IMG/VR virus record: IMGVR_UViG_3300007513_000001
Span: 1-64,000 of that record
Length of the DNA stretch: 64,000 nucleotides
Direction: 5' to 3' (one strand)
Part shown: piece by piece, positions 1-64,000 of the stretch
Position numbering within the stretch: position 1 is the stretch's first letter
Layout of the letters: every line of letters begins with the position of its first letter
Program-made: the position numbers and the translations under genes
Notes under the pieces: model-generated
What the model saw: only the letters and a program-made list of their open reading frames with translations
The model's database searches: none
What the model was told of the DNA's origin: nothing

Positions 1-999
1 CAAACGAAACACACGAAACCCGACGGCATTCCGAAAGATGTCTATTACGATATGTACCAGCCAGAAGTTGTTGAAGAGTTCACAGCGGAAAAAGCTCTGA
101 TGAAGTGCATGTGGGAAGGCGGCGAGGGTCCATGGAATGATGACCTATACGCCCAGATGCAAGATCGCGATGCATGGATGAAAGAGTCTCGGGTACGTGA
201 GTATGTAAGGGCTTTACTTAAAGAAGATCCAATGGGATTTGTACATGATCTTGCCGCTGCATCGAGCGAATTCGGCGAAGAAGGTGAAACTTTTTTCGGC
301 GGTGATCCTGGAAAAGGTGGTGGAAAAGCGATTAAGCGCGCATTTAGCGCAAATGCAGACCATCAATGGCTTTCTACTCTAGACACCGTTCACTGGACTG
401 GTGAGATCTATGACATGGAAGCGCTGGCTGGTAAAGGAAAAGATGAACTTTCTACTACTATGACACTTTCAGGAGAAAACTTTGATGGCTTGATGGACTA
501 TGGCTTGTGGGTAAAGGGCCGGATTACTCTGGCAACTAATGACATGGACCAGCTTTATAGTGGTCACTGGGAGGATTATATCCCGGGTTTGACGAGTACC
601 GTGTCAGAAAAAGAATATGAACAACGGAAGAAGTCTTCTGGAATCAACAAGTTACCGACAACGTCAAAAGATTATAGTCGCTATGGAAAACTTAAGCGTG
701 GTAGTGAGTTTGGCGAAAAAATGGCGAGGAATATTCCTTATGTTTTAGATCAATCCACATGGGATAATAACGTGCCAGGTACAAACGAAGCTTTAGTTGA
801 TAACTGGAGCCCGGTTGGTATTATTCTCACCCGCGGTGATGAGATAAACGCGATATCAGGCCTGGATTATATTGAGGGAACAAAAGAAGACATTGAAGAG
901 TTTGCTCTTGGCGTGACCAAGCAGATAATGTTGACAGCTCTTGCATTCGGCGTTCCTATATACGATGAAGAGCGTGAAGTGTTATGGAGTCCGGAATGA
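1..999 (+). CDS. C-terminal part of a large acidic protein (5'-truncated), with internal leader-like motif RVREYVRALLKE
   Basis: Frame is open from base 1; internal motif resembles MNLLREYIRELL. Confidence 0.6.
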   Translation, partial: QTKHTKPDGIPKDVYYDMYQPEVVEEFTAEKALMKCMWEGGEGPWNDDLYAQMQDRDAWMKESRVREYVRALLKEDPMGFVHDLAAASSEFGEEGETFFGGDPGKGGGKAIKRAFSANADHQWLSTLDTVHWTGEIYDMEALAGKGKDELSTTMTLSGENFDGLMDYGLWVKGRITLATNDMDQLYSGHWEDYIPGLTSTVSEKEYEQRKKSSGINKLPTTSKDYSRYGKLKRGSEFGEKMARNIPYVLDQSTWDNNVPGTNEALVDNWSPVGIILTRGDEINAISGLDYIEGTKEDIEEFALGVTKQIMLTALAFGVPIYDEEREVLWSPE

Positions 1000-1343
1000 G
1001 TTCAGGTGGCGATTGCTATGAAGCAGCAGGCAAGTTCATAATGGAAGAATGTATGCTTGGGGGTGTGGATGACTGTCAATATATTCTTGTCCATGGTGAA
1101 GTTATGGGTCAAGGTCCCATCGCTGGAATACCGTTTGGACATGCTTGGGTGCTCGATGGTTCGACTGTCATTGACAGATCAAACGGAAGAGACATCTCAA
1201 TGCCAGCGCAGCTTTATTACGCGATCGGGCAGATTGATAGAATCGATAATGTTATTGAGTATCCGTGGGAAGAAGCCCGCACAAAGATATTGGATTACGG
1301 TCATTGGGGCCCGTGGGATCTTGAAACAGAAAGTGGATTATGA
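996..1343 (+). CDS. transglutaminase-like/papain-fold protein
   Basis: GDCYE...GHAWV...VID gives a Cys-His-Asp triad order. Confidence 0.5.
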   Translation: MSSGGDCYEAAGKFIMEECMLGGVDDCQYILVHGEVMGQGPIAGIPFGHAWVLDGSTVIDRSNGRDISMPAQLYYAIGQIDRIDNVIEYPWEEARTKILDYGHWGPWDLETESGL

Positions 1344-1954
1344 AAAAAAAGCCAGAAATCTTTACGCAATTCAACGCGCAGAACGTTCCTGTAAGCGCTG
1401 ACATTCTTGATACGCTAGAACAAGAAGTCGTGAATGAGTCTGCTCTTCGTAAATACATAAGAGAATTATTGATTGAGAAAGACAATTCTGCCGGACCAGG
1501 TGAACGTTATATCTATCGCGGTATGAAGATTGACTTGGGCTCTGCAGGCCTGGCATCTCAAATTAGAAAAGTGGCGCAAAAGAAACCTGCAGGAATATCT
1601 GATCAAGAAGCCGGCCGTTTTATTATGGGGAAACTGCAAAACGAAGAGATTGGTGAGTCTTGGACTACAAGCATGGACGTTGCGGCCAGTTTTGCAGACG
1701 TTTGGGAAGCTACAAATCGAGGCAGCACTCTTCACGTGATGTTTACTGGTAAGATTCCAAATGAGTTTGGTTATGATCCCACAACAACAGGTGAAGAACC
1801 ACCGATGTTCGAAGATGAGAGTGAAGTCCGGATACCGAAAGGTGAAGAAATTTTCATTTCAAATGTTGCAGTTTTTATTGCCGATAAAAAAGGTGGCAAG
1901 AACTGGATGAAATTCAAACCTGTTGCTTTTAGTCTTGGGAGTGTGAAAGCATGA
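1340..1954 (+). CDS. putative R-S-E class ADP-ribosyltransferase with LRKYIRELLIE leader motif
   Basis: YIYRG, GESWTTS and EDESEV motifs in ART order. Confidence 0.65.
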   Translation: MKKKPEIFTQFNAQNVPVSADILDTLEQEVVNESALRKYIRELLIEKDNSAGPGERYIYRGMKIDLGSAGLASQIRKVAQKKPAGISDQEAGRFIMGKLQNEEIGESWTTSMDVAASFADVWEATNRGSTLHVMFTGKIPNEFGYDPTTTGEEPPMFEDESEVRIPKGEEIFISNVAVFIADKKGGKNWMKFKPVAFSLGSVKA

Positions 1955-2493
1955 ACCTGCTCCGTGAATACATAAGAGAGTTGTTATCAGAAAGGTCTAC
2001 ATTTATGAACAAGGGATCTTCTGATTGGTTCCGTGTTGAACTACCCGGTATTGGATATGCTGAAGGAAGCCAACATTTACGCTTCAAAGAGTGTCAATCA
2101 GACGTTGATGCTATCATGAAAACTCCTGAATATTTAGCTGCAGAAAAGAAGCATCAAGAAACAGCGAAGCCAAGCACTGATATCGTTCGTAACGAAGAAA
2201 CAGGCGAGTGGGAAGAAGTCGAAGTCGGACCAGCAGCGTTTAGGCCGAGATTTTATGATGTTGAGAACGCTTGGATCTCCAACCCAGAAAACAGAGGTAA
2301 GGGGCACGGCAAAGAAATCTACAAGGCTTTTATCAATCAAGCTGTTGAATACTCAAAGAGTTACGGCGGCGTTTTCGTTGGCGCTCATCGATGTGTAATG
2401 GGGTCTGGGTCGTCTGAAGATGCCCAGCGTGTTTGGAAATCATTAGGAAGAGAATACACATCTTCTGGCATGGTTATCTTTATAGGGTTATGA
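1951..2493 (+). CDS. GNAT acetyltransferase with MNLLREYIRELLSE leader
   Basis: ENRGKGHGKEIY acetyl-CoA motif; SEDAQRVWKSL. Confidence 0.6.
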   Translation: MNLLREYIRELLSERSTFMNKGSSDWFRVELPGIGYAEGSQHLRFKECQSDVDAIMKTPEYLAAEKKHQETAKPSTDIVRNEETGEWEEVEVGPAAFRPRFYDVENAWISNPENRGKGHGKEIYKAFINQAVEYSKSYGGVFVGAHRCVMGSGSSEDAQRVWKSLGREYTSSGMVIFIGL

Positions 2494-2494
2494 A

Positions 2495-3184
2495 ATGAAC
2501 CTACTCCGCGAATACATAAGAGAGCTTTTGGCAGAAGCAGCAAAGGGCTTATCTGAATTTGAAGAGCGTGGAATGCATATTGCCATAGAAGATTCGGGTG
2601 ATGCATTTGAGATAAAGCTATATGATTTCGATCCGACATACCGCGAGCCGGGGACACCTGACGTGGCAAGCCCAGCTCCCAGTTCTAATTTTCCAGATGG
2701 CGCTCTTGGCATAATTTCAGCTATGAAAGAAGCAAGTACAGACAATGGTCCGTGTTTGGACGGATTTACTATTACGTGGGTAAGTGCAGAAGGCGGCTGG
2801 GGTCCGCTACTTTACGATTTGGCAATGGAGCTAGCTACGTCCAAAGGCTCCGGCTTAACGCCAGATCGAGAAAGTGTTTCATATGAAGCCAACAGGGTAT
2901 GGGATTATTACCTTGCTAATCGCAGCGATGTTGAAATGGTCCAGATGGATGATTTATCGAACCGCCTTACGCCCGGCACAAAAGAAGATAACTGCGCGAT
3001 GACACTAGCATACGAAAGAGGACTTGAGGGCGGAACGTTTTGGGATGAAGACAATCAAGAGACCCCATGGGATCCGTATGGCAAAGACGTGCTGCAACGA
3101 AGTCCTCTCTCGAAGATGGGTGTATGGAAAGGCGCTTCTAATATTGGTGCCATCAAGGCCATGGATAGATGGACAGAAATATGA
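2495..3184 (+). CDS. GNAT-like protein with MNLLREYIRELLAE leader
   Basis: GWGPLLYDLAM...VSYEANRVWDYY parallels the neighbouring GNAT. Confidence 0.45.
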   Translation: MNLLREYIRELLAEAAKGLSEFEERGMHIAIEDSGDAFEIKLYDFDPTYREPGTPDVASPAPSSNFPDGALGIISAMKEASTDNGPCLDGFTITWVSAEGGWGPLLYDLAMELATSKGSGLTPDRESVSYEANRVWDYYLANRSDVEMVQMDDLSNRLTPGTKEDNCAMTLAYERGLEGGTFWDEDNQETPWDPYGKDVLQRSPLSKMGVWKGASNIGAIKAMDRWTEI

Positions 3185-3792
3185 ACCTGCTACGTGAATA
3201 CATAAGAGAGCTAATATCTGAAAAAAGATATGATCCGCCAATAGAACAGGATGTCGTCCATGGATTGAGCTTTGACGAGATGCGAGCTCATCTTTCCAGA
3301 CATTTTGGTAAAGCAAAGATAACCTTAACGAATTCTCCGCTCATGCTAGAACAATCTCACAACCCAGGTCAAGGTTTGAAGCCAGAAGGGATTTGGTATG
3401 CGTGCGGAACTGATTGGTTAGATTTTCTGCAGACAGAAATGGGAGGACCATCCGCTGAAGAATATCAGGTTTGGGCTCTCAAAATTGATATGTCGAAAGT
3501 CAAATCTTTAACAACTTCAAAAGAGATCTCACGATTCTCTTGGAAATATAGAAACACTGATGAATATTTGAAAAACCCTGTAGTTAAAATTGTAGATTGG
3601 TCACTTGCGTCTAAAGAATTTGCTGGCGTAGAGTTTTGCCCCTATCCGGTTGGCGGTATGGATATTTCTGTTAAAAATGTTTGGTACGCCGGTATCGATG
3701 TCCCCTCAGGCTGTGTTTGGAACCCTTCAGCTATTACTAACTCTACTTTAGTAGCTGAGCTTAAAGACGACGGTTGGGAGGTATACGTATGA
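3181..3792 (+). CDS. hypothetical protein with MNLLREYIRELISE leader
   Basis: Leader repeat; Trp-rich body (KPEGIWY, VDW, SGCVWN). Confidence 0.6.
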   Translation: MNLLREYIRELISEKRYDPPIEQDVVHGLSFDEMRAHLSRHFGKAKITLTNSPLMLEQSHNPGQGLKPEGIWYACGTDWLDFLQTEMGGPSAEEYQVWALKIDMSKVKSLTTSKEISRFSWKYRNTDEYLKNPVVKIVDWSLASKEFAGVEFCPYPVGGMDISVKNVWYAGIDVPSGCVWNPSAITNSTLVAELKDDGWEVYV

Positions 3793-4313
3793 AAATTTTA
3801 CGAGAATATATAAGAGAGCTATTGAGTGAAGGTGTTGAGTTTCGCGAAGTTGATTCCCCGCTGAAATACAGTCGCTCTTCAAACGTCAAACGAATTGCGT
3901 ATTGCGATTCTGGTGTGACCGAGCTTCCTGGTAAACATGACACGTATTTTGATGAGATTGAAAGGTGGCGAAAGCGTACGAGTAGAGGTAAACTACTCAA
4001 AAAGCCAAAGCTTGAAGAAATCATCCCAGGCGTTAGCGACGCATGTATTATTGGGTTTTTAGACTACCACGTTCAGGGCCAGACCATAGATGGGAAAAAT
4101 ACCATGTGGTATATCGATTACATGAAAACTCGCACCGACTCTCGGGGCGCTGGCGTTGCTAGCAAGTTGGTTGACAACTTTTATGAAACCGTTGTAAAGC
4201 CGGGTGATCATGTCCATTTTGGTAAAATGATGCATCCGGGAATTGGCCACCTTAAAGATAAGATGGTAAAAAAATACCCGGATGTCAAAACAATCGGAGC
4301 GGTAAATTACTAA
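3789..4313 (+). CDS. GNAT acetyltransferase with MKILREYIRELLSE leader
   Basis: YIDYMKTRTDSRGAGVASKLV motif. Confidence 0.6.
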   Translation: MKILREYIRELLSEGVEFREVDSPLKYSRSSNVKRIAYCDSGVTELPGKHDTYFDEIERWRKRTSRGKLLKKPKLEEIIPGVSDACIIGFLDYHVQGQTIDGKNTMWYIDYMKTRTDSRGAGVASKLVDNFYETVVKPGDHVHFGKMMHPGIGHLKDKMVKKYPDVKTIGAVNY

Positions 4314-5182
4314 TGAACTTAGATGAATATAAGCAGCTATGCGGTAAAACGCCGCTTATCAAAATTAGCGATAAGATCTATGGAAAGCTAGAGACTTATA
4401 ATCCAACAGGTTCAGTTAAAGATCGAATGATTTCGTACGTTGTTGATCAAGCTATTTGCGGAGGTTTAATAACTGACGAAACGATTCTTTGCGAAGCGAC
4501 TAGCGGGAACACTGGCATTGCATTAAGCTCAGTGGCTGCTAACCTCGGATTAGAGTGCCGTATTTTTATGCCCGGCAATATGTCTATAGAGAGAAAACAA
4601 ATGATGTCAGCTTTTGGAGCGACATTTGTTGACGCTCCTGCTGATGATTTTGAGCGAGCAATTGAGATGAGAGATGAATTCATGTCAAAAAATCCCAATG
4701 CTTGGTCGCCAATGCAGTTTAGTAATCCAGCAAATGTGGAGTGCCACAAGCAGACTACAGCTTTAGAAATACTCAAGCAAGTTAACAGCATTGGATTAAA
4801 GTGGTCGGTATTCGTTCATGGTTCGGGGACTGGAGGGACTATTGAAGGCGTACGTCAGTTTTGCGCTGAAAATTTACCACGCACTAAAATAGTGATGGCT
4901 GTGCCCGCTGAGTCGCCCCACGGAATACAGGGAATCGGAGACGGTCGAGATTTCCTCGCTGATCCAGATGTTATGGACGATGTAGTCGTTATAAAAACTC
5001 AAGATGCGATCGAAAGAGCAAAGAATTTTGCTGAAGAAACTGGTTTATTTGTGGGCATAAGTTCCGGCGCGAATATTCTAGCTTCAGAAAGATTTGCTGC
5101 AGATAATGAAATTGCTGGCATAATTATAACGATGCTTTGCGATCGCGGAGAAAGATATTTATCTGTGTATGGTGAAAAATGA
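4313..5182 (+). CDS. cysK: cysteine synthase (PLP-dependent, CysK/CysM family)
   Basis: GKTPL, KLETYNPTGSVKDR, EATSGNTGIAL, GSGTGGT, GISSGAN. Confidence 0.9.
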   Translation: MNLDEYKQLCGKTPLIKISDKIYGKLETYNPTGSVKDRMISYVVDQAICGGLITDETILCEATSGNTGIALSSVAANLGLECRIFMPGNMSIERKQMMSAFGATFVDAPADDFERAIEMRDEFMSKNPNAWSPMQFSNPANVECHKQTTALEILKQVNSIGLKWSVFVHGSGTGGTIEGVRQFCAENLPRTKIVMAVPAESPHGIQGIGDGRDFLADPDVMDDVVVIKTQDAIERAKNFAEETGLFVGISSGANILASERFAADNEIAGIIITMLCDRGERYLSVYGEK

Positions 5183-5541
5183 CGTTAGCGCTTTCAAGAC
5201 CAATCTTTATTGAAAACAGTAGGATCCCAGTGTGGCTTTCTCATTTTTCTCCTATTACTATAAACGCTATTACTCTCGGACCATTCGTTTTATCGAGGGG
5301 GAAAATATCCGAAATCACAAGAGCTCACGAGACTATACATTGGCAACAATACATTGACCTCGCGATTCTCGGATTCCCTATTTTATACTTTGCTTATTGG
5401 ATAGCTGGTTTAATTAAATATAGAGACGGCAATAAAGCGTATTATCAGATTCCTTTTGAGCAAGAAGCTTATAAAAACGAAGACAACCCCTATTATTTTA
5501 TTGCTAGAAAGAGATGGGCGTGGAGAAAATTAAAAATATGA
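5179..5541 (+). CDS. HExxH-motif hypothetical protein
   Basis: AITLGPF...AHETIHWQQ...IPFEQEAY. Confidence 0.5.
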   Translation: MTLALSRPIFIENSRIPVWLSHFSPITINAITLGPFVLSRGKISEITRAHETIHWQQYIDLAILGFPILYFAYWIAGLIKYRDGNKAYYQIPFEQEAYKNEDNPYYFIARKRWAWRKLKI

Positions 5542-5678
5542 AAAAGATAATAGAGAAGCTTAAGTGGCGAGGAATTACTTTTAAAGATATAGTTTATTCT
5601 GTTTTTTGTTTGGGTTTAATAATTGCAGTGACTGGCGTAATGGCTTATAGTTTGGTGTTTTCTCTAGCTTCTCAGTAA
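5538..5678 (+). CDS. small membrane peptide (46 aa)
   Basis: ATGA overlap with upstream gene; one hydrophobic stretch. Confidence 0.45.
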   Translation: MKKIIEKLKWRGITFKDIVYSVFCLGLIIAVTGVMAYSLVFSLASQ

Positions 5679-5783
5679 ATTTTATTCGCAAAAATGCTAA
5701 TTTAGCAACTTAGCTGTTGAATAACGTCTTCTTAATTTATACTTTATAATATAGGGCGAAAGCTTTTTTTATTGGTCGTTGAG

Positions 5784-6266
5784 ATGCGTATTAGAGTGGC
5801 TTTTTTTAAGGGCAAAGGTAATTTTTGGAACTGGGTAGTGAGGTGGTGGACTGAAAGTCCATATAGCCACGCTGAATTAGTTATGCCCAATGAAACCACT
5901 TGGATAAGCATTAGTCCATTTCTCGCTTCTAAAGTAGCAGCAAGAGAGAAAAAAGAGTGGGATGAAAATCAGTGGGATTTTATTGATTTTTTCATCTCTG
6001 AAAAAGAATATCATGAACTAGAAGACTTTTACGACGCTACGAAAGGCTTGAAATATGACTGGGTTGGAATGATAGGATCTCAGTTGATGCCTTTTAGCTG
6101 GAGAATTAAAAGCACTAAAAAATGGTATTGTAGTGAGTGGATAGCTCACGCTTTAAGAGCTGCAGATATTATTCCGTGGAAAAAGCTTAAAATATATGAG
6201 AAAAAAGATATCAGTCCAGGAACCCTTTACAGCTTAATCTCAAATTCTTTAGACAACAATTTATAA
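5784..6266 (+). CDS. permuted papain-like amidase (NlpC/P60, YiiX/YaeF-like)
   Basis: YSHAELV precedes KYDW and WYCSEWIA (His before Cys). Confidence 0.65.
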   Translation: MRIRVAFFKGKGNFWNWVVRWWTESPYSHAELVMPNETTWISISPFLASKVAAREKKEWDENQWDFIDFFISEKEYHELEDFYDATKGLKYDWVGMIGSQLMPFSWRIKSTKKWYCSEWIAHALRAADIIPWKKLKIYEKKDISPGTLYSLISNSLDNNL

Positions 6267-6314
6267 ATCTTCTTGCTTAGTAATATAATCTATTTAACGA
6301 TGGAGATTAACTAC

Positions 6315-7325
6315 ATGAAGAAGACGATTTCTTTTGAAGACGTTCTATTAACACCTCAATATTCTGATATTATGTCGAGGAAAGAAATAGATCTCAGTGT
6401 TGCTTTAACTAAAGAGATTAATTTAAAAATTCCAATTATTTCTTCTCCGATGGACACAGTCACAGAAGACCAAATGGCTGTAGCTATGTCGAATCGTGGT
6501 GGACTTGGTATCATTCACCGATATAATTCTCCAAAAGAACAGCGAAAAGTGGTGGAAGATTCTCTAAAGGAAAGTTTTTACGTGGCGGCAGCAGTAGGTG
6601 TTACTGGCGATTATCTTGAAAGAGCACGAATGCTAGTAAAATCGGGCGTGTCAGTTCTTTGTTTGGACATTGCGCATGGCCACCATGCACTAATGAGGCA
6701 TGCTTTAAAAGTATTAAGAAACACGTTTGGTCAAGATATTCACTTGATGGCTGGCAATGTTGCGACGCTAGATGGATTTAATGATCTTTCAGACTGGGGC
6801 GCAGATTCAATCCGTGTAGGAATAGGGGGCGGCTCGATTTGTTCTACAAGAATTCAGACGGGCCACGGAGTTCCAACACTTCAATCTATTATTGACTGTT
6901 CTTATTCTGATCGTAATGCTCTTCTTATTGCCGATGGCGGAATTAGAAACTCTGGAGATATTGTTAAAGCTCTTGCAGCCGGAGCTGACGCGGTAATGAT
7001 TGGATCTCTTTTGGCTGGTTCAAATGAATCCCCGGGAGAAATGTTCCATAAAAACGGAGAAAGGTATAAGGTTTATCGTGGCATGGCTAGTAAAGAAGCA
7101 CAAATCCAGTGGCGCGGCCATTTTGCTTCTGTTGAGGGTGTATCCTCAGCAGTTCCGTGTAGAGGAAGCGCAGAAGATGTGTTAAGAGAGCTTGAAACTG
7201 GAATCCGCTCTGGTCTATCTTACACTGGAGCAAAAAATATTTTAGAGCTTCAAAGCAAGTCTACGTTTATAGAGCAAACATCAGCTGGACAGCTGGAAAG
7301 CTCAACTCATATTAACAAGAATTAA
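6315..7325 (+). CDS. guaB: IMP dehydrogenase / GMP reductase family, no CBS domains
   Basis: [40 protein letters not shown]. Confidence 0.88.
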
Positions 7326-7335
7326 TTTTAGATTC

Positions 7336-7365
7336 TGTAAAAAAAGCACCCCAATGTGTTATAAT
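7336..7365 (+). promoter_or_regulatory. early-type promoter TGTAAA-N18-TATAAT
   Basis: Matches the 10-copy motif. Confidence 0.75.
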
Positions 7366-7386
7366 AAGACAGTAAAGGAAGGATTG

Positions 7387-7599
7387 ATGGAAACTCAACT
7401 TACAACTTCTGGATCTCAACTTAGCAAACTTACTCCATTTGAAGAAGCTGCTTTGAGAGCGTTTCATTTCGGGCTTGCGTTAGATAATTGCGTACAGCTT
7501 CAAGCTTATATCGACACTAGTGAAGCCAGCTCTTCGAAAGAATCAACTTGGCTAGACAAAGTGTACATTGCTGAAATTATGGATTCTGAATTTAATTAA
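7387..7599 (+). CDS. hypothetical protein
   Basis: GGAAGG RBS downstream of the promoter. Confidence 0.6.
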   Translation: METQLTTSGSQLSKLTPFEEAALRAFHFGLALDNCVQLQAYIDTSEASSSKESTWLDKVYIAEIMDSEFN

Positions 7600-7606
7600 A
7601 TTTTTT

Positions 7607-7692
7607 GGCTGAGTGGTGGAATCGGTATACACAGGAGACTTAAAATCTCCCGGCCACAGGCCTTGCGGGTTCGAGTCCCGCCTCAGCTACCA
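7607..7692 (+). tRNA. tRNA-Leu(TAA)
   Basis: Cloverleaf, GGAGA-CTTAAAA-TCTCC anticodon arm, long variable arm, GTTCGA, CCA. Confidence 0.95.
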
Positions 7693-8128
7693 TTTCTTGG
7701 ATCATCAAGAATATACTGCGTTGTAGAATATAGTGCGCAGTATTTTAAGTTAAGCTAAGTGAACGAGAGATGAATCCTCTTTAGTAACAACTCTATTACA
7801 ATCTTTGAAATTTTATATTGAGGCCTTGGATTTAGCGGTCCGAGGAGCCGGTGGGGATACCGGTCGTAGTGACCAAAAAACTGACGGTGAGCGACGCATT
7901 GGTGGTCGCAAGAAGTCCGCAGGGAATGAGAGGTATGTACACCAACTGCATACTTCGTACCGTACGACGGATCCCCACCCCCTCTACCTTTTATGTGGGA
8001 GACACAGGCCAGAGTAGATGGTGGGTAAGTCTTACGAGCAGTAAGCCATCTCGTGGTTGCGTAAGCGTGGTCGAAGTACTGACTTTACAGGCTGTGTCTA
8101 GATAGAGAAGCTGGGAACTCTATCATAC
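7693..8128 (+). ncRNA. putative large structured ncRNA between tRNAs
   Basis: Nested helices e.g. 7850-7858/7971-7979, 8000-8007/8092-8099, 8016-8021/8046-8051, 8101-8107/8118-8124. Confidence 0.6.
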
Positions 8129-8204
8129 GGGACCGTAGCTCAGTTGGCAGAGCACCGGCCTTTTAAGCCGAGAGTCGTGGGTTCGAGCCCCACCGGTCCC
8201 ACCA
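8129..8204 (+). tRNA. tRNA-Lys(TTT)
   Basis: Cloverleaf, CTTTTAA loop, GTTCGA, CCA. Confidence 0.93.
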
Positions 8205-8211
8205 TTTTTTT

Positions 8212-8287
8212 GCCGAGATAGCTCAGCTGGCAGAGCTTCTGATTTGTAATCAGATGGTCGCAGGTTCGACTCCTGTTCTCGGCTCCA
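8212..8287 (+). tRNA. tRNA-Thr(TGT)
   Basis: Cloverleaf, TCTGA-TTTGTAA-TCAGA, GTTCGA, CCA. Confidence 0.95.
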
Positions 8288-8317
8288 TTTAAATTTTATT
8301 CTCGTATATGTATTTTT

Positions 8318-8572
8318 ATGCAGTACGAGTTTTCTTATTACAAATGTCCACTTTGCAAAGGATCGATTAATTGGTCTTTGAATAGCTCGGTTCCGGGAGC
8401 TTCATCACAAGCGTGGTGTTCAAACAGTCTTACATCTTCTAGAGCTAATTGGGATCGAAAATTATCTAAAGTTTGTTTTTGGAAAGGTAAAGTAGAAAGA
8501 AAGAAAAATGGAGAAGTACGATTATTAGACGCTAGCGGCCGTCTTCTAAATCCAGTTTTGTACAAGAAATAA
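8318..8572 (+). CDS. small Cys-containing hypothetical protein
   Basis: CPLC plus two further Cys. Confidence 0.5.
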   Translation: MQYEFSYYKCPLCKGSINWSLNSSVPGASSQAWCSNSLTSSRANWDRKLSKVCFWKGKVERKKNGEVRLLDASGRLLNPVLYKK

Positions 8573-8592
8573 ATTTGAAATAAAATATAGAT

Positions 8593-9792
8593 ATGAAAAT
8601 TAAATCTATTATTTTAGGATTAGCTTTAGCAGGAAATGCATCAGCCCAAGAGCTTAGTTCTAGTGAAACATCTTATACCGGTGCGACTATTTTAGAGGGA
8701 GACTGGGATGTAACTTTCCAGGAAAGCGTTGCAATTGCTGACAGTGATGATACGTTTCCATATGCTTTCTTTGAAGGCAACACGCTCTATGTTGGTAATT
8801 CCGATATTTATGAGAATACAGTTGATGCCATCGTGGAGTTTTTCTGGTTCCAATCTTCGATTGATAGAGGTACAGATTTTTATGTTGCCGTCATCAAGAC
8901 ACGCGCCACTCCAGGACACGACTGTTACTATGCGCCCTGGGATTGGGCACGTGGAGCACAGTGCAAACTTTGGGCAGATGAGTGGTCAGATTGGGGTGAG
9001 TATCCGGTTCTAAGCGTCGAAGCTATGACTGACGTAGAGCGCGAGCAAGGCGCTTTTCGATGGGACTGGTCAGTACCATTTGAAAGTTATGGTATTGATG
9101 CTTATGGGCAAGTAACATTTCAAAGCATATATGGAATTGGTTCTACTTCTGAGGGTGCTGCCATGGCTCATGGCGAATACCAAATGAACGAAGATGGTGA
9201 AATGAAAGCCGAAGGAAGCGTGCAAGTAAAAGGATATCACTCCTCAGAATACAGTGTACAAACCCAATACGAAGTGACACTATATGAATGGGATGTTTTT
9301 GTAGACGGAAGAGCTGATTTGATGGCTTGGGATATGTATCTTAACCTTGGAGCTAGAGAAACGCAATCTGCTTATCACGAATATTTTTTAGCGGTGCAAG
9401 TAGAATCAGGCCAACCATTCACTATAGATCAATTTAACTTTATAAGTAATTTTGATACTGGTTGGTATGATCCATTTCGACACGAGCTTGGAATTTCATT
9501 AGAGGGGATGACAATTAGCCAGCCTTATTATGAGCCAGTGGCTGATACAGAAGATCCGGATTCTAATGAAGAAGATACGGGATCCTCCGCGGGATATCAA
9601 GACACCGGAGTAGAGCAAAACTCTGACAAAGATACGGCATCATCGTTTGAGTTCGGAGATAGCTCGCAAGAGCCGGGGAGCAAATCATCTAGTGGGTGTT
9701 CTTGTTCTACCAGCTCAACTAATAGAGCTGGTCTCTTATTTGGATTATTAGCTTTATTTTCTCGTAGAAAAGAAAATCATGTCGGGGCGTAG
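8593..9792 (+). CDS. secreted/surface protein with MYXO-CTERM-like C-terminal sorting signal
   Basis: Signal peptide; acidic linker; GCSCS...[13 protein letters not shown] tail. Confidence 0.7.
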
Positions 9793-9859
9793 CGCAGTCT
9801 GGCAGCGCATCTGCTTTGGGAGCAGAGGGTCGTAGGTTCGAATCCTGCCGCCCCGACCA
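9783..9859 (+). tRNA. tRNA-Pro(TGG)
   Basis: CGGGGCG/CGCCCCG acceptor, TCTGC-TTTGGGA-GCAGA, CCA. Confidence 0.95.
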
Positions 9860-9889
9860 CTTATAAAATTAAAGTTCGCAGCTATAACC

Positions 9890-10615
9890 ATGTTGATTTC
9901 TCCTAACCATAAATTTATCTTTTTTAAACCAATGAAATGCGCTGGTTCTTCAGTGGAGTTTGCGCTTTATCAGAATTGTGGTGAAGAAGCTTTGTGCACT
10001 GGTGGAATCGATGATGAAACAGACCGCGGCTTTGTTCAACGAAATAACGTTTTTTATGAAGGCGAAGAATTAAAATATAGATTTCATTCACACACCTGGC
10101 CAGCTTTATTTTATGAAAGAATTGCTGATCAGTCTATTTGGGAAGAATATAAGAAAATTACTATAGTAAGAAACCCATGGGACATGCTAGTGTCTTATTA
10201 TTGGCACTTTAGACATCAACGCGCAAACTGTAATCAATGGCTAGATATAAAAGAAGATGATTCTCCCGACCAGATAAAGTGGAAGTTCGAAAGTTTTTTG
10301 ACATTATTATCTAAAATGGACAGCATATTTCCAGGAGCAGTATACACTAATGATTCGCCAATAAATTACGCATCAACAATAAGCGAAGCCTTTATAGATG
10401 ATAATATAGATTTTTATTTATCGTTTGAAAACATTCAAGAAGACTATATCGAGCTTTGTGATAAACTCTCTATTCCAACTACAAAATTGCCACGATTCAA
10501 AACGCGATATAGAAAAATAGAGATGTCCTACAAAAACTATTACAACAAAACAACTCAAGAAGCAGTATACATGAGATTTCCTAAAACAATAGAAAAGTTC
10601 GGTTATAAGTTCTAA
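9890..10615 (+). CDS. sulfotransferase family 2 protein
   Basis: FIFFKPMKCAGSS and TIVRNPWDMLVSYY PAPS-binding motifs. Confidence 0.8.
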   Translation: MLISPNHKFIFFKPMKCAGSSVEFALYQNCGEEALCTGGIDDETDRGFVQRNNVFYEGEELKYRFHSHTWPALFYERIADQSIWEEYKKITIVRNPWDMLVSYYWHFRHQRANCNQWLDIKEDDSPDQIKWKFESFLTLLSKMDSIFPGAVYTNDSPINYASTISEAFIDDNIDFYLSFENIQEDYIELCDKLSIPTTKLPRFKTRYRKIEMSYKNYYNKTTQEAVYMRFPKTIEKFGYKF

Positions 10616-10631
10616 CGTTATACTTATTTTT

Positions 10632-10814
10632 GTGGAATCCATAGAAGAGTGTATAGAATTATCAATAGTTTCAATGTTGGCAGGAGCATTGTTTTCTCTT
10701 TTTTTTATGAAAAAATGTTTAGTGCCTGAAGATGTAAATTTGTTTTTATTACATGAGCAACTTTCTTATGAAGAATTAAATCTAGAAGATTTAAAATCAG
10801 AATCAGTTGATTAA
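10632..10814 (+). CDS. small membrane protein
   Basis: ORF with hydrophobic segment. Confidence 0.4.
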   Translation: MESIEECIELSIVSMLAGALFSLFFMKKCLVPEDVNLFLLHEQLSYEELNLEDLKSESVD

Positions 10815-10834
10815 ATTTAATCAATGGAGGCCAA

Positions 10835-11182
10835 ATGGGAGAATTAGTAGATTTAGAAGAATATCGTCTTAAAAAAGAAGCTGAAGAAAAAATTAAAACT
10901 GAAGAAGAAATTGAGCTCTTGCGCGAAGAACTCGAAGAAATAATGGCACGCCTCAGTCTTTCTCCGAATCTTGATTCTTGTCCAGTTTATCCAGAAGATT
11001 ATTACAGTTCAATATCTTCTGAAGGTTTTTACTTTTCTACAGTTTGGCCTCCGTATAGCGAATATCGAAAAGATATTCAAGATGAAGAAGATTTATACAG
11101 TCTTGCTTGGACGCCGGATATTCCTAAGTGGTGCATAGATTTGAAAATTTACGATGAGGAACACACCCCGCGTGAAGATTAA
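10835..11182 (+). CDS. hypothetical protein
   Basis: GGAGG RBS. Confidence 0.6.
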   Translation: MGELVDLEEYRLKKEAEEKIKTEEEIELLREELEEIMARLSLSPNLDSCPVYPEDYYSSISSEGFYFSTVWPPYSEYRKDIQDEEDLYSLAWTPDIPKWCIDLKIYDEEHTPRED

Positions 11183-11372
11183 ATTTATTAAACTCTAGTT
11201 TGGATTCGACCCACCTACTTTTTAAAAGAGAGAAAACAATGAAAAAAAATATATTCTTTCAGGCCGGAGGCCGTTCGACCCACCTGGTTTTTAATTTAAG
11301 CGATGTGATAGTCGTAAACCACGATGGTGGTTTCCTCCATCCCACGGCTCCGTCAACACAGGGGGCCCAGAT

Positions 11373-11711
11373 ATGACCCGTATTATACCGATAATAGTGG
11401 TATTATGTTCCATAGGTTGTGCCAAGCACCGAACAACTCAGGCCCTAGAGATGCATCCTTCCGCGTGGTGGCAGTCTACTGGATCGCCATGTACCGATGC
11501 GTTACAGATTAATACTGTCGCCGAGGGATGCAGCACAGTGAACACTTCAATAATCAATAACACGTGGCTCGAGCTTCGATGCGAAGACGAAATAGAGGGT
11601 CCATGGTCTCAATCATGGTGGCTCTTCACCCCCGCCGGAATCGAACCCCTGCCGGGGTATACGCCAGTATGCGTCGATCCGTCTGGAACGCTAAGTATTC
11701 GTGACCAATAA
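11373..11711 (+). CDS. putative lipoprotein
   Basis: Signal ending SIGC; Cys-rich mature part. Confidence 0.55.
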   Translation: MTRIIPIIVVLCSIGCAKHRTTQALEMHPSAWWQSTGSPCTDALQINTVAEGCSTVNTSIINNTWLELRCEDEIEGPWSQSWWLFTPAGIEPLPGYTPVCVDPSGTLSIRDQ

Positions 11712-11768
11712 TAATTTTTTTTAGAGATCTGTGACGGATCATGCGCTGGGTGCATATGTAATTAATGA

Positions 11769-11990
11769 GTGTACCCAATGCGCCCCTCTCTCCGTCCTCA
11801 TGTCTCGATTCCCCTGCTCCTCGCCAGTGCTGCGCTGGCGGGGTGCTTCGGAAAAAATCAACGCGTGGAAGATCCCGCCTCGCTCGTTCACGAGCGATAC
11901 AGCGTAGAATTCCTCGAAGATGATGAATTCGAATTAGACGACCTGCCAGAAGCAGGCGACACCGGAGCTGAGGGAGAGGACATCGAGTAG
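11769..11990 (+). CDS. putative small lipoprotein
   Basis: LAGC lipobox; acidic tail with DTG. Confidence 0.55.
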   Translation: MYPMRPSLRPHVSIPLLLASAALAGCFGKNQRVEDPASLVHERYSVEFLEDDEFELDDLPEAGDTGAEGEDIE

Positions 11991-11993
11991 ATT

Positions 11994-12629
11994 ATGCGCC
12001 AGTGCGTTCGCTGGATATGCATGTCCGCGATAGCGCTGCTATGCATGGCAAATGGACCGGTCCCTGCGCCCATGATTTACGACGCTGAAGATCTAGTGTC
12101 GATGCACCCAGATACTCAAGAGGCGATCCGGTTTCGTAGGCGGCCAATTTTATCTGCGTGGTGGGCCGAAACACCCGCGGTGCGGGTGTGCGCATCGAGT
12201 GGAGTCTCTGAAGCCAGGATGAATCGCGCCCTGGATTATTGGCGCCGGCTTGGATATAATCTAGATCGAGTGTGGTACGACGATGGATCGGCGCTCTGCA
12301 CTGGACCAGGCGTGAGCGGCGAAATTACGATTGCGATCGTCAACTCGGACGTGCCGGTTGGGAACAACCTGGCCGTGACGCAGAATTTCCACAACCGGCA
12401 TACGCATGAGATGATTCGAGCAAGAATCTGGGTCTTTCCTGCGACTGTCGGAAAAGAATTACTGCTTGAGCACGAGCTGGGGCATGCCCTGGGGTGGGCC
12501 CACTATAACAGGTACTTACACGTTATGAATGCCGACTATGCTGAGATTGGACACGACTCCACCGGGCTTCGGTCAAGAGAGTACCAGGCTGAAAAACAGC
12601 GGATTCAAGAGAGTATACGCAAGGATTAA
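11994..12629 (+). CDS. matrixin-like zinc metalloprotease (metzincin)
   Basis: HELGHALGWAH plus Met-turn VMN; signal peptide. Confidence 0.8.
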   Translation: MRQCVRWICMSAIALLCMANGPVPAPMIYDAEDLVSMHPDTQEAIRFRRRPILSAWWAETPAVRVCASSGVSEARMNRALDYWRRLGYNLDRVWYDDGSALCTGPGVSGEITIAIVNSDVPVGNNLAVTQNFHNRHTHEMIRARIWVFPATVGKELLLEHELGHALGWAHYNRYLHVMNADYAEIGHDSTGLRSREYQAEKQRIQESIRKD

Positions 12630-12698
12630 CAGTGACTTGTAAAATTTATGTAACAAAAAAACGTAACAGAGTTGCGCTCAAGCGCCAGTTGGGCCGAA

Positions 12699-12968
12699 AT
12701 GCACAAAATTAATCCTCCGGCCGAAGAATTTGCTACTGGAGATCTAGTGAGCTGGACGGGAGAATGTTACCTGATGTCTGGTCGACTATCTGGAGAGATG
12801 GGAGCCCATGAGCTGACACAAGTGACTTATAGAGAGACTCGTACTGGACTGGTTATTAATAGGGTCGGCGATCATATTGAAGTGATGCACGGTAAACGAT
12901 TTTATATCTTGCAGCTAATGCTTCCGATAGAAAAATTGGTAGTGTGGAAGGAGGAGATGTGGTCTTAG
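12699..12968 (+). CDS. SH3/KOW-like protein (MKVGDLV family)
   Basis: FATGDLVSW...LVVW. Confidence 0.5.
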   Translation: MHKINPPAEEFATGDLVSWTGECYLMSGRLSGEMGAHELTQVTYRETRTGLVINRVGDHIEVMHGKRFYILQLMLPIEKLVVWKEEMWS

Positions 12969-13405
12969 CAATGGGATTATTGATGGGGTGTTTTCAGAGC
13001 GCCGCACCAGAAGAGACGCTCCCTGGTTCGTGGAGCACTTGGGTAAATCAAGAGATTACAGGCTTGATCGATGTGAACACTCAGATCCACACGCAGCTCT
13101 GGCTTGAAGACGATGAAATTGTGGGTTGGCTCTATCATACCAAGGGAACGTGGGAGCTACAAGACCAATATATTACGCCTCCCTGTGACCCAGAGTGGGT
13201 TCACGGCACCTACCGTGAAGATACTTGGGGTTACCATATATCTTGCATGTACGTAGGTGATAAGTGTCTTTCTACTCGGGTGCACCCAGAGAGCGTAGAA
13301 GTAGACTTGGGAGATCTATCTTACGGAATGCTGGGCTGGATTAAGCTAGAAGATCGAATCGATCCTCCTGAAAATGGTAAAGAAGAATTCGAGTGCCAAA
13401 AATAA
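12944..13405 (+). CDS. putative lipoprotein
   Basis: LLMGC lipobox. Confidence 0.5.
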   Translation: MEGGDVVLAMGLLMGCFQSAAPEETLPGSWSTWVNQEITGLIDVNTQIHTQLWLEDDEIVGWLYHTKGTWELQDQYITPPCDPEWVHGTYREDTWGYHISCMYVGDKCLSTRVHPESVEVDLGDLSYGMLGWIKLEDRIDPPENGKEEFECQK

Positions 13406-13426
13406 CTTAAGTTTTTTGGTTCGTTC

Positions 13427-13456
13427 TGTAAAAAAAGGCCTCAGATTTGGTATAAT
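13427..13456 (+). promoter_or_regulatory. early-type promoter TGTAAA-N18-TATAAT
   Basis: Motif match, TGG extended -10. Confidence 0.8.
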
Positions 13457-13495
13457 ACTAATATAAGGAAGGAACCTCTCAATCCAGGAGAACAC

Positions 13496-14344
13496 ATGCC
13501 TCGCAAGTCAGCTAAACTTCGACTCTCTCAAGCTGAAGAGCTCTACAAGAGTTATAGCGATGAGGGAATGACCGAATCCAAAGGTGGTCGCTTCATTCGT
13601 GACATGATTGCTCGTCTCTCTCGAGGCCGTGGTCTCTCTAAGGGACAGCGAAACTGGCTTGATAGCCTCATCGAAGAAGGAGTCCCCCAGCCCAAGGGTG
13701 ACCAGGTGCTGCTCGCCAAAATCGACCAAGCGATTGAAACTCCGGGAATGGAGCGTCGACGCGACATCCTCTCCGATTTCCGTCGGAAGGTGTTCAATGG
13801 TTGGAATCTCTCTCCCAAGCAGACTCAGTGGCTCAGTTCGATGATTGCTGATGCTGAGACTCTCCGAATCGAAGGTCCATGGACTCCGAACGAAGAGCAG
13901 CTCCAAGACATGCGCGATATCGCCGCACTGTCTCGTGGATACAATTCGGTATACTGGTCTACGCATGGCGGCACTTGGCGAGCTGTGGAGAAGATTCGAG
14001 CTTACCTCGAGGTCCTGGATAAAGGAACCCTAGAAGCCCGGGTTGAATTGGCCCCCATTGCACTCGATGAGTGGTGCATCAACAAGGCGAAGAAGGCTAT
14101 GGCTGGCCGGATTCGCGAACTCCGCGAGAAGCCGTACGTTGTTATGGGCGACCTGGTCTGGACCCGGTATCGCGACCCAGGAGCGCTCTGGAATGAACCG
14201 TACCAGTGGTTCCGCGCTCCAGTCTGCGGAAGCCCTGAAATCTCTGAAAAGGGAGAGGTCGTCTATCCGGTGCTCAACCCAGTTCTCGGGCTCATTATGG
14301 TCACAAACCAACAGATTGCCAAGCGCAAGCCGAAAGGAGCATAA
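13496..14344 (+). CDS. hypothetical early protein with two LSxxQ helical modules
   Basis: GGAG RBS after promoter; GC-rich codons. Confidence 0.7.
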   Translation: MPRKSAKLRLSQAEELYKSYSDEGMTESKGGRFIRDMIARLSRGRGLSKGQRNWLDSLIEEGVPQPKGDQVLLAKIDQAIETPGMERRRDILSDFRRKVFNGWNLSPKQTQWLSSMIADAETLRIEGPWTPNEEQLQDMRDIAALSRGYNSVYWSTHGGTWRAVEKIRAYLEVLDKGTLEARVELAPIALDEWCINKAKKAMAGRIRELREKPYVVMGDLVWTRYRDPGALWNEPYQWFRAPVCGSPEISEKGEVVYPVLNPVLGLIMVTNQQIAKRKPKGA

Positions 14345-14584
14345 ATGAAAAGTGTAGCAGAAGTAGTAATGAACTACAAGATGATGGAGCGCTTCGGCGG
14401 CTCTATGCTTCGCGAAGTGAAGTGGCAATATGCTGAAATGGCCGAAGGGCGTGACGGCGGTTCACTTGGCTTTGTTCCGGATGACTGGCCAGGTGACAAC
14501 CAGCCAACTTGCCGAGAATACAACTACCCTGGTTATTCAGATAGCTTCTTTCAGGAAGTACGTGATCTCATGGGATGGAAATAA
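14345..14584 (+). CDS. hypothetical protein
   Basis: GGAG RBS. Confidence 0.6.
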   Translation: MKSVAEVVMNYKMMERFGGSMLREVKWQYAEMAEGRDGGSLGFVPDDWPGDNQPTCREYNYPGYSDSFFQEVRDLMGWK

Positions 14585-14585
14585 T

Positions 14586-14897
14586 ATGCGCCGCAAGAAA
14601 GTTAGGTCTGGAGAGAATATCTCTTTCATCGCTAAATATCTGTTTGATAATCCTGGCGCGAGGCAAGGGGAAATCCGGCAGGCGCTTTGCCAGCAAAACG
14701 GCGTAGAGTGGACTACCCCCACTGAAATGAGAGGGCAATATACAACATATTTTTGCAGTGGCTGGATTGGAGGTTCATCTTGGCCGCGTAATCCGTGCGG
14801 CAGATACTGGACTCGAATGATACGTCCGGACGGAAAGACGGGATACATGCTGACCATAGAGGGAATCTCAAAAGTTAACTTGGAGGAAACACAATGA
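14586..14897 (+). CDS. hypothetical protein
   Basis: ATG directly after upstream stop. Confidence 0.55.
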   Translation: MRRKKVRSGENISFIAKYLFDNPGARQGEIRQALCQQNGVEWTTPTEMRGQYTTYFCSGWIGGSSWPRNPCGRYWTRMIRPDGKTGYMLTIEGISKVNLEETQ

Positions 14898-15238
14898 ACA
14901 ACACACGAAATCTTATGGAGCAACTCCGTAACCACGACTGGTATTACGCGTATAGCGATGATCATCGAGTCTGGACACGCGGAGAACAAGAAAATAAACG
15001 CCTTCGAGCGCTACTGGCAGATTTTCAATGTCCTTACGAGATGAGTAAGCTGCGAATGGCAGTACACAACATGGTCGTTGAAGATTACGTAGAAGAAAAA
15101 CCAGGTCGGTGGTTTCGTCAAGGAAATAAGTATCCAAATATCGCCCCCACGAAACGCTCAGAGTTGATGCATCGAGCAGACCAAGTTCAAATCTTGGCTT
15201 GGATTGAAGCTCAAGATAGGAAGTGGAATAATGTTTGA
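14894..15238 (+). CDS. hypothetical phage protein
   Basis: GGAGG RBS; HDWYYAYSDD motif. Confidence 0.65.
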   Translation: MNNTRNLMEQLRNHDWYYAYSDDHRVWTRGEQENKRLRALLADFQCPYEMSKLRMAVHNMVVEDYVEEKPGRWFRQGNKYPNIAPTKRSELMHRADQVQILAWIEAQDRKWNNV

Positions 15239-15376
15239 TTTTTTAATTGAATTGCAACCGGGAGCTGCGGTAATAGCAGCTTTGGCTGGACTCTTTGTTG
15301 CTGGCCACGTTCTCAATTACTTGCTTGAAACTGCCTATTGGGCTTTTATTGACTGGAAAAACAAGGAGAAAAAATA

Positions 15377-15598
15377 ATGCAACCTGGTGAAGTGAAGATG
15401 TGGCTGGATCAAGGGCCAGCAGTACTGCTAGAAGAATGTGAAGTCGAAGACCCAATTTCTATTGTTGATGCTGCTCTAGATGACACTGTCCCAGTAACAG
15501 AAACTGGTTGGATTATTCATTTGCTAGCTACTGGAGAAATCTTGAGCGTACACGAAGGCACACTACATAACAACCTTGATGGAGACGTCGACGAGTAA
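15377..15598 (+). CDS. hypothetical protein, possibly SH3-like
   Basis: AGGAG RBS; MQPGEV start. Confidence 0.55.
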   Translation: MQPGEVKMWLDQGPAVLLEECEVEDPISIVDAALDDTVPVTETGWIIHLLATGEILSVHEGTLHNNLDGDVDE

Positions 15599-15610
15599 AG
15601 CAGCTTATAG

Positions 15611-15889
15611 TTGATCATTTGCAGTCTAAGTTGCTATTTATTAGCTGTGATGAAGCTAAAAGACGTTGCAGAAATAATCAGGTGTGATATTCCAGACTTG
15701 ACCGAAGGACCCTTCGACGTCGAGATAGAATCTGACGATGGCGGAAGTCATATCGTCGTTAGAATAGAAGATCACGAAGATGGTAAAAGAATCTTGAAAC
15801 ACTTAACTACAGAATATTCAGGGACCCGATCATTAGTCATGCTAGTACCAGAAGGCTGGATTCAAGTTCACAATAATTTCAATAAATAA
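15611..15889 (+). CDS. hypothetical protein
   Basis: ORF; start uncertain. Confidence 0.45.
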   Translation: MIICSLSCYLLAVMKLKDVAEIIRCDIPDLTEGPFDVEIESDDGGSHIVVRIEDHEDGKRILKHLTTEYSGTRSLVMLVPEGWIQVHNNFNK

Positions 15890-15900
15890 TTTGTCGATTC

Positions 15901-15930
15901 TGTAAAAAAAGCCTCTCTGTATGGTATAAT
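15901..15930 (+). promoter_or_regulatory. early-type promoter TGTAAA-N18-TATAAT
   Basis: Motif match. Confidence 0.8.
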
Positions 15931-15958
15931 AGTACTATAAACAAGGAAAGGAGATTCC

Positions 15959-16339
15959 ATGCGAAAGAACGATCTAGTCAAGCTCAACGTTGCAAAGTGT
16001 TTCACGATGAAGTACGGGGGCAAGCGAACTTTCCCGCTCACGAATGGATTTAACGACGAAGAAGGTACTGTCGAGGGTTTCTTCAAGCTGACTCAAGAAG
16101 ACCGGGCTCGACTCCGGGCATCGGGTCGATATGACGGAATCGACAGCGGCGGAGAGTCAAAGCTCGTCCCTAGCGAGGGGCTTGCTAAGCTGAAGAGAGA
16201 TTATGTTTACCAAGTCCTTCGAGCTCGGACCGCTGCGGTTCGCAACTACCGACGCGAGGGTGGTCTTGCCCTGGTTCTCTGCACCAACACTGGACGAAAC
16301 ATTTACATTAAACGCGAACTTTTGGAGGTTGTGAGCTAA
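15959..16339 (+). CDS. SH3-like protein with insertion (MKVGDLV family)
   Basis: MRKNDLVK...LLEVVS; AGGAG RBS. Confidence 0.6.
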   Translation: MRKNDLVKLNVAKCFTMKYGGKRTFPLTNGFNDEEGTVEGFFKLTQEDRARLRASGRYDGIDSGGESKLVPSEGLAKLKRDYVYQVLRARTAAVRNYRREGGLALVLCTNTGRNIYIKRELLEVVS

Positions 16340-16472
16340 TGTTGCACGATTGGCAAATTGCACTACTGGACCAGGGTCTGTGGCTTTTGCCGACCCTTGG
16401 CGTTCTCGCTCTGGCTGTCTTCCCTTGGAAGCACTGGAACTCTCTCTTTGACGAAATTTTTGAGGTGGCAGA

Positions 16473-16682
16473 ATGAAAGTCGGTGACTATATCTATGATT
16501 GGGCTCTCGGTAGAAATGGCGTCATAGTCGGTGGCCCATGGGTTGAGCCAGCGGGCTCAGACTCCGAAGCGGCTCATGATTCGCATCGCGACATTGCGTG
16601 GGAATGGGCTATTCTCCAAGATGGTGGCGAGATCCTTGGCGCTGATACAAAAGATTTGAAGGTGATTGATGAATGTAGGTGA
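16473..16682 (+). CDS. SH3/KOW-like miniprotein (MKVGDLV family)
   Basis: MKVGDYIY...LKVIDECR. Confidence 0.65.
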   Translation: MKVGDYIYDWALGRNGVIVGGPWVEPAGSDSEAAHDSHRDIAWEWAILQDGGEILGADTKDLKVIDECR

Positions 16683-16866
16683 TGCAGTTAGGTTGAAACG
16701 TACCAACGAGGTTGGTATCGTTGTCAAAAAATACCGTAAGTCTATTCCTGACGGTAACCCTAATGGTGATTTCACGCTTGAATATCGTTGGAATGTACTT
16801 TTTGGTACTGAAACAAGAACGATTAACAATCGCTGGATGTGCGAGGTAGTTAGTGAAAGTCGGTGA
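16669..16866 (+). CDS. SH3/KOW-like miniprotein (MKVGDLV family)
   Basis: MNVGDAVR...EVVSESR; 14-nt overlap. Confidence 0.65.
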   Translation: MNVGDAVRLKRTNEVGIVVKKYRKSIPDGNPNGDFTLEYRWNVLFGTETRTINNRWMCEVVSESR

Positions 16867-17113
16867 CTTCATCGAAGTTTATCATCATCTTCCTCGTTAT
16901 GAAGCGGGAAATATTCCGCTTGGTCCGATGGGAAAAGGAATAGTGGTAGATGTAAAGAAGGACGAACCGCCGAGTCCCGTCTTCGATACGATCACTGCTG
17001 TTTCATATCTTACGACTAACGGCGAATTAAAGACAGACTGGATTAATAAAGAATACGGCGGAATTGTTGTGACTGTTAAGATTCTGCAAGAGGCAATTGA
17101 TGATTCTATCTAG
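16853..17113 (+). CDS. SH3/KOW-like miniprotein (MKVGDLV family)
   Basis: GTG start, MKVGDFIE; 14-nt overlap. Confidence 0.65.
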   Translation: MKVGDFIEVYHHLPRYEAGNIPLGPMGKGIVVDVKKDEPPSPVFDTITAVSYLTTNGELKTDWINKEYGGIVVTVKILQEAIDDSI

Positions 17114-17345
17114 GGTTAAGTGGGAAGTGCTCGACTTCATCGGATATGTTTTTTGCGAGGCGTCGTTTCGTTGGTGGAGTATAATGGATGACGGATCTGA
17201 TCTCGAGCAAAAAGTTTATGAGCCTACTTGGAAAGACCGGGTAGTATATTGGATCGGTGTTCCATCTTATAGAATTGGGTGCTTTTTCTACAACCTACAA
17301 GAACCGGACTCCGATCTCCCAAGTTCAACTCTAAAGAGGGATTGA
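17097..17345 (+). CDS. hypothetical protein
   Basis: ORF within the operon. Confidence 0.45.
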   Translation: MMILSRVKWEVLDFIGYVFCEASFRWWSIMDDGSDLEQKVYEPTWKDRVVYWIGVPSYRIGCFFYNLQEPDSDLPSSTLKRD

Positions 17346-17656
17346 TGAAACTAGTAAGAGACCATATACCTGAAATAATAGATGCGGCTGGAAACTGGTG
17401 TCTAACGAGACACGTCCATGGTGTAGACGAACATATAATCATGCTCAGAGAAAAGATAATAGAAGAAACTGACGAGTTTATTAAAGAGCCATCTTATGAA
17501 GAGGCTGCAGATATGTTAGAGGTTTTGCGCGCATTTTTTCACCTTCACGAACTTGATTTTAACATAGTTATTGATGCTGCTGATAAAAAACGAAAAGATA
17601 GAGGCGGTTTTCTAAAAGGTATTATTCTAAAAGAGGTAGGAACAAATGGAAACTAA
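17345..17656 (+). CDS. MazG-like nucleoside triphosphate pyrophosphohydrolase
   Basis: KLVRDHIPEII...KIIEETDEF...EEAADMLEV...RGGF. Confidence 0.8.
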   Translation: MKLVRDHIPEIIDAAGNWCLTRHVHGVDEHIIMLREKIIEETDEFIKEPSYEEAADMLEVLRAFFHLHELDFNIVIDAADKKRKDRGGFLKGIILKEVGTNGN

Positions 17657-17873
17657 CCAAGAAATTTTTGAGCTCGCTGGACTCACTCCAGAAGAAGTCA
17701 GTCTTATGCCGGCTTACATAGAAGAAGAAGTCGACTTTTATGGAACTTCAGCATACGAAAAGCTCTATGCGTATTTTGTGATGGAAACAGGTGAAATGCC
17801 GTACCTTACTGCAAAAGCTCGAGACGGAGATCCTGACTTCTGGATTATTGACTGGCTAGCATCGAACGTATGA
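17646..17873 (+). CDS. hypothetical protein
   Basis: GAGG RBS. Confidence 0.55.
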   Translation: METNQEIFELAGLTPEEVSLMPAYIEEEVDFYGTSAYEKLYAYFVMETGEMPYLTAKARDGDPDFWIIDWLASNV

Positions 17874-18079
17874 AGATTGGCGACTTAGTAAAGCTCAGGT
17901 CACCGTGGAAAGTCGGTGGAGCCAGCCCTTCTTGGAAGGAGACAGAAGAAGGAAGTTGGGTTGGGATCGTTATAGACTATCAACGAGGAGAGCCTGTGGT
18001 GTACTGGAATGAAAAATTTCCAAAAGAAATTGAGTACAAAGAGCAGCTCACAGTAGTTGAAGATTATTTTGCAAACTGA
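17870..18079 (+). CDS. SH3/KOW-like miniprotein (MKVGDLV family)
   Basis: MKIGDLVK...GIVI...VYW...LTVV. Confidence 0.65.
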   Translation: MKIGDLVKLRSPWKVGGASPSWKETEEGSWVGIVIDYQRGEPVVYWNEKFPKEIEYKEQLTVVEDYFAN

Positions 18080-18127
18080 AATACAATCTTAATATCAAGA
18101 TTATGATTTTAATATAGGGAGATTTAA

Positions 18128-18322
18128 ATGGGGTCAAAACTTCAAAGACAAAACCAGCATGTTAAGCGACTAGAATCTAAGATTCGTCGATGGAAGAAAA
18201 AGAATAAGAATACTGACGGTTTAGAAAAAGAGCTTGATTACTGTACGGGCGGTACAGATCGTCCAGAATTTGCCACTGGCAGAGACTGCGATCCAAGACT
18301 AAAGAAACACTATAAAAAGTAG
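18128..18322 (+). CDS. small basic hypothetical protein
   Basis: GGGAG RBS. Confidence 0.6.
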   Translation: MGSKLQRQNQHVKRLESKIRRWKKKNKNTDGLEKELDYCTGGTDRPEFATGRDCDPRLKKHYKK

Positions 18323-18331
18323 GAGATTATT

Positions 18332-18508
18332 TTGGAACACAAGATTGGAGATAAGGTAACTCATGTTGATTATCCAAATAAGCCTGGAGTCGTAGTAGCG
18401 AAGACCAGCAGGTGGCAAGCTTCTTTGCCATTTTTTCTTGTTAGGTGGGAAGAATCTATGCACTGCTCTCGACATATTTCTCACGCTTTGAAAAAAGTCA
18501 AGAAATAA
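18332..18508 (+). CDS. SH3/KOW-like miniprotein (MKVGDLV family)
   Basis: TTG start after AGGAG; HKIGDKV...GVVV...VRW. Confidence 0.6.
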   Translation: MEHKIGDKVTHVDYPNKPGVVVAKTSRWQASLPFFLVRWEESMHCSRHISHALKKVKK

Positions 18509-18510
18509 TT

Positions 18511-18714
18511 TTGAAATCTGGAGATTTAGTCAGGTTTCGCGCGCCACACTGGTTGGGCGGAGCAGGCCTCCAAGAAGAAGAACGTCCGTGGCTTGTTGGA
18601 CTACTTGTCGAGTATCATAAGTGGGAAAAGATAGCTACGATTTTATATAACGATGAGATTTTAAGATTAGCAGCACGCAACGTGCAGAAATACGGAAGGA
18701 GATATTTAGCATGA
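18511..18714 (+). CDS. SH3/KOW-like miniprotein (MKVGDLV family)
   Basis: TTG start, KSGDLVRF. Confidence 0.6.
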   Translation: MKSGDLVRFRAPHWLGGAGLQEEERPWLVGLLVEYHKWEKIATILYNDEILRLAARNVQKYGRRYLA

Positions 18715-18941
18715 CCCCATTAGAAACTTTTGTATTGGTGGGAATTATCATGTCTCACGACACTCTTTTCTCTACTGTTGAGTTTAATCTTAACCCTCAG
18801 ACTAATGGAGGGCCATCTATCGCGGTGTTGCCAAATTCTGCTATTCCTTGTGCAGTAGAAATAGGCAAAACTATTTACGTAATAAAAGAAGAGAACCAAG
18901 ATTTTCCGATTATCTCTTGCGAGAGAGAAGATGGAAAATAG
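18711..18941 (+). CDS. hypothetical protein
   Basis: AGGAG RBS. Confidence 0.5.
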   Translation: MTPLETFVLVGIIMSHDTLFSTVEFNLNPQTNGGPSIAVLPNSAIPCAVEIGKTIYVIKEENQDFPIISCEREDGK

Positions 18942-19033
18942 AAAGTGTTCTTCATGTGGCTGTGATTTACCTCCAGGAGATTCGAGCCAAATTTATTGTT
19001 CTTTAAAATGTCAGGTAAAAAAGGATCCGATCG

Positions 19034-19315
19034 ATGAAGCTAAATGATTTAGTAAAGATTAAAGACAATGATTCTGACAAAATGGAAAGAACAACGGGAA
19101 TCGTACTCAAATTAGATTGGCACCACCCAGATAGCAGCGATTCTAGAATGAGAATCGCGGAAGTACTCTGGGACACCGGTCCGGAATGGATAGACGCGTC
19201 TCGTATTGAACTCGTAGATCGCGAACTGAGCATGGATCAACTAGAAAATGTTATAGGGGGGATGAGTTCTGAGAGGTTTGAGATGTGGAAAGTTAATGCA
19301 ATAAATAATGGTTGA
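19034..19315 (+). CDS. SH3/KOW-like miniprotein (MKVGDLV family)
   Basis: MKLNDLVK...GIVL...VLW...IELV. Confidence 0.65.
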   Translation: MKLNDLVKIKDNDSDKMERTTGIVLKLDWHHPDSSDSRMRIAEVLWDTGPEWIDASRIELVDRELSMDQLENVIGGMSSERFEMWKVNAINNG

Positions 19316-19318
19316 TTC

Positions 19319-19348
19319 TGTAAAAAACCTTGCGTAATATGGTATAAT
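19319..19348 (+). promoter_or_regulatory. early-type promoter TGTAAA-N18-TATAAT
   Basis: Motif match; identical to the copy at 29569. Confidence 0.8.
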
Positions 19349-19368
19349 ACTACTATAAGGTAAGGAGG

Positions 19369-19644
19369 ATGATTATGGAAATCGTCATTGGCACTAAGGT
19401 TCGTTCTTTTGACTTTCACTACATGCGCGACCTTGAAGGTCCCCGCAGCTGCTACATGGAGGGTATCGTCACCGGAATCGAAAAGATTCGAGGATGCGAT
19501 CGTTACATCATCGCAGTTGACCGCTGCGTATCTGGCGGTAAGGAACTGCCGGCTCAAGAATATCCACCAACCATTATTCCTCCGGTTAATGGAACCCGCA
19601 CTACGATGGGTCGGGTCACAGACGGTGTCGAGGTGATTGCATAA
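19369..19644 (+). CDS. SH3-like hypothetical protein
   Basis: IVIGTKVR...EGIV...VEVI; AGGAGG RBS. Confidence 0.6.
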   Translation: MIMEIVIGTKVRSFDFHYMRDLEGPRSCYMEGIVTGIEKIRGCDRYIIAVDRCVSGGKELPAQEYPPTIIPPVNGTRTTMGRVTDGVEVIA

Positions 19645-19808
19645 TGAAAGTCGGCGATTTGGTAAAAGTACAAACAAAGTTTTATGGCACAAAAATCGGC
19701 TTGGTTGTCAAGCACGGAATGGATGGATATTTTATCCAGCCATCTGACCACCCTCGGATGATTATTGCTGGGGCAGAAGATTGTGAGGTGATCAATGAAA
19801 ATCGGTGA
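19644..19808 (+). CDS. SH3/KOW-like miniprotein (54 aa, not in ORF track)
   Basis: MKVGDLVKV...EVINENR. Confidence 0.65.
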   Translation: MKVGDLVKVQTKFYGTKIGLVVKHGMDGYFIQPSDHPRMIIAGAEDCEVINENR

Positions 19809-19989
19809 TTTGGTAAAGTGGACTAACGAGTTCAATCCAGACTATTATTCGCATAGTGGAGATGGGCTTGTCATGGACGTCACTCATTATAACGATTCTG
19901 TTGGCACTATTGTAGTCGATGTTTTGGTGAAAGGTAACATACTCCGCTGGAACAGCAAAAGCTGCGAGGTGGTCAATGAAAGTCGGTGA
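19795..19989 (+). CDS. SH3/KOW-like miniprotein (MKVGDLV family)
   Basis: MKIGDLVKW...EVVNESR. Confidence 0.65.
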   Translation: MKIGDLVKWTNEFNPDYYSHSGDGLVMDVTHYNDSVGTIVVDVLVKGNILRWNSKSCEVVNESR

Positions 19990-20209
19990 TATAGTCAGAC
20001 TTGCGGTGCCGGTGTCTGGGCAAACAGGCCCGATAAACACTGGAGTCGTTTTGAAAACGTTTAAAAAGAAGTGCTGGCGCACTTCCGAGTACGGCCGAAA
20101 GATTGATTGGAATATAATTGAACCTGAGCTGCATGCAGAAGTTTTGATCAACGAAAACATTTTGTCGGTTCCAGCGGTAGAGCTTGAGGTGGTCAATGAA
20201 AGTCGGTGA
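19976..20209 (+). CDS. SH3/KOW-like miniprotein (MKVGDLV family)
   Basis: MKVGDIVR...LEVVNESR. Confidence 0.65.
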   Translation: MKVGDIVRLAVPVSGQTGPINTGVVLKTFKKKCWRTSEYGRKIDWNIIEPELHAEVLINENILSVPAVELEVVNESR

Positions 20210-20372
20210 TTTGGTGAAACATCTATATTCAGAACGCGGCATGACGGGGGTCATTGTAGAAATCGTGTCATGGAAGCATACTGAAAGCAAAACACCCTTT
20301 GTCTTGTGGGATGATGGTAGAATAGCAAAGGTCCAATGGGGACTTATCGAGGCAGTCAATGAAAGTCGGTGA
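20196..20372 (+). CDS. SH3/KOW-like miniprotein (MKVGDLV family)
   Basis: MKVGDLVKH...EAVNESR. Confidence 0.65.
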   Translation: MKVGDLVKHLYSERGMTGVIVEIVSWKHTESKTPFVLWDDGRIAKVQWGLIEAVNESR

Positions 20373-20541
20373 TTTGGTAAAGTTTACTGCCGGGGCCGCA
20401 TCTGTTGTGAATGCTGGCGTTGTTGTGAATGTTTGGACTATAGCTCATAAGAACAGAGTTCAGTCAGTTGATATTTTATGGGAAGGTAAAATTATCCCAA
20501 GGCTAGTCAACGCAGTTGAGGTGATCAATGAAAGTCGGTGA
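20359..20541 (+). CDS. SH3/KOW-like miniprotein (MKVGDLV family)
   Basis: MKVGDLVKF...EVINESR. Confidence 0.65.
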   Translation: MKVGDLVKFTAGAASVVNAGVVVNVWTIAHKNRVQSVDILWEGKIIPRLVNAVEVINESR

Positions 20542-20716
20542 TAAATGCAAATACAGAGATTACGATAGCAATGAATGGAAGAACGGAATCATATTGGATA
20601 TTCGCGGTCCGTTTAGTGCAAAAACATATGTTATCACTGGGACCGGTCACTTTACTGGTGAACTAGAAACAAGAACAAGCCACTATGTTACGAGAGCAAA
20701 AAATGAAAGTCGGTGA
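20528..20716 (+). CDS. SH3/KOW-like miniprotein (MKVGDLV family)
   Basis: MKVGDKCKY...NESR. Confidence 0.65.
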   Translation: MKVGDKCKYRDYDSNEWKNGIILDIRGPFSAKTYVITGTGHFTGELETRTSHYVTRAKNESR

Positions 20717-20939
20717 CCTGATTCGGTATAACGCTGCCGATTCTCGTAATAAAACTCTTGGGCTTGTTATCGAGCTGAAGCCTGGATGGCTATTTAATGA
20801 ACCCACGGCTACGATTCAGTGGCTACGAGTAGCGCGATATATGCCTAGAGCGTGTTCAAGAGGCTGGGATGCATCAAAACCAACCCCGGGTGACATATGT
20901 TCTCATCCACAAGGCAGCTGGTTTGAGGTGGTTTCGTGA
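20703..20939 (+). CDS. SH3/KOW-like miniprotein (MKVGDLV family)
   Basis: MKVGDLIRY...FEVVS. Confidence 0.65.
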   Translation: MKVGDLIRYNAADSRNKTLGLVIELKPGWLFNEPTATIQWLRVARYMPRACSRGWDASKPTPGDICSHPQGSWFEVVS

Positions 20940-21133
20940 AAATCGGTGATTTAGTAATATACCAGTGGGGAGCTGCGCACGAGCCAAAACACCCAGATGT
21001 AGTTGGGACTGTTTTGAGCTTTCCAGCAGCTTCTCACCCTAAAGAATTTCAAAAAATTGAAGTGTTAACAGAGCATGGAGTGATAGAAAAGTGGGTCATG
21101 CAGTTTTGTAAGGTGATTAATGAATCCAGGTGA
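20936..21133 (+). CDS. SH3/KOW-like miniprotein (MKVGDLV family)
   Basis: MKIGDLVIY...KVINESR. Confidence 0.65.
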   Translation: MKIGDLVIYQWGAAHEPKHPDVVGTVLSFPAASHPKEFQKIEVLTEHGVIEKWVMQFCKVINESR

Positions 21134-21323
21134 TCTTGTAAGAAATAAAAACTCTGAAGGCGGAGAACTTGGGATCTTCATAGGCATGCGTACGTTTAAA
21201 CACAACGCTCCCTCAAATCCAGGCGCAGAAGACTACACTTGCGCTGAAGTTTATTGGCCAGAGCGTTCTGGAAAATACGCCGTCGGGACAATCCAAACTA
21301 ATTTGATTGAGGTGGTTTCGTGA
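21120..21323 (+). CDS. SH3/KOW-like miniprotein (MKVGDLV family)
   Basis: MNPGDLVRN...IEVVS. Confidence 0.65.
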   Translation: MNPGDLVRNKNSEGGELGIFIGMRTFKHNAPSNPGAEDYTCAEVYWPERSGKYAVGTIQTNLIEVVS

Positions 21324-21550
21324 AAATCGGTGATTTGGTGCAAGTTTCTGATTGTGGAAACGAAAAAACAAGAGATCTTGATTGGGACTGTAATTGTTTC
21401 TTTTGCAAGGGAAACTCAAACCGCATAGGATGTGTTCTTGACGTTGCGACTCGAAATGGTTGGGTGGTTATGTTCGACATCGGAGACTGTAGGCTTGATG
21501 CCTTTGACGAAGCTAACGGAAGAGTGAGGGTGATTAATGAAAGTAGGTGA
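21320..21550 (+). CDS. SH3/KOW-like miniprotein with CxCxxC insert
   Basis: MKIGDLVQV...CNCFFC...RVINESR. Confidence 0.65.
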   Translation: MKIGDLVQVSDCGNEKTRDLDWDCNCFFCKGNSNRIGCVLDVATRNGWVVMFDIGDCRLDAFDEANGRVRVINESR

Positions 21551-21737
21551 CTTGGTTCGCAACAGTTGTGACAGTGGGTATCCACCACAAGAGACTGGTA
21601 TTATTACCAAGTATGTCGAATGGAAAGATGGCGAGACGAGAGATCACCCATATGTTCTATTTGAAGTGCTTTGGGATTCTGGTATTATTAAAAAATGTTC
21701 CGAAAATCAACTTGAGGTCGCCAATGAAGGTCGGTGA
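21537..21737 (+). CDS. SH3/KOW-like miniprotein (MKVGDLV family)
   Basis: MKVGDLVRN...LEVANEGR. Confidence 0.65.
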   Translation: MKVGDLVRNSCDSGYPPQETGIITKYVEWKDGETRDHPYVLFEVLWDSGIIKKCSENQLEVANEGR

Positions 21738-21912
21738 TTTGGTAAAAGTTACGCTCCCAAGCAACAGCTTTTTAGATGGAAAAATCGGAACAGTTGTATT
21801 ATCTGAAAAATATCAAGATCCCATATATGGTATTTGTATTTTAATCGATGAAAAAGTGTACGGGTTTAAAGAAAATGAAATAAAGACAATCAATGAAAAG
21901 GAGTTAAAATGA
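21724..21912 (+). CDS. SH3/KOW-like miniprotein (MKVGDLV family)
   Basis: MKVGDLVKV...IKTINEKELK. Confidence 0.65.
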   Translation: MKVGDLVKVTLPSNSFLDGKIGTVVLSEKYQDPIYGICILIDEKVYGFKENEIKTINEKELK

Positions 21913-22352
21913 AATATTGTATTGAGTCTGTGGCTGACAAGCCCGAACTTTGGAAAGATGGAGACCCAGTTCGCCCAGAGCTCAACGTCATATATAAAAC
22001 TAAGCCGGGTCGTTATGTCTATGGTTTGAAGGACGAAAACGGAGAATACGTTTCCTTTTGTTGCGTTGCACGAACAAAGGGGATACCTCAAGACATTATG
22101 TCTCTCAGCAATTTAACTTCAGTAGAAGGTACAATCTATGTACCTTATACAGTTTGGAGCTTACGAAAAGGAGCTGGAAAGGCGATTATCAATGCGCTGC
22201 TCGGTTTAGCGCGTGAAGAAAATTCTGGAATCGAAAGAGTGGTGACACTATCTCCTAGAACCGAAATGGCTAGAAACTTTCATTTGAGAAATGGAGCTAT
22301 TGAACTGGCAGTAAACGTTGTTTCTATGAATTTTGAATATAAGGTCTATTAA
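21909..22352 (+). CDS. GNAT-like phage protein
   Basis: YTVWSLRKGAGKAII...VTLSP...FHLRNGA. Confidence 0.55.
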   Translation: MKYCIESVADKPELWKDGDPVRPELNVIYKTKPGRYVYGLKDENGEYVSFCCVARTKGIPQDIMSLSNLTSVEGTIYVPYTVWSLRKGAGKAIINALLGLAREENSGIERVVTLSPRTEMARNFHLRNGAIELAVNVVSMNFEYKVY

Positions 22353-22354
22353 TC

Positions 22355-22555
22355 ATGAAAACCGGAGATCTAGTTCAGCACCACCCTTTCGGCAGTAAAG
22401 ATGAACACATCAAAGCTATTTACGAAGAGCACGATGCAGACTTTAGAATCGGGCTAATCATAAAAGAGCGAGAATCATTTCGTTTAGTCTCTCCCGAGAA
22501 AGGAAAACCCGCGTGGTATCAAGTAGAAGAACTAAAAATAATTAGTAAATCTTAA
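22355..22555 (+). CDS. SH3/KOW-like miniprotein (MKVGDLV family)
   Basis: MKTGDLVQH...LKII. Confidence 0.6.
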   Translation: MKTGDLVQHHPFGSKDEHIKAIYEEHDADFRIGLIIKERESFRLVSPEKGKPAWYQVEELKIISKS

Positions 22556-22664
22556 ATTTAACCATGTACACCTGGGCATTCGTGATTATCTTTTAATAGC
22601 TGGAAGAATTGCCTAATGGGATTCTAACAGCGCAGTTACTCGCTTACAAAAAAAGGAGGAAAGC

Positions 22665-23099
22665 ATGACTACTGCAATTACACGCGTTGGCCCGGGACTT
22701 TTGGGCAGCAACGTTTTTGATACAATTTTTGACAGCTTCGTCACTGACATGCCACAATATGTACGGCAGTCTACCCAAGGTTACCCTGTTGCTGACATCT
22801 ATACTAATGAAGATGGGATGACAGTAATGGAATTTGCCTTGGCTGGATTCTCGCGGAGCGAACTTAACGTAGAAGTTAAACCAGAAGTTCGCAGCATTAC
22901 TATTTCAGCGCAAGCCGAAGGTGATAGCTCGAGTCCGTCTGGTCGGCGCATCGCTCGTCGATCTTTCACGAAAACTTTTGTGAATTATGATGATGATCTA
23001 GATCTCACGAGCGCTGAAGCTACGTTTGAAAACGGGTTGCTGTCGATCGTTGTTCCCCGTAGACCCGAAACGCAACCGGTTAAAATTAAGATTTTTTAG
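22665..23099 (+). CDS. small heat shock protein (Hsp20)
   Basis: YPVADI...EFALAGF...RSFTKTF...ATFENGLLSI. Confidence 0.9.
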   Translation: MTTAITRVGPGLLGSNVFDTIFDSFVTDMPQYVRQSTQGYPVADIYTNEDGMTVMEFALAGFSRSELNVEVKPEVRSITISAQAEGDSSSPSGRRIARRSFTKTFVNYDDDLDLTSAEATFENGLLSIVVPRRPETQPVKIKIF

Positions 23100-23123
23100 T
23101 AATCTTTTCTCTGGTTTAAATTG

Positions 23124-23152
23124 CAAGCGGGTTTAAAAAGCCCGCTTGTTTT
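23124..23152 (+). terminator. intrinsic terminator
   Basis: CAAGCGGG/CCCGCTTG stem followed by T run. Confidence 0.75.
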
Positions 23153-23220
23153 GTATATAATGATTATGACCGTGGCGAATGCCTCAAAGACATTGATATG
23201 CGTTTAATAAAGGAGAGTGA

Positions 23221-23532
23221 ATGTCTAGAAAAAATATCCACCGTGCTGGACCGTATAAGAGAGAAGAAGTTATTGTTGGTTTTAGAAAAGAAGAAGATGA
23301 AACTTTTACAAAGATAACAAAAATCATGTCTCGTGATTGGAAAACTGGGGGGATTAAAAACCAGAAAAAGAAAAAGCCAGTCGAAGAGGGTCCATATGAA
23401 CTAGCGACCGTTGAAGATTATGATGAGAAAATGAACTATCAAGACATAGACGGCACTGAGCTATCGATATATTTTAAAAAGGTTGGCGATTTTAAAAGAG
23501 TAGAGATTGATGAGCCAGAGGAAGATGAGTGA
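23221..23532 (+). CDS. hypothetical protein
   Basis: AGGAG RBS. Confidence 0.65.
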   Translation: MSRKNIHRAGPYKREEVIVGFRKEEDETFTKITKIMSRDWKTGGIKNQKKKKPVEEGPYELATVEDYDEKMNYQDIDGTELSIYFKKVGDFKRVEIDEPEEDE

Positions 23533-23786
23533 AAGTAGGAGATTTAGTTAAATACAGAGGCTGGTCTCATAATGCTAGTTTCGAGCATGTTTCACGAAGT
23601 CGCGACCCTTTGGCAATAGTGGTCCAGACTCGTGCAGAAGATTCAGAATATCATAAAAGAATTAGGGTTATGTGGGTGGGAGAAGAAATCCCGATTCAAG
23701 CTCAAGTAGTTTCTACAAACGGAAATAGGTTTAGTAGCTGGTGCTCCCCTAAATATTTCCACGTTGTTAGTAAAAAAGGAGATTAA
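23529..23786 (+). CDS. SH3/KOW-like miniprotein (MKVGDLV family)
   Basis: MKVGDLVKY...VMW...FHVV. Confidence 0.65.
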   Translation: MKVGDLVKYRGWSHNASFEHVSRSRDPLAIVVQTRAEDSEYHKRIRVMWVGEEIPIQAQVVSTNGNRFSSWCSPKYFHVVSKKGD

Positions 23787-23945
23787 AATGAGAGATTTTA
23801 TTTATTCTAAGCACTTTAGTGCTGGTTTAGCTTTGCTAAATGGTTATTTTTGCATTCAATCTCTAAACCATAGCCAGTGGGGTTGGGCTTTTTTAAGCGG
23901 CGCGTTCTGTTGGCTGTGCATAGACAATTGGCGGCGGTCGGGATA

Positions 23946-24248
23946 ATGTTTAAGTGGATTAAACATCGACTAATGCATAAGTTGCAGCATGTGAGCTGGT
24001 CATCAATTAAGAAAACTTTTAAAGAGCATGGATTGGCTCTTGTTGTCATCATAGTTGGGTGGGAAATTATTGAAGATGTTGGATTTCCACTGCTTTTTAT
24101 ATTTCTTGGAAACCACGTTCACCCTGTTTTTTATACTGGCGCGCCGGCAGCATGGCTACTCTGCCTTCATTGGTTGATGGTGCCCTTAACGTGGAAATGG
24201 TGGATTAAAATCAGCGGTGAAAAAAATGAATCTAGGCGACTTAGTTAA
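23946..24248 (+). CDS. membrane protein
   Basis: Two hydrophobic helices. Confidence 0.55.
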   Translation: MFKWIKHRLMHKLQHVSWSSIKKTFKEHGLALVVIIVGWEIIEDVGFPLLFIFLGNHVHPVFYTGAPAAWLLCLHWLMVPLTWKWWIKISGEKNESRRLS

Positions 24249-24426
24249 TCTTTACGCTTATTCTCCTCACGACGCAGAATTAGCTAATACAGTGCTACAC
24301 ACTGGCATCCTCGTCGACTGGGAATACGAAGAGCCCGATGGCGGGTGGAAAGTTTTAGTTGATGGAAAAATAGAGACTTTTACTAAGATGTGGTGGGTTT
24401 GTAGAGCCACGAGAGAAAATCAATGA
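24226..24426 (+). CDS. SH3/KOW-like miniprotein (MKVGDLV family)
   Basis: MNLGDLVNL...GILV. Confidence 0.6.
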   Translation: MNLGDLVNLYAYSPHDAELANTVLHTGILVDWEYEEPDGGWKVLVDGKIETFTKMWWVCRATRENQ

Positions 24427-24635
24427 ATGCGATAATCGACCTTCACGGAATAAAGCACGAAGATGTTACAAGCGTTATGATTGATGCGTGTTCTAAGTAC
24501 GATATTCCTTTTGTGGTGATAACAGGACAATCCTCTAGAATGAAAAGGATTGTTCGTTTCGCAGTGGCAAAGTTCAATCTTTCGGCGAGAGACGCTATTG
24601 ACAATCCAGGCAGGTTGATAGTGGAGGATCGATGA
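24423..24635 (+). CDS. stand-alone Smr domain protein
   Basis: IIDLHG...VVITG motifs. Confidence 0.7.
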   Translation: MNAIIDLHGIKHEDVTSVMIDACSKYDIPFVVITGQSSRMKRIVRFAVAKFNLSARDAIDNPGRLIVEDR

Positions 24636-24868
24636 AGACCGGCGATTATGTTCAAGTCCGCGAAGGAGTCCATGATGATCAAATGCCCAATAAGCGCCGA
24701 GATGGGCTAATTGTAGAAATGGTAGGTCAATATGGGTGGAATAGAGATCCAGATCAAGTGATGGTTATGTTCTCCAATGGAGCTTTTCTTAAATTTCACG
24801 TTTCACAAATCGAAGTGATTAGCGAAGGTCAGCAACAACTACCAAAGAACAAAAAAAGAGAAGATTGA
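24632..24868 (+). CDS. SH3/KOW-like miniprotein (MKVGDLV family)
   Basis: MKTGDYVQV...IEVISE. Confidence 0.65.
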   Translation: MKTGDYVQVREGVHDDQMPNKRRDGLIVEMVGQYGWNRDPDQVMVMFSNGAFLKFHVSQIEVISEGQQQLPKNKKRED

Positions 24869-24876
24869 GTTAATTC

Positions 24877-24906
24877 TGTAAAAAAGTGCTTCCGATATGG
24901 TATAAT
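24877..24906 (+). promoter_or_regulatory. early-type promoter TGTAAA-N18-TATAAT
   Basis: Motif match. Confidence 0.8.
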
Positions 24907-24930
24907 AATAATATAATCAAGGAAGAAACA

Positions 24931-25098
24931 ATGGAAGAAAAAGAATGGGGATCAATCGAATACCCAATCATTCTAGGCTATACCAAGCCTAATGGTGAGA
25001 AGTATAAAGTGGTAATTCATAACTCAGATCAGTCCGAATATGAATATGATAAGATGTTTGAGTTGTGTGGTGAAGATGTACCATTCAGTGTAGATTAA
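24931..25098 (+). CDS. hypothetical protein
   Basis: AAGGA RBS after promoter. Confidence 0.55.
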   Translation: MEEKEWGSIEYPIILGYTKPNGEKYKVVIHNSDQSEYEYDKMFELCGEDVPFSVD

Positions 25099-25106
25099 GG
25101 TGATCA

Positions 25107-25286
25107 ATGAAAATCGGTGATTTGGTTCGCACCCCGGAGGGTAAGCTTGGCATTATTGACAAGTACTACCCAAACTGGGATGACTCTAGCAAAGCCAGTT
25201 ACCCATGGTATGTGAGTATCATGCCTGACTGGAGTGTTGAATACTTCAGAACAGGACAACTCGAGGTGATCAATGAAAATCGGTGA
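25107..25286 (+). CDS. SH3/KOW-like miniprotein (59 aa, not in ORF track)
   Basis: MKIGDLVRT...LEVINENR. Confidence 0.65.
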   Translation: MKIGDLVRTPEGKLGIIDKYYPNWDDSSKASYPWYVSIMPDWSVEYFRTGQLEVINENR

Positions 25287-25428
25287 CATGGTTAGGTTTA
25301 AGGACCTGGAGAAAAGAACTGGCGTATTACTCGAATACGGCGCGTTTTCTGATGGTTGGTGGTCTATTCTGGATTCTGATGGACAGATGGTTGTCTGGCC
25401 AGAATCCCAACTTGAGGTTATCATATGA
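25273..25428 (+). CDS. SH3/KOW-like miniprotein (51 aa, not in ORF track)
   Basis: MKIGDMVRF...LEVII. Confidence 0.65.
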   Translation: MKIGDMVRFKDLEKRTGVLLEYGAFSDGWWSILDSDGQMVVWPESQLEVII

Positions 25429-25637
25429 GACTCGGTGATGCAGTAAAAATAACAAAGCCAAAGCTTTATCAGCAGAATCTGATAGACGTGGTCGGAATTA
25501 TCGTAGAGCATTTCCCTCAAAGAGATCCACCTTACCCTCCTGGAAAAGCTATTTGTAGAGTCTTTTGGCCAGATGGAAGCGTCGATAAAACTTGGCGCCT
25601 GTGTAAAGAGCTGGAGGTAATCAATGAAAGTCGGTGA
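25425..25637 (+). CDS. SH3/KOW-like miniprotein (MKVGDLV family)
   Basis: MRLGDAVK...LEVINESR. Confidence 0.65.
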   Translation: MRLGDAVKITKPKLYQQNLIDVVGIIVEHFPQRDPPYPPGKAICRVFWPDGSVDKTWRLCKELEVINESR

Positions 25638-25848
25638 TCTAGTCATAATGCCAGGAGAAACACTTGCAAAGGTTTCCGGAAAACATAGCATAGGGCTTGT
25701 TGTTGCTGATGATTATGACAAAGTTGCGCCTAGTCGCGTTGCTGGTCGAAAGAAGTCAAGAATCGGTATCATGTGGACAGACGGCAGTGGACGTGTGGAT
25801 TATGAGCCCAGAGATTGGCTGGAGGTGATTAGTGAAGAAAAACTATAA
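25624..25848 (+). CDS. SH3/KOW-like miniprotein (MKVGDLV family)
   Basis: MKVGDLVIM...LEVISE. Confidence 0.65.
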   Translation: MKVGDLVIMPGETLAKVSGKHSIGLVVADDYDKVAPSRVAGRKKSRIGIMWTDGSGRVDYEPRDWLEVISEEKL

Positions 25849-26161
25849 ATTTGTAGAATTTAAATCTGGTTTTGGAGTTAGCATTCAAGCTAACTCTAGT
25901 AACTATTGCGAGCCTCGAAACGACGAGGGTCCCTACACCGCGGTGGAGCTCGGTTTTCCAAGCGCTGAGGACTCTTTAATTATCAAATATGCTGAAAATA
26001 AAAGTGAGCCGACAGAAACAGTTTATGGCTGGGTGCCTGTTGGTGTAGTGAAAGCGCTCATGATTAAACACGGCGAAGTTATAGCAGGCACGATGCCGCC
26101 ATTTAACATGAACATAGAGCAATCAGCAATTTTGGCGGAGGCTTTACTAGATGAAAATTAG
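25832..26161 (+). CDS. hypothetical phage protein
   Basis: GFGVSIQA...YCEPR...VELGFPS...VYGWVP. Confidence 0.6.
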   Translation: MKKNYKFVEFKSGFGVSIQANSSNYCEPRNDEGPYTAVELGFPSAEDSLIIKYAENKSEPTETVYGWVPVGVVKALMIKHGEVIAGTMPPFNMNIEQSAILAEALLDEN

Positions 26162-26489
26162 AAACTCTATTTTAGATAATCAGACTATCGTTGTTGAAAT
26201 TGAAAATGGAGACACGGGAGAAGCAGTAGATTTGTTGAATATTAAAAAGAATGGCTATGCAGTTTTTGGCGACAACGTAGAGTTGCCGATAGCAGTAATT
26301 GATGGAAGACTTCGAAACGAAGATTGGTTTACCGATAATCACCTCTTAGCAATCGAAGCTCATGAGCTCGGACATATTCTTACAAATTCAGAAAAAGAAC
26401 CCGTGGCTGAACGAAAAGGTATTCGCTTGCTTGACTCCGCGGGTTATATTATTGCTGCAAACATTTTACGCGATAGAGGCATTGCATGA
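26151..26489 (+). CDS. HExxH metallopeptidase-like protein
   Basis: AHELGHIL followed by E..AE. Confidence 0.55.
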   Translation: MKIRNSILDNQTIVVEIENGDTGEAVDLLNIKKNGYAVFGDNVELPIAVIDGRLRNEDWFTDNHLLAIEAHELGHILTNSEKEPVAERKGIRLLDSAGYIIAANILRDRGIA

Positions 26490-26665
26490 AGGTGGGTGAT
26501 TTGGTTACTGATAATCGCATCGCGCCATTTACGGTTGGTTTGATCGTTGGGTGGTATGATACACCCAAAGGCGTAGTGAATGTCGCTTGGTGGCAGCGTG
26601 GAAAGCTAATTTCTACCGCCCCGTGTCATATATCTAAATTAGAGGTGTTGAGTGAAAGTCGGTGA
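26486..26665 (+). CDS. SH3/KOW-like miniprotein (59 aa, not in ORF track)
   Basis: MKVGDLVTD...LEVLSESR. Confidence 0.65.
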   Translation: MKVGDLVTDNRIAPFTVGLIVGWYDTPKGVVNVAWWQRGKLISTAPCHISKLEVLSESR

Positions 26666-26828
26666 CCGAGTAAAAATAGCTCCTATGTGGAAGTACGAAG
26701 AAGCTCGGGGGAATATTATTAAGATAACGAAAGAATACACTGTGGTTTCTTGGGACGGGGTGAATGGTGAATGGCATTATACGAAGAAGCAAGCGGATAA
26801 AATCCAGGTGATTAATGAGCACGCTTAA
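26652..26828 (+). CDS. SH3/KOW-like miniprotein (58 aa, not in ORF track)
   Basis: GTG start, KVGDRVK...IQVINEHA. Confidence 0.65.
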   Translation: MKVGDRVKIAPMWKYEEARGNIIKITKEYTVVSWDGVNGEWHYTKKQADKIQVINEHA

Positions 26829-27135
26829 TAAAATCTGGGCTTGGATGAACGAGCACAAATATTTTTCAGTTTTTGGATCTGGAGTCATCATTGACTTTTG
26901 GGCAAACTGGTATTCCTATGCTATTGTTCACGATTGGATAGTGCTACAAGCGGTGTTGGGGTTTTTCTTGCCAATTATGAATTTTCCATTTATTCACTGG
27001 TTTATTGATGAAAAGGATATTGCGGAAAGGTTTAAATTGTGCCTTTGCAGCGCATTTGCAATGGTTCTTGGTTCGACATTGATGTTGCTGATGATTAGAG
27101 AAGGGATTGGATTGGGCACGGATGCAATTCCATGA
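26815..27135 (+). CDS. multi-pass membrane protein
   Basis: Three hydrophobic segments. Confidence 0.55.
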   Translation: MSTLNKIWAWMNEHKYFSVFGSGVIIDFWANWYSYAIVHDWIVLQAVLGFFLPIMNFPFIHWFIDEKDIAERFKLCLCSAFAMVLGSTLMLLMIREGIGLGTDAIP

Positions 27136-27326
27136 AAGTCGGCGATCTAGTAGTTAGAAAAAAATGGGATACTATAGAACACAATCCAACAAAGACAGAC
27201 GGTGAGATTGGTATCGTCATCGAATCTGGCGTTTACGTTGGAAGGAAAGATGTCAAGGTGGCATGGTCAACAGAGATCAGTACAGAAAAAAGCCACAAGC
27301 TAGAGGTGGTCAATGAAGTGCGGTGA
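27132..27326 (+). CDS. SH3/KOW-like miniprotein (MKVGDLV family)
   Basis: MKVGDLVVR...LEVVNEVR. Confidence 0.65.
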   Translation: MKVGDLVVRKKWDTIEHNPTKTDGEIGIVIESGVYVGRKDVKVAWSTEISTEKSHKLEVVNEVR

Positions 27327-27504
27327 TATGATAATGATTCGAGGAGAAAATATTTGGCGTGAAGTTTGTGGAGAAATATATAAGCCAATCTATTGCATAG
27401 GGTTTTATCCTGGCCCGAATCATCTGGCCGCTATAGAGGTTTATGATGGCGCCACAGCTAGAGAAGTTAACGTTGAAGAAATAATTAAATTGGAGAAAAA
27501 ATAA
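27313..27504 (+). CDS. SH3/KOW-like miniprotein (MKVGDLV family)
   Basis: MKCGDMIM; 14-nt overlap. Confidence 0.6.
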   Translation: MKCGDMIMIRGENIWREVCGEIYKPIYCIGFYPGPNHLAAIEVYDGATAREVNVEEIIKLEKK

Positions 27505-27701
27505 TGAAAGCGGGAGATCTTGTAATGTTTATTGACGAGGGCACATATGCTAAGTGGTTCTTTGGGAAGATGGCTATCGTTGAAAAAGCTACGCCAGGAA
27601 AAAGAAGTTGCCGTGTTCGGTGGCTTGAGCCTGTGAAATATTTTGATAGATATACCACCATATCAGATTTCGGGTGGGATAGCTTTGAGGTGTGCGATTG
27701 A
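27504..27701 (+). CDS. SH3/KOW-like miniprotein (MKVGDLV family)
   Basis: MKAGDLVMF...VRW...FEV. Confidence 0.65.
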   Translation: MKAGDLVMFIDEGTYAKWFFGKMAIVEKATPGKRSCRVRWLEPVKYFDRYTTISDFGWDSFEVCD

Positions 27702-27882
27702 ACTTCTTCTTAAGGTGGTAGTTTGGAGATTAATCTCTATTTTGATCACTCTAGCTGTGATGTTTGGACTAACTGGCGATATTAAATCTGCTACGGGTTT
27801 CACTATATTTTTGCATATTTTACTAACTGGGGCTAACTATGGATTTGAAAAATATTGGCAACGAAGATTTGAGGGTCGGTGA
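27643..27882 (+). CDS. DUF2061-like small membrane protein (start uncertain)
   Basis: KVVVWR...T...LTG...EKYW pattern. Confidence 0.4.
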   Translation: MIDIPPYQISGGIALRCAIELLLKVVVWRLISILITLAVMFGLTGDIKSATGFTIFLHILLTGANYGFEKYWQRRFEGR

Positions 27883-28072
27883 CCTGGTAATGTATACACC
27901 TGAAGCGGCCTATAACCTTGATAGGAGTGGCGAGACTGCTTTGGTTGTAGAGACTAATATAGATATGTGGGGAGAAGAGATGATTCCCTCTGGAGTAAAG
28001 CTGCTATGGTCCGATGGAGAGTTTGAGACAGCATATTCAGATGAAGTTTTTTCTGTGAACGATTCTCAATAA
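27869..28072 (+). CDS. SH3/KOW-like miniprotein (MKVGDLV family)
   Basis: TTG start, RVGDLVMY; 14-nt overlap. Confidence 0.6.
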   Translation: MRVGDLVMYTPEAAYNLDRSGETALVVETNIDMWGEEMIPSGVKLLWSDGEFETAYSDEVFSVNDSQ

Positions 28073-28101
28073 ACGTTATATGTAATTTATAGTGGTCTCT
28101 T

Positions 28102-28314
28102 TTGTCCCCCGGGAGGCGCCTTATGGATCTCATAACCGTAGCCATTGTTTTGTCTTTAGTGTATTTCTCGATATCTGCAGTCATGTGGGTAGCGTCAAAG
28201 AAAGAACTAAAAGAACTAGAAAGAAAAAAAGATGCAGAACTGCAGCATTTAAATAAAAAGCTCAAGCGTCTAGCAGATAAAGCTCGAAGAAGAAGAACTG
28301 GACGAAATCGATGA
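28102..28314 (+). CDS. small membrane-anchored coiled-coil protein
   Basis: N-terminal TM helix, basic tail. Confidence 0.5.
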   Translation: MSPGRRLMDLITVAIVLSLVYFSISAVMWVASKKELKELERKKDAELQHLNKKLKRLADKARRRRTGRNR

Positions 28315-29159
28315 GCAGAGAAATCCAACTACTACTCGACAGACTTTTTGAAGAATATGAAGAATTAAACCGAGATGCTTTGCAAGTCATATTAGATGGA
28401 CCATGTAAAATCAGTGAAAAAACCCTTAAAAGAGATTTAGTTATAGGTTCAAAAAAATACGGACTCGGAAGAATGCAAGAAGTTTCTCTCATTACTTCTG
28501 CATGCTCCAACCCCAAGTGGACTAGTGTATTAGAGGTTGGCGTTGGGTATGGTATTTCTACTGTTTCGTTTGCTGGCGCTTTAAAACGTAGAGAGTCTGC
28601 TCATGAAAACCCCAGTGCGCCGAAAATAGTATTTCAAACAGTCGATTTTGCGCGCTGTTTAATACCAGGGTCAAGGGGCCAGGCACCATCTCGACAAACC
28701 AACATAAAAAATCTTCAAAAGCGTATCAAACTAAAAAACTGGAATCATTCAGACGTTGGCTCAAATCAGTGGTTTAGAGAAAAACTATTAAATAAAAAAT
28801 CAGCCCAAAAATTTAATGTTGCTTTCATCGATGGAGATCATTCTTATGAACAAACACGCAAAGACTGGAATAACTTAGAAAAGCTACTAGAAGAAGATTT
28901 CATAGTATTCTTTCATGATCTCATGTGGCGAACCCAAGGCTTAAGATACCCCAACACAGCTCGGAAAGCTTTTGAAGAAATTTCAATAGAAAAATATAAC
29001 AAGCTAATTTTGAATACGCCATTTAGGGTAGGAGTCGTTTATCCAAAAAGCAACTCCAGCACAGAAGAATGGCTAACTAATATTCTAGAAGATTTACACA
29101 TATCGATTAGAGAAACTAATCCAATAAATTGCTCGGAAGCTGAGAAACACGGGTGGTAA
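28311..29159 (+). CDS. class I SAM-dependent methyltransferase (Methyltransf_24-like)
   Basis: VLEVGVGYGIST; FIDGDHSYE; VFFHD. Confidence 0.8.
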   Translation: MSREIQLLLDRLFEEYEELNRDALQVILDGPCKISEKTLKRDLVIGSKKYGLGRMQEVSLITSACSNPKWTSVLEVGVGYGISTVSFAGALKRRESAHENPSAPKIVFQTVDFARCLIPGSRGQAPSRQTNIKNLQKRIKLKNWNHSDVGSNQWFREKLLNKKSAQKFNVAFIDGDHSYEQTRKDWNNLEKLLEEDFIVFFHDLMWRTQGLRYPNTARKAFEEISIEKYNKLILNTPFRVGVVYPKSNSSTEEWLTNILEDLHISIRETNPINCSEAEKHGW

Positions 29160-29162
29160 CTA

Positions 29163-29354
29163 TTGACATATCTTCTTTTCGTTAATGGTAAGTTTTTTGA
29201 TTCTACGAGAAATTGTGATTTAGCATTTGCTTGGTGGAAAGATTGGCTAGATTTAGGACACCGAGCTGGACTGCGATTCGTAGGAGATGATGACAAAGAA
29301 GCTTTGAGGTGGTTAGTTCCTGCAGGGTGCTTGAGAACAGAGACACTGAGATGA
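29163..29354 (+). CDS. hypothetical protein
   Basis: ORF within the operon. Confidence 0.4.
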   Translation: MTYLLFVNGKFFDSTRNCDLAFAWWKDWLDLGHRAGLRFVGDDDKEALRWLVPAGCLRTETLR

Positions 29355-29530
29355 AAAAAGGCGCAAGAGTTAAGATTTTAAATACTTTCGAAAGAGGAAC
29401 TGTGGAACATGTTCATTATATTAGCTCTGCCGGTAGCTGCTCTGTGTATATATCTCATATTGTCGTTTTACTAGACGATGGTAAAAAAATTCATATTGTT
29501 GACTCTAGACTTTTAGAAGTTCTTGAATAG
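29351..29530 (+). CDS. SH3/KOW-like miniprotein (MKVGDLV family)
   Basis: MKKGARVK...LEVLE. Confidence 0.6.
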   Translation: MKKGARVKILNTFERGTVEHVHYISSAGSCSVYISHIVVLLDDGKKIHIVDSRLLEVLE

Positions 29531-29568
29531 ACTAAAAGCCCTGTTATTCAAATAAAAATAATTTATTC

Positions 29569-29598
29569 TGTAAAAAACCTTGCGTAATATGGTATAAT
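29569..29598 (+). promoter_or_regulatory. early-type promoter TGTAAA-N18-TATAAT
   Basis: Motif match. Confidence 0.8.
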
Positions 29599-29624
29599 AC
29601 TACTATAAGGTAAGGAAAGAATCA

Positions 29625-29981
29625 ATGGCGCGCAAACGACGCAACGACAGAAATCACGTCATCTACCTCCTCACCGGTCCCACCGGTCAGAGATACGTGG
29701 GAGTTACCTTCGCACGAGGACGAGCTTGGAAACGATCTGCTAAGATTCGATGGGAAGCCCACGTTCGAAATGCTCTCGATTACGATCGTCAAAATCTCTT
29801 GAGCGTTGCAATCCGTGAGCATGGTGCTTCGAACTTCTCACGTGAAGTTTTAGAAATTGTTCGAGGAAAGCAGAACGCTCACAATCGAGAGAGGGAGCTC
29901 CTCCAACTCATCCAACCCGAGCTTAACATGGAAGGGATGGGACGTAAAGTTAACAGCGCACAGCGCGAGGCGGTAGCATGA
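29625..29981 (+). CDS. GIY-YIG domain protein
   Basis: VIYLL...RYVGVT...RWEAH...RE. Confidence 0.7.
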   Translation: MARKRRNDRNHVIYLLTGPTGQRYVGVTFARGRAWKRSAKIRWEAHVRNALDYDRQNLLSVAIREHGASNFSREVLEIVRGKQNAHNRERELLQLIQPELNMEGMGRKVNSAQREAVA

Positions 29982-30085
29982 AAGTCGGTGATTTGGCTCC
30001 TTGTTTGTCTCATTGCAGAAATACTACTCTGGTCTCTGGTTTTTGGCGGAATATTCGCCGCGGCTCTTCTCTTCTAGGAAAAAAA

Positions 30086-30475
30086 ATGGCTCTTCAATTT
30101 TCTGATCAATCTTTTCTCGCAGACGTTTCTTCTCCAGCAGCTACCTCTCAAGGTGATGGCGCTGTTCTGGTTCCTCTCTCGGTTTTTGGAGACTCTCCTC
30201 CAGATTCGGTTTCAGTTGTAGATTTTGCTGGTCGAGAAGTTTCGTTTGTTCTTTGTGGTCGTACGTATTTTACGGATTCGGCCGCAGGTACTGAGGTTTT
30301 CGCTGGTTGGTCTTATTGGGAAGATGAAGCCTCGGATTATCCTGGCTCTCCAGCCGTTCAGTTGTTTGTTCTTTCTCCTGATTTCGCGGAAGCTGATTAT
30401 CGTGAGGTTTATGATGGCTGGGAAGAAGCTAAAGAGTTTGAGGTCGTCGAACCCGCGGGAGAGGTAGCGTCATGA
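30086..30475 (+). CDS. hypothetical protein in an A-depleted insert
   Basis: AGGA RBS then ATG; lacks Asn, Ile and His. Confidence 0.5.
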   Translation: MALQFSDQSFLADVSSPAATSQGDGAVLVPLSVFGDSPPDSVSVVDFAGREVSFVLCGRTYFTDSAAGTEVFAGWSYWEDEASDYPGSPAVQLFVLSPDFAEADYREVYDGWEEAKEFEVVEPAGEVAS

Positions 30476-30660
30476 AAGTCGGAGATTTGGTAAAGTTCAG
30501 ATGCAACAAGGCGCATTTTGACCGTGCGTACCTGATAATAGAAATCGAAGTTCTTCCCGAAAGAGGAACATTTGTTCGCCTTGTCGGTGATGGACCATCG
30601 GCTTCCGCGCCGATGCCAGTTCAACAATTTCCCTCTTGGCGCTTGGAGCGTGTAGCATGA
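30472..30660 (+). CDS. SH3/KOW-like miniprotein (MKVGDLV family)
   Basis: MKVGDLVKF...LERVA. Confidence 0.65.
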   Translation: MKVGDLVKFRCNKAHFDRAYLIIEIEVLPERGTFVRLVGDGPSASAPMPVQQFPSWRLERVA

Positions 30661-30857
30661 CAGCCGCCGATTGGATCAAGGCAATTAACGAAGCAGAGGG
30701 CAACGAGGTTCTGCGCTTGTGGAATGAATGCCTTAATAGATGTTGTGACAATGAAGCCGACGAGATTACACTCGCGGTTCACAAGGCTTGCGTTGATAAA
30801 GTCTTGAATACAATTGGATTTCCAAGAGACGCGGAGGCTATCAATGAAAGTCGGTGA
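30657..30857 (+). CDS. hypothetical helical protein ending in the junction peptide
   Basis: MTAADW...EAINESR. Confidence 0.55.
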   Translation: MTAADWIKAINEAEGNEVLRLWNECLNRCCDNEADEITLAVHKACVDKVLNTIGFPRDAEAINESR

Positions 30858-31020
30858 TGTAGTCAGACTCTGCTCAAACAATTATCCTCAATACAAGGAT
30901 AAAATCGCTATGCTTATGTGGACACACACTCCGCAGGCGTGGGTGGTGCTAGTAAACCAGAAGCTCCATCCTTACGTTGTTCATGAAGATGACATGCGAG
31001 GACTCAATGAAAGTCGGTGA
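30844..31020 (+). CDS. SH3/KOW-like miniprotein (MKVGDLV family)
   Basis: MKVGDVVRL...LNESR. Confidence 0.65.
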   Translation: MKVGDVVRLCSNNYPQYKDKIAMLMWTHTPQAWVVLVNQKLHPYVVHEDDMRGLNESR

Positions 31021-31228
31021 TTTGGTAATTGTTAATGTGCCTATCGACTGGAACACCGTCCACCCAGAGTCATGTCACGGCGTGATTGTAGACAAGAAAG
31101 TCGTCCGCGAGAACGACGGTATCGACGTAAAAAATCGGACTTGGTTTTATGTCTTGCGTAGTGATACGGGAACTATTGAAAATTTTCACGAAGACTGGCT
31201 GGAGGCAGGAAAAAATGAAAGTTGGTGA
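31007..31228 (+). CDS. SH3/KOW-like miniprotein (MKVGDLV family)
   Basis: MKVGDLVIV...NESW. Confidence 0.65.
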   Translation: MKVGDLVIVNVPIDWNTVHPESCHGVIVDKKVVRENDGIDVKNRTWFYVLRSDTGTIENFHEDWLEAGKNESW

Positions 31229-31403
31229 TATGATTAAGATGGCAACATCCTACCGAAATGACCTGAACCGTCTTGGACTGCTAGTTAGAATCGGTAGACG
31301 ACATAATAACCGACGCGTTGGCACGGTCTTGACAGCCACCGGTATTGAAACGTGGCCACTAGATTCTCATTACGAATACGAGGTGATTAGTGAAAAAAGG
31401 TGA
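31215..31403 (+). CDS. SH3/KOW-like miniprotein (MKVGDLV family)
   Basis: MKVGDMIK...EVISEKR. Confidence 0.65.
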   Translation: MKVGDMIKMATSYRNDLNRLGLLVRIGRRHNNRRVGTVLTATGIETWPLDSHYEYEVISEKR

Positions 31404-31692
31404 TCTGATATCTCAGACCCGGCGACCGGGTGGCTTTTGTACCTTAGTAGAGATATTCAAATCGGAAGAAAGCTACGACGAATCAGACCATGGTTGGACA
31501 GAATATTGTTGGCCAATCTTCCGAGTTGTTCACCCAGCTGAAGGTTTGATCGATGACCCCTCTTATTATTACTGCACTTTAGAAGAACAAGAAGCTTTTG
31601 AAAGGAGACACTTGAAATATTTGTTGCAAAAAGAAGGAGCTGCAGTTCCTGATTGGCTAGAAGAGGAGATTGAAAACGATGCAAATCGGTGA
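31390..31692 (+). CDS. SH3/KOW-like protein with C-terminal extension
   Basis: GTG start, KKGDLI; 14-nt overlap. Confidence 0.6.
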   Translation: MKKGDLISQTRRPGGFCTLVEIFKSEESYDESDHGWTEYCWPIFRVVHPAEGLIDDPSYYYCTLEEQEAFERRHLKYLLQKEGAAVPDWLEEEIENDANR

Positions 31693-31837
31693 TTTGGTAA
31701 AATTTAGAGCGTCCGGACAAACCGTCCTCTACCTTGGATTAATAGACGAGATGTACACATTTTATCATGCTAAGTTCGGCCTTGTGGAACTCTGGGAGCA
31801 GAGGTTTGATATTAGCAAAGTAGAGACAGTAAAATGA
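31679..31837 (+). CDS. SH3/KOW-like miniprotein (52 aa, not in ORF track)
   Basis: MQIGDLVKF. Confidence 0.6.
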   Translation: MQIGDLVKFRASGQTVLYLGLIDEMYTFYHAKFGLVELWEQRFDISKVETVK

Positions 31838-32007
31838 AAGTCGGTGATCTAGTCCAAATAGTCAAAACTAGCAAACTAGAAATGGGCGTTCTCATTGAAA
31901 GATATATTCTACACGCTGAATATCGATTTGATGTTTTGCTAGAAAGTGGAAAGATAGCTAAAGGGTTGCCTATAACTTACATAAAGGTAATCAATGAAAG
32001 TCGGTGA
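31834..32007 (+). CDS. SH3/KOW-like miniprotein (57 aa, not in ORF track)
   Basis: MKVGDLVQI...IKVINESR. Confidence 0.65.
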   Translation: MKVGDLVQIVKTSKLEMGVLIERYILHAEYRFDVLLESGKIAKGLPITYIKVINESR

Positions 32008-32254
32008 TTTGGTAAAAATGAAAAAAGGGCACTCTCCGCCAGGCGTCATCGTAAAAATCGATAAAGATTTCTACGGCGCTCGACAAGCATTTAAAGTTTC
32101 AAAAGTAGATCGTGGCAAGTGTATTCGACCAAACATGGTTAATATTATTGCGCCGACAAAAGATGGGATTCGACATCGTCTTTTAATCTGCTGGCCAGAC
32201 GTCGGATTTTCTTATGAATATAGCTCCGATGTAGATGTGATAAATGTTCAATAA
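31994..32254 (+). CDS. SH3/KOW-like miniprotein (MKVGDLV family)
   Basis: MKVGDLVKM...VDVIN. Confidence 0.65.
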   Translation: MKVGDLVKMKKGHSPPGVIVKIDKDFYGARQAFKVSKVDRGKCIRPNMVNIIAPTKDGIRHRLLICWPDVGFSYEYSSDVDVINVQ

Positions 32255-32268
32255 AAAAGTGTTGTTTT

Positions 32269-32298
32269 TGTAAAAAACCTTGCGTATTATGGTATAAT
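32269..32298 (+). promoter_or_regulatory. early-type promoter TGTAAA-N18-TATAAT
   Basis: Motif match. Confidence 0.8.
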
Positions 32299-32343
32299 AC
32301 TATTATAAGGAACAAGGAATAACCCTCACACCTCGGAGCTCTA

Positions 32344-32805
32344 ATGACTCTCACCACTCGCGAACAGGCCCTCCTCACCAACACTGACGTCCTGGGTTAC
32401 ATCCAGGCGGAGAACGCCAAGCGCGACGCGCAGGCGAAGGCTGAGGGCTGGCAGTTCTGGACCCTCATGGCTGAGAGCCTGGCGGATGAGCACGCCAACG
32501 TCTACGAGCTAGAGCACCGGCTTGCGTGGGGAACTTACAGCGACGTGTACAAGGATGCATATTTCATGCGCCCTCACATTGACCTTAGCGACTGGACCCT
32601 TAGCGAAATCGAGGCTAAGATTGAAGAGATTTGTGAAAGCGAAGCTCGTGCTGCAGAGCTAGAAGCTGAATGGCTCGCTGAGCAGAAGCAGATGGAGCGT
32701 GACCAGATCGCGCTTGGCCTGACGGACACAATGTCGTGCGGCGAAGAGGTAGAGCTGGAGGAATGGGAAATCTACGAGGCGAGAGCCGAAGCAATGGGAT
32801 ACTAA
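32344..32805 (+). CDS. hypothetical early protein
   Basis: GGAG RBS; GC-rich codons. Confidence 0.7.
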   Translation: MTLTTREQALLTNTDVLGYIQAENAKRDAQAKAEGWQFWTLMAESLADEHANVYELEHRLAWGTYSDVYKDAYFMRPHIDLSDWTLSEIEAKIEEICESEARAAELEAEWLAEQKQMERDQIALGLTDTMSCGEEVELEEWEIYEARAEAMGY

Positions 32806-32894
32806 GATGAAATACGACTTCATTATCTGGACCGACTATAGCGGAAAGCTTAAGGGTGAATCCGTTCCACGCAAACGCAAGAGGCAAAAATAAT

Positions 32895-33269
32895 ATGGCA
32901 TACGTAAAGCCTGAAGACATAGTACTTATTAACGAGATGCATTTTCAAAACTTTATGGATTATCGAGAGAAGAAAAACCTCGCAACTCATTGGGATTGGA
33001 TGCATTTGCCTCTAGGTACTATGATGGAAGTCGAAGAACTCATCTTCCGAACCACATCTCGGTGGAAGAGCCGAAAGAAAACTGACGAAGATGGAGAAGA
33101 ATATTCCAAGCGCTCTAAGGGTCGGTCGTGTTGGGTAAAGTGCAAAGTTGTTACTCCTCTTCACTTATCTGGTACGTCGCATACAATTCCCTCTTGGCTA
33201 CTGAAAAAAGCAGTGGTCTCTCATATTATAGCAGAAAGAAACGATGAAAAAGAAGTCCAAGCAAAGTAA
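32895..33269 (+). CDS. hypothetical protein
   Basis: GAGG RBS. Confidence 0.55.
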   Translation: MAYVKPEDIVLINEMHFQNFMDYREKKNLATHWDWMHLPLGTMMEVEELIFRTTSRWKSRKKTDEDGEEYSKRSKGRSCWVKCKVVTPLHLSGTSHTIPSWLLKKAVVSHIIAERNDEKEVQAK

Positions 33270-33435
33270 ACGCGAACAGCAGATTTGGAATCAAATCAAA
33301 GCAGATCGCGCGATTGCTCGTAAAGAATATTTCGAAAAGGGTGGAGAAGCGTGCCGCTGGAATGGTGGCTTGCATTTGGTCACTCGAGTTAGAACATATT
33401 ATAAGCGTAAAAACAAGTGGGGCGATCGATACTGA
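33244..33435 (+). CDS. small basic hypothetical protein
   Basis: ORF within the operon. Confidence 0.5.
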   Translation: MKKKSKQSKREQQIWNQIKADRAIARKEYFEKGGEACRWNGGLHLVTRVRTYYKRKNKWGDRY

Positions 33436-33845
33436 TGAATGTAATTTCTATTTCACAAATAGTGATGAGAAAGATTGAGAATCATCTTGATTCGCCAAGC
33501 CCGGGCAAAATCGCAGCTATTAAGCTTTTGCGAGCAGAAGCACGCCTTGGACTTAAAGAAGCTAAATGGGCAATTGAAAAGCTTCAACACGAAAAGTTTG
33601 GCGCTAACTATCCCCAACAGGCCAGGGAGGGTATGACTATTATCGTCGGCCCGCGCATTAAAAAGCTTGTAGTTAATATGGGAGAAGGCGATGTTGAACT
33701 GGATTTAGAAGAAATGCAAATGAAAGTCTTGTCGAAACTTCAGCTCATCGGCCTCGATGCGTGCGGAGAGCTTTTGGATTTGGTACAAGCCCTCAAGGCT
33801 TTTTCTGACGGAAAGAAGATTGGAGTAATCGAAAATGATACTTGA
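33435..33845 (+). CDS. ribosomal protein bL12 C-terminal-domain-like protein
   Basis: KIAAIKLLRAEARLGLKEAKWAIE resembles KIxVIKxVRxxTGLGLKEAK. Confidence 0.6.
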   Translation: MNVISISQIVMRKIENHLDSPSPGKIAAIKLLRAEARLGLKEAKWAIEKLQHEKFGANYPQQAREGMTIIVGPRIKKLVVNMGEGDVELDLEEMQMKVLSKLQLIGLDACGELLDLVQALKAFSDGKKIGVIENDT

Positions 33846-34065
33846 CACTGACCACATTGTTATTGTAAAGAAACTTGTAAAAGACGAACTAATTCGCGAG
33901 CAAACTCAGGGAGATCGTAAAAACACACGTTCACGAGTCAAAAAGCTCGAAGCAATCTTAGAGTCGATTCGCATTCATGAAGAATGGCAAGAGAAGAAGA
34001 AGACTCTAAACACACGCCACATGACCGTCCGGCCCGGGCTATCAACCGATCCTGTGGATTGGTGA
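33835..34065 (+). CDS. hypothetical protein
   Basis: ORF within the operon. Confidence 0.5.
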   Translation: MILDTDHIVIVKKLVKDELIREQTQGDRKNTRSRVKKLEAILESIRIHEEWQEKKKTLNTRHMTVRPGLSTDPVDW

Positions 34066-34066
34066 T

Positions 34067-34498
34067 TTATTTTTTGAGAGACCCGCAAAGAAAATCAGCA
34101 ACTGGAGAAACAACGCCCCAATTTTCATTGGGGTTTTCCATGTGGTGATTCCAGTGCCACCACATATATTTTTTAGTGAAGGTAGGGTTTCGATGTTGAA
34201 GATTGTGTATTAATAAAAACAGCGCCCCGTAAAAACAAATTGCAACATAAGAAGCGACTGAAACTTTGAGAAGAGGGAGATGAAGAATTGCGAGAAATAA
34301 AATACCAAACTTTTCTCTAGCAGTAGTTCGAGGATCAGAAAAATTTTCTCTTTTTGCCGCTACGTGGTGGTCTCTTAAGTGAAAAGCAAAAACGCTGTTT
34401 TTCTTTTTCCCCAGCTTGTGAAACAAGTATTTATGAACTAACAATTCAACAAAGTTTGCGTATAATAAAGACCCAAGGACGATCGCGACAGTAAGCAT
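34067..34498 (-). CDS. fatty acid hydroxylase/sterol desaturase family
   Basis: His boxes HKYLFH, HLRDHH, HNLQH, HWNHH; NWGV; TM helices. Confidence 0.8.
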   Translation of the reverse strand: MLTVAIVLGSLLYANFVELLVHKYLFHKLGKKKNSVFAFHLRDHHVAAKRENFSDPRTTAREKFGILFLAILHLPLLKVSVASYVAICFYGALFLLIHNLQHRNPTFTKKYMWWHWNHHMENPNENWGVVSPVADFLCGSLKK

Positions 34499-34585
34499 AA
34501 TTTGTTCCCTATTAATAGATATACGAATTTAACTTTTGCTTGTAAATTTCTTATCATAAAAATATAGTTTATTAGGAGGAAACTT

Positions 34586-34777
34586 ATGGAAACCCCAACA
34601 AGAACTACGCGTTTAGACATTTTAAAAGAGCGCCACCAATCGCTGGATGATGAAGCAGATGCATTGTCATCTCAAAACTATCTTTCTGCTACTGAAAAAA
34701 TGAAGCTTAAGAGTCTAAAGGTTTTGCGCCTCAGAGTAAAAGACGCAATAACACAACTTGAAAGCGAGAATGAATGA
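34586..34777 (+). CDS. DUF465/YdcH-like protein
   Basis: LKERHQSLD...LKSLKVLRLRVKDAI; AGGAGG RBS. Confidence 0.7.
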   Translation: METPTRTTRLDILKERHQSLDDEADALSSQNYLSATEKMKLKSLKVLRLRVKDAITQLESENE

Positions 34778-34982
34778 AGGAGATGCTGTACTTTATCCTC
34801 GGGCTTCTTGGATAACAGCAACAAAATCATTTGAAACAATCCCCATGGAACCTAGTGAAGTTGGAGTAATAATCAGAAAACTATCCTCTGACAAGAGTGG
34901 AGAAGTTATCTTTTCTGTTTTGTGCAAAAACGGAGAGATTAAAGATTATTATGATTTTGAACTAAAGCATTTAGACGAGTAA
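34770..34982 (+). CDS. SH3/KOW-like miniprotein (MKVGDLV family)
   Basis: MNEGDAVL...GVII...LKHL. Confidence 0.55.
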   Translation: MNEGDAVLYPRASWITATKSFETIPMEPSEVGVIIRKLSSDKSGEVIFSVLCKNGEIKDYYDFELKHLDE

Positions 34983-34984
34983 CA

Positions 34985-35344
34985 ATGAACGAATATTATC
35001 AAACAAAAGCATCGCTTCCAAGGCAGGTAAAACATTCTGTTACTTTGACAGAAGCTTTGGAAAACTGGAGAGATCACAGACTTTTGCATGTTGCTAGTCT
35101 GTGCTCAGAATTAAACGATCCATTTAGGACAGAGTTTGGAAAAGTTCACTTAGAGTTTGCCCAAGCAGTAAATCTTATTTTGGAAGATGAAAGAAACATC
35201 CCCGCTGCAATTTTTAATTGGTTTACTGAATTGAAGACACACTTTAATAGCACCCAAGCTTTCAACAAGGGCGGAGGCCGGAGAGGTGGATTGGGTATTT
35301 GCGGTGCAGAACTAGAACAAATAATCAATCTTGGTTTGCAGTGA
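34985..35344 (+). CDS. hypothetical protein
   Basis: ORF. Confidence 0.55.
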   Translation: MNEYYQTKASLPRQVKHSVTLTEALENWRDHRLLHVASLCSELNDPFRTEFGKVHLEFAQAVNLILEDERNIPAAIFNWFTELKTHFNSTQAFNKGGGRRGGLGICGAELEQIINLGLQ

Positions 35345-35529
35345 TGGATTTTACTAATCTTTGGCTAAAAGTCATAAAAGAAAACAGTCTTTTACCTGTT
35401 GGAGAAGTAGTCTACTGCATTGTAGACGAAGGTTTTCAATTTAGAGTTAAGACGAGCGGAGATTTCCACGGAGTACGCGAGTTTATATTTGCGGAAGAAC
35501 ATAAAGAAAAATTTGGAATTTTAAATTGA
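35344..35529 (+). CDS. hypothetical protein
   Basis: TGATG overlap. Confidence 0.5.
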   Translation: MDFTNLWLKVIKENSLLPVGEVVYCIVDEGFQFRVKTSGDFHGVREFIFAEEHKEKFGILN

Positions 35530-35535
35530 GGGAAA

Positions 35536-35877
35536 ATGGACAACATTATTAAAATTGTAGAAATCAAGGGCGAAGATCCTATTCTTCGCAAGGGAAATTT
35601 GGTAAGGCTCGTAATAGCAGAACCTAACGATGACCCCGATTATAATCTAGACCTAGCCGAACACTGCTTAGGCTATTGCGGTTTCGTAACAGAGGTTCAT
35701 CAACGCTATGGCGAAGATTCTGTAGCTCCGAATCAAGCCATGATATTTTCAGTCGCGTTCCCTTTTGAAGAGGGTTGGGAAGAGTTAGCGAACATTGAGC
35801 TCCCAGCTATTCATCGAATCTTAGGCCAAGATTTAGAAGCGGGTTATGGCGCGGAAGAAGCTCATGGAAATGAATAA
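35536..35877 (+). CDS. hypothetical protein (SH3-like core)
   Basis: LRKGNLVR...GFVT; GAGG RBS. Confidence 0.55.
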   Translation: MDNIIKIVEIKGEDPILRKGNLVRLVIAEPNDDPDYNLDLAEHCLGYCGFVTEVHQRYGEDSVAPNQAMIFSVAFPFEEGWEELANIELPAIHRILGQDLEAGYGAEEAHGNE

Positions 35878-36097
35878 AGAAAAATATAGCACCCTTTTAA
35901 AGCGATTTGCACTTGAAATATCTGAGGTGGGTGTAAGCGATGAATTAGTTTCGCTTGTGAGAGACAAGACTAATACGCACCCAAACACAAGCGCAGCAGC
36001 TGGAGAAGAAACTACTGATCGTTTTGAATACAGGTACCAAGGTTATTCAATCACGGCTGTTCGAACCGTAAAGCTGAGCGTACAAAAGGTAAAATAG
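35870..36097 (+). CDS. hypothetical protein
   Basis: ORF. Confidence 0.5.
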   Translation: MNKEKYSTLLKRFALEISEVGVSDELVSLVRDKTNTHPNTSAAAGEETTDRFEYRYQGYSITAVRTVKLSVQKVK

Positions 36098-36292
36098 ATG
36101 TCTAAGAAAAGATTAGAGTGGGAAGTAAGAAAAATCAAAGAAGGCGCCGATAAAGGAAAATGGGGCGTATTTCTTTGCGAAAAGTATTGGAAATATAAAG
36201 ACAAGCCCGTTTGTTATGGCGCAGCTGTTACAAAAAAGGGAGCGCAAGCAGCCGTCGACAGAATGAACGATCCCGACTACTACATGGAATGA
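36098..36292 (+). CDS. hypothetical protein
   Basis: ORF. Confidence 0.55.
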   Translation: MSKKRLEWEVRKIKEGADKGKWGVFLCEKYWKYKDKPVCYGAAVTKKGAQAAVDRMNDPDYYME

Positions 36293-36561
36293 CGAATAAA
36301 TGGAGACATTATGTTTTAAAGTGCTCTGATGGATCTTTCTACTCAGGGTCCACTACAGACATAATCAGAAGAGTTTATGAGCACAACCAAGGAAAAGGAG
36401 CAAAATACACGAGGGCTCGTTTACCAGTGAGCATTGTGTATATTGAAAGCTATCCGGACCGGTCTGCTGCTCAGAAAGCTGAAGCTGCATTTAAAAAATT
36501 AAGCAGAAAACAAAAGGAAGAATTTCTAGAAAAATGGGGAAATAATGAAACCCGTAAATAG
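36289..36561 (+). CDS. GIY-YIG nuclease, UPF0213/YhbQ-like
   Basis: YVLKCSDGSFYSGSTTD..RRVYEHNQGKGAKYTRARLP. Confidence 0.85.
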   Translation: MTNKWRHYVLKCSDGSFYSGSTTDIIRRVYEHNQGKGAKYTRARLPVSIVYIESYPDRSAAQKAEAAFKKLSRKQKEEFLEKWGNNETRK

Positions 36562-36763
36562 AGATGAGTTTGGTACGGGGGATCTGGTAAGAGTGATCAA
36601 TAATATTGGCGAGCCAGGTCTTCCAGAAAACAGAACTGGCATAATCGTAGAAATGCTGATAAACCCCAGTCAAAACGTTGCAGACTGCGCCAATGTTTTA
36701 TTTCACAACCAAGAAATACTGAAGTTTCATGTGTGCCATTTAAGAAAAGTTGATTATTGTTAA
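36545..36763 (+). CDS. SH3/KOW-like miniprotein (MKVGDLV family)
   Basis: FGTGDLVRV...GIIV...LRKV. Confidence 0.6.
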   Translation: MKPVNRDEFGTGDLVRVINNIGEPGLPENRTGIIVEMLINPSQNVADCANVLFHNQEILKFHVCHLRKVDYC

Positions 36764-36822
36764 TTTTTTTTTATAAACTATACGCACAGGGTATAATATT
36801 AAACATCTTTAAAGGAGAAGAT

Positions 36823-37296
36823 ATGTCAATTTTGAAAAAATTAAACAGCTTAAATCTTCCACCAGAAACTATGGTGTCTCTTTCTTTCGAAGAGGGTTGT
36901 GATGTTTTCGTGCACAACGAATCCGAAGTAGAGACCGCTCTGTCTCAAACTGACGTAGTGGCTACTTTAGCTAGCTTGCTTTCTACGCCAGGAGTCAAAG
37001 TGTATTCTAATTGGGGATCCGAGCTTTTAGAAGAGATGAGAAGCCAAGACTTGCTTGAGGATTACGAAAGAGGGAGTTTTGGTTTTGAAGAATATCTTGC
37101 TGAGACGATTACTGATAATTTTTACGATCTAGAAATGGTAGATTATTCAATCGAAAAGTACGACTACAAGCGAGGATTTTGTACTTTGTCTGCTAGAGTT
37201 CAAATTCCATTGGCGAATCTTTTAGAACACGCTCCCTACATTGGCTGCTGGACAACCAAAGTATCCACTGAAAACGGTACACTAACTCTAGATTAA
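36823..37296 (+). CDS. hypothetical acidic protein
   Basis: AGGAG RBS; TATAAT upstream. Confidence 0.65.
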   Translation: MSILKKLNSLNLPPETMVSLSFEEGCDVFVHNESEVETALSQTDVVATLASLLSTPGVKVYSNWGSELLEEMRSQDLLEDYERGSFGFEEYLAETITDNFYDLEMVDYSIEKYDYKRGFCTLSARVQIPLANLLEHAPYIGCWTTKVSTENGTLTLD

Positions 37297-37299
37297 ATT

Positions 37300-37527
37300 A
37301 TGGAAGTTGGAGATTTGGTTTGCGATCCAGATATTAAGAAGTCTAAATATTCTTGGTGTGTAGATCGCAACCTCGGTCTTATTATTGGCGATGAAAACAC
37401 TGAAAACATGAGAGTTCCACCTTCATATTGTGATTGTTATAACGAAAAATTTGTCGTTTGGTGGATAAAAGCTAACATAGTTTTTGAACAGTGCGAATGT
37501 GAGCTGGAGGTTATAAACTGTGCTTGA
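37300..37527 (+). CDS. SH3/KOW-like miniprotein (MKVGDLV family)
   Basis: MEVGDLVCD...LEVIN. Confidence 0.65.
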   Translation: MEVGDLVCDPDIKKSKYSWCVDRNLGLIIGDENTENMRVPPSYCDCYNEKFVVWWIKANIVFEQCECELEVINCA

Positions 37528-37822
37528 ATATATCCCAGACGGGTTCACGTTTGGCGCTGTGGATAACGGTATCGTACTTGTTGGTATGTATATGGGGGTC
37601 GACATCGAAGGGTGGGTAGCTAAAAAGATGGGCAAGAAATCTAATCCTCTGCTTGGAGCAGTGATAGGAGCAACTGGATTTAACGCTATTTCTGATGGAG
37701 CCGCGGCTGCGATCGACCCTTCGATGCACGGAATGACTTTTGGGGTGATGCTGGGGTGCGTGGTAGTTATGTTTGCTATTCCGTTGATCGAAAAATTCCG
37801 AGGGCGTAAAAATGAAGATTAG
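37520..37822 (+). CDS. membrane protein
   Basis: Three hydrophobic segments. Confidence 0.6.
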   Translation: MLEYIPDGFTFGAVDNGIVLVGMYMGVDIEGWVAKKMGKKSNPLLGAVIGATGFNAISDGAAAAIDPSMHGMTFGVMLGCVVVMFAIPLIEKFRGRKNED

Positions 37823-38048
37823 CAGAGACGATGTTTTTGCTGATGGACGAAAAAGCAAAATCCGCGATGCAGTAAAAACGGCTCCAGAGCCTGGAAGCTT
37901 AGTTAACTATCTCGATGGGAAAGCTCTAGTAATGTCTGCTCCACGTTATGAAAATTTTATTGGAGCTTTAGTGGAGATTTGGGTAGATAGCAGAAGAATT
38001 AAAGTTCCCCTTGGGTTAATTTCTGTTATTAAGGAGAATGAAGAATGA
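37812..38048 (+). CDS. hypothetical protein (SH3-like core)
   Basis: PGSLVNY...ISVI. Confidence 0.5.
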   Translation: MKISRDDVFADGRKSKIRDAVKTAPEPGSLVNYLDGKALVMSAPRYENFIGALVEIWVDSRRIKVPLGLISVIKENEE

Positions 38049-38269
38049 AAATGATGTTTAGAGACCAAAAAAGAGTTTATGAAGTCGAAGTAAAAGAAAA
38101 CGAAGTTATAATTTGCGATAAATTTGAAGGTGAGAAAATATCAATGAGTCGATATGGATTTCGCAGATTCCTAGAATGGATGTCAGAAGAAACTCGACCA
38201 TGGCAAAGAGCAAGCTCAGAATCGCAGACAGTAGACGTTTGGGATTTATCGGCCACAGACAAAAAATAG
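38045..38269 (+). CDS. hypothetical protein
   Basis: AGGAG RBS. Confidence 0.55.
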   Translation: MKMMFRDQKRVYEVEVKENEVIICDKFEGEKISMSRYGFRRFLEWMSEETRPWQRASSESQTVDVWDLSATDKK

Positions 38270-38308
38270 ATGTACAAAATGTTGGGTGATATATAATAGC
38301 CTAACGAT

Positions 38309-38340
38309 AAGAGGTACCTTGAAGGGTACCTCTTGTTTTT
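38309..38340 (+). terminator. hairpin with T tail (terminator-like)
   Basis: AAGAGGTACC/GGTACCTCTT stem followed by GTTTTT. Confidence 0.45.
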
Positions 38341-38370
38341 AAGTTGAACAATTTAAAGGGAGGAGATAAA

Positions 38371-38490
38371 ATGAAGTATCTCATTACAATTATTGCGTGC
38401 GGTTTTCTTGCTGCATGTGGTGATAAAGATGATGCTGATACTGGTGCCGATACCGCAGAGGTTGTCGATACCAGCGAATCAGTCGAGTAG
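38371..38490 (+). CDS. 39-aa lipoprotein (not in ORF track)
   Basis: GGAGGAG RBS; MKYLITIIACGFLAAC lipobox; DTGADT tail. Confidence 0.7.
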   Translation: MKYLITIIACGFLAACGDKDDADTGADTAEVVDTSESVE

Positions 38491-38494
38491 TCGA

Positions 38495-38530
38495 AATCCG
38501 CAGGGAGGCATGGGATTATAGATGCCTCAC
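38495..38530 (+). repeat. intergenic hairpin repeat, copy 1
   Basis: AATCCGCAGGGAGGCAT...ATGCCTCAC. Confidence 0.7.
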
Positions 38531-38561
38531 ACTCAACACACACACATAAAGGAGATAAAAA

Positions 38562-38816
38562 ATGAGTGATTCAAAAAGAAGCGGGTATGCCATCCGCGCA
38601 GACATTCTTGGAATGGCAATTGGCATATTGGAAAGTCGTAATTCGCGGCAATTCGATAACGAAATGTTGAAAGAAGAAGTTGATCGTGAAGCGGTCACCC
38701 CCTACGCAACTGAAGATGTTATTCATGTAGCTGAAAAGCTTTATGCTTTTGTAGAGAATGGGTCTTCAAAACATAACCTTCGGAATCGTGTTGTCTTTAC
38801 GGGCGAAGAAGGCTGA
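38562..38816 (+). CDS. hypothetical phage protein
   Basis: AGGAG RBS; GYAIRADIL...EDVIHVAEKLYAFV. Confidence 0.7.
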   Translation: MSDSKRSGYAIRADILGMAIGILESRNSRQFDNEMLKEEVDREAVTPYATEDVIHVAEKLYAFVENGSSKHNLRNRVVFTGEEG

Positions 38817-38820
38817 TCCG

Positions 38821-38856
38821 AATCCGCAGGGAGGCACGGGGTTACAGGTGCCTCAC
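38821..38856 (+). repeat. intergenic hairpin repeat, copy 2
   Basis: AATCCGCAGGGAGGCAC...GTGCCTCAC. Confidence 0.7.
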
Positions 38857-39035
38857 ATTATAAGGGAACATACAATGGTAGAATTCATGGCAGCAGGAGT
38901 CCTCGTCGGGCTTTGGACAGTCGCTGGAGTTGCAATGGCAAATGCTTTGGTGCGTGGATAAAATGAAAATAATTGATTACGTTGAAGTAATTTCTTTAGT
39001 CGGAGCTGGTTTCGCGATCGGAGAAGTCTGCAGAA

Positions 39036-39677
39036 TTATTTGGTGTCTATAATCGGTAATATCTGAACTGTGTCTTGAACGACTTTTACGCGAGCTCGGC
39101 CTTTTACATCACGGACTTCTTTCACTAGCTCACCAATGGTGGGATAATCTCTAGTGCCCATTGATCTTGCGTCATCGATAATAATTGCATGTACCATCGA
39201 TTCGCCATCTCCAGAAGCTGGAATATTTGATGGGTGTCGAAGAATCATCTGAAGCTCTTGGAAAGCTACACAGTCTCGGTATGGCAGCCGAGTAGTGTCT
39301 CCTTTTGAATAGTGGGCATCTAACCAAAACACGCAAGGACCTTCAAGGGAGTTTAAAAAACTTGGAAGGACATCCAAACTATTTCCACATACCAGCTCGA
39401 CTTCAGCAGGCAGCTTACCCTGGAGTCTTCCAAAACCATTTTGTCTGTCAATTCGAACTCTTGCTACTTCTAAACATTTTTCAGACAACTCTACAGACAT
39501 GATGCGATCAAACTCTCGGATCATCATTTCTACAGTAGCTCCATCGTAAGTACCGGTTTCGATGAATTCTCTAGCTCCGATCATATCGCGGCAAGTCTTT
39601 AAGATTCCTCGCACTTCTTTTCGACGAGTTGTCATCAATTCGGGTCGGCTAAACTTTTCCACACTCTTACTACTCAT
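39036..39677 (-). CDS. class I SAM-dependent methyltransferase-like protein
   Basis: FIETGTYDG; SVEL; GNSLDVL; FWLDAH; IIIDD. Confidence 0.7.
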   Translation of the reverse strand: MSSKSVEKFSRPELMTTRRKEVRGILKTCRDMIGAREFIETGTYDGATVEMMIREFDRIMSVELSEKCLEVARVRIDRQNGFGRLQGKLPAEVELVCGNSLDVLPSFLNSLEGPCVFWLDAHYSKGDTTRLPYRDCVAFQELQMILRHPSNIPASGDGESMVHAIIIDDARSMGTRDYPTIGELVKEVRDVKGRARVKVVQDTVQILPIIDTK

Positions 39678-39764
39678 GTCATATCTCCACTACACTAAAT
39701 ATATTCAGAGACTCAGATCTTGAACGAATTTCAAACCACATTCGAGTGCAACACAAATCTAAAA

Positions 39765-39938
39765 CTATAGAATCCCCACCCACCACCACATCGCCAAGAT
39801 CGTTGTAGAACAGAAGATCAGCTGAAAGAGCAAGTAACTCACAATCGCCTTAGTGTCATCGTGCAACTCTTTAAAGTACGGAGTCGTAGACCACAGCCAA
39901 TCTATCAAGCGGTATAGCGGGTCGTCATGGTACAACAT
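39765..39938 (-). CDS. 57-aa membrane peptide (not in ORF track)
   Basis: MLYHDD...WWWVGIL; ATACTTA just upstream. Confidence 0.45.
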   Translation of the reverse strand: MLYHDDPLYRLIDWLWSTTPYFKELHDDTKAIVSYLLFQLIFCSTTILAMWWWVGIL

Positions 39939-40175
39939 TAACCTATAAGTATCTCATCTCTCGGTCCCTGTTCTCGATTTTTCTTTTTTGCTGGGTTCTT
40001 TTTATCTGTCGGTTCGCGAGTGAGGTCAAAATGTATATGGCAGACGGTGCAGCAGAGGCACAATGCCCAGCCGATCGACGTCCTGGAATCCTATCGTTTC
40101 TTTTTTCAGGGGCAAAACCGAGCAAAATCTAAAAGTACTCTGCCTTAGCCTACCCACGCGTAGGAGTACCCTATC

Positions 40176-40297
40176 TGTAACTGTATTTATTATTCTGCTG
40201 TGTTACTGTAACATATTAATGTATCATTTGTATCATTTAATTAATTGTAACACTGTAACACTATTTGTATCACGTTGTGTAACATATAAATGTATCA
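40176..40297. repeat. AT-rich array of TGTAAC (x5) and TGTATCA (x4)
   Basis: Counted directly; non-coding. Confidence 0.65.
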
Positions 40298-40305
40298 TCA
40301 GCTTC

Positions 40306-40611
40306 GCTGAGATTCAGTTTCACGTGGGCTGGAGTGAATTTTTTTCTATACATCCGACCCGGCAAGTTTAGATTTTAAATAGGAGGTGAAAACTTTGGAA
40401 CACATTCAAGTCGGGCTATTAACAGCCCGTGAGACCCTAGAGGTAAAATACGACGACGCACTGGTGCAGTTGAGTGAAGCACTAAAAGCCGACGATTCTT
40501 CGATGATTAACACATGGGAAGCTTACATTCGCGATATCGAGACACAGATGCGCCACTTGGAAAATATCCCAGCTGAAAGCTGAGATTTAGTTTCGCGTGG
40601 GCTGGAGTGAA
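40306..40611 (+). repeat. 33-bp direct repeats flanking a small ORF
   Basis: 40306-40338 and 40579-40611, 2 mismatches. Confidence 0.8.
40386..40583 (+). CDS. small helical hypothetical protein
   Basis: AGGAGG RBS, GTG start. Confidence 0.65.
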   Translation: MKTLEHIQVGLLTARETLEVKYDDALVQLSEALKADDSSMINTWEAYIRDIETQMRHLENIPAES

Positions 40612-40711
40612 AAATAGTTTATAAACGCTTGAACACCCTATGGTTCGGGTATATTATTCTATCAGGTTGCAGGAAATGCAGCCAATTGCTTTCAAAACAG
40701 GAGAAAAAAGC

Positions 40712-40951
40712 ATGCCATACTCTAACACTAAGTCCACCAAGCGCTTCAGCTTCGGTATCAGCCGCAACGACACCAGCCACAAGGCCGGCGCAAACAGTCT
40801 CACCATCGCCACTCTTCCTTACGAGGACAGCCAGTACAGCGTTGGCCAGACCCAGCTCCGCATGACGGTCCGTGAAGCACGCGCTCTTCAGAGCTTCCTC
40901 AACACTGAGCTAGCTAGCGTAGATATTTCGGATGACTCCGGCGTTATCTAG
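40712..40951 (+). CDS. hypothetical early protein
   Basis: AGGAG RBS; TTGAAC-N17-TATTAT upstream; GC-rich codons. Confidence 0.65.
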   Translation: MPYSNTKSTKRFSFGISRNDTSHKAGANSLTIATLPYEDSQYSVGQTQLRMTVREARALQSFLNTELASVDISDDSGVI

Positions 40952-40974
40952 TCCTGGTGGATTAGATTAGAAAT

Positions 40975-41020
40975 GAAGCCGGGTTGACAGGGGTTGGCCC
41001 GGTTTCTTTTTTGTTTTTTT
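40975..41020 (+). terminator. intrinsic terminator
   Basis: GAAGCCGGGTT/GGCCCGGTTTC stem plus long T run. Confidence 0.8.
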
Positions 41021-41029
41021 TGCGCAATC

Positions 41030-41059
41030 TGTAAAAAAAGGCCTCAGATTTGGTATAAT
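41030..41059 (+). promoter_or_regulatory. early-type promoter TGTAAA-N18-TATAAT
   Basis: Motif match; 36 bp identical to the 13425 copy. Confidence 0.8.
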
Positions 41060-41108
41060 ACTACTATAAGGACAGCAAATTAATCAACTCCCGCCCGGAG
41101 AAAAACAT

Positions 41109-41846
41109 ATGGCCCGTCGCCCGAAACTCATTACACTTGAAGCGGTTTCCGACACTACGCACAAAGATCACAAGCGACACACTGAGCACTTGATGATCGA
41201 CTTGCTCCGCAAATATCCACGCGGCGCAAATTGTAAGCTTACTCTAAGCGATTATCGTAGTCACTACTCTGGACATCCGCGGCTCGTCGACGAAGAAGTC
41301 CGTAATCACGGAAGCCACGAAGAAAACTGTGGCTATAATGATTTGCTTATCTATCGCTGGTGCTGCGCACTGAATATCGACGCTAGTGAATGGGATTGGC
41401 GACATGTCGTCCGGAAGTACTGGCCCGAACTTGGAAAGAACGGTGTTACTCGTCGGTCACGGCGACTCTCCGCACGGACTGAGGGAGCGTATCGTCGAAT
41501 TATGCGGGCAGGACGCCCCGGTATTTACAGCGTCAACTTCGGTCATGGATACAACTCTCGCAACAACGAGATGAAGGTCTACGCTGAAAATTCTGATATG
41601 GCGGTGATGACTGCTAAGATTAATCTTGGCGCCACCTTCGAAAACAAGGACGAAGCCAACGCAACCTTCGAACGTGAGGGTTGCCCTTCCGAGCTGATGG
41701 GATTGAACCACAGCCGCTGCGCGCAATTTGAACGGGCAGCCGCTCAGAAGAAAACGCAGATCGAATCACTCAAAAGAGAAATCGAACTGTTGGAGCTCCG
41801 ATCAGTTATGCTTAAGACTTACTCTATCGCAGCGGTGGCAGGATGA
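41109..41846 (+). CDS. hypothetical early protein
   Basis: GGAG RBS after promoter. Confidence 0.7.
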   Translation: MARRPKLITLEAVSDTTHKDHKRHTEHLMIDLLRKYPRGANCKLTLSDYRSHYSGHPRLVDEEVRNHGSHEENCGYNDLLIYRWCCALNIDASEWDWRHVVRKYWPELGKNGVTRRSRRLSARTEGAYRRIMRAGRPGIYSVNFGHGYNSRNNEMKVYAENSDMAVMTAKINLGATFENKDEANATFEREGCPSELMGLNHSRCAQFERAAAQKKTQIESLKREIELLELRSVMLKTYSIAAVAG

Positions 41847-42142
41847 GCGTTGAACTCTGTAAAACTCTAGCATCGACTATGTCTGATAGCGATCTTGCGC
41901 GAGGCTGGCGTATTCTTTACGAAGAGCACAAGAAGCGTGAGGAAGGAATCGCTATTAAGAACAAATATGCTCTCATTAGCGGCATGCGCGTTGAATGGCT
42001 TGGTCGTGGTGGAATCGTCATGACTGGTACTATCGATAGAGTTAAGCGAAAGAAAGCGCTTGTCTGGGCAGACCTCAATGGTCGACCCGATAAATCACAA
42101 CGGTGGGATATTCCGCTAGGTATGCTTACAAAGATTTCCTAA
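41843..42142 (+). CDS. hypothetical protein (SH3-like C-terminal part)
   Basis: SGMRVEW...GTIDRV...LTKI. Confidence 0.6.
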   Translation: MSVELCKTLASTMSDSDLARGWRILYEEHKKREEGIAIKNKYALISGMRVEWLGRGGIVMTGTIDRVKRKKALVWADLNGRPDKSQRWDIPLGMLTKIS

Positions 42143-42294
42143 GGAGGGAAAATGAGCAAGAAGACGTCATCCGTTCACTATAACGAAAATGTTAAGAATG
42201 CGACAATTGAATTGTTTCTAGCCGGCAGGTCGCACGATCAGATTGAGAGCGCTATCAGGAAGATGATCCGGGCCCACAAGACGCGTGGAGGTAA

Positions 42295-42483
42295 GTGATG
42301 TACATTTACAAGATTATTATTACGTACAGCGGCGGTGGAGTAAAGACTGAATGGCTTTGCCCCAATAAGGGAGAATCGCTGTCAGACTGCGAAACTCGGA
42401 TGAAGGGATATATTGACGATCTCGAAGCCAATGTTGATATCGTGCACGTAAAGTGTACACGGCGAACGATGCCAGGAATTTAA
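42295..42483 (+). CDS. hypothetical protein
   Basis: GGAGG RBS. Confidence 0.5.
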   Translation: MMYIYKIIITYSGGGVKTEWLCPNKGESLSDCETRMKGYIDDLEANVDIVHVKCTRRTMPGI

Positions 42484-42511
42484 AAAAAAAGATAAAAAAA
42501 GATGGGAGTTC

Positions 42512-42541
42512 TGTAAAAAATCCACCTATTTATGGTATAAT
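42512..42541 (+). promoter_or_regulatory. early-type promoter TGTAAA-N18-TATAAT
   Basis: Motif match. Confidence 0.8.
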
Positions 42542-42614
42542 ATTACTATAAGGTGGAAGGAACAAGGAACCCCACTTTTCAATCTCAAACCCCCAACTCC
42601 CCGGAGTCTCTCAC

Positions 42615-43694
42615 ATGGACATCAAAACTTTCAACTCCATCGCCCCCAATCTTCCTGCAGAGATCGCCATCCTGATGCGCGGTCCCACCGGAGTTGGTAA
42701 GTCCCATGTCGCCCGAGGTCTGGCTAAGAAGCTCGAACTCCCCTATATCGACGTCCGCGGTTCGACCATGGATGAGTCGGATATGGGTATCCCTGATATG
42801 GCGAAGTCTGCTGAGGTAGGCGCTTACACCAAGATGGTTCCCACCTGGTACCTCCGGGCTTGCCAAGAGCCGGTTGTCCTCATGCTGGACGAATTGAACC
42901 GCTCGATGCCGCAGGTTATGCAGAGCTTCTTCCAGATCGTTCTGGACCGTGAGCTTGGTAACCTCGCAGACGGTGAGGCACTCCGCCTTCACCCCGAAAC
43001 CCGCGTTATCGCGGCTGTCAACTGGGGCGCTGAGTACGATGTAAACGATATGGATCCCGCACTCCTCCGTCGGTTCTTCGTTGCTGACCTTGCTCCTTCT
43101 GCTGAAGATTGGATTGAGTGGGCTTCGACCGAAGGCTTGGATGAGATTCTGATCGACTTCATCCGTCAGAACTCTGCCCACTGGCGAGTTGATCCTTCGG
43201 CTGTCGAGCCGGGAACGGTTACTCCGACTCCCGCATCCTGGCACCGTCTGGATACTTCTCTCTCCCACATGGGTTGGGGACCTTCGAAGTTCGCTGGTAA
43301 GGACACCCCTGCCGGTTTCTACGGTACCCTGCTCGGCTTCGTTGGAGTCGAGGCTGCCATCGCCTTCAAGGGCTTCATCAAGGATTACGAGCGGCAGATC
43401 TCTGCAGAGGACATCGTCGAAGGACGCATTCACCCCTCTGAGTTCATGGACCTCCCTGCTGGTACGAAGAACTCGGTAATCGATAAGGTTTCCGACCACT
43501 GCAAGAACAACGAGTGGAGCATGGAGCAGGCTGATAACGTTGCTGCCTTTGGTAAGAACATCGGCGGTGAGAACACCGTTCAGCTCTGGAACAAGATTTC
43601 CAGCTCTAACAACCTCCCCAACATTCAGAAGCTCCACAAGCTGATGGGTGCCGAGGTGGTGCAGATCGTCCAAGCTTCTCGCAACCTTAAGTAA
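42615..43694 (+). CDS. MoxR-like AAA+ ATPase
   Basis: GPTGVGKS; MLDELNR; VIAAVN; DPALLRRF. Confidence 0.9.
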   Translation: MDIKTFNSIAPNLPAEIAILMRGPTGVGKSHVARGLAKKLELPYIDVRGSTMDESDMGIPDMAKSAEVGAYTKMVPTWYLRACQEPVVLMLDELNRSMPQVMQSFFQIVLDRELGNLADGEALRLHPETRVIAAVNWGAEYDVNDMDPALLRRFFVADLAPSAEDWIEWASTEGLDEILIDFIRQNSAHWRVDPSAVEPGTVTPTPASWHRLDTSLSHMGWGPSKFAGKDTPAGFYGTLLGFVGVEAAIAFKGFIKDYERQISAEDIVEGRIHPSEFMDLPAGTKNSVIDKVSDHCKNNEWSMEQADNVAAFGKNIGGENTVQLWNKISSSNNLPNIQKLHKLMGAEVVQIVQASRNLK

Positions 43695-43950
43695 TCCCAA
43701 CTGGGGAGAACACTGTTCGCGCTGTTAACACAGCCGTCTGGAGCCGAAGGGCTAGGTTCTCCCCAAAACCAATCAACGGAGTCCCACATGGTTTGGACAG
43801 CAATTTGTGCAAATGAACTAGTATTGTCTTTTAACACTTCGGCCAACTGCATTCGTGAAGCTACAGATCACGCTCGCGAAGAAGCCAGGATGGCTGGATC
43901 TTGGCTGATCTGCCTCGTCAAGGGAAAGGTTGAAAATAACGTATATTTCG

Positions 43951-43980
43951 TTTAAACATCGTCTATATCATTACTATAAT
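43951..43980 (+). promoter_or_regulatory. variant promoter TTTAAA-N18-TATAAT
   Basis: Same 18-bp spacing, one mismatch. Confidence 0.5.
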
Positions 43981-44143
43981 AGTATTATCGATTTCGCCGA
44001 GGGATAGGGGAGAAAAACTGCCGCGCCGAACATTATGAGAGACATGAGACGGGGAGCGCTGAGTAGTGATAATCGCTCGCTGGGACCAACACATTAACGA
44101 TTCTCTTCTCTATCCCTCGGCCTTTTCTTTAATGGAAACAAAC

Positions 44144-44338
44144 ATGAACATCGATCCTAATTTTGTCCCGCAAGAACAAACCCTCCGTGAGAGGGAATCC
44201 ATGTACAGGGCAGTTAACTACAAGTATACTAAGCTCGATTACGCCAAGGATGCACTCGCAGCACTGTTTCTTACAAGCGCAGTTATCACTATGGTGTACT
44301 TCGCGTTTGCTCTAGACGCAATTTTTGCCAGTATGTAA
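44144..44338 (+). CDS. small membrane protein
   Basis: C-terminal TM helix. Confidence 0.5.
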   Translation: MNIDPNFVPQEQTLRERESMYRAVNYKYTKLDYAKDALAALFLTSAVITMVYFAFALDAIFASM

Positions 44339-44356
44339 AAAAATAATTGTTGATTC

Positions 44357-44386
44357 TGTAAAATTTCACCCTATTTATGGTATAAT
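44357..44386 (+). promoter_or_regulatory. early-type promoter TGTAAA-N18-TATAAT
   Basis: Motif match. Confidence 0.8.
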
Positions 44387-44412
44387 AGTACTATAAGGTA
44401 AGGAGCAGTTCA

Positions 44413-45831
44413 ATGGCCGCGAAAGCAAAAAACACCACTTCCGCAGACGTCCCCACCAACGAGCGCTATAGCGCGACTCAAGCTGAGGCTGATGCATTCG
44501 ACATGGACCGATACATGGTCCGCCTGATGTGGGACGAGCCGTTCTACGCCAAGGTTCTTCGAGGTATCAATAAGAAGCGTTCAATGGAGATCCCCACTGC
44601 AGGAGTCGGCGTCCAGGACGGACGTACTTACTACTACTGGAATCCCCGCTTCGTTGCCAGCTTGGAGAAGGACGAAGGCCCTGAGAAGATTATCGGCCTC
44701 GGGATTCACGAATGCCTCCACCTTGCATACGGTCACTGCACCACGCGGCGCTACAAGGACCATCCTCGGATTAGCAACTACGCTGCTGACCTGGCGATTA
44801 ACTGCCAGATCCCAGTGGAAAAGCTTCCTTCCTGCGGCATCTGGCCTGGCAAGACTTTCGAACCGGTGTCGGATGAGATTCGAGAGAAGATCGGTGACAA
44901 GCGCGCAGACAAGTTTGATAAGCTGTCGAAGTTCATCGAAGATCTTCCCCTCTTTCTCTCCATGGAAGAATATTATTCTCTCCTCATGCAGGACAAGGAC
45001 CTCCAGGATGCTATTGAAGGCGAGCCTGGGGAAGGACAAGGCGGAACCGGTCGTCCCGGTGAAGGTGCTCCTGGTGATGGTTCTGGTGATGATGGATTCG
45101 GTTCCGGAATGCCCGGTGGAATGGATGACCACGACGCTTGGGGCGACATGTCTGAAGAGGACCGCGCAGTAGCAGAAGCGGAAGTCAAGCAGGCCATGGC
45201 TGATGCAGCTAAGGAATGCGATCAAAAGGGTTCCTGGGGTTCGGTCCCTGCAGAGACCCGCGCTGAAATCCGTCGGATGATTGCCAACGAGATTCCATGG
45301 CAGTCGGTCCTTAAGAAGTTCGTCGGAATGAGCCGCCGTTCGGTTCGCCGGACATCCTGGAGCAAGATTAATAAAAAGAATCCTATGCTGACACCAGGAA
45401 GTAAGCGTTCGATGACCGCTTCAATCGCAGTCTACATCGATCAGTCGGGTTCGGTTGGTAACGATGAGTTGGAGATGCTGTTCGCTGAATTGGGTGGGCT
45501 GGCTAAGAAGACTGAGTTTACCACCTTCCACTTCGATACCTCTATCGATACAGATAGCGAGACAGTATGGAAGAAGGGTCGCACTCCCCAGGCACACCGG
45601 ACACGGTGCGGCGGAACCTGCTTCAACGCAGTAGTTAAGCATGCCAACAAGAACAAGCACCGCTTCGACGGTATCCTCATCCTTACCGATGGTTACGCTC
45701 CGGCACCGAAGCCCTGCCGCCTGAAGGTTGGTTGGGTTATCACTCCCAGCGGAACTACCGAGCCCTGGATGCAGGGTACCCGGAACTTCGTCATTCCGAT
45801 GAAGGAGCCCAAGGTTTCGCGGGCGGCATAA
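44413..45831 (+). CDS. DUF2201-type metallopeptidase-like + VWA domain protein (MoxR partner)
   Basis: IHECLH; Gly/Asp linker; IDQSGS MIDAS; GGT; ILTDG. Confidence 0.85.
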   Translation: MAAKAKNTTSADVPTNERYSATQAEADAFDMDRYMVRLMWDEPFYAKVLRGINKKRSMEIPTAGVGVQDGRTYYYWNPRFVASLEKDEGPEKIIGLGIHECLHLAYGHCTTRRYKDHPRISNYAADLAINCQIPVEKLPSCGIWPGKTFEPVSDEIREKIGDKRADKFDKLSKFIEDLPLFLSMEEYYSLLMQDKDLQDAIEGEPGEGQGGTGRPGEGAPGDGSGDDGFGSGMPGGMDDHDAWGDMSEEDRAVAEAEVKQAMADAAKECDQKGSWGSVPAETRAEIRRMIANEIPWQSVLKKFVGMSRRSVRRTSWSKINKKNPMLTPGSKRSMTASIAVYIDQSGSVGNDELEMLFAELGGLAKKTEFTTFHFDTSIDTDSETVWKKGRTPQAHRTRCGGTCFNAVVKHANKNKHRFDGILILTDGYAPAPKPCRLKVGWVITPSGTTEPWMQGTRNFVIPMKEPKVSRAA

Positions 45832-45908
45832 AATAGAAATAACTCCGTTAGCTGCATACTTATAACTGTCTAATACAGACATGACATAACAGCTTTCGGA
45901 GGTAACCC

Positions 45909-46085
45909 ATGCACCTATATCAAGAAGGGCAAGTCTGGAGAAACAGACTCAGACCAGAACAATGGTTTTTAGTAGTAGATACGGAGGGCGAACACGTACA
46001 GATCAGTGAAGCTAATAAGCAGACTAAATGGCTACATCATTCCCTGCTCGGGAACTGCTATGAGTTATTAAAGGAAGCTGAATAG
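45909..46085 (+). CDS. 58-aa hypothetical protein (not in ORF track)
   Basis: GGAGG RBS; EGQVW...LVVD. Confidence 0.55.
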   Translation: MHLYQEGQVWRNRLRPEQWFLVVDTEGEHVQISEANKQTKWLHHSLLGNCYELLKEAE

Positions 46086-46087
46086 AG

Positions 46088-46300
46088 GTTACTGTTACTT
46101 AATACAGACTATTCTGTTACTGTTACTTTATTATTTTATTTAATGTAACACTATAAATGTATCAGATGGGGGCCCATATATGGGGGCCTCATTTCACCCC
46201 TGCTGGGGCCCCATCGAAGGCCCCCATTTTTGCTTCTGAGGGCCCCATCTGAGGCCCCTCTGCGGCTCAATCGGGCTTCTCCGCCGGGCGGTTGCCTAAG
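46088..46300. repeat. non-coding AT-rich repeats followed by six GGCC-core elements
   Basis: CTGTTAC repeats, TGTAACACTAT, then GGGGGCCC/GGCCCC clusters. Confidence 0.6.
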
Positions 46301-46643
46301 GTCGTGTATTTTTTTTTCTAGAAATTTTTTGAAACCAAACGCCTTTTTTCTCAGCGCAGTTAAAAATAGAAAGTACCCCCAAGTGAAAAAAACTTCCCGA
46401 GAAAATCTGAGAACTAAACCGGTTTGTGAGCGCGGTTAATATTTAAAAAGAGTAAGGACGTTAATGAATGCTCAATAAACTCAAGAAACGAATCAAGGAA
46501 AGGGTAAAAGCTAAGGGCAGTGCCATTGTCAGCAAAGTCGGTACCGAACTCCTACAGAACCCTACGGTCATAACCGCATACCTCATGTGGATCGAGTGGA
46601 CACAGGGTGTACACAGTACAAGTAAAGAATAGGATTAACAAGG

Positions 46644-46979
46644 ATGAGAGTAACGGTTAAGCAATTACAGGAATTGGTGGCGGATGCTCGGAGCGAACTT
46701 TCCGAGGCGCAAGCACAATCCCTCAATCCAGTCGGAGACCCTGTCTCCGACGTGCTGCTTGGCGAGTTTCTAGAAGACGTGGCTATCGAGTTAATGCATG
46801 TATACGACGAAGACCCCACCGTGCCAAAGAGGTTAGGAGGCCTAGATTCATATGAAGCCCAAGTGGCCGAGGTACTCGGCTTGGTAGAGGCTTATGTACG
46901 TAATCGCCTATTAGACCTTTGGGCAGGTGAGTATGCGGGTACTGTACCCTTTAATGAGGCTGATTATGTCGGTGAATAG
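46644..46979 (+). CDS. MKITKRQL-leader family protein (divergent leader)
   Basis: MRVTVKQLQELVAD; ends LWAGEY. Confidence 0.6.
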   Translation: MRVTVKQLQELVADARSELSEAQAQSLNPVGDPVSDVLLGEFLEDVAIELMHVYDEDPTVPKRLGGLDSYEAQVAEVLGLVEAYVRNRLLDLWAGEYAGTVPFNEADYVGE

Positions 46980-47273
46980 TGTATCTCGTTATAACTCTTA
47001 TCGAGTTCATCCCGTTAGTCACTCCGATGGTTCACCAACGAGAGACGACCGTTATCCGCGACATACACCGTTAAAAGAATATAAGACTGAACGGCAATTA
47101 ACTAATTCTGAAAATAAAGTGACTCAGCCATCGATGGTCGGTGTATTCTTAGATCGGTGGGCCTAACGCGGTTTTCTTCCGTATTCATTTTAATTTATTG
47201 TGCTCGCGAGTATAGTTATTGGTACTATCGACGATATACATATCTATAGTTTTGTCTAGGGAGGAGAATAGCA

Positions 47274-47585
47274 ATGCCTTTTATAATTCGCACATTACGC
47301 GCGTGGGCTTCTGTTATATCACACCGAGCGGCTTATATGTTCTATCATATAGTAGACCAAAGTACCATGAGAGATTACGGATTGATCGCTGTTAAAGGAA
47401 ATCGGGCCTGGAATCATTATTTAGTGGACCGGGATGATAGTCGCGATCCGCGACCGGAAGACCGGTCGCATTTTTTTAATTTTGGGGGCCTGTTTTTTCC
47501 GAACGAGGCGGGCCGAAACTGCCTCCCGGCAGTTTCTTGGACCGCTCATAAAAACCAATTGGTCCGGATAAAGCAAAAATATTAA
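47274..47585 (+). CDS. hypothetical protein
   Basis: GGAGGAG RBS. Confidence 0.5.
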   Translation: MPFIIRTLRAWASVISHRAAYMFYHIVDQSTMRDYGLIAVKGNRAWNHYLVDRDDSRDPRPEDRSHFFNFGGLFFPNEAGRNCLPAVSWTAHKNQLVRIKQKY

Positions 47586-47603
47586 TCGAAAAACGAGGTT
47601 ATT

Positions 47604-47936
47604 GTGAAAGTTACAAAGAGACAATTAAAAAGAATTATTGAACAAGCCACGGCGCTGCAGGAGCCAATGACTCCTAAATACGTTCATAATTCGCTGATGG
47701 GCAAGAGCGTTCTTAGCGGGGTCGCCTTTATGGATATCGCCATGAATGCAATTAGCGCCGGTGATTTTGTGGCGGCTGCTGATGCAGTTATGGATTCGCT
47801 AATGATAGACGACACCGCGCCAGGAGACGAAGAAGAACTAGCTGATTTACTTTCTACAGCCCAAACCGCAGAAGATGTCGCTATGATAGGTGCAGACTGG
47901 GGCACAAGAAAATTTAGAACGCATTTTGCAGGATAA
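47604..47936 (+). CDS. MKITKRQL-leader family protein
   Basis: MKVTKRQLKRIIEQ. Confidence 0.75.
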   Translation: MKVTKRQLKRIIEQATALQEPMTPKYVHNSLMGKSVLSGVAFMDIAMNAISAGDFVAAADAVMDSLMIDDTAPGDEEELADLLSTAQTAEDVAMIGADWGTRKFRTHFAG

Positions 47937-47939
47937 AAA

Positions 47940-48191
47940 ATGAGAGTTACGAAAAGACAACTTCGAAGCATTATTAAAGAGCAAATCCTCCAAGAGAAGA
48001 TGGGCACCGATGTTTATAAAGTCGTCATGCGAACTCTCAGCAAACAAGGTCCGAAGACTCATCAAGAATTATTGGCTACACTACTTAGCGATTACCCAGG
48101 CGCTTCTGATGAAGAATTAGATAGATATATTGACAGCTTTGAAGAGAGTGGTGATATTATTTACGATAGAAGAAGTCAAAAATATAGATAG
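47940..48191 (+). CDS. MKITKRQL-leader family protein (winged-helix-like body)
   Basis: MRVTKRQLRSIIKEQILQE. Confidence 0.75.
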   Translation: MRVTKRQLRSIIKEQILQEKMGTDVYKVVMRTLSKQGPKTHQELLATLLSDYPGASDEELDRYIDSFEESGDIIYDRRSQKYR

Positions 48192-48200
48192 GTAAACAAT

Positions 48201-48437
48201 ATGAAAATCACGAAACGACAGTTAAAGAGAATTATCAAAGAAGAGAAGGCAAAATCGATTAAAGAGTCGAGATATATGAGCTCTCATGAAGAAAAAGCTC
48301 TCCCCAGCCAAAATGCTGACAGCATCCTCCTTGATCTCGAGTCGCTTCTTGACATGAATTATCACATTTTTACAGACGCTGAAAGTAATATACTTGAACA
48401 GGCACTAGAGATCATGAATAAGCTTCGAGGCCAATAA
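48201..48437 (+). CDS. MKITKRQL-leader family protein
   Basis: MKITKRQLKRIIKEE. Confidence 0.75.
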   Translation: MKITKRQLKRIIKEEKAKSIKESRYMSSHEEKALPSQNADSILLDLESLLDMNYHIFTDAESNILEQALEIMNKLRGQ

Positions 48438-48781
48438 TGAAGATCCCAAGACGACAACTTAGAAGAATCATTCGAGAATCAATTGATGATTGGGGCATGG
48501 GTCCGGATGTTGTCGGAAGATCAGGTCGTTCTTACGGCGCTGACTCTAAAGACGACGGCAGTCATTTCAGGGATGTGATTGTCATGAGCCCTAATGGAGA
48601 TTCAGTTTTGGTTGACGGAAAAGAAACCTACATTCAAGATGTCCCAATGCAATTGGAGCTAATGGGTTTTCCAATGAGCGATATAGATGCAGATAATTTA
48701 ATATTCGCACTAGAAGAATCAATGGCCGATGGCTATGTAGAGCTTGAAGTTAAGTATGAAAATGGAGTATGGAGCTGGTAA
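48437..48781 (+). CDS. MKITKRQL-leader family protein
   Basis: MKIPRRQLRRIIRES. Confidence 0.75.
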   Translation: MKIPRRQLRRIIRESIDDWGMGPDVVGRSGRSYGADSKDDGSHFRDVIVMSPNGDSVLVDGKETYIQDVPMQLELMGFPMSDIDADNLIFALEESMADGYVELEVKYENGVWSW

Positions 48782-49104
48782 TGAAAATCACGAAACGACA
48801 ACTTAGAAAGATTATTAAAGAAGAGAAACTCATGCTTATTACTGAGCAGAGCGTTCCGCAAGGGTTAATAGAGAATCTAAATAATGCCATGATTGCTATT
48901 TTAGACCATTTAGAAAACAATGCGGATCAGCGCGTAGATCCTGAAGATATTCCTCTTCAAGCACTAGAGATAATAGAAGAAGAAGTTGCTGGGTTTAAAG
49001 AGTATTTGGGCTCCGGATATGATGCTGGTGGATGGGATGAAGCCGATCAGGATTATGCCGATCAACAGTATGCCGAACAACATGGCAACCCTTGGGATGA
49101 ATAA
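48781..49104 (+). CDS. MKITKRQL-leader family protein
   Basis: MKITKRQLRKIIKEE. Confidence 0.75.
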   Translation: MKITKRQLRKIIKEEKLMLITEQSVPQGLIENLNNAMIAILDHLENNADQRVDPEDIPLQALEIIEEEVAGFKEYLGSGYDAGGWDEADQDYADQQYAEQHGNPWDE

Positions 49105-49105
49105 A

Positions 49106-49897
49106 ATGAAAATTACAAAGAGACAGCTTAGAAGAATTATTCGAGAAGCCGGCCGGACCGAACACGACGCCGAAGCTCGTGGTATGGCGGCTGCATATCG
49201 CCAAGGTTACAATGATGCCTATCGTGGGCCCGGGTTTAAACGCCGCGGCGGCGGCGCTGAGTATCGTAGAGGATACGAAAAGGGAGTTGCTGATGTAGAA
49301 GAAGGTAAGCCCCCACCCGACGACTTTCGCCCAGCACGGCGCATTCGAGAAGCCGAAGGCTCTACCAAGAAATATGACGATGACTCTGCTCTGAAGGGCG
49401 GCCAAAGTAAGTTACCTGATGGACTTCAAAAGGGTATTATTGATAAGACTGTTGAAGACCGAGAGCAGCGCGAAGAAGAAGAGAGAAAAGAGAAGAACGA
49501 ATCTATCAGAATCACAAGAAGTCAGCTTAGAAGAATTATTAAAGAAGAGAAGCAAAAAATGCTTAATGAGTGGGGATCACGTCCTGAAACGGGCCTTCCA
49601 CTAATTGATTTTGCAAATGCTTATGCTGGCCTGGGAGATGCTGTACAATCACAAGTAGATGCTGTTGTTGCAGCCTACGTTAATGGGGGCGGTCCTGATA
49701 GTGAAAACTTTCGAGAGACTGTATATGAACAAAACCCAAACGCCATTGACATGGCAATGGAAAGGATTGGGCGTTTATACCTTGACGATTCAGATGATTA
49801 CCAACAAATCGTTGAAGCATTGGAATATGCTCAAAGTATTTATGAAGAAGGCGATGCAGAAGTTGAAGCTGATGCTATGGCGGCTGGAGATAGATAG
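49106..49897 (+). CDS. MKITKRQL-leader family protein with internal second leader
   Basis: MKITKRQLRRIIREA; internal IRITRSQLRRIIKEE. Confidence 0.75.
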   Translation: MKITKRQLRRIIREAGRTEHDAEARGMAAAYRQGYNDAYRGPGFKRRGGGAEYRRGYEKGVADVEEGKPPPDDFRPARRIREAEGSTKKYDDDSALKGGQSKLPDGLQKGIIDKTVEDREQREEEERKEKNESIRITRSQLRRIIKEEKQKMLNEWGSRPETGLPLIDFANAYAGLGDAVQSQVDAVVAAYVNGGGPDSENFRETVYEQNPNAIDMAMERIGRLYLDDSDDYQQIVEALEYAQSIYEEGDAEVEADAMAAGDR

Positions 49898-50371
49898 ATG
49901 AAAATCACAAGACGCCAACTCTGCAAAATCATTAAAGAAGCAACAAATTTAACGAGTGGGTTGTTTGCTAAGCCCATGGCGTATGGCGGCATGTATGTGG
50001 AGACATCAGATGGGGAACATATTGGTATAGGAGAAATGTTATTACATCTTGTTGACGCTGGTGACACCGCATTTTTTGATACTGATGATGGGCTCGACCC
50101 GGAAAATCTCGAGAAGATCCTGTCTCGAGACAACGAAGGAGTTCAGGGAGGCGCACGAAAGTGGGACTCGGATGTATTCGAGCAGTATTATGGCGTAAAT
50201 CTCGTCAAGCTCGTTAATCGTTATGCTTACAATAAAAAGCTCCGGCCCGTGCATTGGCTCGGCGAAGATGGTGAGATGCCATCAGACGTTGCTTGGCGGG
50301 AACAAAACAACCCTCCAGAGCCTGAGTACGAAGATGATGGCACAAACAAATTTGAGGAACAGTATTCATGA
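49898..50371 (+). CDS. MKITKRQL-leader family protein
   Basis: MKITRRQLCKIIKEA. Confidence 0.75.
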   Translation: MKITRRQLCKIIKEATNLTSGLFAKPMAYGGMYVETSDGEHIGIGEMLLHLVDAGDTAFFDTDDGLDPENLEKILSRDNEGVQGGARKWDSDVFEQYYGVNLVKLVNRYAYNKKLRPVHWLGEDGEMPSDVAWREQNNPPEPEYEDDGTNKFEEQYS

Positions 50372-50655
50372 AAATCACCAAACGTCAGCTTAGAAACATT
50401 ATTACCGAGCTTGGTATCGATCGCATGACGAGTGGTGATAATGATCCGCGTCTTGATGACCCCGATGATATGACCCTTAGCATTGAGCTTTGGGAAAAGA
50501 TTGTTGAGCACCTTCAAGCAATAAATGATATTTTTGATAGTGACGCGGGACGACAACTCATCGTTACCGGTGGAGACGATGCGTTACAAAAAGGCGCAAT
50601 CCAAGATGCATTACCCTGGGCCCAAGACTGGCTTCAGTACATGAAGGAAGAATAA
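50368..50655 (+). CDS. MKITKRQL-leader family protein
   Basis: MKITKRQLRNIITEL. Confidence 0.75.
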   Translation: MKITKRQLRNIITELGIDRMTSGDNDPRLDDPDDMTLSIELWEKIVEHLQAINDIFDSDAGRQLIVTGGDDALQKGAIQDALPWAQDWLQYMKEE

Positions 50656-50656
50656 A

Positions 50657-50977
50657 ATGAAAATCACAAAAAGACAACTTAGAAAAATCATTAAAGAATC
50701 TGTGACAGATACAATTCCCTACGAAGCCGCGGCAGAACAGTCGGCAGCTAAAGTAGCCGATCTTTTCTATAAAGATATGATGGCACTATTCGAAGAGACT
50801 CCCGAAGCTTTCGAGGGTCGTACGAATAGACTGGAGTGGGAAGAACAAGTCGTTTATGCTATACAAGAAATTGAGACCGGCATAACCGCAGCAATCGAAG
50901 AAGTTATACAAAGAATCGAAACTCAACTTCACGACGGTGAATATGATACCGGCGGTGAAACTGGAGCATACGGGTGA
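50657..50977 (+). CDS. MKITKRQL-leader family protein
   Basis: MKITKRQLRKIIKES; ends LHDGEY. Confidence 0.75.
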   Translation: MKITKRQLRKIIKESVTDTIPYEAAAEQSAAKVADLFYKDMMALFEETPEAFEGRTNRLEWEEQVVYAIQEIETGITAAIEEVIQRIETQLHDGEYDTGGETGAYG

Positions 50978-50980
50978 ATT

Positions 50981-51760
50981 ATGAAAATTAATAAAAACAA
51001 ATTAAAGCAAATAATCAAAGAAGTTCGAATGGTACATGCTCGTCCTTCGCCAATGAAATCTAGAGCTAACTCAGAAACTATAGAAGCTATAAAAAATCAG
51101 CGCTTAGTAGAATATGAACAGTATGTCGATGAAGATGGCAATGTCTACGATGACGAGGGCAATGTAAGTCGTCGAGGCCGGAGCTTTGGAAGACAATATG
51201 GTGGTCAAACATACACTGGAACTCGACCTCCATGGAGCGGAAGAAGCAAATATAAGTCTACAAGAAAAACTTCGTATGTTGGCGCTGATTCTAACGCAGA
51301 TCAAATTGCAGCTGTAGAAGCTGCTATAGCTGTTAAGCCAAACAATTTTCTAACTTCTATATTAAAACAACTCAAAAAAGGCCGAGGTTTGAGTGCAAAG
51401 CAAAAATCAATTGTAAAGAAAATTATTGTTAAAAATGACGCAGAAGCAGCAAAGCTTTTCGAAGGTCGTAGAATGAAAATCACCAAACGCCAACTTAGAA
51501 GAATTATTAAAGAAGAGAGGCAGACACTCCTTAAAGAATATTCTGACTATCCTTCGTGGCTAGATTTATCAGACCAAGTAGACGATATTTCGGAGATGTT
51601 AGACATGGCTGCTGACAAGTATGTTACAAGTGCCTGGTTGTTTAGTGGTGAGAACGAAGGAAATGCTATTGCTGATGGTGTAGCCGAAAAATTAGAGCAG
51701 CTTTATAGAGATGCTGAAGCTTTAGGCGGATTGATTCGTGGAAGCGGAGCAATTAAATAA
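50981..51760 (+). CDS. MKITKRQL-leader family fusion of two cassettes
   Basis: MKINKNKLKQIIKEV; in-frame MKITKRQLRRIIKEE at 51473. Confidence 0.75.
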   Translation: MKINKNKLKQIIKEVRMVHARPSPMKSRANSETIEAIKNQRLVEYEQYVDEDGNVYDDEGNVSRRGRSFGRQYGGQTYTGTRPPWSGRSKYKSTRKTSYVGADSNADQIAAVEAAIAVKPNNFLTSILKQLKKGRGLSAKQKSIVKKIIVKNDAEAAKLFEGRRMKITKRQLRRIIKEERQTLLKEYSDYPSWLDLSDQVDDISEMLDMAADKYVTSAWLFSGENEGNAIADGVAEKLEQLYRDAEALGGLIRGSGAIK

Positions 51761-52281
51761 TGAAAATCACAAAAAGACAACTTAAACAGATTATCAAGGA
51801 AGGTATTGATATCTTGAACTCCGAGACCGGCGAGCTTCTGGTATTTGAAGATGACTGGCAGGATGGCAGTGCTGACGCACCAGAGGCTGCTGCTAGAGAC
51901 ATAATGAAGCGCTTGAATATAACCGAGCTTCCATCGAACTGGGGCCGGGAGGATGGGGTTGAGACAATCGAGGTTACTCCCGATGACTGGGCGCTGATAG
52001 ATGTGGAGCTGCGCGGCAAACGACGCTATCGCAAAAATAAGAGAGAGCAGGAACGTTTGGATATTGATAATCTTCTTGCAAGAGCAGACCAGTGGGCAAT
52101 GGATGCTAGTGGTGATTATGGAGCCGACAACCCAGAAGTAGATATGCAAGATATAGCTTGGGATCTTGCTGCAGGCGCCAAGTATGAATTTAGAGAAGAT
52201 GAGTGGGATGAACTTATTTGGCACTTTGATAACAGCGAAGACGAGCTTCTAACTTTTATTGCGGACAGGATTGCAGGATAA
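51760..52281 (+). CDS. MKITKRQL-leader family protein
   Basis: MKITKRQLKQIIKEG. Confidence 0.75.
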   Translation: MKITKRQLKQIIKEGIDILNSETGELLVFEDDWQDGSADAPEAAARDIMKRLNITELPSNWGREDGVETIEVTPDDWALIDVELRGKRRYRKNKREQERLDIDNLLARADQWAMDASGDYGADNPEVDMQDIAWDLAAGAKYEFREDEWDELIWHFDNSEDELLTFIADRIAG

Positions 52282-52385
52282 CAATGAAATATTTAGATTT
52301 AATATTAGAAGACTTGGAATATGCTCTTGTAGTAGAACTCGAAGACTTATATGATATTTGGTCATGGCATCCAGGGATGGGATAA

Positions 52386-52715
52386 ATGAGAATCACAAAG
52401 AGACAGCTTAGAAGAATCGTTCATGAAGCCATGGTGACCAAAGGGACACCATATTCCAGAAATCCGAGTTTTAAACTCCCTTATCGAGGAACTGGATATG
52501 GCGGGCGAAGAATAATCTCTCGAGATAGAGCGTGGCTTGAATTTGTCCCTCGGGGGTCAGATCCCCTAACGCCAGAAGACATGTTTAGATCAGTGACACT
52601 TTTAGAAATCGATGATCCAGAAATTTTAAAAGCTCTCCAGTCAGGCGCACCAAAATCGATGGGGCCACTAGACAGCTATGATGTTTATAGCGTATACGCA
52701 ACTACTGCGGGGTAA
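52386..52715 (+). CDS. MKITKRQL-leader family protein
   Basis: MRITKRQLRRIVHEA. Confidence 0.75.
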   Translation: MRITKRQLRRIVHEAMVTKGTPYSRNPSFKLPYRGTGYGGRRIISRDRAWLEFVPRGSDPLTPEDMFRSVTLLEIDDPEILKALQSGAPKSMGPLDSYDVYSVYATTAG

Positions 52716-52717
52716 AA

Positions 52718-53074
52718 ATGAGAATCACAAGACGACAGCTTAAAAGAATTATCAAGGAATATGGAAGCGGCTATTCAAGTAATAGTCCACCCTCAAAACA
52801 ATCTAACTGGCGCGGGTTTGCAGATGCGTTGGATATCGGTGTACTCGATCTAGATGAAATTGCTTACGACTTAGGGTTTCAAGATTTCAGAGATATGGAT
52901 GCCAGTATAACCCCTGATCGTTTATCTAAGCGTGACCCGGGCTCATTCCTTGCCGCTGTTCGTAATTTTGCATTGTCCGTCGATGGACTAGATGACCGCG
53001 AGATTCTGCAGGTTGCAGGAACGCCATCCGATCTTTTAGATCGTGACTCACTTGTTAGAAGAACCACTTATTAG
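52718..53074 (+). CDS. MKITKRQL-leader family protein
   Basis: MRITRRQLKRIIKEY. Confidence 0.75.
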   Translation: MRITRRQLKRIIKEYGSGYSSNSPPSKQSNWRGFADALDIGVLDLDEIAYDLGFQDFRDMDASITPDRLSKRDPGSFLAAVRNFALSVDGLDDREILQVAGTPSDLLDRDSLVRRTTY

Positions 53075-53083
53075 GATATTCTC

Positions 53084-53602
53084 GTGAAAATAACTAAAAA
53101 ACAAATAAAAAGAATCATAAGAGAATTTTATTCAGTTGATGTTGAAAATTATCTTCGCGCTAACGCAGCAGAATATCATAAAGATCCTTCACTAGATTTT
53201 GCATCTATAAAAATGCTTTTAATGGACGATTTCATGGACAATGTTGGATACAGCGAAGATCCTTCTCAATATGAACAACTTATTAATCAACTTGCAGCTG
53301 GAGAAGATATTAGAGAATCTCTTTTAAAAGAAACACCTGTCGGCGCTTTTGAGAATTGGGAAGCTATAAGAGATTCCATCGCACACCAGCTCTGGGAACT
53401 TGGTACAATATCTGGAATGGAGTTAGTTTCTGCAGTTCAAGGAGGGTATAATTGGGCTTCACCCCCAGCACAAAATGACATATTTTCTGTATTAGACCAA
53501 ATGCTAGAAGAAGATGAAGTTGATTTTGATGTAGAAGAAGACGAATGGAGCCTAAGTGATCGTGGCAATTACTATGATTACATGAAAGGATTTAAGTCAT
53601 GA
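53084..53602 (+). CDS. MKITKRQL-leader family protein
   Basis: MKITKKQIKRIIREF; internal IRESLLKE. Confidence 0.75.
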   Translation: MKITKKQIKRIIREFYSVDVENYLRANAAEYHKDPSLDFASIKMLLMDDFMDNVGYSEDPSQYEQLINQLAAGEDIRESLLKETPVGAFENWEAIRDSIAHQLWELGTISGMELVSAVQGGYNWASPPAQNDIFSVLDQMLEEDEVDFDVEEDEWSLSDRGNYYDYMKGFKS

Positions 53603-54252
53603 AAATTACAAAATGCCAGCTTAGAAATATTATTAGAGAATCTCTTCTTACCGAAGGCGAAATGCAAGATATTATCGTCAACTCGTACGAAGATGTAGAG
53701 ATATACAACATTCTTGCAAATTATGCTCTCGTCAATGATATTCAAGGCGCGCTTGCCGACCCTGAAATAAAACCTTATGTTGAAAAGAATGAAGTGGGGT
53801 GGATATCTGATGAAGCCGGTGGGTGGTTCGAAAACGTTGGAGAGTACGATGAGATGCCGGCACCAGAAGGTTGGGACAGCCAAAAGGCGTACAAGTTCTT
53901 AAGAGATCTGGAGGATGCAGCTTGGAAAGTATACAACAAGCAGGCGAAGGCAGCCATTGCTGGTGATCCAGACAAGGAGTTCTTGGAATTCTTAGGTAAC
54001 GAGTGGACTAGCATGATCGAACCCAATGACTTGTCAGACATCAAGTGGAAAGAGTACAAAAAGTACATTCGACTTAAGCCGCCCCGTTCTATATCTCATG
54101 GTGTTGGAGAGATCAATGTTTCAAAAGAAAATATTAATGCTCTATATCCAGGTGCTTACGATGACTTTATAGACTTTTTAACTACACGTACAGGTGGACA
54201 GCTCGGAAGGCGCAAGCCATACAAGAGATCACCGGCGCCATACTACGATTGA
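53599..54252 (+). CDS. MKITKRQL-leader family protein
   Basis: MKITKCQLRNIIRESLLTE. Confidence 0.75.
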   Translation: MKITKCQLRNIIRESLLTEGEMQDIIVNSYEDVEIYNILANYALVNDIQGALADPEIKPYVEKNEVGWISDEAGGWFENVGEYDEMPAPEGWDSQKAYKFLRDLEDAAWKVYNKQAKAAIAGDPDKEFLEFLGNEWTSMIEPNDLSDIKWKEYKKYIRLKPPRSISHGVGEINVSKENINALYPGAYDDFIDFLTTRTGGQLGRRKPYKRSPAPYYD

Positions 54253-54259
54253 GATACAG

Positions 54260-54709
54260 ATGAAAATTACTAAAAGACAGCTTCGAGGAATCGTCAGAAA
54301 AACCTTATTAGAAAATGCTACAGCTGATGAGCTTCGAAAAATTGAACTGCTTTGGTGGAGTGATGAAGCTGGAGGGTATTCTAACAGAGATCAAGCCAGG
54401 ATGATTATCAACACCCTGGGTGTCAACCCTAGACTTTTAAAGATTTGGACTATAATACTTCCTTGGGGAGAGATTTATGAGCCATGGACATTTTACGGTG
54501 GACCAGAAGAGGGTGAAGCTGGATTTAGAGTAGATGATGTCAACAGAATTCTTGACTACTTTAATTCTGAAAACGAGATTCAATTAACTGCTACATTTCA
54601 CAACAAGACAGGTCATGTAGAGTTAGATACTCCATCCCATTTAGACCAGGGCACCAGCTATGATATTTCTGATGGGATAGAAAAAGCCGCTTTTGAGACT
54701 GCAGAATAA
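54260..54709 (+). CDS. MKITKRQL-leader family protein
   Basis: MKITKRQLRGIVRKTLLE. Confidence 0.75.
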   Translation: MKITKRQLRGIVRKTLLENATADELRKIELLWWSDEAGGYSNRDQARMIINTLGVNPRLLKIWTIILPWGEIYEPWTFYGGPEEGEAGFRVDDVNRILDYFNSENEIQLTATFHNKTGHVELDTPSHLDQGTSYDISDGIEKAAFETAE

Positions 54710-54950
54710 AGCCGTCAGAAGCTACTCGATATATTCTTTATTTTAATTGATGAGACTTACATTTATAATAGCGGAGAACAACGAAAGACATTCTGTTAAA
54801 CTATAAGGATATTCTGTGGATAGTTCCGCTAAAAAAGTATATTTATAAAAACGATATCTAGAATATCGCATTGTTCTAAATCGGTGTTCAATTTAAACTA
54901 AAAAAATAATAACGATAAAGAGACTTGATATATAGTCTCAGAGGTGTTAA

Positions 54951-55409
54951 ATGAAACTTTCTAAAAGACAATTAAGAAAATTAATTAAAGAAGCTTGCGG
55001 CGATGTTGTCGACGCAGCTACAGAGCCAGTTGCTTTAGATTTAGCCCTAGAGCCAACTCCAGCCGTAGTAGAATCTACAGCTCCAGAACAAGACTTAATG
55101 GTCGAGATGGAAGTCGCGCAAAGAGCGCTAGAGCAAGTTGTAGAATCTGTTCAAAATGCTGCTCACTTGTGCCATGATTGTGTTCCTGAAGTCGCAGCTC
55201 AAGCGCCGCTAATGGAAGCAATGGTTGCACAAGCTGTAGCGCTTCAAGAAACTCTTGAGGCACAGACACTAGTTGTTGCAGAGTCTGCTGAAGATACCCC
55301 TCTTTTGGACGCTGTTGGAGATGCTGCTGAAATTGTGGCAGATGCAATGGAAGAGACTCCAAGGAGAGCTGGCGTTACGCTTGGGTTCAACGGTCCAGGG
55401 TTTATGTAA
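54951..55409 (+). CDS. MKITKRQL-leader family protein
   Basis: MKLSKRQLRKLIKEA; very acidic, CHDC. Confidence 0.75.
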   Translation: MKLSKRQLRKLIKEACGDVVDAATEPVALDLALEPTPAVVESTAPEQDLMVEMEVAQRALEQVVESVQNAAHLCHDCVPEVAAQAPLMEAMVAQAVALQETLEAQTLVVAESAEDTPLLDAVGDAAEIVADAMEETPRRAGVTLGFNGPGFM

Positions 55410-55413
55410 AACA

Positions 55414-55629
55414 ATGAAAATTTCAAAGAGACAGCTTAAAAGAATTATTAGAGAAGAGAAAGCTCGCTTAAGCGAACTTGGTATTGACCGTCAGTCTGGT
55501 CAAGAACTGTATGCTGATCTAACCGACGCGCAACAGTTGGCATTAATTAATTTGCGGCGTGCAGTAGACGAATGTGTTGCCGTCGGAGTTTCTGAGGCTG
55601 ATATGATAGACACATTTAAATCGAGGTAG
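55414..55629 (+). CDS. MKITKRQL-leader family protein
   Basis: MKISKRQLKRIIREE. Confidence 0.75.
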   Translation: MKISKRQLKRIIREEKARLSELGIDRQSGQELYADLTDAQQLALINLRRAVDECVAVGVSEADMIDTFKSR

Positions 55630-55633
55630 TGTT

Positions 55634-56239
55634 GTGAAAATCACAAAAAGACAATTAAGAAGAATTATTAGAGAAGAATCACACGAGTTTGGCGGTGGAG
55701 CTCACGAATATAAGCGGGATGATGGTCACCGCACGGGAGATGTAGCTGGCCACTATAAAGATTATGAGGGCGACTGGGGCGGTGATGCAGGCGATGATTC
55801 AAAAACAGACCCTGGCCATAAAGATTATGACGATGTACACCACAAAGCAAAAGCCGCAGTTGCAGCGATTCAAGACCTGGCCGCATCGGCTGGAGTAAGC
55901 ATGGATATGGATGTTGACGGTAAAGATTTAGATCCCGCAGCTTCTGATGGCGACCTAGCGCTGGCTTTAGAACGACGCATTCGCACTCGTAGACTCGCAC
56001 GAAAGATGATTAGAGAAGAAAAGAGAAAGCTTAGAAGAAGACTCTATGAAGACAGCATAGATGATGAATTAGATAATCTTCATAAAAACATTGGAAATGA
56101 TATCGATCACATCAAAGATCTTAAAGATGATATCAAAGATGAAAAAGAAGAAGAGCACAGGGCTGAATTAGAAAAAGAACGCAAAGATGAATCGTTAAGA
56201 CGTTTTATTAGAAAAGAAGTAAAACGCATTAGAGGATAA
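55634..56239 (+). CDS. MKITKRQL-leader family protein with internal leader-like motifs
   Basis: MKITKRQLRRIIREE; LARKMIREE; LRRFIRKE. Confidence 0.75.
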   Translation: MKITKRQLRRIIREESHEFGGGAHEYKRDDGHRTGDVAGHYKDYEGDWGGDAGDDSKTDPGHKDYDDVHHKAKAAVAAIQDLAASAGVSMDMDVDGKDLDPAASDGDLALALERRIRTRRLARKMIREEKRKLRRRLYEDSIDDELDNLHKNIGNDIDHIKDLKDDIKDEKEEEHRAELEKERKDESLRRFIRKEVKRIRG

Positions 56240-56240
56240 T

Positions 56241-56582
56241 ATGTTCACCCAAAAAGACTTAGTTCGCATTATTCGTGAAGAGCTTGAAGCTGATCGTAAG
56301 ACTATTCCATCTGGTGAAATAGATGAAGAGGGCCCAGGATCGATTGAAGATGTCGAAGCGAGAGAAAATGTTTGGTCTGGCGGGGATAATCTTTCTATTG
56401 ATGTAGATCAGTCTGAAGCTTCCGGATCTGAGCCGACCACTAAAGAACCAGAAACTATGAAAATTTCTGAGGGTTTAAATAAAGTAGTAAAACAGCTAGA
56501 AATAGCCCAGAGAAAAGGAATCCCACCACAGCCAACGACTCTATTAGAGCTTTATAGACTGCAGGATAAGTTGAAAAAATGA
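56241..56582 (+). CDS. MKITKRQL-leader family protein (divergent leader)
   Basis: MFTQKDLVRIIREE. Confidence 0.7.
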   Translation: MFTQKDLVRIIREELEADRKTIPSGEIDEEGPGSIEDVEARENVWSGGDNLSIDVDQSEASGSEPTTKEPETMKISEGLNKVVKQLEIAQRKGIPPQPTTLLELYRLQDKLKK

Positions 56583-56953
56583 AAATCACAAGAAAACAAC
56601 TGAGAAGAATTATTCGAGAAAGTAAAATCTTGAAAGAGCAGCCCATATCGGGAGAACAAGCTGCTGAAATGCAGGCAGCGCAAGAGAGACATTGGCCAAG
56701 GGTGGAATGGAACGATGCTGCTGATTTAGCAGATAAATGGGCTGACATGGAAGAAAAGTCTTTTGATAAAGGTGACCCTTCGATGACAAAAAACGGAGAG
56801 TTGACAGCCGCTGAAGCTAAAGAGTGGTGGAATTCTCAAGTAGAAAACGCCATGATAGACATGGAGGCTGCGTTAACAGATAGAGTTCGTAAAATAGCTT
56901 TAGAAACTATGCAAGAATATAGCTTGATGTTAGATAATGGAGATTTTGCGTAA
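56579..56953 (+). CDS. MKITKRQL-leader family protein
   Basis: MKITRKQLRRIIRES; ends LDNGDF. Confidence 0.75.
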   Translation: MKITRKQLRRIIRESKILKEQPISGEQAAEMQAAQERHWPRVEWNDAADLADKWADMEEKSFDKGDPSMTKNGELTAAEAKEWWNSQVENAMIDMEAALTDRVRKIALETMQEYSLMLDNGDFA

Positions 56954-56990
56954 AGTTTAAAATTCATATTCTTGTATTATAATTGCAATT

Positions 56991-57491
56991 ATGAAGATTT
57001 TTACTGAAAAATTATCCCGTAAAAGCTACTATATGGGTCCAATTGAAATCAAAACCAGCACTATTGAAGGTGCTGGTTTTGGTGTTTTTGCTAAAGAAAA
57101 AATAAAAAAACGCCAACTTATTGAAAGGTGTCCGGTAATACTATTTGATAGATGGATTTTTCAGCTTTATGAACAAAGTAGAGAACACGGCCATATTTTA
57201 AGTGAATATATTTTTAGATGGCCCGGTGGAAGAAATGTAGCTTTGGCAATGGGGTATGGCGGAATGTTTAATCATTCCGAAGAGGCCAACGCTAAATGGA
57301 CATACACTGTAACAGAAGGAAAATTAGTTAAGGACGGCATATCAGAACTCGGGCCGTTTAACTGCTTGAATTTTTATACAAGAAAAGATATTGAAGCTGG
57401 CGAAGAATTATTCATAGATTATGGCATAAAAAGTGAGTTCGGCTTAAACGATAATATTAATCATGATTCTATAAGAAGAACTATATTTTAG
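56991..57491 (+). CDS. SET-domain protein (lysine methyltransferase-like)
   Basis: GAGFGVFA; MFNHS; GEELFIDYG. Confidence 0.85.
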   Translation: MKIFTEKLSRKSYYMGPIEIKTSTIEGAGFGVFAKEKIKKRQLIERCPVILFDRWIFQLYEQSREHGHILSEYIFRWPGGRNVALAMGYGGMFNHSEEANAKWTYTVTEGKLVKDGISELGPFNCLNFYTRKDIEAGEELFIDYGIKSEFGLNDNINHDSIRRTIF

Positions 57492-57536
57492 CATGTTGAG
57501 CCGCTGTATACTTAGTTACGGTACAGCGGTGAAAAT

Positions 57537-57761
57537 ATGTCTCTCAACAAAGCCCTTCAAGTGGGCGATTTAGTGTATGTGAAAAGTCAAGAAAATAGTG
57601 CTATAGCACCACTTTTACCTAATAAAGAAGGTGGATTTGGAATTGTAGTTAATATTAAACCGACTAGAATTTTTCCGTCTGAAAAGAAATCAGAGCTATA
57701 TGGAATTTTTATTAAAGGAAAAATTCAAGACTTACTAAGCGAAAGTATAAATAAAGTTTAA
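57537..57761 (+). CDS. SH3/KOW-like miniprotein (MKVGDLV family)
   Basis: LQVGDLVYV...GIVV. Confidence 0.6.
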   Translation: MSLNKALQVGDLVYVKSQENSAIAPLLPNKEGGFGIVVNIKPTRIFPSEKKSELYGIFIKGKIQDLLSESINKV

Positions 57762-57803
57762 CATAGATATTTAATAAAGAAGAACCACACGGAGTTTTAT
57801 TCT

Positions 57804-58076
57804 ATGCTTATCAAAAAGAAAAAATTAAAGAAAATAATTCGAGAATCAATGCAGTTTATAAAAGAATCTCATGAAGCTCCGTGCCCTATAGCCACCGCAA
57901 ACCAATTACATGCGGCTGGGTATAGCCAAGAAGAAGTAAATCAGTTTGTTAATTCTCTATTAAATCAATATCAATCTAATAAACAAAAAGATTTTGAACC
58001 AACCAGAAGTAAAGGTTATGTTTCTAGTCCCAACAGGGGCGGAATTATTGGCGGACTCGGGTTTGGGGGATTTTAA
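57804..58076 (+). CDS. MKITKRQL-leader family protein (divergent leader)
   Basis: MLIKKKKLKKIIRES...IKES. Confidence 0.7.
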   Translation: MLIKKKKLKKIIRESMQFIKESHEAPCPIATANQLHAAGYSQEEVNQFVNSLLNQYQSNKQKDFEPTRSKGYVSSPNRGGIIGGLGFGGF

Positions 58077-58077
58077 A

Positions 58078-58320
58078 ATGGCGGTGTTTTGGAGATCTAA
58101 ACTTATACCAGCGCAATATAGAAGTTGGATAGACCAGCAATTTACAAAAACCCTCAGCACTAAACCTGGAGTTGGTAATGGCACCGATGCAAAAGCAGCT
58201 ATTGAAGACATGGTAAAAGATTTTAAGAAAACTCATGCTATAGAAAACAACAAAGAAGTCGAAGAAGTCGAAGAAGTCGAAGAAGTCGAAGAAGTCGAAG
58301 AAGTCGAAGATAAAGAATAA
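58078..58320 (+). CDS. hypothetical protein with EVE tandem repeat
   Basis: ATG after upstream stop. Confidence 0.55.
   Translation: MAVFWRSKLIPAQYRSWIDQQFTKTLSTKPGVGNGTDAKAAIEDMVKDFKKTHAIENNKEVEEVEEVEEVEEVEEVEDKE
58255..58308 (+). repeat. 9-bp tandem repeat GAAGTCGAA x6
   Basis: Directly visible; encodes (EVE)6. Confidence 0.9.
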
Positions 58321-58641
58321 ATGTCTAACTCTTTATTATTGGTGAGAGATTATATTTCTTTTATTTTAAAAGAAGTTATCGGGCCCGAGCAGGAAGTCGG
58401 GTTTGGAAAAAACTACCACACTTTAGATCCAAAACCTATCACTTGGGAAAATTATCCTGGGCTAAATTTCGATATATCTGCAGATCCGGATGGCACTTAT
58501 TGGGCTTCTGTAAGCGTTGAAAAAAGACCAGAGCTATCGACACCCACTAGAAACTTTGCTGATGAGACCACAGCTATGGCTTGGATAAGAGGTCAATATG
58601 ACCAATTGCATCGAGTTTTAATGAACTCTGAAGCCAAATAG
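58321..58641 (+). CDS. protein with MNLLREYI-type leader
   Basis: LLVRDYISFILKEV. Confidence 0.6.
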   Translation: MSNSLLLVRDYISFILKEVIGPEQEVGFGKNYHTLDPKPITWENYPGLNFDISADPDGTYWASVSVEKRPELSTPTRNFADETTAMAWIRGQYDQLHRVLMNSEAK

Positions 58642-59370
58642 AACTTCCCAGCCGTATAAGAATTCAGCAACCTCTTCATGCGTAGTTGCTATCCCGATAT
58701 TGTCGTTTCCATAGACGGCTGAATGAATCAACCCTATTATTTCAAAGTTTTCATTAAGAATAGCTGCGCCCGATGACCCACTTTGAGTTGGAATTGTGTA
58801 TATATCATCTCTATCTAAAACATCGTTAATCTTTCCAGAATATACACCTTCAAAAATAGGAACCATCCCAGGAGAAAAGAATCCACCGGGTGCAGCTAAA
58901 GAATAAGCTCGGTCTCCAATTTCTGGAGGAGTTGACGAGATCTCTACTGGAGAAGTCCAAGAACCCTCAACTTTTAAAATACACAAATCTTTAGCTGGGT
59001 CGTTATAAATCATGTCAGCAGCCCTAGTTTCTCCAAAGTAGTCTATTATTGAATTTACTAATAGAGTTTCATCTCCATAAAGCTGTATTACGCTGTCGTA
59101 AAAAGGTGGTATACAAACATGATTAGCGGTTAACACATAAGTATAAGAGTTGTCGACATGAAACACTATTCCTGAACCCACAGCTCCAATAGTGTTGGAG
59201 TTGTTTTCTGCAAATAATAAAACTTCTGTTTCTACTTGCGCAAAAGCATCTACTGGCAGATAAGCAGCATCTAGTTTTTTTAAACTTCTAAGTTGTTTTC
59301 CGTGCATCCATATAATGCCGGTCATCATAAAAATCGTAGTCAGCCATAAGATGCGTGTAAGAGACTTCAT
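58618..59370 (-). CDS. trypsin-like serine protease
   Basis: LTANHV, DLCILKV, GSSG catalytic triad; N-terminal TM. Confidence 0.85.
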   Translation of the reverse strand: MKSLTRILWLTTIFMMTGIIWMHGKQLRSLKKLDAAYLPVDAFAQVETEVLLFAENNSNTIGAVGSGIVFHVDNSYTYVLTANHVCIPPFYDSVIQLYGDETLLVNSIIDYFGETRAADMIYNDPAKDLCILKVEGSWTSPVEISSTPPEIGDRAYSLAAPGGFFSPGMVPIFEGVYSGKINDVLDRDDIYTIPTQSGSSGAAILNENFEIIGLIHSAVYGNDNIGIATTHEEVAEFLYGWEVLFGFRVH

Positions 59371-59425
59371 AAAATTAAATATCAACTTAGATGCTTAAGG
59401 AGCAAAATTTTGTTTTTAGCGCATA

Positions 59426-60457
59426 TTAAAATGGTTTAACCTTATTATACTCGATAGACAAAAGCTGTCTATCGGCATCATGAGCGCTAGTCCAGCTTGT
59501 GCCGAGGTTCGAAGTATATGAAATTCCTGAATCTTTTCCACACACTACTGCTATAGTTCCATCTGTGGCAATACCCATTACTTGCCCTACGCCTGTGGGT
59601 CTTGTAACTTTTGACCATGAAGCACAGTTGTCTGTAGATTTCCAAACGTCAGACGCTCTTGAAAGTAACCAGTCGTTTCCAGACACGTGGCAAACTGCCC
59701 ACGTCGACTGGTTGCTGATAGTAATAGAGTTCCACGTATCTAGAGTATCGCTGTCTGAGATAGAGGTAGCATAATGGGGGTGGGTGCCATTGTTAGTTTT
59801 TAACCAGACACCGTTATTATATTCGATTCTATTCCCTCTCTCTTCATGGGAGACATACCACGTAAGTCCGTCGTCATGGGATTTTATAGTTTTAGAAGCG
59901 CCACCGATTAACCACAGGCCGGCGCCGTCCGTAGCTACGCTTAGGTTAACGCCAACGCCAGTTAGCCCAGTACTTATTTCAGTCCAAGTTACACCCCCAT
60001 TAGTTGATCTCTGAACTGTGCCACTTGGGTTTTTGTTTCTTGACGCTATCCATGTTCCATTAGCTCCGTATTCTGTGGCTCGAGTTTTATGCGTAGTAGT
60101 AAAATTAACTGCTGACCAGTCATCTGCATCGGTAGTGGGATCAGACGCAACATACAGCTCCGGATCAGCAATGCCTGTTGATATTACCCACATATCATCG
60201 TTGTTACCGTCCTTTCCGAATGATAGATCCCAATAATCTACTGACGTGCCAACTGGTACACGATACTCGCTCCAACTAACAGCATCTGTTGAGTGACAAA
60301 CAGTGCCATCTCTACCGATAGCAACCCAAAGTGGATCATGAGCTGGTCCCGCTTCGAGAGTTATGCTGTCAACCTTGGCTATATCTTCCTTGTTTTTACC
60401 GGTGAGCTTGACAATATCTGTAAGAGCTTTACCATTTCGCTTATCAATAATAGCCAT
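59426..60457 (-). CDS. BNR/Asp-box beta-propeller protein (likely virion)
   Basis: STNGGVTW, SHDDGLTW, STDNCASW, TSNLGTSW. Confidence 0.7.
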   Translation of the reverse strand: MAIIDKRNGKALTDIVKLTGKNKEDIAKVDSITLEAGPAHDPLWVAIGRDGTVCHSTDAVSWSEYRVPVGTSVDYWDLSFGKDGNNDDMWVISTGIADPELYVASDPTTDADDWSAVNFTTTHKTRATEYGANGTWIASRNKNPSGTVQRSTNGGVTWTEISTGLTGVGVNLSVATDGAGLWLIGGASKTIKSHDDGLTWYVSHEERGNRIEYNNGVWLKTNNGTHPHYATSISDSDTLDTWNSITISNQSTWAVCHVSGNDWLLSRASDVWKSTDNCASWSKVTRPTGVGQVMGIATDGTIAVVCGKDSGISYTSNLGTSWTSAHDADRQLLSIEYNKVKPF

Positions 60458-61701
60458 TATGCTAATTCAATCCAGTTGTTGCTTGGATTAAAATAGATAA
60501 CATTCGCGGTGTCTGTACAGTATCCCACAATACGAACAACTGCTCCAGCCGTGGTGGGAGCGACTGTTGTCATTGATGCCGCCGTTTCACTCATATAAAC
60601 AGCTTTACCTCCAGAAAAAGAGGATAAGTAAGTTGTTGCGTCAAAAAATCCACGAATTAGTATACCGTCTGCTGAGCTTGTACCTAGTGCAATGCCGACC
60701 ATTTGATCGGCACCGGTAGCAGGAGCTGATGCATCAATTTCTGCCCAAGCTGTTCCATTAAGGTAGTATAACTTACCAGCCACTGTTGTGCCCGTACCGA
60801 ATGTAACACATTCTCCGCCACCAGAATCATCGCCTAAAGAAGTAGGGTCGTGATGTACATCTAGACCAGTTTTTGGACTATCTGTCCAGATACCGACTGT
60901 TGATGCAGAACCATCTACTCTTAAAGCGTTAGTTGATCCAACTCTTAGGCATAAATCGTTACTTGCATTTTCTTGTCGAATAAATAAGTGCTCAGCAGAA
61001 TTTAGATAAATACTTGCCGCATCTACTCCTTCATTTTCAAGAACAATTTCTCTTGAATCTCCGTCAGCCTTAGCAATTCTCAGCACCTCTGTTCCAGCAG
61101 AACTAGACAAGTGGGTTGTACCAGCAACGTGAAAAGTGCTGTCAGGTGCAGTTGTTCCAATTCCTACATTCCCATTATTGTCTATGTGCATTCGATCGGC
61201 ACCATTTACGTAAAACCGCAAGTCAGATGTATTACCAGGTTGCCATACATATGCAGAAGCTTCGGTACCGGATTTAAGCTTAAGAGCTGCTTCATACCCA
61301 GCTTCACTTGCAATTTTTATATGTGTGGTACCCGCGCTTTCAACATGGAGGGTGTTGTCTGGCTGGGACGTTCCGATTCCGACTCTATTGTTAACATCAT
61401 CCCAATAAAAATTAGCAGCACCACCGGTGGCACCCCCGTTGTTATACTGAATTTGGGCATCGGAGCCAGCGGGGGCAGCTGTAATTCCTAAATTTCCGAT
61501 TGATACCTGTTTAAGCGCAGAGTCGGTAGCATCCCAAATAAGAAGTCTATCGTTGGTAGTATCGGTTGTCGTTATTGTTGCCTGGCCAGACACAGCTTGA
61601 GCATTAAGCTCTCCAGCTCTAATAGAGCCTGAAGCTATATCTACTGAATCTACTGATTCGTCTCTGATTCCATCTCCAGTAATGGATGTTTTTCTAGGCA
61701 T
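60457..61701 (-). CDS. tail fibre-like protein
   Basis: Repeated VGIGTxxPDxTxHV segments; Gly/Ala/Thr-rich. Confidence 0.7.
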   Translation of the reverse strand: MPRKTSITGDGIRDESVDSVDIASGSIRAGELNAQAVSGQATITTTDTTNDRLLIWDATDSALKQVSIGNLGITAAPAGSDAQIQYNNGGATGGAANFYWDDVNNRVGIGTSQPDNTLHVESAGTTHIKIASEAGYEAALKLKSGTEASAYVWQPGNTSDLRFYVNGADRMHIDNNGNVGIGTTAPDSTFHVAGTTHLSSSAGTEVLRIAKADGDSREIVLENEGVDAASIYLNSAEHLFIRQENASNDLCLRVGSTNALRVDGSASTVGIWTDSPKTGLDVHHDPTSLGDDSGGGECVTFGTGTTVAGKLYYLNGTAWAEIDASAPATGADQMVGIALGTSSADGILIRGFFDATTYLSSFSGGKAVYMSETAASMTTVAPTTAGAVVRIVGYCTDTANVIYFNPSNNWIELA

Positions 61702-61764
61702 TTTTGCTCCTATTGACTATTAAGTATTTGTGAAAAAATCAAATTATATAGTTAAAATATTCAT

Positions 61765-63384
61765 ATGAAAACTGAACAATTAAAAAAGTATTTTCCTCAT
61801 CCAGAAGTTAGAGAATCTCAGCAGCAAGCGATTGATTTTGCTATTTCTTCATTTGCCGCTGGAAAGAAATATGTTATACTCGAAGCTGGAACAGGAGTGG
61901 GCAAGAGTGCAATCGGAATTGCGATTGCAAGATACTTAGCCAATGAAGTTGCTGTTGAAGATTCTTATAAGTGCGGCGGGCTATTTTTAACCACTCAAAA
62001 AATTCTGCAAGATCAATACATTAAAGACTATTCTGCAGCCAAGGGCTTGATGGAGACAATTAAGTCATCTGCAAATTATTCATGCCGTCACCTCCGCGGG
62101 AGTTCGTGTGCAGAAGGTTTGAGAGCACTTAAGGCTGCTGATAAAAAATCTCAGTTTTTTAAAACTTGTGCTTTCCGGTGCACATATAAAAAAGCAAAAG
62201 AAAAATTTGTTGGAAGCAGTTATGGAATTACTAATTTTTCTTATTTTTTAGCAGAGACTCAATATGTCGGAAAAATTAAACCGCACCAACTCTTAGTTGT
62301 CGATGAAGCTCATAATTCAGAATTAGAATTAAGTAAATTTATTGAAATTGGAATCTCTAAAAGATTTTGTGTTAGAGTGCTTAAGCTTACAATGCCAGAT
62401 TTTTCTAGCCAAAAACAAGCTATAAACTGGGTAGAGCAAGTTTATGAACCAAGGTTGTCTTCGCACGTAAAGCATATCGAAAATATGCTAGAGAAATATG
62501 TTGGATTAAAAGAAAAGATTAAAGAATTTGCTAATATAGCTAATAAATTTGAGATGTTAGATAAACATGCATGCAAACTTAGAAGATTTCTATCTCACTA
62601 CTCTGAAGAAAATTGGGTCTTTAATTACGAAAAAGAGGGAGACAGCGCAAGACTAGAGTTTAAACCTGTGGATATATCTAAGTTTGCTCAAGAATATCTT
62701 CTCAAATATGGCAAACAAGTTTTGATGATGTCTGCAACAATATTAAATAAAGATGCATTCTGCGAGCTGATGGGGATAAAAAAAGAAGAAGCTGCTTTTA
62801 TTTCTATTCCATCTCCATTCCCAAAAGACAATCGCCCTATTATAGTCAGCCCTATTGGAAAAATGAGTTCGTCTTCTATTGATCAAACTCTGCCAAAGTT
62901 GGCCATTGCTATCAAAGAAATTATTGATAACCATGAAGATGAAAAGGGGATTATTCATTGCCACTCTTACAAAATAGCAAATTATTTGAAAAAAAATATT
63001 AAATCTAACAGGTTTTTAATTCACGATTCTTCAAATAGGGATATGATTCTTGAAAAACATATGAAATCAAAAAAACCAACCATACTACTAAGCCCATCTA
63101 TGACGGAAGGAGTAGATTTAAAAGGCGATATGAGTAGATTCCAAATTTTGTGTAAGGTGCCTTATCCGTATCTTGGAGATAAGCTAATCAAAAAGAAAAT
63201 GAATAAATGGAATTGGTGGTATCCAATGCAAACAGCTAAGACTATAGTTCAATCTGTTGGTAGAAGCATAAGAAATAAAGAAGATTATGCCGCAACTTAT
63301 ATCTTAGATTCGGATTGGAATTATTTTTATAAAAGAAATTCTGCATACTTACCTACAGATTTTTCTTCTTGCATTCTTCAATAG
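61765..63384 (+). CDS. DinG/XPD-family SF2 helicase
   Basis: AGTGVGKS; four Cys (Fe-S-like); VDEAH; EGVD...KVPYP; QSVGR. Confidence 0.88.
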   Translation: MKTEQLKKYFPHPEVRESQQQAIDFAISSFAAGKKYVILEAGTGVGKSAIGIAIARYLANEVAVEDSYKCGGLFLTTQKILQDQYIKDYSAAKGLMETIKSSANYSCRHLRGSSCAEGLRALKAADKKSQFFKTCAFRCTYKKAKEKFVGSSYGITNFSYFLAETQYVGKIKPHQLLVVDEAHNSELELSKFIEIGISKRFCVRVLKLTMPDFSSQKQAINWVEQVYEPRLSSHVKHIENMLEKYVGLKEKIKEFANIANKFEMLDKHACKLRRFLSHYSEENWVFNYEKEGDSARLEFKPVDISKFAQEYLLKYGKQVLMMSATILNKDAFCELMGIKKEEAAFISIPSPFPKDNRPIIVSPIGKMSSSSIDQTLPKLAIAIKEIIDNHEDEKGIIHCHSYKIANYLKKNIKSNRFLIHDSSNRDMILEKHMKSKKPTILLSPSMTEGVDLKGDMSRFQILCKVPYPYLGDKLIKKKMNKWNWWYPMQTAKTIVQSVGRSIRNKEDYAATYILDSDWNYFYKRNSAYLPTDFSSCILQ

Positions 63385-63393
63385 GACATAACG

Positions 63394-63930
63394 ATGCCAG
63401 GCTTAGTTTACAAAAATATACACGAGCTCAAGAAAGAGTTAGATAACTGGGGATATTCTATCTTTACAATATCTGGTGGTTTTGATCCTATTCACGTGGG
63501 TCATATTAGATATATAACTTCCGCAGCAGAGGCTGCTCAAGTAGGATCTCCCGATACTGGTTTCTGGAACCCGGGGGTGTTGGTGGTTATTGTTAATAGC
63601 GATGGTTTTCTAAAGAGAAAGAAAGGATATTCGTTTATGCCCTTAGAAGAAAGAATGGAAATAATCTCCTCTATTGAAGGCGTCGATTTTGTTACTTGCT
63701 GGGATGATGGCACTCAAACAGTAATAGGCGCATTAGAAATACTGAAACCTCAATTCTTTTTAAAGGGCGGCGACAGATGCGATCCAGAGAGTGTACCAGA
63801 ATTCTCGACATGCGATAAAATTGGTTGCGAAGTGCTTTTTGACATAGGGGGAAAAGAAAAGGTTCAAAGCTCTTCAGAGCTGGTGCGGCAATATGAAAAC
63901 ATTAGACTCAAAAAAGATAAAAAGAAATAA
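63394..63930 (+). CDS. cytidylyltransferase-like (RfaE/TagD-type HxGH)
   Basis: SGGFDPIHVGH; ERMEII; LKP...KGGD; QSSS. Confidence 0.85.
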   Translation: MPGLVYKNIHELKKELDNWGYSIFTISGGFDPIHVGHIRYITSAAEAAQVGSPDTGFWNPGVLVVIVNSDGFLKRKKGYSFMPLEERMEIISSIEGVDFVTCWDDGTQTVIGALEILKPQFFLKGGDRCDPESVPEFSTCDKIGCEVLFDIGGKEKVQSSSELVRQYENIRLKKDKKK

Positions 63931-64000
63931 AAAAACGACTGATATTCTAAGAGAATATATTAGATTCATACAAGAAGATGTAGGAGGAATCGACTCTGTT

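Follow-up and report, generated by a model that had tools for sequence, protein, structure and literature searches.

A conserved 14-residue N-terminal leader on unrelated proteins in tandem gene arrays of marine jumbo phages, a candidate capsid-targeting propeptide

In phage T4, a capsid-targeting sequence (CTS) is present on the internal proteins IPI-III and on Alt (Mullaney & Black 1996, cited through PMC9958956 and PMC3012670), and short N-terminal peptides are clipped off the internal proteins and Alt by gp21 (PMC9958956). Among the internal proteins of the T-even phages, the conserved CTS is the only common part (PMC3012670). The N-termini encoded in the T4 genome (NC_000866) are MKTYQEFIAE for ipII and ipIII, MELITELFDE for alt and MAKINELLRE for gp24, and the sites of gp21 type in T4 N-termini read FIAE (ipII/III), LFDE (alt), LLRE (gp24) and LIAE (gp22). 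Polyvalent proteins, which were described from phages and conjugative elements by Iyer et al. (2017), contain 2–15 effector domains per polypeptide, and their self-processing by embedded peptidases was predicted (PMC5512222). In SPN3US, a phiKZ-like giant phage, gp245 cuts after Glu at the motif A-X-E and removes N-terminal propeptides (PMC10052503).

The window, i.e., the whole stretch of 64,000 nt of phage DNA analysed here, begins within a tandem gene array. Genes A–G of this array and the genes at 58321 and 63893 are on the plus strand. A leader of the form M(N/K)(L/I)LREYIREL(L/I)xE opens four successive genes at 1951, 2495, 3181 and 3789, as was claimed in the initial annotation; pattern matches and translations agree. 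A 30-nt leader pattern was found with no mismatches at 1951, two at 2495 and one at 3181; the absence of such matches from 100 shuffles ruled out chance as the origin. The DNA of the 3789 copy has diverged further; the peptide encoded there is MKILREYIRELLSE. Internal copies had also been noted in the genes 1–999 and 1340–1954, and both of them, RVREYVRALLKE (about 187–225) and ALRKYIRELLIE (about 1439–1477), are significant with the leader HMM. When all six frames of the window were searched with this HMM, only seven significant sites were obtained, namely the six array copies and one at 63941. The latter is located in a gene truncated by the window end (63893..64000), where a 16-aa extension is followed by the leader variant ILREYIRFIQE (63941–63973; i-E 0.0027). 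Of the two distant copies listed initially, both diverged, this one therefore received a score, whereas the other, the loose variant MSNSLLLVRDYISFILKE at the start of an isolated gene (58321..58641), did not; since the leader HMM gives no score, the resemblance makes that gene a weak candidate for the leader family. The C-terminal "EVINESR" of small ORFs at 19–27 kb was also considered as a tag and was rejected, because it is an overlapping out-of-frame reading of the MKVGD start of the next gene.

Gene A (1..999), which contains an internal motif (RVREYVRALLKE, i-E 2.4e-4), is the tail, comprising the C-terminal 332 aa, of a leader-headed, polyprotein-like product of 515 aa. This protein starts with the leader MNLLREYIRVLVE upstream of the window (a full copy is present in the related locus L031, 7502–9049), and its order is N-terminal leader, helical domain, Cys-His-Asp peptidase-like domain, internal leader and a "DPMGFVHDLAAAS" domain. 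In L033 (1425–2249) the last domain forms a gene by itself, which has a leader at the N-terminus. Upstream of the window the array extends further, with genes of 161, 174, 841 and 923 aa. Neighbouring array genes share 4 nt (ATGA) or leave a 1-nt gap; the array is therefore tightly packed and probably co-translated. Gene B (996..1343, with a start at 984 or 996) encodes 115 aa and is devoid of the leader although it lies inside the array; most of its relatives are leader-bearing. An alignment of the family showed invariant Cys, His and Asp residues (GxCxxxA ... HAWVE ... FD), a motif which recalls transglutaminase or papain-like enzymes, and gave no match in Pfam and PDB sequence searches. Members of this Cys-His-Asp family occur in most long arrays. 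In gene F (3181..3792) the leader (3181–3222) precedes a body for which family searches, including Pfam, PHROG and NCBIfam, yielded no family; two leader-bearing relatives exist, in L009 and L033.

Genes C–G encode single-domain proteins, and only the upstream proteins of 923, 841 and 515 aa are multi-domain. In the 923-aa protein, LRKSIRLLLRE (122–132) is situated between DUF192 (9–110) and PolyA_pol (163–286), and FVKEILKE (about 743–749) precedes PAP2 (825–915); internal leader copies are likewise contained in the 841-aa and 515-aa proteins. What the domain junctions keep of the leader is its C-terminal half, R-x-L-L-x-E.

Gene C (1340..1954) consists of a 32-aa N-terminal extension, the internal leader ALRKYIRELLIE and a domain which is well supported as an ADP-ribosyltransferase (ART) of the R-S-ExE type, in agreement with the ART proposed earlier among the cargo. 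The catalytic pattern R60, S107 (SWT) and E160-S-E162 is invariant in 22 homologs, most of which have a length of 172 aa and the leader at residue 1. With the AF2 model (pLDDT 78), the best Foldseek matches in the PDB were all ARTs, i.e., TreTu/TreX (prob 0.98), EcPltA and cholera A1, at borderline E-values of 0.009–0.4; Atlas leads were EspN, DRAT and NarE, members of the ART clan. A Pfam search gave no match, and the comparison of the ART family with T4 Alt by hhalign was not significant, only the stretch ExE-V-x-x-P-x-G being aligned.

Three further cargos were thought to comprise two clear GNAT domains and a GNAT-like one. This is supported for gene G (3789..4313; leader 3789–3830), whose body is a probable GNAT acetyltransferase: Pfam matches were to Acetyltransf_CG (E 0.002) and Acetyltransf_1 (E 0.005), both sub-threshold with 17–18 bits where 20.7 and 30 are required, and some homologs with 56–64% identity bear PF00583 or PF14542, one of them being named GNAT by JGI. 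Genes D and E are not clear GNATs, the evidence consisting of language-model leads for the former and weak fold matches for the latter; none of the three genes exceeded the Pfam GNAT threshold. Gene D (1951..2493; leader 1951–1992) contains the motif NRGKGHGK, and its body is probably GNAT-like, as a lead from the Atlas (language-model) scores of 0.90–0.93; it had no match in Pfam and PDB sequence searches, and its homologs in metagenomes form at least 200 clusters. When trimmed of their leaders, genes D and E were aligned by hhalign with a probability of 50% across the motif-A region. Gene E (2495..3184; leader 2495–2536) belongs to the commonest cargo family of the arrays, with 21 distinct members in related loci. 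No Pfam match was obtained, and a GNAT-like body is suggested as a lead by Atlas scores of 0.91–0.94 and by the Foldseek matches of its AF2 model (pTM 0.79; leader a separate helix, residues 3–13), which were mostly GNATs and all weak (PDB E≥0.4; BFVD NAT_SF E 2.8e-3). Profile searches of families B, C, D, E and G against PDB sequences gave nothing meaningful, and no cargo had a match in NCBIfam.

Across related phage contigs, at least 94 distinct proteins carry this leader. Tandem arrays spread over about 25 IMG/VR contigs (20–293 kb) encode these proteins, which form about 25 cargo clusters. In nearly all of them the motif begins two residues past the start codon. Pfam families among the cargos include GNAT, PolyA_pol, PAP2, PS decarboxylase, RNase_T, HAD, DUF192 and ART-PolyVal, the latter in one leader protein with an E-value of 9.4e-4; the cargo families of the window, with leaders trimmed, are unrelated by hhalign. 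Glu occupies leader position 14 in 77 of 87 sequences, positions 11–12 are hydrophobic (L/I), and variants which are one residue longer still end in LKE or LIE. Codons for Leu and Glu vary freely while the residues are fixed; no restriction to small residues is seen just past the presumed cut, a point against the cleavage proposal presented below. The leader is modular, N-terminal, under selection at the protein level and common to unrelated folds; in AF2 models of genes C and E it is a separate helix of low confidence outside the fold. Another leader of 14 aa, MKITKRQLRRIIKE, opens about 22 genes at 47.6–57.9 kb and is present on at least 10 contigs that also carry the first leader; the two differ strongly in charge and have the hydrophobic-hydrophobic-x-Glu end (here I-I-x-E) in common. 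Searches of GenBank phages by blastn and tblastn with the region, gene E, residues 1–20 of gene D and a leader-1 protein gave no match, and a literature search for the motif strings found no paper. The leader of these marine jumbo phages is a variation on the theme of T4 CTS and polyvalent proteins.

By analogy with T4, we consider the chances about even that the leader is a capsid-targeting propeptide, cleaved by a protease, on co-injected enzymes. The 14-residue M-x-L-L-R-E-Y-I-R-E-L-L-x-E would then be a detachable address-and-cleavage tag similar to the T4 CTS. Its amphipathic helix would dock the nascent protein into the assembling prohead core, a Glu-specific head-maturation protease would cut past the terminal hydrophobic-hydrophobic-x-Glu and likewise at leader-like junctions of fused polyproteins, and the mature enzymes would remain inside the capsid and pass into the host together with the DNA. 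The delivered set would include an ADP-ribosyltransferase, GNAT-type acyltransferases and a Cys-His-Asp enzyme; related arrays would add a nucleotidyltransferase, phosphatases and an exonuclease. All of these steps, from targeting and cleavage to packaging and injection, are inferred, as is the protease that would act. The proposal is favoured by the modularity of the leader, its conservation at the protein level, its copies at domain junctions, its separate helix in the AF2 models and the similar end of the second leader. The LLxE end and the stretch E6-Y7-I8-x-E10 resemble the T4 N-termini, as had been suggested; what is shared amounts to E6-aromatic7-I8-x-E10 plus the hydrophobic-hydrophobic-x-Glu end, too short for statistics. 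The leader end matches the substrate sites of T4 gp21, as a sequence pattern only, and the cargo repertoire parallels that of packaged polyvalent proteins and T4 Alt (PMC5512222).

What speaks against packaging is the setting of the arrays, which lie among genes for metabolism, chaperones and replication instead of structural genes. No prohead protease, capsid, portal or scaffold gene was detected either when the window (Pfam/PHROG sweep, 67 ORFs), the 20 kb before it and related loci totalling about 1 Mb (tblastn of T4 gp20-24) were searched; for 69 large ORFs beside leader-1 loci, no head family was among the matches listed (25 of 43 Pfam families). A further point against it is that other proteases are encoded nearby, namely an HExxH protein (5179–5541), a trypsin-like protein (58618–59385) and the putative Cys-His-Asp enzymes within the arrays.

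A more comprehensive version of the capsid-targeting proposal is put forward tentatively, as a possibility which falls somewhat short of an even chance: a clade of marine jumbo phages would use a universal 14-residue tag, with the variants MNLLREYIRELLxE and MKITKRQLRRIIKE, for loading more than 30 products per genome into the capsid. The tag would double as polyprotein punctuation, and therefore one protease would free a large, freely reshuffled enzyme arsenal for injection with the DNA, a split polyvalent system far larger than the internal protein set of T4.

Other explanations were weighed against cleavage and packaging. The leader could be an uncleaved docking helix which gathers the enzymes on one intracellular partner, e.g., a phage compartment, an assembly of several enzymes or a phage chaperone, for which the Hsp70 gene about 10 kb upstream is an example; packaging would play no part. 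A short amphipathic helix apart from the fold, as modelled by AF2, would fit such a role, as would the genes for Hsp70, FKBP, Hsp20 and Cpn60 in or near these genomes and the non-structural surroundings of the arrays. A cleavage site, however, accounts better for the near-invariant Glu at the end and for the fact that mainly R-x-L-L-x-E is kept at junctions, and the two leader families, strongly different in charge, agree in their hydrophobic-hydrophobic-x-Glu ends; furthermore, acidic residues are untypical of Hsp70-binding motifs. We regard the docking helix as unlikely.

Somewhat less probable still appears a site for an array-linked protease, either of the Cys-His-Asp family or the HExxH protein at 5179–5541, which would free and activate polyprotein enzymes in the cytoplasm, in the manner of viral polyproteins, whether packaged or not. 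Single-domain genes need no leader just for cutting, and the stand-alone Cys-His-Asp copy of the window, gene B, is without one, although most long arrays include the family, to which gene B and the central domain of gene A belong, and its domain is placed between leader motifs of the polyprotein. The Cys-His-Asp proteins are putative enzymes, for which a deamidase or transglutaminase-type effector is equally possible; on the other hand, a "protease" phrog of the HExxH type is found two genes downstream, and the self-processing predicted for polyvalent proteins (PMC5512222) would be a precedent.

It is very improbable that the conserved element acts mainly as a nucleotide signal, for translation initiation or coupling or as a recombination handle for cassette swapping, with the peptide as a by-product. 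Some constraint at the nucleotide level is hinted at by near-fixed codons, i.e., TAC at Tyr7, ATA at Ile8 (82/85, compared with 31% in gene bodies) and AGR at Arg9; codon identity is also slightly higher within than between genomes (0.57 vs 0.49), and the genes are coupled by 4-nt overlaps. Yet the Leu and Glu codons are randomised with the residues retained, the motif is kept inside polyproteins at sites without initiation, and the second leader family has the same amino-acid pattern with different nucleotides. Simple paralogy, in which only the leader would still show the common descent of bodies diverged past recognition, was rejected as hardly credible, since leader-trimmed cargos are without similarity by hhalign and differ in fold and Pfam family (ART, GNAT, PolyA_pol, PAP2, HAD, RNase_T), even if the window contains other tandem paralog families such as the approximately 25 MKVGDLV genes at 19–27 kb.

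If the tag works like the T4 CTS, a simple sequence rule could reveal the full set of virion-delivered effectors in abundant uncultured marine jumbo phages, amounting to hundreds of protein clusters of ocean metagenomes, mostly without known function. Among the cargos, the ART and GNAT proteins stand out as immediate candidates for enzymes that take over the host or counter its defences. Packaged effectors would then be organised as tagged gene cassettes which fuse and split freely, forming a bridge between T4 internal proteins and polyvalent proteins, and a portable packaging tag with a cleavage site could become available for engineered large phage capsids.

In common with the T4 CTS, the leader is a short N-terminal peptide on otherwise unrelated proteins with a hydrophobic-hydrophobic-x-Glu end (FIAE and LFDE in T4, LLxE here), the cargo includes an ADP-ribosyltransferase (Alt in T4), and a diverse, fast-changing protein set follows a constant leader. 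Unlike the T4 sequence of 10 residues, it has 14 residues, and homology between the two is not demonstrable; it occurs on dozens of genes per genome, mostly for enzymes, in tight tandem arrays; its motif also punctuates polyproteins; and its bearer is an unrelated uncultured jumbo phage. SPN3US is similar as a giant phage with many head-internal proteins and a cut after Glu at x-x-E, which is putative here, and some of its propeptides are short (20–24 aa); they share no conserved tag, however, P3 is Ala instead of Leu/Ile, and no relationship of the leader phage to phiKZ-like phages was found. Bacteriocin double-glycine leaders are short, conserved, amphipathic and N-terminal as well, and a dedicated papain-like peptidase removes them from diverse cargos; the present leader, in contrast, is without a Gly-Gly site, an ABC transporter or an export context. 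With polyvalent proteins, the arrays share a repertoire of ART (including the weak ART-PolyVal match), GNAT, Pol-beta-type nucleotidyltransferase and peptidase-like domains, multi-domain proteins (515, 841 and 923 aa) at the array head and a predicted delivery alongside DNA. They differ in that linkage to MuF or portal genes was not seen here and that the domains are mostly separate genes, each with a leader, fused forms keeping the leader between domains; the array is in effect a "split" polyvalent protein.

The 14-residue leader M(N/K)(L/I)LREYIREL(L/I)xE heads four consecutive plus-strand genes (1951, 2495, 3181 and 3789), as the initial annotation had claimed and as was confirmed by ORF listing and pattern search. 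They belong to an array (1-4313, plus strand) whose neighbouring genes share an ATGA overlap or sit 1 nt apart. The 30-nt leader DNA pattern occurred three times in the window at ≤3 mismatches and in none of 100 shuffles; the fourth copy (3789) is more diverged in its DNA than the other three. The internal leaders annotated in genes 1-999 (RVREYVRALLKE, about 187-225) and 1340-1954 (ALRKYIRELLIE, about 1439-1477) were also recovered. A leader HMM, applied to all six frames of the window, found these four N-terminal and two internal sites, ILREYIRFIQE at 63941, and no others; the copy reported at 58321 is a loose variant only.

The array extends beyond the window start and is larger than the portion inside it; its upstream part was read from contigs reaching 10 kb upstream, which were retrieved via gene 1951-2493. 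Gene 1-999 represents the last 332 aa of a 515-aa protein beginning MNLLREYIRVLVE, preceded by two leader genes (161 and 174 aa). Upstream genes also encode an 841-aa protein, which carries the leader once at its N-terminus and twice internally, and one of 923 aa whose leader-like motifs lie between its Pfam domains, in the order DUF192 (residues 9-110), LRKSIRLLLRE (122-132), PolyA_pol (163-378), a domain of the gene 2495-3184 family, FVKEILKE (about 743-749) and PAP2 (825-915). Polyprotein junctions keep chiefly the C-terminal half of the leader, R-x-L-L-x-E. In the variant contig L033, the final domain of the 515-aa product is encoded by a stand-alone gene that itself begins with the leader.

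Among the cargo, the proposed ADP-ribosyltransferase (ART) could be assigned to gene 1340-1954, which is well supported as such an enzyme by invariant residues (R60, S107 and E160-x-E162 across 22 homologs), ART families as language-model neighbours, and an AF2 model (pLDDT 78) whose best PDB matches were the ART toxins TreTu/TreX, EcPltA and cholera A1, at borderline E-values (0.009-0.4; probability up to 0.98). Of the "two clear GNAT domains" annotated, the prediction holds for gene 3789-4313: its own Pfam GNAT matches were below threshold, and homologs with 56-64% identity carry PF00583 or PF14542. "Clear" is too strong for gene 1951-2493, which has only GNAT leads from the Atlas language-model search, a motif resembling Q/RxxGxG and, in the motif-A region, an hhalign match (probability 50%) to gene 2495-3184. 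The latter belongs to the most frequent cargo family of the arrays; its AF2 model is confident (pTM 0.79), GNATs predominate among its fold matches but are weak, and Atlas leads concur. Searches of Pfam, PHROG and NCBIfam found no family for gene 3181-3792 or for the C-terminal domain of gene 1-999. A Pfam scan of 88 leader proteins added DUF192, PolyA_pol, phosphatidylserine decarboxylase, PAP2, RNase_T, HAD, ART-PolyVal and a 2H phosphoesterase. Leader proteins of related arrays include a HAD-type phosphatase (FDFDDTL; L005 597-1145), a phosphatidylserine decarboxylase fused to a Cys-His-Asp domain (L029 3331-4458) and a protein with an FYHFS motif (L006 2713-3219). The last may, as a guess, be the source of the weak ART-PolyVal and DUF3990 matches, which the pooled scan lists without saying which protein gave them.

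Matches to a degenerate DNA pattern encoding LLREYIRELL came from 30 loci, spread over about 25 IMG/VR contigs (20-293 kb) that include this genome (293 kb). Together with related loci, these yielded at least 94 distinct leader proteins in about 25 cargo clusters, encoded in tandem arrays of up to 10 genes per locus; in nearly all, the motif begins two residues past the start codon. The families of genes 1951-2493, 3789-4313 and 1340-1954 each comprise 60 to >200 metagenome clusters at 90% identity, on contigs of up to 322 kb and including Tara samples. Blastn and tblastn with the array region and leader proteins found no similar sequence in GenBank phages; by helicase, the closest cultured phages are the jumbo phages Tunturi_5, XacN1, RsoM2USA and phage G (31-36% identity).

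A second 14-residue leader (MKITKRQLRRIIKE; consensus MK(I/V)T(K/R)RQL(R/K)xII(K/R)E) heads about 22 consecutive small plus-strand genes (47604-58076) and is internal in two fused genes (48986-49897 and 50981-51760). It has the hydrophobic positions, R9 and E14 of the first leader. Its DNA pattern matched 81 IMG/VR loci, and at least 10 contigs bear the first leader (MNLLREYIRELL) too. Many of the bodies appear acidic, and no identity was found for any.

Other genes nearby include about 25 tandem plus-strand genes of 60-85 aa starting MK(V/I)GDLV (about 19795-27326); their recurrent C-terminal EV(I/V)NE(S/N)R was rejected as a motif, being an out-of-frame overlap with the ATGAAAGTAGGTGA start of the next gene. 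A 120-aa HExxH protein (HETIH) with hydrophobic segments (5179-5541, plus strand; phrog_15610 "protease", E 1.4e-21) lies two genes 3' of the array, after a PALP cysteine synthase (4313-5182). A trypsin-like serine peptidase with an N-terminal hydrophobic anchor (58618-59385, minus strand; Pfam Trypsin_2, weak arterivirus S32 match) is convergent with the 58321 variant gene and overlaps its 3' end. The 160-164-aa protein of 5772-6266 (plus strand), without leader, has motifs SHAELV and YCSEWIAHAL, which suggest a papain/NlpC-P60-like fold. Cell-like genes are tRNA-Leu, Lys, Thr and Pro (7607-9859) and a GMP reductase/IMPDH-family protein (6273-7325), with a ribosomal L7/L12 C-terminal domain match among them. 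A probable Hsp20 (22665-23099) and a probable SET-domain protein (56991-57491) came from a pooled family scan, with ORFs assigned by eye; asparagine synthase, FKBP and Hsp70 lie upstream of the window (L040 492-7548).

The favoured reading, at about even chances, is that the leader would be a capsid-targeting propeptide, removed by a protease, on co-injected enzymes that form a modular set; the interpretation in the initial annotation, a battery of pre-packaged writer enzymes, is partly supported. Glu occupies position 14 in 77 of 87 copies, positions 11-12 hold Leu, Ile or Val, and variants with one additional residue retain L-K-E or L-I-E. No head protease or structural genes were found in the window, 20 kb upstream or about 1 Mb of related loci, and neighbours of the arrays are metabolic and chaperone genes. 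AF2 models present the leader as a separate helix of lower confidence. That it is a docking helix which is not cleaved seems unlikely. Slightly less probable is a site for a protease encoded in the array itself, where the family of gene 996-1343, found in most arrays, keeps Cys, His and Asp without variation in a motif that recalls transglutaminase/papain-like enzymes. A nucleotide-level element, at which the fixed ATA and AGR codons hint, is given little credence: Leu and Glu codons vary while the residues stay constant, so the peptide is what selection acts on. In a survey of codons 5-9 across 87 distinct leaders (e.g., window 1963-1977), Ile8 was ATA in 82 of 85 copies vs 31% in gene bodies, Tyr7 was TAC in 71 of 84, Arg5 was CGN and Arg9 AGR, a constraint at the nucleotide level (TACATAAGRG). 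A relic of paralogy is hardly credible; with the leader trimmed off, the cargo families of the window show no mutual relationship.

The likeness of the propeptide candidate to the T4 capsid-targeting sequence (CTS), pointed out previously, was borne out as a short motif by N-termini read from NC_000866: ipII and ipIII (MKTYQEFIAE), alt (MELITELFDE), gp24 (MAKINELLRE) and gp22 (MLKEQLIAE) all finish hydrophobic-hydrophobic-x-Glu, and ipII/III share E6-aromatic7-I8-x-E10 with the leader. The CTS is the sole part shared by T-even internal proteins (PMC3012670), short N-terminal peptides of the T4 internal proteins and Alt are removed by the head protease gp21 (PMC9958956), and SPN3US gp245 cleaves after A-X-E (PMC10052503). 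Tagged separate enzyme genes, as in these arrays, would correspond to a "split" form of polyvalent proteins (PMC5512222).

What the first reader, a model, noticed from the sequence alone, without database searches (positions are those of the whole stretch)
7336..44386. Ten-copy promoter with a non-canonical upstream box: TGTAAA-N18-TATAAT
Seen: TGTAAA starts at 7336, 13427, 15901, 19319, 24877, 29569, 32269, 41030, 42512 and 44357, always exactly 18 bp before TATAAT. Nine copies have TGG as the extended -10, nine are preceded by TC, and most are followed by a TACTATAAG-like segment and a strong RBS. A TTTAAA variant lies at 43951. Inference: strong early promoters read by the host primary sigma with altered -35 preference, or by a phage activator (compare the T4 MotA box).
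Basis: partly seen in the sequence, partly recalled or inferred. Interest (0 to 1): 0.66.

Follow-up and report, generated by a model that had tools for sequence, protein, structure and literature searches.

The report
Phage promoters with a private -35 box
The ten repeats are real promoters of an uncultured marine giant phage, and their odd upstream box TGTAAA most likely matches a sigma factor that the phage family carries in two pieces, with an altered DNA-reading helix encoded as a separate small gene.

Summary
TGTAAA-N18-TATAAT occurs 10 times in the window, all on the + strand, against 0.01 expected. The whole 293-kb genome, an IMG/VR marine jumbo myovirus, has 14 copies. All lie in one arc of about 93 kb, each 18-73 nt before a start codon. 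A 65-83% identical relative keeps box and -10 at 94% identity while the spacers keep 50%.

Relatives carry the same kind of box, TG(T/C/A)AA, at N16. There were 157 matches against 14 controls in 26 related contigs, and no excess in five unrelated large phages. No canonical TTGACA-N17-TATAAT was found in the three family genomes scanned for it (G000, G004, G005).

The genome has no RNA polymerase gene that I could detect. It does encode an RpoD-like sigma ending after region 4.1 (aligns to E. coli sigma70 344-567). An 83-aa protein encoded 180 kb away carries region 4.2 (sigma70 569-601). Its recognition helix is invariant and differs from sigma70 at two positions, E585 to M and R588 to C.

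Best reading (confidence 0.5): these are early-type promoters whose -35 substitute is read by this detached phage region 4.2, with the host sigma able to fire them first through the extended -10. No transcript data exist. This is a new variant of split sigma factors.

The parts
7336..7365 (+). Promoter copy 1 (TGT instead of TGG before the -10; no ATAAGG). It drives a 71-aa ORF (7384-7599) and then tRNA-Leu, tRNA-Lys and tRNA-Thr.
   Evidence: matrix score 41.0 bits
13427..13456 (+). Promoter copy 2, before ORF 13496-14344 (282 aa, no family). Its spacer is identical to that of copy 8.
   Evidence: 43.0 bits
15901..15930 (+). Promoter copy 3, before ORF 15959-16339 (126 aa).
   Evidence: 45.6 bits
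19319..19348 (+). Promoter copy 4, before ORF 19369-19644 (91 aa). The cassette is identical to copy 6 over about 50 nt.
   Evidence: 47.2 bits
24877..24906 (+). Promoter copy 5, before ORF 24931-25098 (55 aa).
   Evidence: 41.1 bits
29569..29598 (+). Promoter copy 6, before ORF 29625-29981 (118 aa, weak GIY-YIG match).
   Evidence: 47.2 bits
32269..32298 (+). Promoter copy 7 (TT instead of TC before the box), before ORF 32344-32805 (153 aa).
   Evidence: 41.7 bits
40975..41006 (+). Terminator-like hairpin (14 pairs plus a T run) just upstream of copy 8. It is the only clear hairpin before any of the 14 copies.
   Evidence: fold z = -4.3
41030..41059 (+). Promoter copy 8, before ORF 41109-41846 (245 aa). 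The orthologue in G001 is at 2935: box and -10 are kept, the spacer is replaced.
42512..42541 (+). Promoter copy 9, with a 73-nt leader before the MoxR-like AAA+ ATPase gene 42615-43694. The orthologue in G001 is at 4401.
44357..44386 (+). Promoter copy 10, before the DUF2201 metallopeptidase/VWA gene 44413-45831. The orthologue in G001 is at 6055.
43951..43980 (+). TTTAAA-N18-TATAAT look-alike. It is not a member of the class: matrix score under 12 bits, and the stretch does not align with G001.
7607..9859 (+). Cluster of four tRNA genes (Leu-taa, Lys-ttt, Thr-tgt, Pro-tgg) downstream of copy 1.

Best explanation
The repeats are the early-type (pre-replicative) promoters of an uncultured marine jumbo myovirus that depends on the host's core RNA polymerase. 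TGGTATAAT is an ordinary sigma70-type extended -10. Transcription is predicted to start at the A of the conserved ATAAGG, 6-7 nt downstream. The upstream box TGTAAA is the -35 substitute of a whole phage family (TG-T/C/A-AA). I infer that it is read not by the host sigma's region 4 but by a phage protein. The family's RpoD-like sigma ('sigmaN', G000 256.7-257.5 kb) stops after region 4.1. Region 4.2 is supplied by a separate 83-aa protein ('sigmaC', G000 75193-75444, minus strand), which has a four-cysteine N-terminal module and an altered, invariant recognition helix. On infection the host holoenzyme can open these promoters through the extended -10 alone, and this makes sigmaN and sigmaC. 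Together on host core they would then read box plus -10, giving a positive loop and a promoter code private to the phage. Shown here: the motif, its placement, its conservation, its spread through the family, and the split of the sigma sequence. Inferred: that transcription starts there, that sigmaN and sigmaC bind each other and the core enzyme, and that sigmaC reads the box.
For: Motif: 10 sites against 0.01 expected. The genome holds 14, all on the + strand, with only N18 enriched, and they form a discrete class by matrix score. Each is followed by an ORF start within 18-73 nt.

Footprint against G001: box 68/72, extended -10 62/66, spacer 33/66 identical positions.

Family: an unbiased scan of words and spacings gives TGTAA, TGCAA or GTGTA as the top upstream word in G000, G003, G004 and G005. 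TGYAA-N17-TATAAT gives 157 matches against 14 controls in 26 related contigs (2.54 Mb), mostly on one strand per contig. Five non-family large phages give 10 against 6 in 1.35 Mb. A 59% G+C relative has GTGAAA-N17-TAGACT. TTGACA-N17-TATAAT is absent from G000, G004 and G005.

Polymerase: no match to PF00562, PF00623 or PF00940.

Sigma: sigmaN has regions 1.2, 2 and 3 and aligns to sigma70 344-567. It matches only positions 1-18 of Pfam Sigma70_r4. SigmaC matches positions 19-49 at 39 bits, above the cut-off, and aligns to sigma70 569-601.

SigmaC is present in all six more complete relatives holding sigmaN. SigmaN is present in 6 of 8 long contigs holding sigmaC. The helix T-R-M-R-I-C-Q-I-E-K is invariant in 33 sequences.

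Promoters of this class precede the sigmaN operon, and box-like promoters precede sigmaC.
Against: There is no transcript data. All 13 public runs holding this DNA are DNA runs, so no start site is shown.

No test of sigmaN-sigmaC binding was possible. The one complex job went to the other candidate, ORF2, and gave only weak support.

The sigma genes themselves sit behind this promoter class, so the host holoenzyme must be able to use it at least weakly. That also fits host-only reading.

G000 and G001 place the box 2 bp further from the -10 than all relatives, and this is unexplained.

Six of eight further long contigs with sigmaC show no excess of the exact pattern. Only one of them was examined, and it has a variant form.

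The host is unknown, so its own -35 preference could not be checked.
Confidence: 0.5

Rival explanations
1. Host primary sigma alone reads these promoters. They would be extended -10 promoters, and TGTAAA(AAA) would be a weak -35 or an A-tract that tunes binding or escape. The phage sigma pieces would serve other promoters.
For: TGGTATAAT is a perfect extended -10, which needs no -35 (stated in PMC2988021). In the TTGACA register the relatives' box sits at the canonical 17-bp spacing with T, G and A kept. The sigma genes lie behind the same promoter class, so the host enzyme must use it. T4-type phages also show lineage-specific -35 variants such as TTTACW (PMC4122927).
Against: A weak -35 would not be kept at 68/72 positions between relatives while the spacers drift. 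Nor would it stay the same across genomes of 23-59% G+C. In G000 the box is at N19 in the TTGACA register, outside the usual range. No other -35/-10 pair is over-represented for the phage sigma to read. Many promoters of G005 lack TGn and so would depend on the box.
Confidence: 0.25
2. A different phage protein reads the box as an activator, in the manner of MotA. ORF2, the 92-aa HTH protein encoded next to sigmaN, is the prime candidate. It would work with the host sigma70 or with sigmaN.
For: ORF2 is conserved next to sigmaN in 45 of the 46 contigs examined, in all three relative reading frames, and also in distant relatives. Part of its helix, M-N-H-x-x-x-R-N, is nearly invariant. The model has four helices at pLDDT 79. 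Weak fold matches are dominated by LuxR/GerE/NarL HTH domains and include one sigma region 4 (Z 3.2-4.3). Five of 42 members touch Sigma70_r4_2 at best E 0.02. The complex with the sigmaN C-terminus scored 0.47 against a best control of 0.00; this is 'weak support', and by the tool's calibration such passes are more often wrong than right unless likely beforehand; runs agree in at least 76% of contacts; partner pLDDT at least 63.
Against: No significant sequence or Foldseek match to any DNA-binding family. SigmaC is a bona fide region 4.2 and fits exactly where sigmaN ends, so it is the simpler reader. No MotA or AsiA homologue was found.
Confidence: 0.15
3. The conservation mainly reflects mobile promoter cassettes, like the PeSL elements of T4-type phages. 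These would spread by duplication and recombination among small accessory genes rather than being selected for a special reader.
For: Copies 19319 and 29569 are identical over about 50 nt. Copies 13427 and 41030 share their spacer. All copies lie in the arm of small ORFs. PeSLs combine an AT-rich stretch, a promoter, an SD and a start codon (PMC4122927).
Against: Only one of 14 copies has the upstream stem-loop that defines a PeSL. Orthologous copies keep the boxes while replacing the spacer. The box is shared by relatives with no nucleotide similarity. This explanation is compatible with the main one; it does not replace it.
Confidence: 0.05
4. The repeats are not promoters. They would be some other repeated signal, for example replication, packaging or regulatory protein sites.
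For: No RNA evidence is available.
Against: The repeats have a perfect -10 with TGn, a fixed spacing and one orientation matching the genes. They lie 18-73 nt before SD plus start codon, and in one case directly after a terminator.
Confidence: 0.03

Closest known systems
T4 early promoters (Pe) and PeSL cassettes of T4-type phages
   Same: Many near-identical strong promoters in the arm of small early genes. They have an AT-rich upstream stretch, TGn plus TATAAT, conserved positions beyond the classical elements, a lineage-specific -35 variant, and an SD plus start codon close behind (PMC2988021; PMC4122927). The capsid protein of this phage is gp23-like.
   Different: The T4 elements are read by the host sigma70 and keep a recognisable TTGACA-like -35 (TTTACW, TTGYVH). 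Here the box is TGTAAA at N18. The stem-loop is missing in 13 of 14 copies. The phage has its own RpoD-like sigma. No gp55, gp33, gp45, MotA or AsiA was detected.
Two-subunit (split) sigma factors: T4 gp55/gp33, SPO1 gp34/gp33, B. subtilis SigO-RsoA, Tn916 Sig7-Sig8
   Same: Sigma function is divided over two polypeptides of a mobile element or phage. The cognate promoter sits upstream of the element's own sigma genes, giving positive feedback (bioRxiv 10.64898/2026.10.01.756105).
   Different: Those systems divide region 2 from region 4 (or a region 4 substitute) and are small alternative sigmas. Here a group-1-like sigma with regions 1.2 to 4.1 is cut inside region 4. The 4.2 piece carries an extra four-cysteine module. 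The two genes lie about 180 kb apart on opposite strands. Binding and function are untested.
T4 middle promoters and sigma appropriation (AsiA plus MotA)
   Same: The host-type -10 is kept and the -35 is replaced by a phage-specific box read by a phage protein.
   Different: The MotA box is (a/t)(a/t)TGCTT(t/c)a centred at -30 (PMC2988021). MotA has a double-wing fold, not an HTH. No MotA or AsiA homologue is present. Here the proposed reader is a true sigma region 4.2.
Other phage-encoded sigma70-family factors (cyanophage, Bacillus phage and Vibrio phage sigmas)
   Same: A sigma70-family protein encoded by a large phage. The best GenBank phage matches have 27-40% identity.
   Different: The one other phage sigma whose C-terminus I inspected, in contig L062, is a single chain with region 4.2. 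The ORF2 partner has no homologue in 50,697 GenBank phage records. SigmaC was not searched against GenBank phages.

Membership tests
sigma70-type promoter (-35/-10 class) | -10 hexamer close to TATAAT | tested here: met
   TATAAT in 14 of 14 copies
sigma70-type promoter (-35/-10 class) | -35 hexamer close to TTGACA, 17 +/- 1 bp upstream | tested here: not met
   TGTAAA matches 3 of 6 at N18, or CTGTAA at N19 in the TTGACA register. The consensus scan does not list any of the sites. There is no TTGACA-N17-TATAAT in the genome.
sigma70-type promoter (extended -10 class) | TGn immediately upstream of the -10 | tested here: met
   TGG in 13 of 14 copies and TGT in one
sigma70-type promoter (any class) | Transcription starts 6-8 nt downstream of the -10 | not testable with these tools
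   All 13 runs that hold the DNA are DNA runs and none is RNA
T4 middle promoter (MotA-dependent) | MotA box TGCTT centred at -30, 11-13 bp from the -10 | tested here: not met
   The box is TGTAAAAAA and ends 15 bp before the -10. The definition is taken from PMC2988021.
T4 middle promoter (MotA-dependent) | MotA and AsiA encoded by the phage | tested here: not met
   tblastn with T4 MotA and AsiA gives a best E of 9.9 and no hit. Distant homologues could be missed.
PeSL (promoter-early stem-loop) cassette | Stem-loop directly upstream of the promoter | tested here: not met
   Only copy 41030 has a clear hairpin (z = -4.3). The other 13 show no clear terminator-like hairpin (three more reach z -1.8 to -3.5 without one).
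PeSL (promoter-early stem-loop) cassette | Repeated promoter plus SD plus start cassette between small variable ORFs | tested here: met
Split (two-subunit) sigma factor | Two polypeptides that together supply the -10 and -35 reading parts | tested here: met
   At sequence level, sigmaN aligns to sigma70 344-567 and sigmaC to sigma70 569-601. They match Pfam Sigma70_r4 positions 1-18 and 19-49 respectively.
Split (two-subunit) sigma factor | Both pieces bind each other or RNA polymerase, and both are needed for transcription | not testable with these tools
Split (two-subunit) sigma factor | Both genes occur together in the same genomes | tested here: met
   SigmaC is in G001, G003, G004, G005, G031 and G032:C5. 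SigmaN is in 6 of 8 long contigs with sigmaC, and the two without it are 60-70% complete.
Sigma70 region 4.2 (Pfam PF04545) | Profile match above the curated cut-off | tested here: met
   For sigmaC: 39 bits against a cut-off of 24.1, and all 120 listed homologue clusters carry PF04545. For ORF2: not met, with no match at E of 0.01 or better.

The most novel reading that the evidence does not exclude
A widespread family of uncultured marine large phages (246 or more IMG/VR contigs carry sigmaC) takes over host core RNA polymerase with a primary-type sigma factor that is naturally cut inside region 4. The -35 reading helix is a free-standing zinc-finger-like protein with changed specificity. 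The phage's early promoters (TGnAAA, 16-18 bp, TATAAT) therefore form an orthogonal code that host sigma reads poorly and host promoters do not match. A third conserved HTH protein, ORF2, may be part of the same machine.
Probability: 0.4. Interest if true: 0.85.

Novelty: new variant of a known kind. Interest (0 to 1): 0.72.

Why it matters
If the reading is right, this is a natural case of a housekeeping-type sigma split between regions 4.1 and 4.2, paired with a matching non-canonical -35 element. It would show a third way for a phage to escape the host's -35 code, besides sigma appropriation in T4 and small alternative sigmas.

It offers a directly testable pair: an invariant helix T-R-M-R-I-C-Q and the box TG-n-AA. 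That pair bears on how region 4.2 residues 585 and 588 set -35 specificity.

It could also supply an orthogonal promoter and sigma set for synthetic biology.

The motif gives a practical rule for annotating early transcription units in a large group of uncultured marine phages. The family is abundant: the DNA was found in 7 marine studies, and sigmaC has 161 protein clusters.

Tried and rejected
1. Nucleotide search of GenBank phages gave no match. The phage is uncultured, and its nearest named relatives share only 31-36% helicase identity.

2. I looked for RNA data to map starts. Only DNA runs hold this sequence.

3. I looked for a phage RNA polymerase, which would have suggested a phiKZ-like scheme. 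PF00562, PF00623 and PF00940 gave nothing. The PF00940 control was silent, so that one test is void.

4. My first idea was that ORF2 is the missing region 4.2. No Pfam or PDB sequence match was found, Foldseek gave nothing, and only weak matches by fold alignment (VIA-align) and by Pfam scan of the family members appeared. Complex prediction of the sigmaN C-terminus with ORF2 scored 0.47 against a best control of 0.00, verdict 'weak support'. The mark was reached by 58 of 80 solved complexes and 2 of 110 mismatches, but a pass at 0.60 or under is weak. Runs agree in at least 76% of contacts and partner pLDDT is at least 63. The idea was dropped as the main one once the true region 4.2 was found.

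5. A split intein joining sigmaN and sigmaC was considered because of the invariant Asn-Cys in sigmaC. It was rejected: sigmaN has only about 25 residues after region 4.1, far too few for an N-intein, and sigmaC has its own SD and start codon.

6. Host inference failed. ORF2 homologues lie in genome bins labelled as five different groups, four of them different phyla or families and one only 'uncultured bacterium'; these are presumably mis-binned phage contigs.

7. I tested for covariation between ORF2 residue S/A and box T/C. It is not clean.

8. T4 gp55, gp45, gp44, gp62, gp43, gp33, MotA and AsiA were sought by tblastn. None was found.

9. I checked for a PeSL-type stem-loop. It is present at one copy only.

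10. The exact pattern is not enriched in 6 of 8 further long contigs with sigmaC. One of them, G037, has the variant GTGAAA-N17-TAGACT. The other five were not examined.

11. The sigmaC structure model was of low confidence (pLDDT 64), so it was not used for a fold search.


Full report
**1. The observation**

TGTAAA-N18-TATAAT occurs ten times in the window, at exactly the stated positions and all on the + strand. Dinucleotide-preserving shuffles give 0.01.

The aligned copies share more than the two hexamers. The consensus is an AT-rich stretch, then (T)TC-TGTAAAAAA, about 10 variable bases, (T)ATGG-TATAAT-A, 4-5 bases, then (T)ATAAGG, followed by an AAGGA-type ribosome site. A start codon follows 18-73 nt after the -10.

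The TTTAAA site at 43951 exists, but I do not count it as a member. It scores under 12 bits with a matrix built from the family. The real copies score 28.7-47 bits and the next best site in the genome scores 15.4. The stretch around it also does not align with the closest relative.

**2. The genome**

The window is the first 64 kb of a 293,409-bp IMG/VR virus record with 39.4% G+C. The 'terminal repeat' is only a 38-bp end overlap.

Nearly all genes are on the + strand. The record encodes a portal, a gp23-like major capsid protein, two tail-sheath paralogues, a DNA polymerase and a helicase. It also has eight tRNAs. This makes it a jumbo myovirus whose structural module belongs to the T4 superfamily.

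No GenBank phage is close: there is no nucleotide match, and helicase identity is at most 36%. The DNA is found in marine and seawater metagenomes of 7 studies, and only in DNA runs.

Genome-wide there are 14 copies of the motif, all on the + strand. They lie at 7-45 kb and 245-281 kb, which is one arc of about 93 kb across the arbitrary origin. The arc is rich in small ORFs. The structural and replication block from 46 to 245 kb has none. Only spacing 18 is enriched, and TTGACA-N17-TATAAT does not occur at all.

**3. Conservation**

A pattern scan of IMG/VR found a syntenic relative, G001, at 65-83% nucleotide identity. It has seven copies.

In the six orthologous pairs the identical positions are:
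- box: 68 of 72
- extended -10: 62 of 66
- start region: 49 of 66
- spacer: 33 of 66
- the 80 nt upstream: 51-70% by global alignment

At 41030 the spacer was wholly replaced while both boxes stayed. This is a clear footprint of selection on the box, the -10 and the start region.

Within G000 some cassettes are identical over about 50 nt (19319 and 29569), and 13427 and 41030 share their spacer. Cassette duplication has therefore also occurred.

**4. The polymerase question**

No multisubunit or T7-type RNA polymerase domain was found. The control for the T7-type model was silent, so that one test is void.

One sigma70-family gene lies right behind copy 256405. I call it sigmaN. It has regions 1.2, 2 and 3 and aligns to E. 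coli sigma70 residues 344-567. The -10 reading motif FSTYA-WW-Q is kept. The protein ends about 25 residues after R-L-R-F-G-I, that is, after region 4.1. There is no region 4.2.

The same truncated form is seen in 45 related IMG/VR contigs at 38-83% identity. It is always followed by a conserved gene of about 90 aa, ORF2, in any of the three relative frames. These are therefore two genes and not a sequencing error.

**5. The missing piece**

I first took ORF2 for the missing region 4.2, but the support is weak. There is no sequence match and no Foldseek match. The wider fold search gave only Z 3.2-4.3 matches, dominated by LuxR/GerE-type HTH domains. Five of 42 members touch Sigma70_r4_2 at best E 0.02. 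The complex prediction with the sigmaN C-terminus scored 0.47 against a best control of 0.00, verdict 'weak support'.

Searching the genome with Pfam Sigma70_r4 settled the matter. SigmaN matches profile positions 1-18 only. An 83-aa ORF on the minus strand at 75193-75444, which I call sigmaC, matches positions 19-49 at 39 bits, above the curated cut-off.

The sigmaC profile aligns to E. coli sigma70 residues 569-601. It begins exactly where sigmaN stops.

SigmaC has an N-terminal module with four invariant cysteines, followed by the region 4.2 helix-turn-helix.

Co-occurrence of the two pieces:
- SigmaC is present in every more complete relative that holds sigmaN: G001, G003, G004, G005, G031 and the 305-kb contig G032:C5.
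- SigmaN, and ORF2, are present in 6 of 8 further long contigs that hold sigmaC.

SigmaC forms 161 protein clusters of 73-112 aa in marine data sets. None has a meaningful name. At least 246 IMG/VR contigs encode it.

Its recognition helix T-R-M-R-I-C-Q-I-E-K is invariant in 33 sequences of 39-100% identity. Against sigma70 T-R-E-R-I-R-Q-I-E, this keeps R584, R586 and Q589 and changes E585 to M and R588 to C; the numbering follows the alignment. That these residues lie on the helix that contacts the -35 bases is textbook knowledge (Campbell et al. 2002; Gardella et al. 1989; Siegele et al. 1989), recalled here and not tested.

**6. The box is a family trait**

An unbiased scan of all 5-mers at all spacings upstream of TATAAT gave these top words:

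| Genome | Top upstream word | Observed | Expected |
|---|---|---|---|
| G000 | TGTAA, at N18 | 14 | 0.3 |
| G003 | TGCAA, at N16 | 16 | 0.6 |
| G004 | TTGTA / TGTAA, at N16 | 12 | 0.8 |
| G005 | GTGTA, at N16 | 35 | 0.4 |

Over 26 related contigs (2.54 Mb, 23-57% G+C), TGYAA-N17-TATAAT occurs 157 times against 14 for the reversed control. The matches lie almost always on one strand per contig.

Five large phages without the split sigma give 10 against 6 in 1.35 Mb.

A distant relative, G037 (340 kb, 59% G+C), has GTGAAA-N17-TAGACT. The box survives even where the -10 has changed.

In relatives the start region (ATAAGG or ATAA) is shared too.

Promoters of this class stand before the sigmaN operon in many relatives. 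Box-like promoters stand before sigmaC.

**7. Mechanism**

What is shown: a discrete, conserved, gene-proximal promoter-like class with a perfect extended -10. A non-canonical box shared by a whole phage family, whatever its base composition. No canonical -35/-10 promoters. And a phage sigma whose sequence is divided into two genes at the border of regions 4.1 and 4.2, the second with an invariant altered recognition helix.

What is inferred: sigmaN and sigmaC assemble on the host core enzyme. SigmaN would read TATAAT and sigmaC the box. The host holoenzyme would fire the promoters first through TGGTATAAT, because the sigma genes sit behind the same class. This would give a positive loop like that described for Tn916 Sig7-8.

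I put this at 0.5. Host sigma alone gets 0.25 and ORF2 or another activator 0.15. A cassette-spread explanation is compatible with the main reading rather than a rival.

Unexplained points:
- G000 and G001 place the box 2 bp further out than all relatives.
- ORF2 has no assigned role.
- Five further long contigs with sigmaC show no excess of the exact pattern and were not examined.

**8. Comparison with known systems**

The promoters work like T4 early promoters. Those are strong UP/-35/TGn/-10 elements with extra conserved positions (PMC2988021). The arrangement resembles PeSL cassettes (PMC4122927), but 13 of 14 copies lack the stem-loop.

They are not MotA-type. The box is wrong in sequence and position, and no MotA or AsiA was found. 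T4 late factors gp55, gp33 and gp45 were not found either.

Split sigma factors are known: T4 gp55/gp33, SPO1 gp34/gp33, SigO-RsoA and Tn916 Sig7-8. All of them separate region 2 from region 4. I found no report of a group-1-like sigma cut inside region 4 with the 4.2 piece on a cysteine-rich carrier. Literature searches for split or two-subunit sigmas returned only the systems named above. That is an absence in the library held, not proof.

I therefore rate this a new variant of a known kind.

**9. Verdict**

The finding gains interest because it leads to a testable pairing of a private -35 box with a detached region 4.2 in an abundant, uncultured group of marine phages. No step had to be referred.

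Noticed in passing
L143:115-1287 (G000 73834-75006, outside the window): A 390-aa ORF with a tubulin/FtsZ-type glycine motif (GGGTGSG-like) lies next to sigmaC. It may be a phage tubulin of the PhuZ/TubZ kind. A PIN plus PhoH-like ATPase gene (L143 1800-3089) is always divergent from sigmaC in relatives.
   Followed up: no
L001:48-1052 (G000 254782-256401, outside the window): A GroEL-like chaperonin gene lies immediately upstream of promoter copy 256405 and the sigmaN operon.
   Followed up: no
L001:2149-2424 (G000 257498-257773): ORF2 is a 92-aa four-helix protein with a nearly invariant M-N-H-x-x-x-R-N helix. It is encoded next to sigmaN in all relatives but one (L062, which has an ordinary fused sigma), including distant ones. 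Its role is unknown, and it has no homologue in GenBank phages.
   Followed up: partly
window 54839; also G000 132710, 156956, 168603, 183838, 192327, 216907 and 282920: The motif ATATTTAT lies 31-49 nt before the start codons of several structural genes, including portal, sheath and large virion proteins. It is a candidate late promoter element whose reader is unknown.
   Followed up: partly
window 19316-19370 and 29566-29620; window 13427-13456 and 41030-41059: The promoter cassettes are identical over about 50 nt (first pair) or share the whole spacer (second pair). This indicates recent duplication or recombination between copies.
   Followed up: partly
G000 221613 (L068:1613), outside the window: The next-best matrix hit (15.4 bits), GTGAAAAA then TGATATAAT, sits 29 nt before the DNA polymerase gene. 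It carries the box variant that dominates in the 59% G+C relative G037.
   Followed up: partly
L244:13316-20000 and L245:1-3202 (G037 133316-143202): In the distant relative G037 the -10 (TAGACT) is followed by ATG after only 6 nt, so these genes look leaderless.
   Followed up: no
window 42615-45831: A MoxR-like AAA+ ATPase and a DUF2201 metallopeptidase/VWA protein form a pair. Each has its own promoter copy, and the pair is conserved in G001.
   Followed up: no
L066:3880-10235 (G000 183880-190235): Two tandem tail-sheath paralogues of about 1050 aa each.
   Followed up: no
window 7607-9859 and L070:14609-19563: Eight tRNA genes lie in two clusters, both inside the promoter-bearing arc. A 923-aa protein with a tRNA nucleotidyltransferase domain is encoded at G000 286576-289347.
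   Followed up: no
window 58618-61701 (minus strand): Three minus-strand genes, two with tail-fibre-like matches, interrupt the otherwise + strand genome at the border between the promoter arc and the helicase gene.
   Followed up: no
L113 (NHDW01000006.1, 305,838 bp): A contig filed in a public bin as 'Methylococcaceae bacterium TMED69' carries ORF2, sigmaC and the promoter pattern. It is most likely a mis-binned jumbo phage genome of this family. Similar cases lie in bins labelled Bdellovibrionota, Planctomycetia and Flavobacteriales.
   Followed up: partly

Follow-up and report, generated by a model that had tools for sequence, protein, structure and literature searches.

We analyzed the first 64 kb (64,000 nt, hereafter the window) of a 293,409-bp IMG/VR phage record with direct terminal repeats. 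Two adjacent paralogues of the T4-type major capsid protein Gp23 (176509-180120; open frames of 640 and 631 aa) place this phage among T4-like myoviruses. The genome encodes eight tRNAs, four of them near 274-280 kb, and, outside the window, the phage encodes its own tmRNA (72354-72761; tag ANNNYHFEADRLAA). The locus of interest is a 436-nt gap (7693-8128) between tRNA-Leu(UAA) (7607-7692; Rfam tRNA score of 56 bits) and tRNA-Lys(UUU) (8129-8204), the latter followed by tRNA-Thr(UGU) (8212-8287), all on the plus strand. Auxiliary metabolic genes flank the tRNA cluster, namely a PLP-dependent enzyme (4313-5182), an IMP-dehydrogenase/GMP-reductase family protein (6273-7325), and a sulfotransferase (9890-10615). 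In addition, a 399-aa secreted protein (8593-9792), whose stop overlaps the start of tRNA-Pro (9783-9859) by 10 nt, has a C-terminal Cys-rich, hydrophobic, basic tail that scores just under the threshold for the MYXO-CTERM sorting domain (17.7 against 20 bits), which may hint at the host lineage.

Structured elements in the gap between tRNA-Leu and tRNA-Lys

A first-pass annotation proposed that the gap is filled by a new two-domain multibranch non-coding RNA of unidentified class, released by tRNA processing. Overall, our analysis supports this proposal, with several corrections. The helices listed in that annotation are present in the sequence, and the G+C content rises to 50-55% over 7830-8128, similar to the tRNAs, compared with 34-42% in the surrounding sequence. 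However, the first ~125 nt (7693-7821) are an AT-rich spacer and not part of the RNA. The spacer holds only a terminator-like 9-bp hairpin (7713-7743; ATACTGCG/CGCAGTAT, 7713/7736) followed by UUUU, which is kept through two wobble changes (7719 C>U and 7736 C>U) in a diverged metagenomic contig. The conserved, non-coding RNA spans 7822-8124 on the strand of the tRNAs, and comprises an optional 5' part and a widespread 3' core, although the two may not remain in one molecule.

The 5' part begins with a hairpin, H0 (7825-7844; CUUGGAUU/GGUCCGAG, loop UAGC), in which all eight pairs are paired in 100% of alignment cells and three show compensatory changes. It is followed by an accessory domain, domain 1 (7850-7979), closed by the helix GGTGGGGAT/ATCCCCACC (7850-7858/7971-7979). 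Domain 1 contains inner helices at 7860-7862/7968-7970 and 7864-7868/7963-7967, which are found in this subtype only, a GCGAC/GTCGC hairpin (7891-7895/7905-7909), and a second hairpin (7930-7939/7947-7956) that includes GAGGTATG/CATACTTC (7930/7949). The loops UUGGUG (7899-7904) and CACCAA (7940-7945) are complementary and invariant, and a loop-loop contact is therefore possible. In an alignment of 11 sequences, 94.9% of cells were paired, and 13 pairs showed double changes, compared with 4.1+-1.3 in shuffles and 0-2 when slid. Independent metagenome contigs carry the paired variants 7895C>U/7905G>A and 7939A>G/7947U>C. In contrast, a GGTC/GACC hairpin (7862/7871) listed in the first-pass annotation was not supported, as relatives change or delete the GACC.

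A C- and U-rich linker (7980-7994; CCCUCUACCUUUUAU) separates domain 1 from the core, and is the breakpoint at which variants lose or swap domain 1. Exact-protein look-ups returned about 20 near-identical contigs, which were uninformative for covariation but revealed two such variants. The first contig, L012, shares the window only from ~7989 onward, has a promoter-like site, TGGTATAAT, about 50 nt upstream, and carries only a small GGGG/CCCC hairpin in place of domain 1 (L012 1200-1290). The second, L024, shares the window only up to ~7985 (L024 760-803). In a further metagenomic variant (X6; joint 7788>7991), 7789-7990 is replaced by 25 nt. Domain 1 is a presence/absence polymorphism among near-identical phages, and its edges carry the direct repeat TTTTAT (7811-7816 and 7989-7994).

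The core (7995-8124) starts with GUGGG (7995-7999), followed by an 8-bp P1 (AGACACAG/CTGTGTCT; 8000-8007/8092-8099), which closes a four-way junction. Within the junction lie R-CCA-GAG (8008-8014), a variable P2 (AGATGG/CCATCT; 8016-8021/8046-8051), the 16-nt block CGUGGUUGCGUAAGCG (8052-8067), which contains UGGU (8054-8057) and a 3-bp mini-hairpin (8058-8067) capped by an invariant GUAA tetraloop (8061-8064), an optional P3 (8069-8072/8081-8084), and AGG (8089-8091). P1 is followed by P4 (GATAGAG/CTCTATC; 8101-8107/8118-8124) with the conserved loop AAGCUGGGAA (8108-8117). The CTTAC/GTAAG helix (8031/8041) proposed in the first-pass annotation was not supported, as relatives have CUUCC or CUUGC opposite AUAAG, and a 2-bp stem capped by a UNCG loop fits better (here a UACG-capped tip at 8031-8038). 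A 4-nt spacer (AUAC; 8125-8128) separates P4 from tRNA-Lys.

An RNA family of uncultured marine phages

To determine whether this RNA belongs to a known class, we searched the gap against Rfam 15 and found no non-tRNA hit inside 7693-8128, either at the gathering score or at E<=10 with permissive filters. This includes the models of GOLLD, ROOL, OLE, HEARO, raiA, RNase P RNA, and the group I intron; the same tool did detect two group I introns at a locus in a 280-kb contig carrying the motif (L027), indicating that it works in this setting. Fifteen homologous loci likewise had no match at the gathering score. ARAGORN, run with relaxed settings, found no tmRNA, intron-containing tRNA, or mitochondrial-type tRNA in the gap. 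Comparisons by eye with RNase P (CR-I/CR-V), hammerhead, HDV-like, twister, group II domain V, SRP, and Y RNA revealed no fitting motif. A blastn search against 50,697 GenBank phage records returned nothing apart from one chance 22-nt hit. Relatives reached through the adjacent GMP-reductase gene (67% identity) have a different layout and no such RNA, by BLAST or by the covariance model described below. Finally, a literature search for the core string found no paper, although an unnamed listing among the 8,495 IMG/VR candidates of PMC10690425 cannot be excluded.

Homologs were nevertheless found in metagenomes. An index of public sequencing runs showed that about half of 7826-8128 is present in many unrelated marine metagenomes and in some metatranscriptomes, and contigs from four runs contained diverged copies of both halves, with the highest summed depth over 8056-8079. 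Using exact-pattern scans, we collected 118 distinct members of the core family, nearly all from marine metagenomes. A 24-nt junction string from domain 1 was found in no other viral contig, and a domain 1 pattern matched only three viral loci in two contigs, both already known to carry the core. To look for a host counterpart or an antisense target, we scanned 185,579 species genomes for a 17-nt core. This gave 29 hits in unrelated taxa, of which only three are true members, all on MAG contigs, and the rest are chance. Three motif-bearing contigs (L200, L205, and L216) are binned into MAGs labelled Legionellales, Flavobacteriales, and Dehalococcoidia; these are probably mis-binned phage contigs and should not be read as host assignments.

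A covariance model, R1, built from 45 diverse members, matched 7992-8128 of the window at 144.1 bits (E about 1e-35; model positions 1-136). The window was one of the 45 sequences, and this match is thus partly by construction, but the model is specific, scoring members at 76-150 bits and chance hits at <=26 bits. All the signature elements of the family (GUGGG, P1, RCCAGAG, CGUGGUUGCGUAAGCG, AGG, and P4 with a UGGGA loop) are present at 7995-8124. The members are mostly 110-140 nt long. P2 ranges from 10 nt in L200 to about 110 nt in L205, whereas P3 is absent in eight members and carries a 59-nt insert in seven; a short P2 and a missing P3 would give a minimal natural variant of about 100 nt. 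The P4 loop follows the consensus A-AG[UC][UC]GGGA-AC. The 16-nt block is identical in every member. This constancy is partly built in, since two of the collecting patterns required the block; however, a looser scan required only its first six bases, CGUGGU, and every true member it returned carried the whole block.

The evidence for the fold rests on covariation, as thermodynamics alone is weak. The MFE z-score was -4.06 for 7850-7979, but only about -1.0 to -1.5 for 7990-8128, and -0.45 for 7693-7820. RNAalifold, applied to a structure-blind MAFFT alignment of 114 sequences, recovered P1, the mini-hairpin, P3, and P4, with compensatory changes in 18 of 23 pairs; one P4 pair, for example, splits GC:55 / AU:54. 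Among 45 diverse members, 87.8% of cells were paired under our structure, compared with 74.3+-0.7% in shuffles (0 of 500 as high) and 28-49% when slid. In a model-based alignment of 100 members, 95.7% of cells were paired against 80.0% in shuffles, 27 of 32 pairs showed compensatory changes, and 473 cells had double changes against 102+-15. A mutual-information scan for tertiary pairs or pseudoknots revealed only the secondary-structure pairs.

Domain 1 is far less widespread than the core. A homolog lies upstream of the core in about ten members, in two subtypes. In eight loci (L050, L089, L094, L117, L119, L156, L168, and L190), further conserved structured modules lie upstream of domain 1, behind TATAAT-type promoters, including a CCCAGGUCCGAAAGGAGG...UAUUGGUG...CUGGG unit and a GGUCGUCUGGAGCCGAAAGG unit, suggesting a modular RNA of more than 450 nt in some phages. 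Our scans also exposed a second conserved non-coding sequence (GTGGGAGGCTACTGCCAGAGTGTAGCAAA...GGCGGAAGGA...CGTGGTAGACGC) in L035, L037, L042, L049, L061, and L064, followed in some loci by a T-arm-like GGTTCGAATCC. It does not match R1, has no Rfam hit at the gathering score in the four loci tested (L035, L037, L061, and L064), and is possibly another unknown RNA.

Genomic context and expression

Six large phage genomes each carry exactly one copy of the core. Gp23 is encoded in the genome studied here and in four of the five other large contigs (180-281 kb). All 107 tRNAs within 1.5 kb of a member lie on its strand, and 23 members abut a tRNA end. In 13 members a tRNA starts 4-12 nt after P4 (Lys-UUU in five, including the window, Met-CAU in five, Leu in two, and Asn in one), and in ten a tRNA ends 1-7 nt before GUGGG, nine of these being Arg-UCU. 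In 64 of 112 members, P4 is followed by a U-run, and 32 of 94 lie within 30 nt of the end of an upstream ORF. In L027, the group I introns (12982-13172 and 13592-13790) lie on both sides of the RNA; by our reading of the sequence, the upstream one interrupts the anticodon loop of a tRNA-Lys(UUU), and the downstream one lies beyond the next tRNA. No neighboring protein family recurs in more than 12 of 112 loci, and that family occurs at scattered positions.

We found no convincing promoter between the spacer hairpin and the RNA in the window. Promoter-like sites occur in a few members (L066, L029, L045, L026, and L012), but strict sigma-70 promoters are not enriched upstream of members (5 of 76 against 4 of 76 in controls). 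Contigs from two metatranscriptome runs match 7991-8126 and 7989-8103 without differences, and continue upstream into sequence unlike the window's domain 1. Their depth is about 2 and they could derive from DNA, so that they indicate presence in RNA libraries rather than prove a stable transcript.

Taken together, these results lead us to propose, with moderate confidence in its identity, fold, and biogenesis considered jointly, that 7822-8124 encodes a stable structured small RNA of a jumbo marine T4-like phage, whose 3' 130 nt are a single-copy member of a previously uncatalogued RNA family. From its position, we infer that the RNA is made on the same transcript as the flanking tRNAs, and that RNase P cleavage at tRNA-Lys sets its 3' end 4 nt after P4, whereas in most other members P4 plus a U-run would act as an intrinsic terminator. 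The 5' end would come from tRNA 3' processing, from cleavage in a U-rich linker, or, in a few members, from a promoter of its own. The genomic context fits the release by tRNA processing suggested in the first-pass annotation, but this release too is inferred from position alone.

Possible functions and comparison with known RNAs

The function of the RNA is unknown. We favor, with low confidence, action in trans by binding a conserved partner through the fixed single-stranded elements, although no partner protein could be linked to it. Three features suggest a mimic of the tRNA acceptor and elbow that engages tRNA-handling machinery or tRNA 3' ends themselves, a reading we regard as tentative. 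First, the 5' strand of P1 is followed by a purine and an invariant CCA, like an acceptor 3' strand with its discriminator, although this CCA is internal and followed by about 80 conserved nt. Second, the 3' strand of P1 is followed by UA in 62 of 113 members, compared with UA at positions 8-9 in 100 of 136 tRNAs of the same loci, and then by the P4 hairpin, whose loop fits the D-loop consensus, AG[UC][UC]GGGA, in 93 of 113. Third, the RCCA (8008-8011) can pair with the invariant UGGU, a pairing found in the free MFE of 78 of 112 members. Alternatively, its CC can pair with the GG of AGG, which is the free MFE in 27 of 112; the mean energy difference is 0.45 kcal/mol. These short invariant motifs give no covariation, and the Rfam tRNA model does not score the motif. 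A bolder possibility, which we consider unlikely, is that the UGGU:RCCA pairing forms a built-in T-box-like latch by which the RNA binds tRNA 3' ends, a tRNA-handling enzyme, or a host anti-phage tRNA nuclease, and so tunes or protects the tRNA pool during infection, or else that the RNA is a new ribozyme class. Either would give a function to the 50-year-old puzzle of orphan stable RNAs in T4-type tRNA clusters.

Other explanations appear less likely. The RNA could be a small self-cleaving or processing ribozyme that helps release neighboring tRNAs, as HDV-like ribozymes next to phage tRNAs may do. The sequence-constant core in a compact junction and the short distances to tRNA ends on either side are consistent with this possibility. 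However, no known ribozyme class matches at E<=10, the fold does not, by our reading, fit the HDV-like nested double pseudoknot, most members are not next to a tRNA, and many end in the terminator-like U-run. Equally doubtful is a cis-regulatory element, such as a riboswitch or attenuator, in which P4 plus the U-run decides read-through into downstream tRNAs or genes. Some members do sit 10-30 nt before an ORF with a ribosome-binding site, but downstream genes are not conserved, and P4 and its loop are kept where a tRNA follows after 4 nt with no U-run, as in the window. Moreover, the members close behind an upstream ORF lie directly behind a stop codon, at the 3' end of a unit, and the P4 loop is conserved like part of the fold rather than like an expression platform.

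Slightly less probable still is a subunit of a larger RNA-only assembly like ROOL or GOLLD, in which the variable 5' modules and complementary loops would build multimers. The modular architecture, the invariant loops of domain 1, and the phage-borne position next to tRNAs (PMC12286853) agree with this idea, but there is no homology to ROOL or GOLLD, the core alone is only 110-140 nt in about 90% of members, and the loop pair can form within one molecule. A decayed remnant of tRNA genes, such as the junction of two tandem tRNAs, would account for the tRNA-like features and the location in tRNA arrays, but it is disfavored by the strong purifying selection on an invariant core, by compensatory changes across 100 diverged members, by the single copy in each genome, and by the occurrence of the motif far from any tRNA. 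A small protein, such as the 84-aa ORF at 7851-8105 named by a gene caller on some contigs, can be all but dismissed, as it has no Pfam match, substitutions in the helices are compensatory, P2 and P3 lengths fall in all classes mod 3, and, anchored on the 16-nt block, one frame is never open and the others are open in only 13 and 23 of 112 members.

The novelty lies at the level of family and fold, while the genomic niche is shared with known orphan RNAs. RNA classes with a sequence-constant core, a multi-helix junction supported by covariation, and over 100 diverged members are uncommon, and past examples have often turned out to be ribozymes, riboswitches, or RNP scaffolds. The present family probably bears on how big phages manage translation or tRNA-targeting host defenses. 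The UGGU:RCCA pairing would have the geometry with which the T-box antiterminator and RNase P L15 recognize the tRNA 3' end (UGGN or GGU pairing with NCCA). Here, however, both partners are in one molecule, no T-box or RNase P model matches, there is no specifier or Stem I equivalent, and the pairing is unproven because neither side varies. The ROOL and GOLLD RNAs are similarly phage- or prophage-borne, often beside tRNA genes, of unknown function, and composed of a conserved part plus variable modules (PMC12286853). The first-pass annotation had noted that GOLLD often sits among tRNAs, but the RNA described here is not related to GOLLD and is much smaller (a core of ~130 nt, and ~300 nt here, against ~580 and ~800 nt for ROOL and GOLLD), and it comes from marine T4-like phages rather than from rumen, lake, or Lactobacillales sources.

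By niche, the closest analogs also include the phage T4 species 1 and species 2 RNAs (rnaC and rnaD). No homology to them is detectable, as R1 finds nothing in the whole T4 genome at E<=1, and the predicted folds differ: rnaC ends in a T-arm-like hairpin and rnaD runs into a CCA (the annotated end plus one base), whereas this RNA has neither. The only shared string is GGUAAGUC, in rnaD and in the P2 loop; rnaD (5054-5172 of the T4 locus, minus strand) contains CCGGUAAGUCGUCGG, which resembles the P2 internal loop and tip (GGGUAAGUCUUACG, or CGGUAAGUCUUCCG in the member L041), and this may be chance. Nevertheless, rnaC and rnaD are small stable RNAs of unknown function encoded in the tRNA gene cluster of a T4-type phage, on the tRNA strand, and the phages studied here carry T4-type Gp23. 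Notably, rnaC and rnaD lie directly after tRNA-Arg(UCU) (AF158101), and nine members of the new family also start 1-6 nt after a tRNA-Arg(UCU). The family offers a comparative handle on why T4-type phages keep stable non-tRNA RNAs among their tRNA genes.
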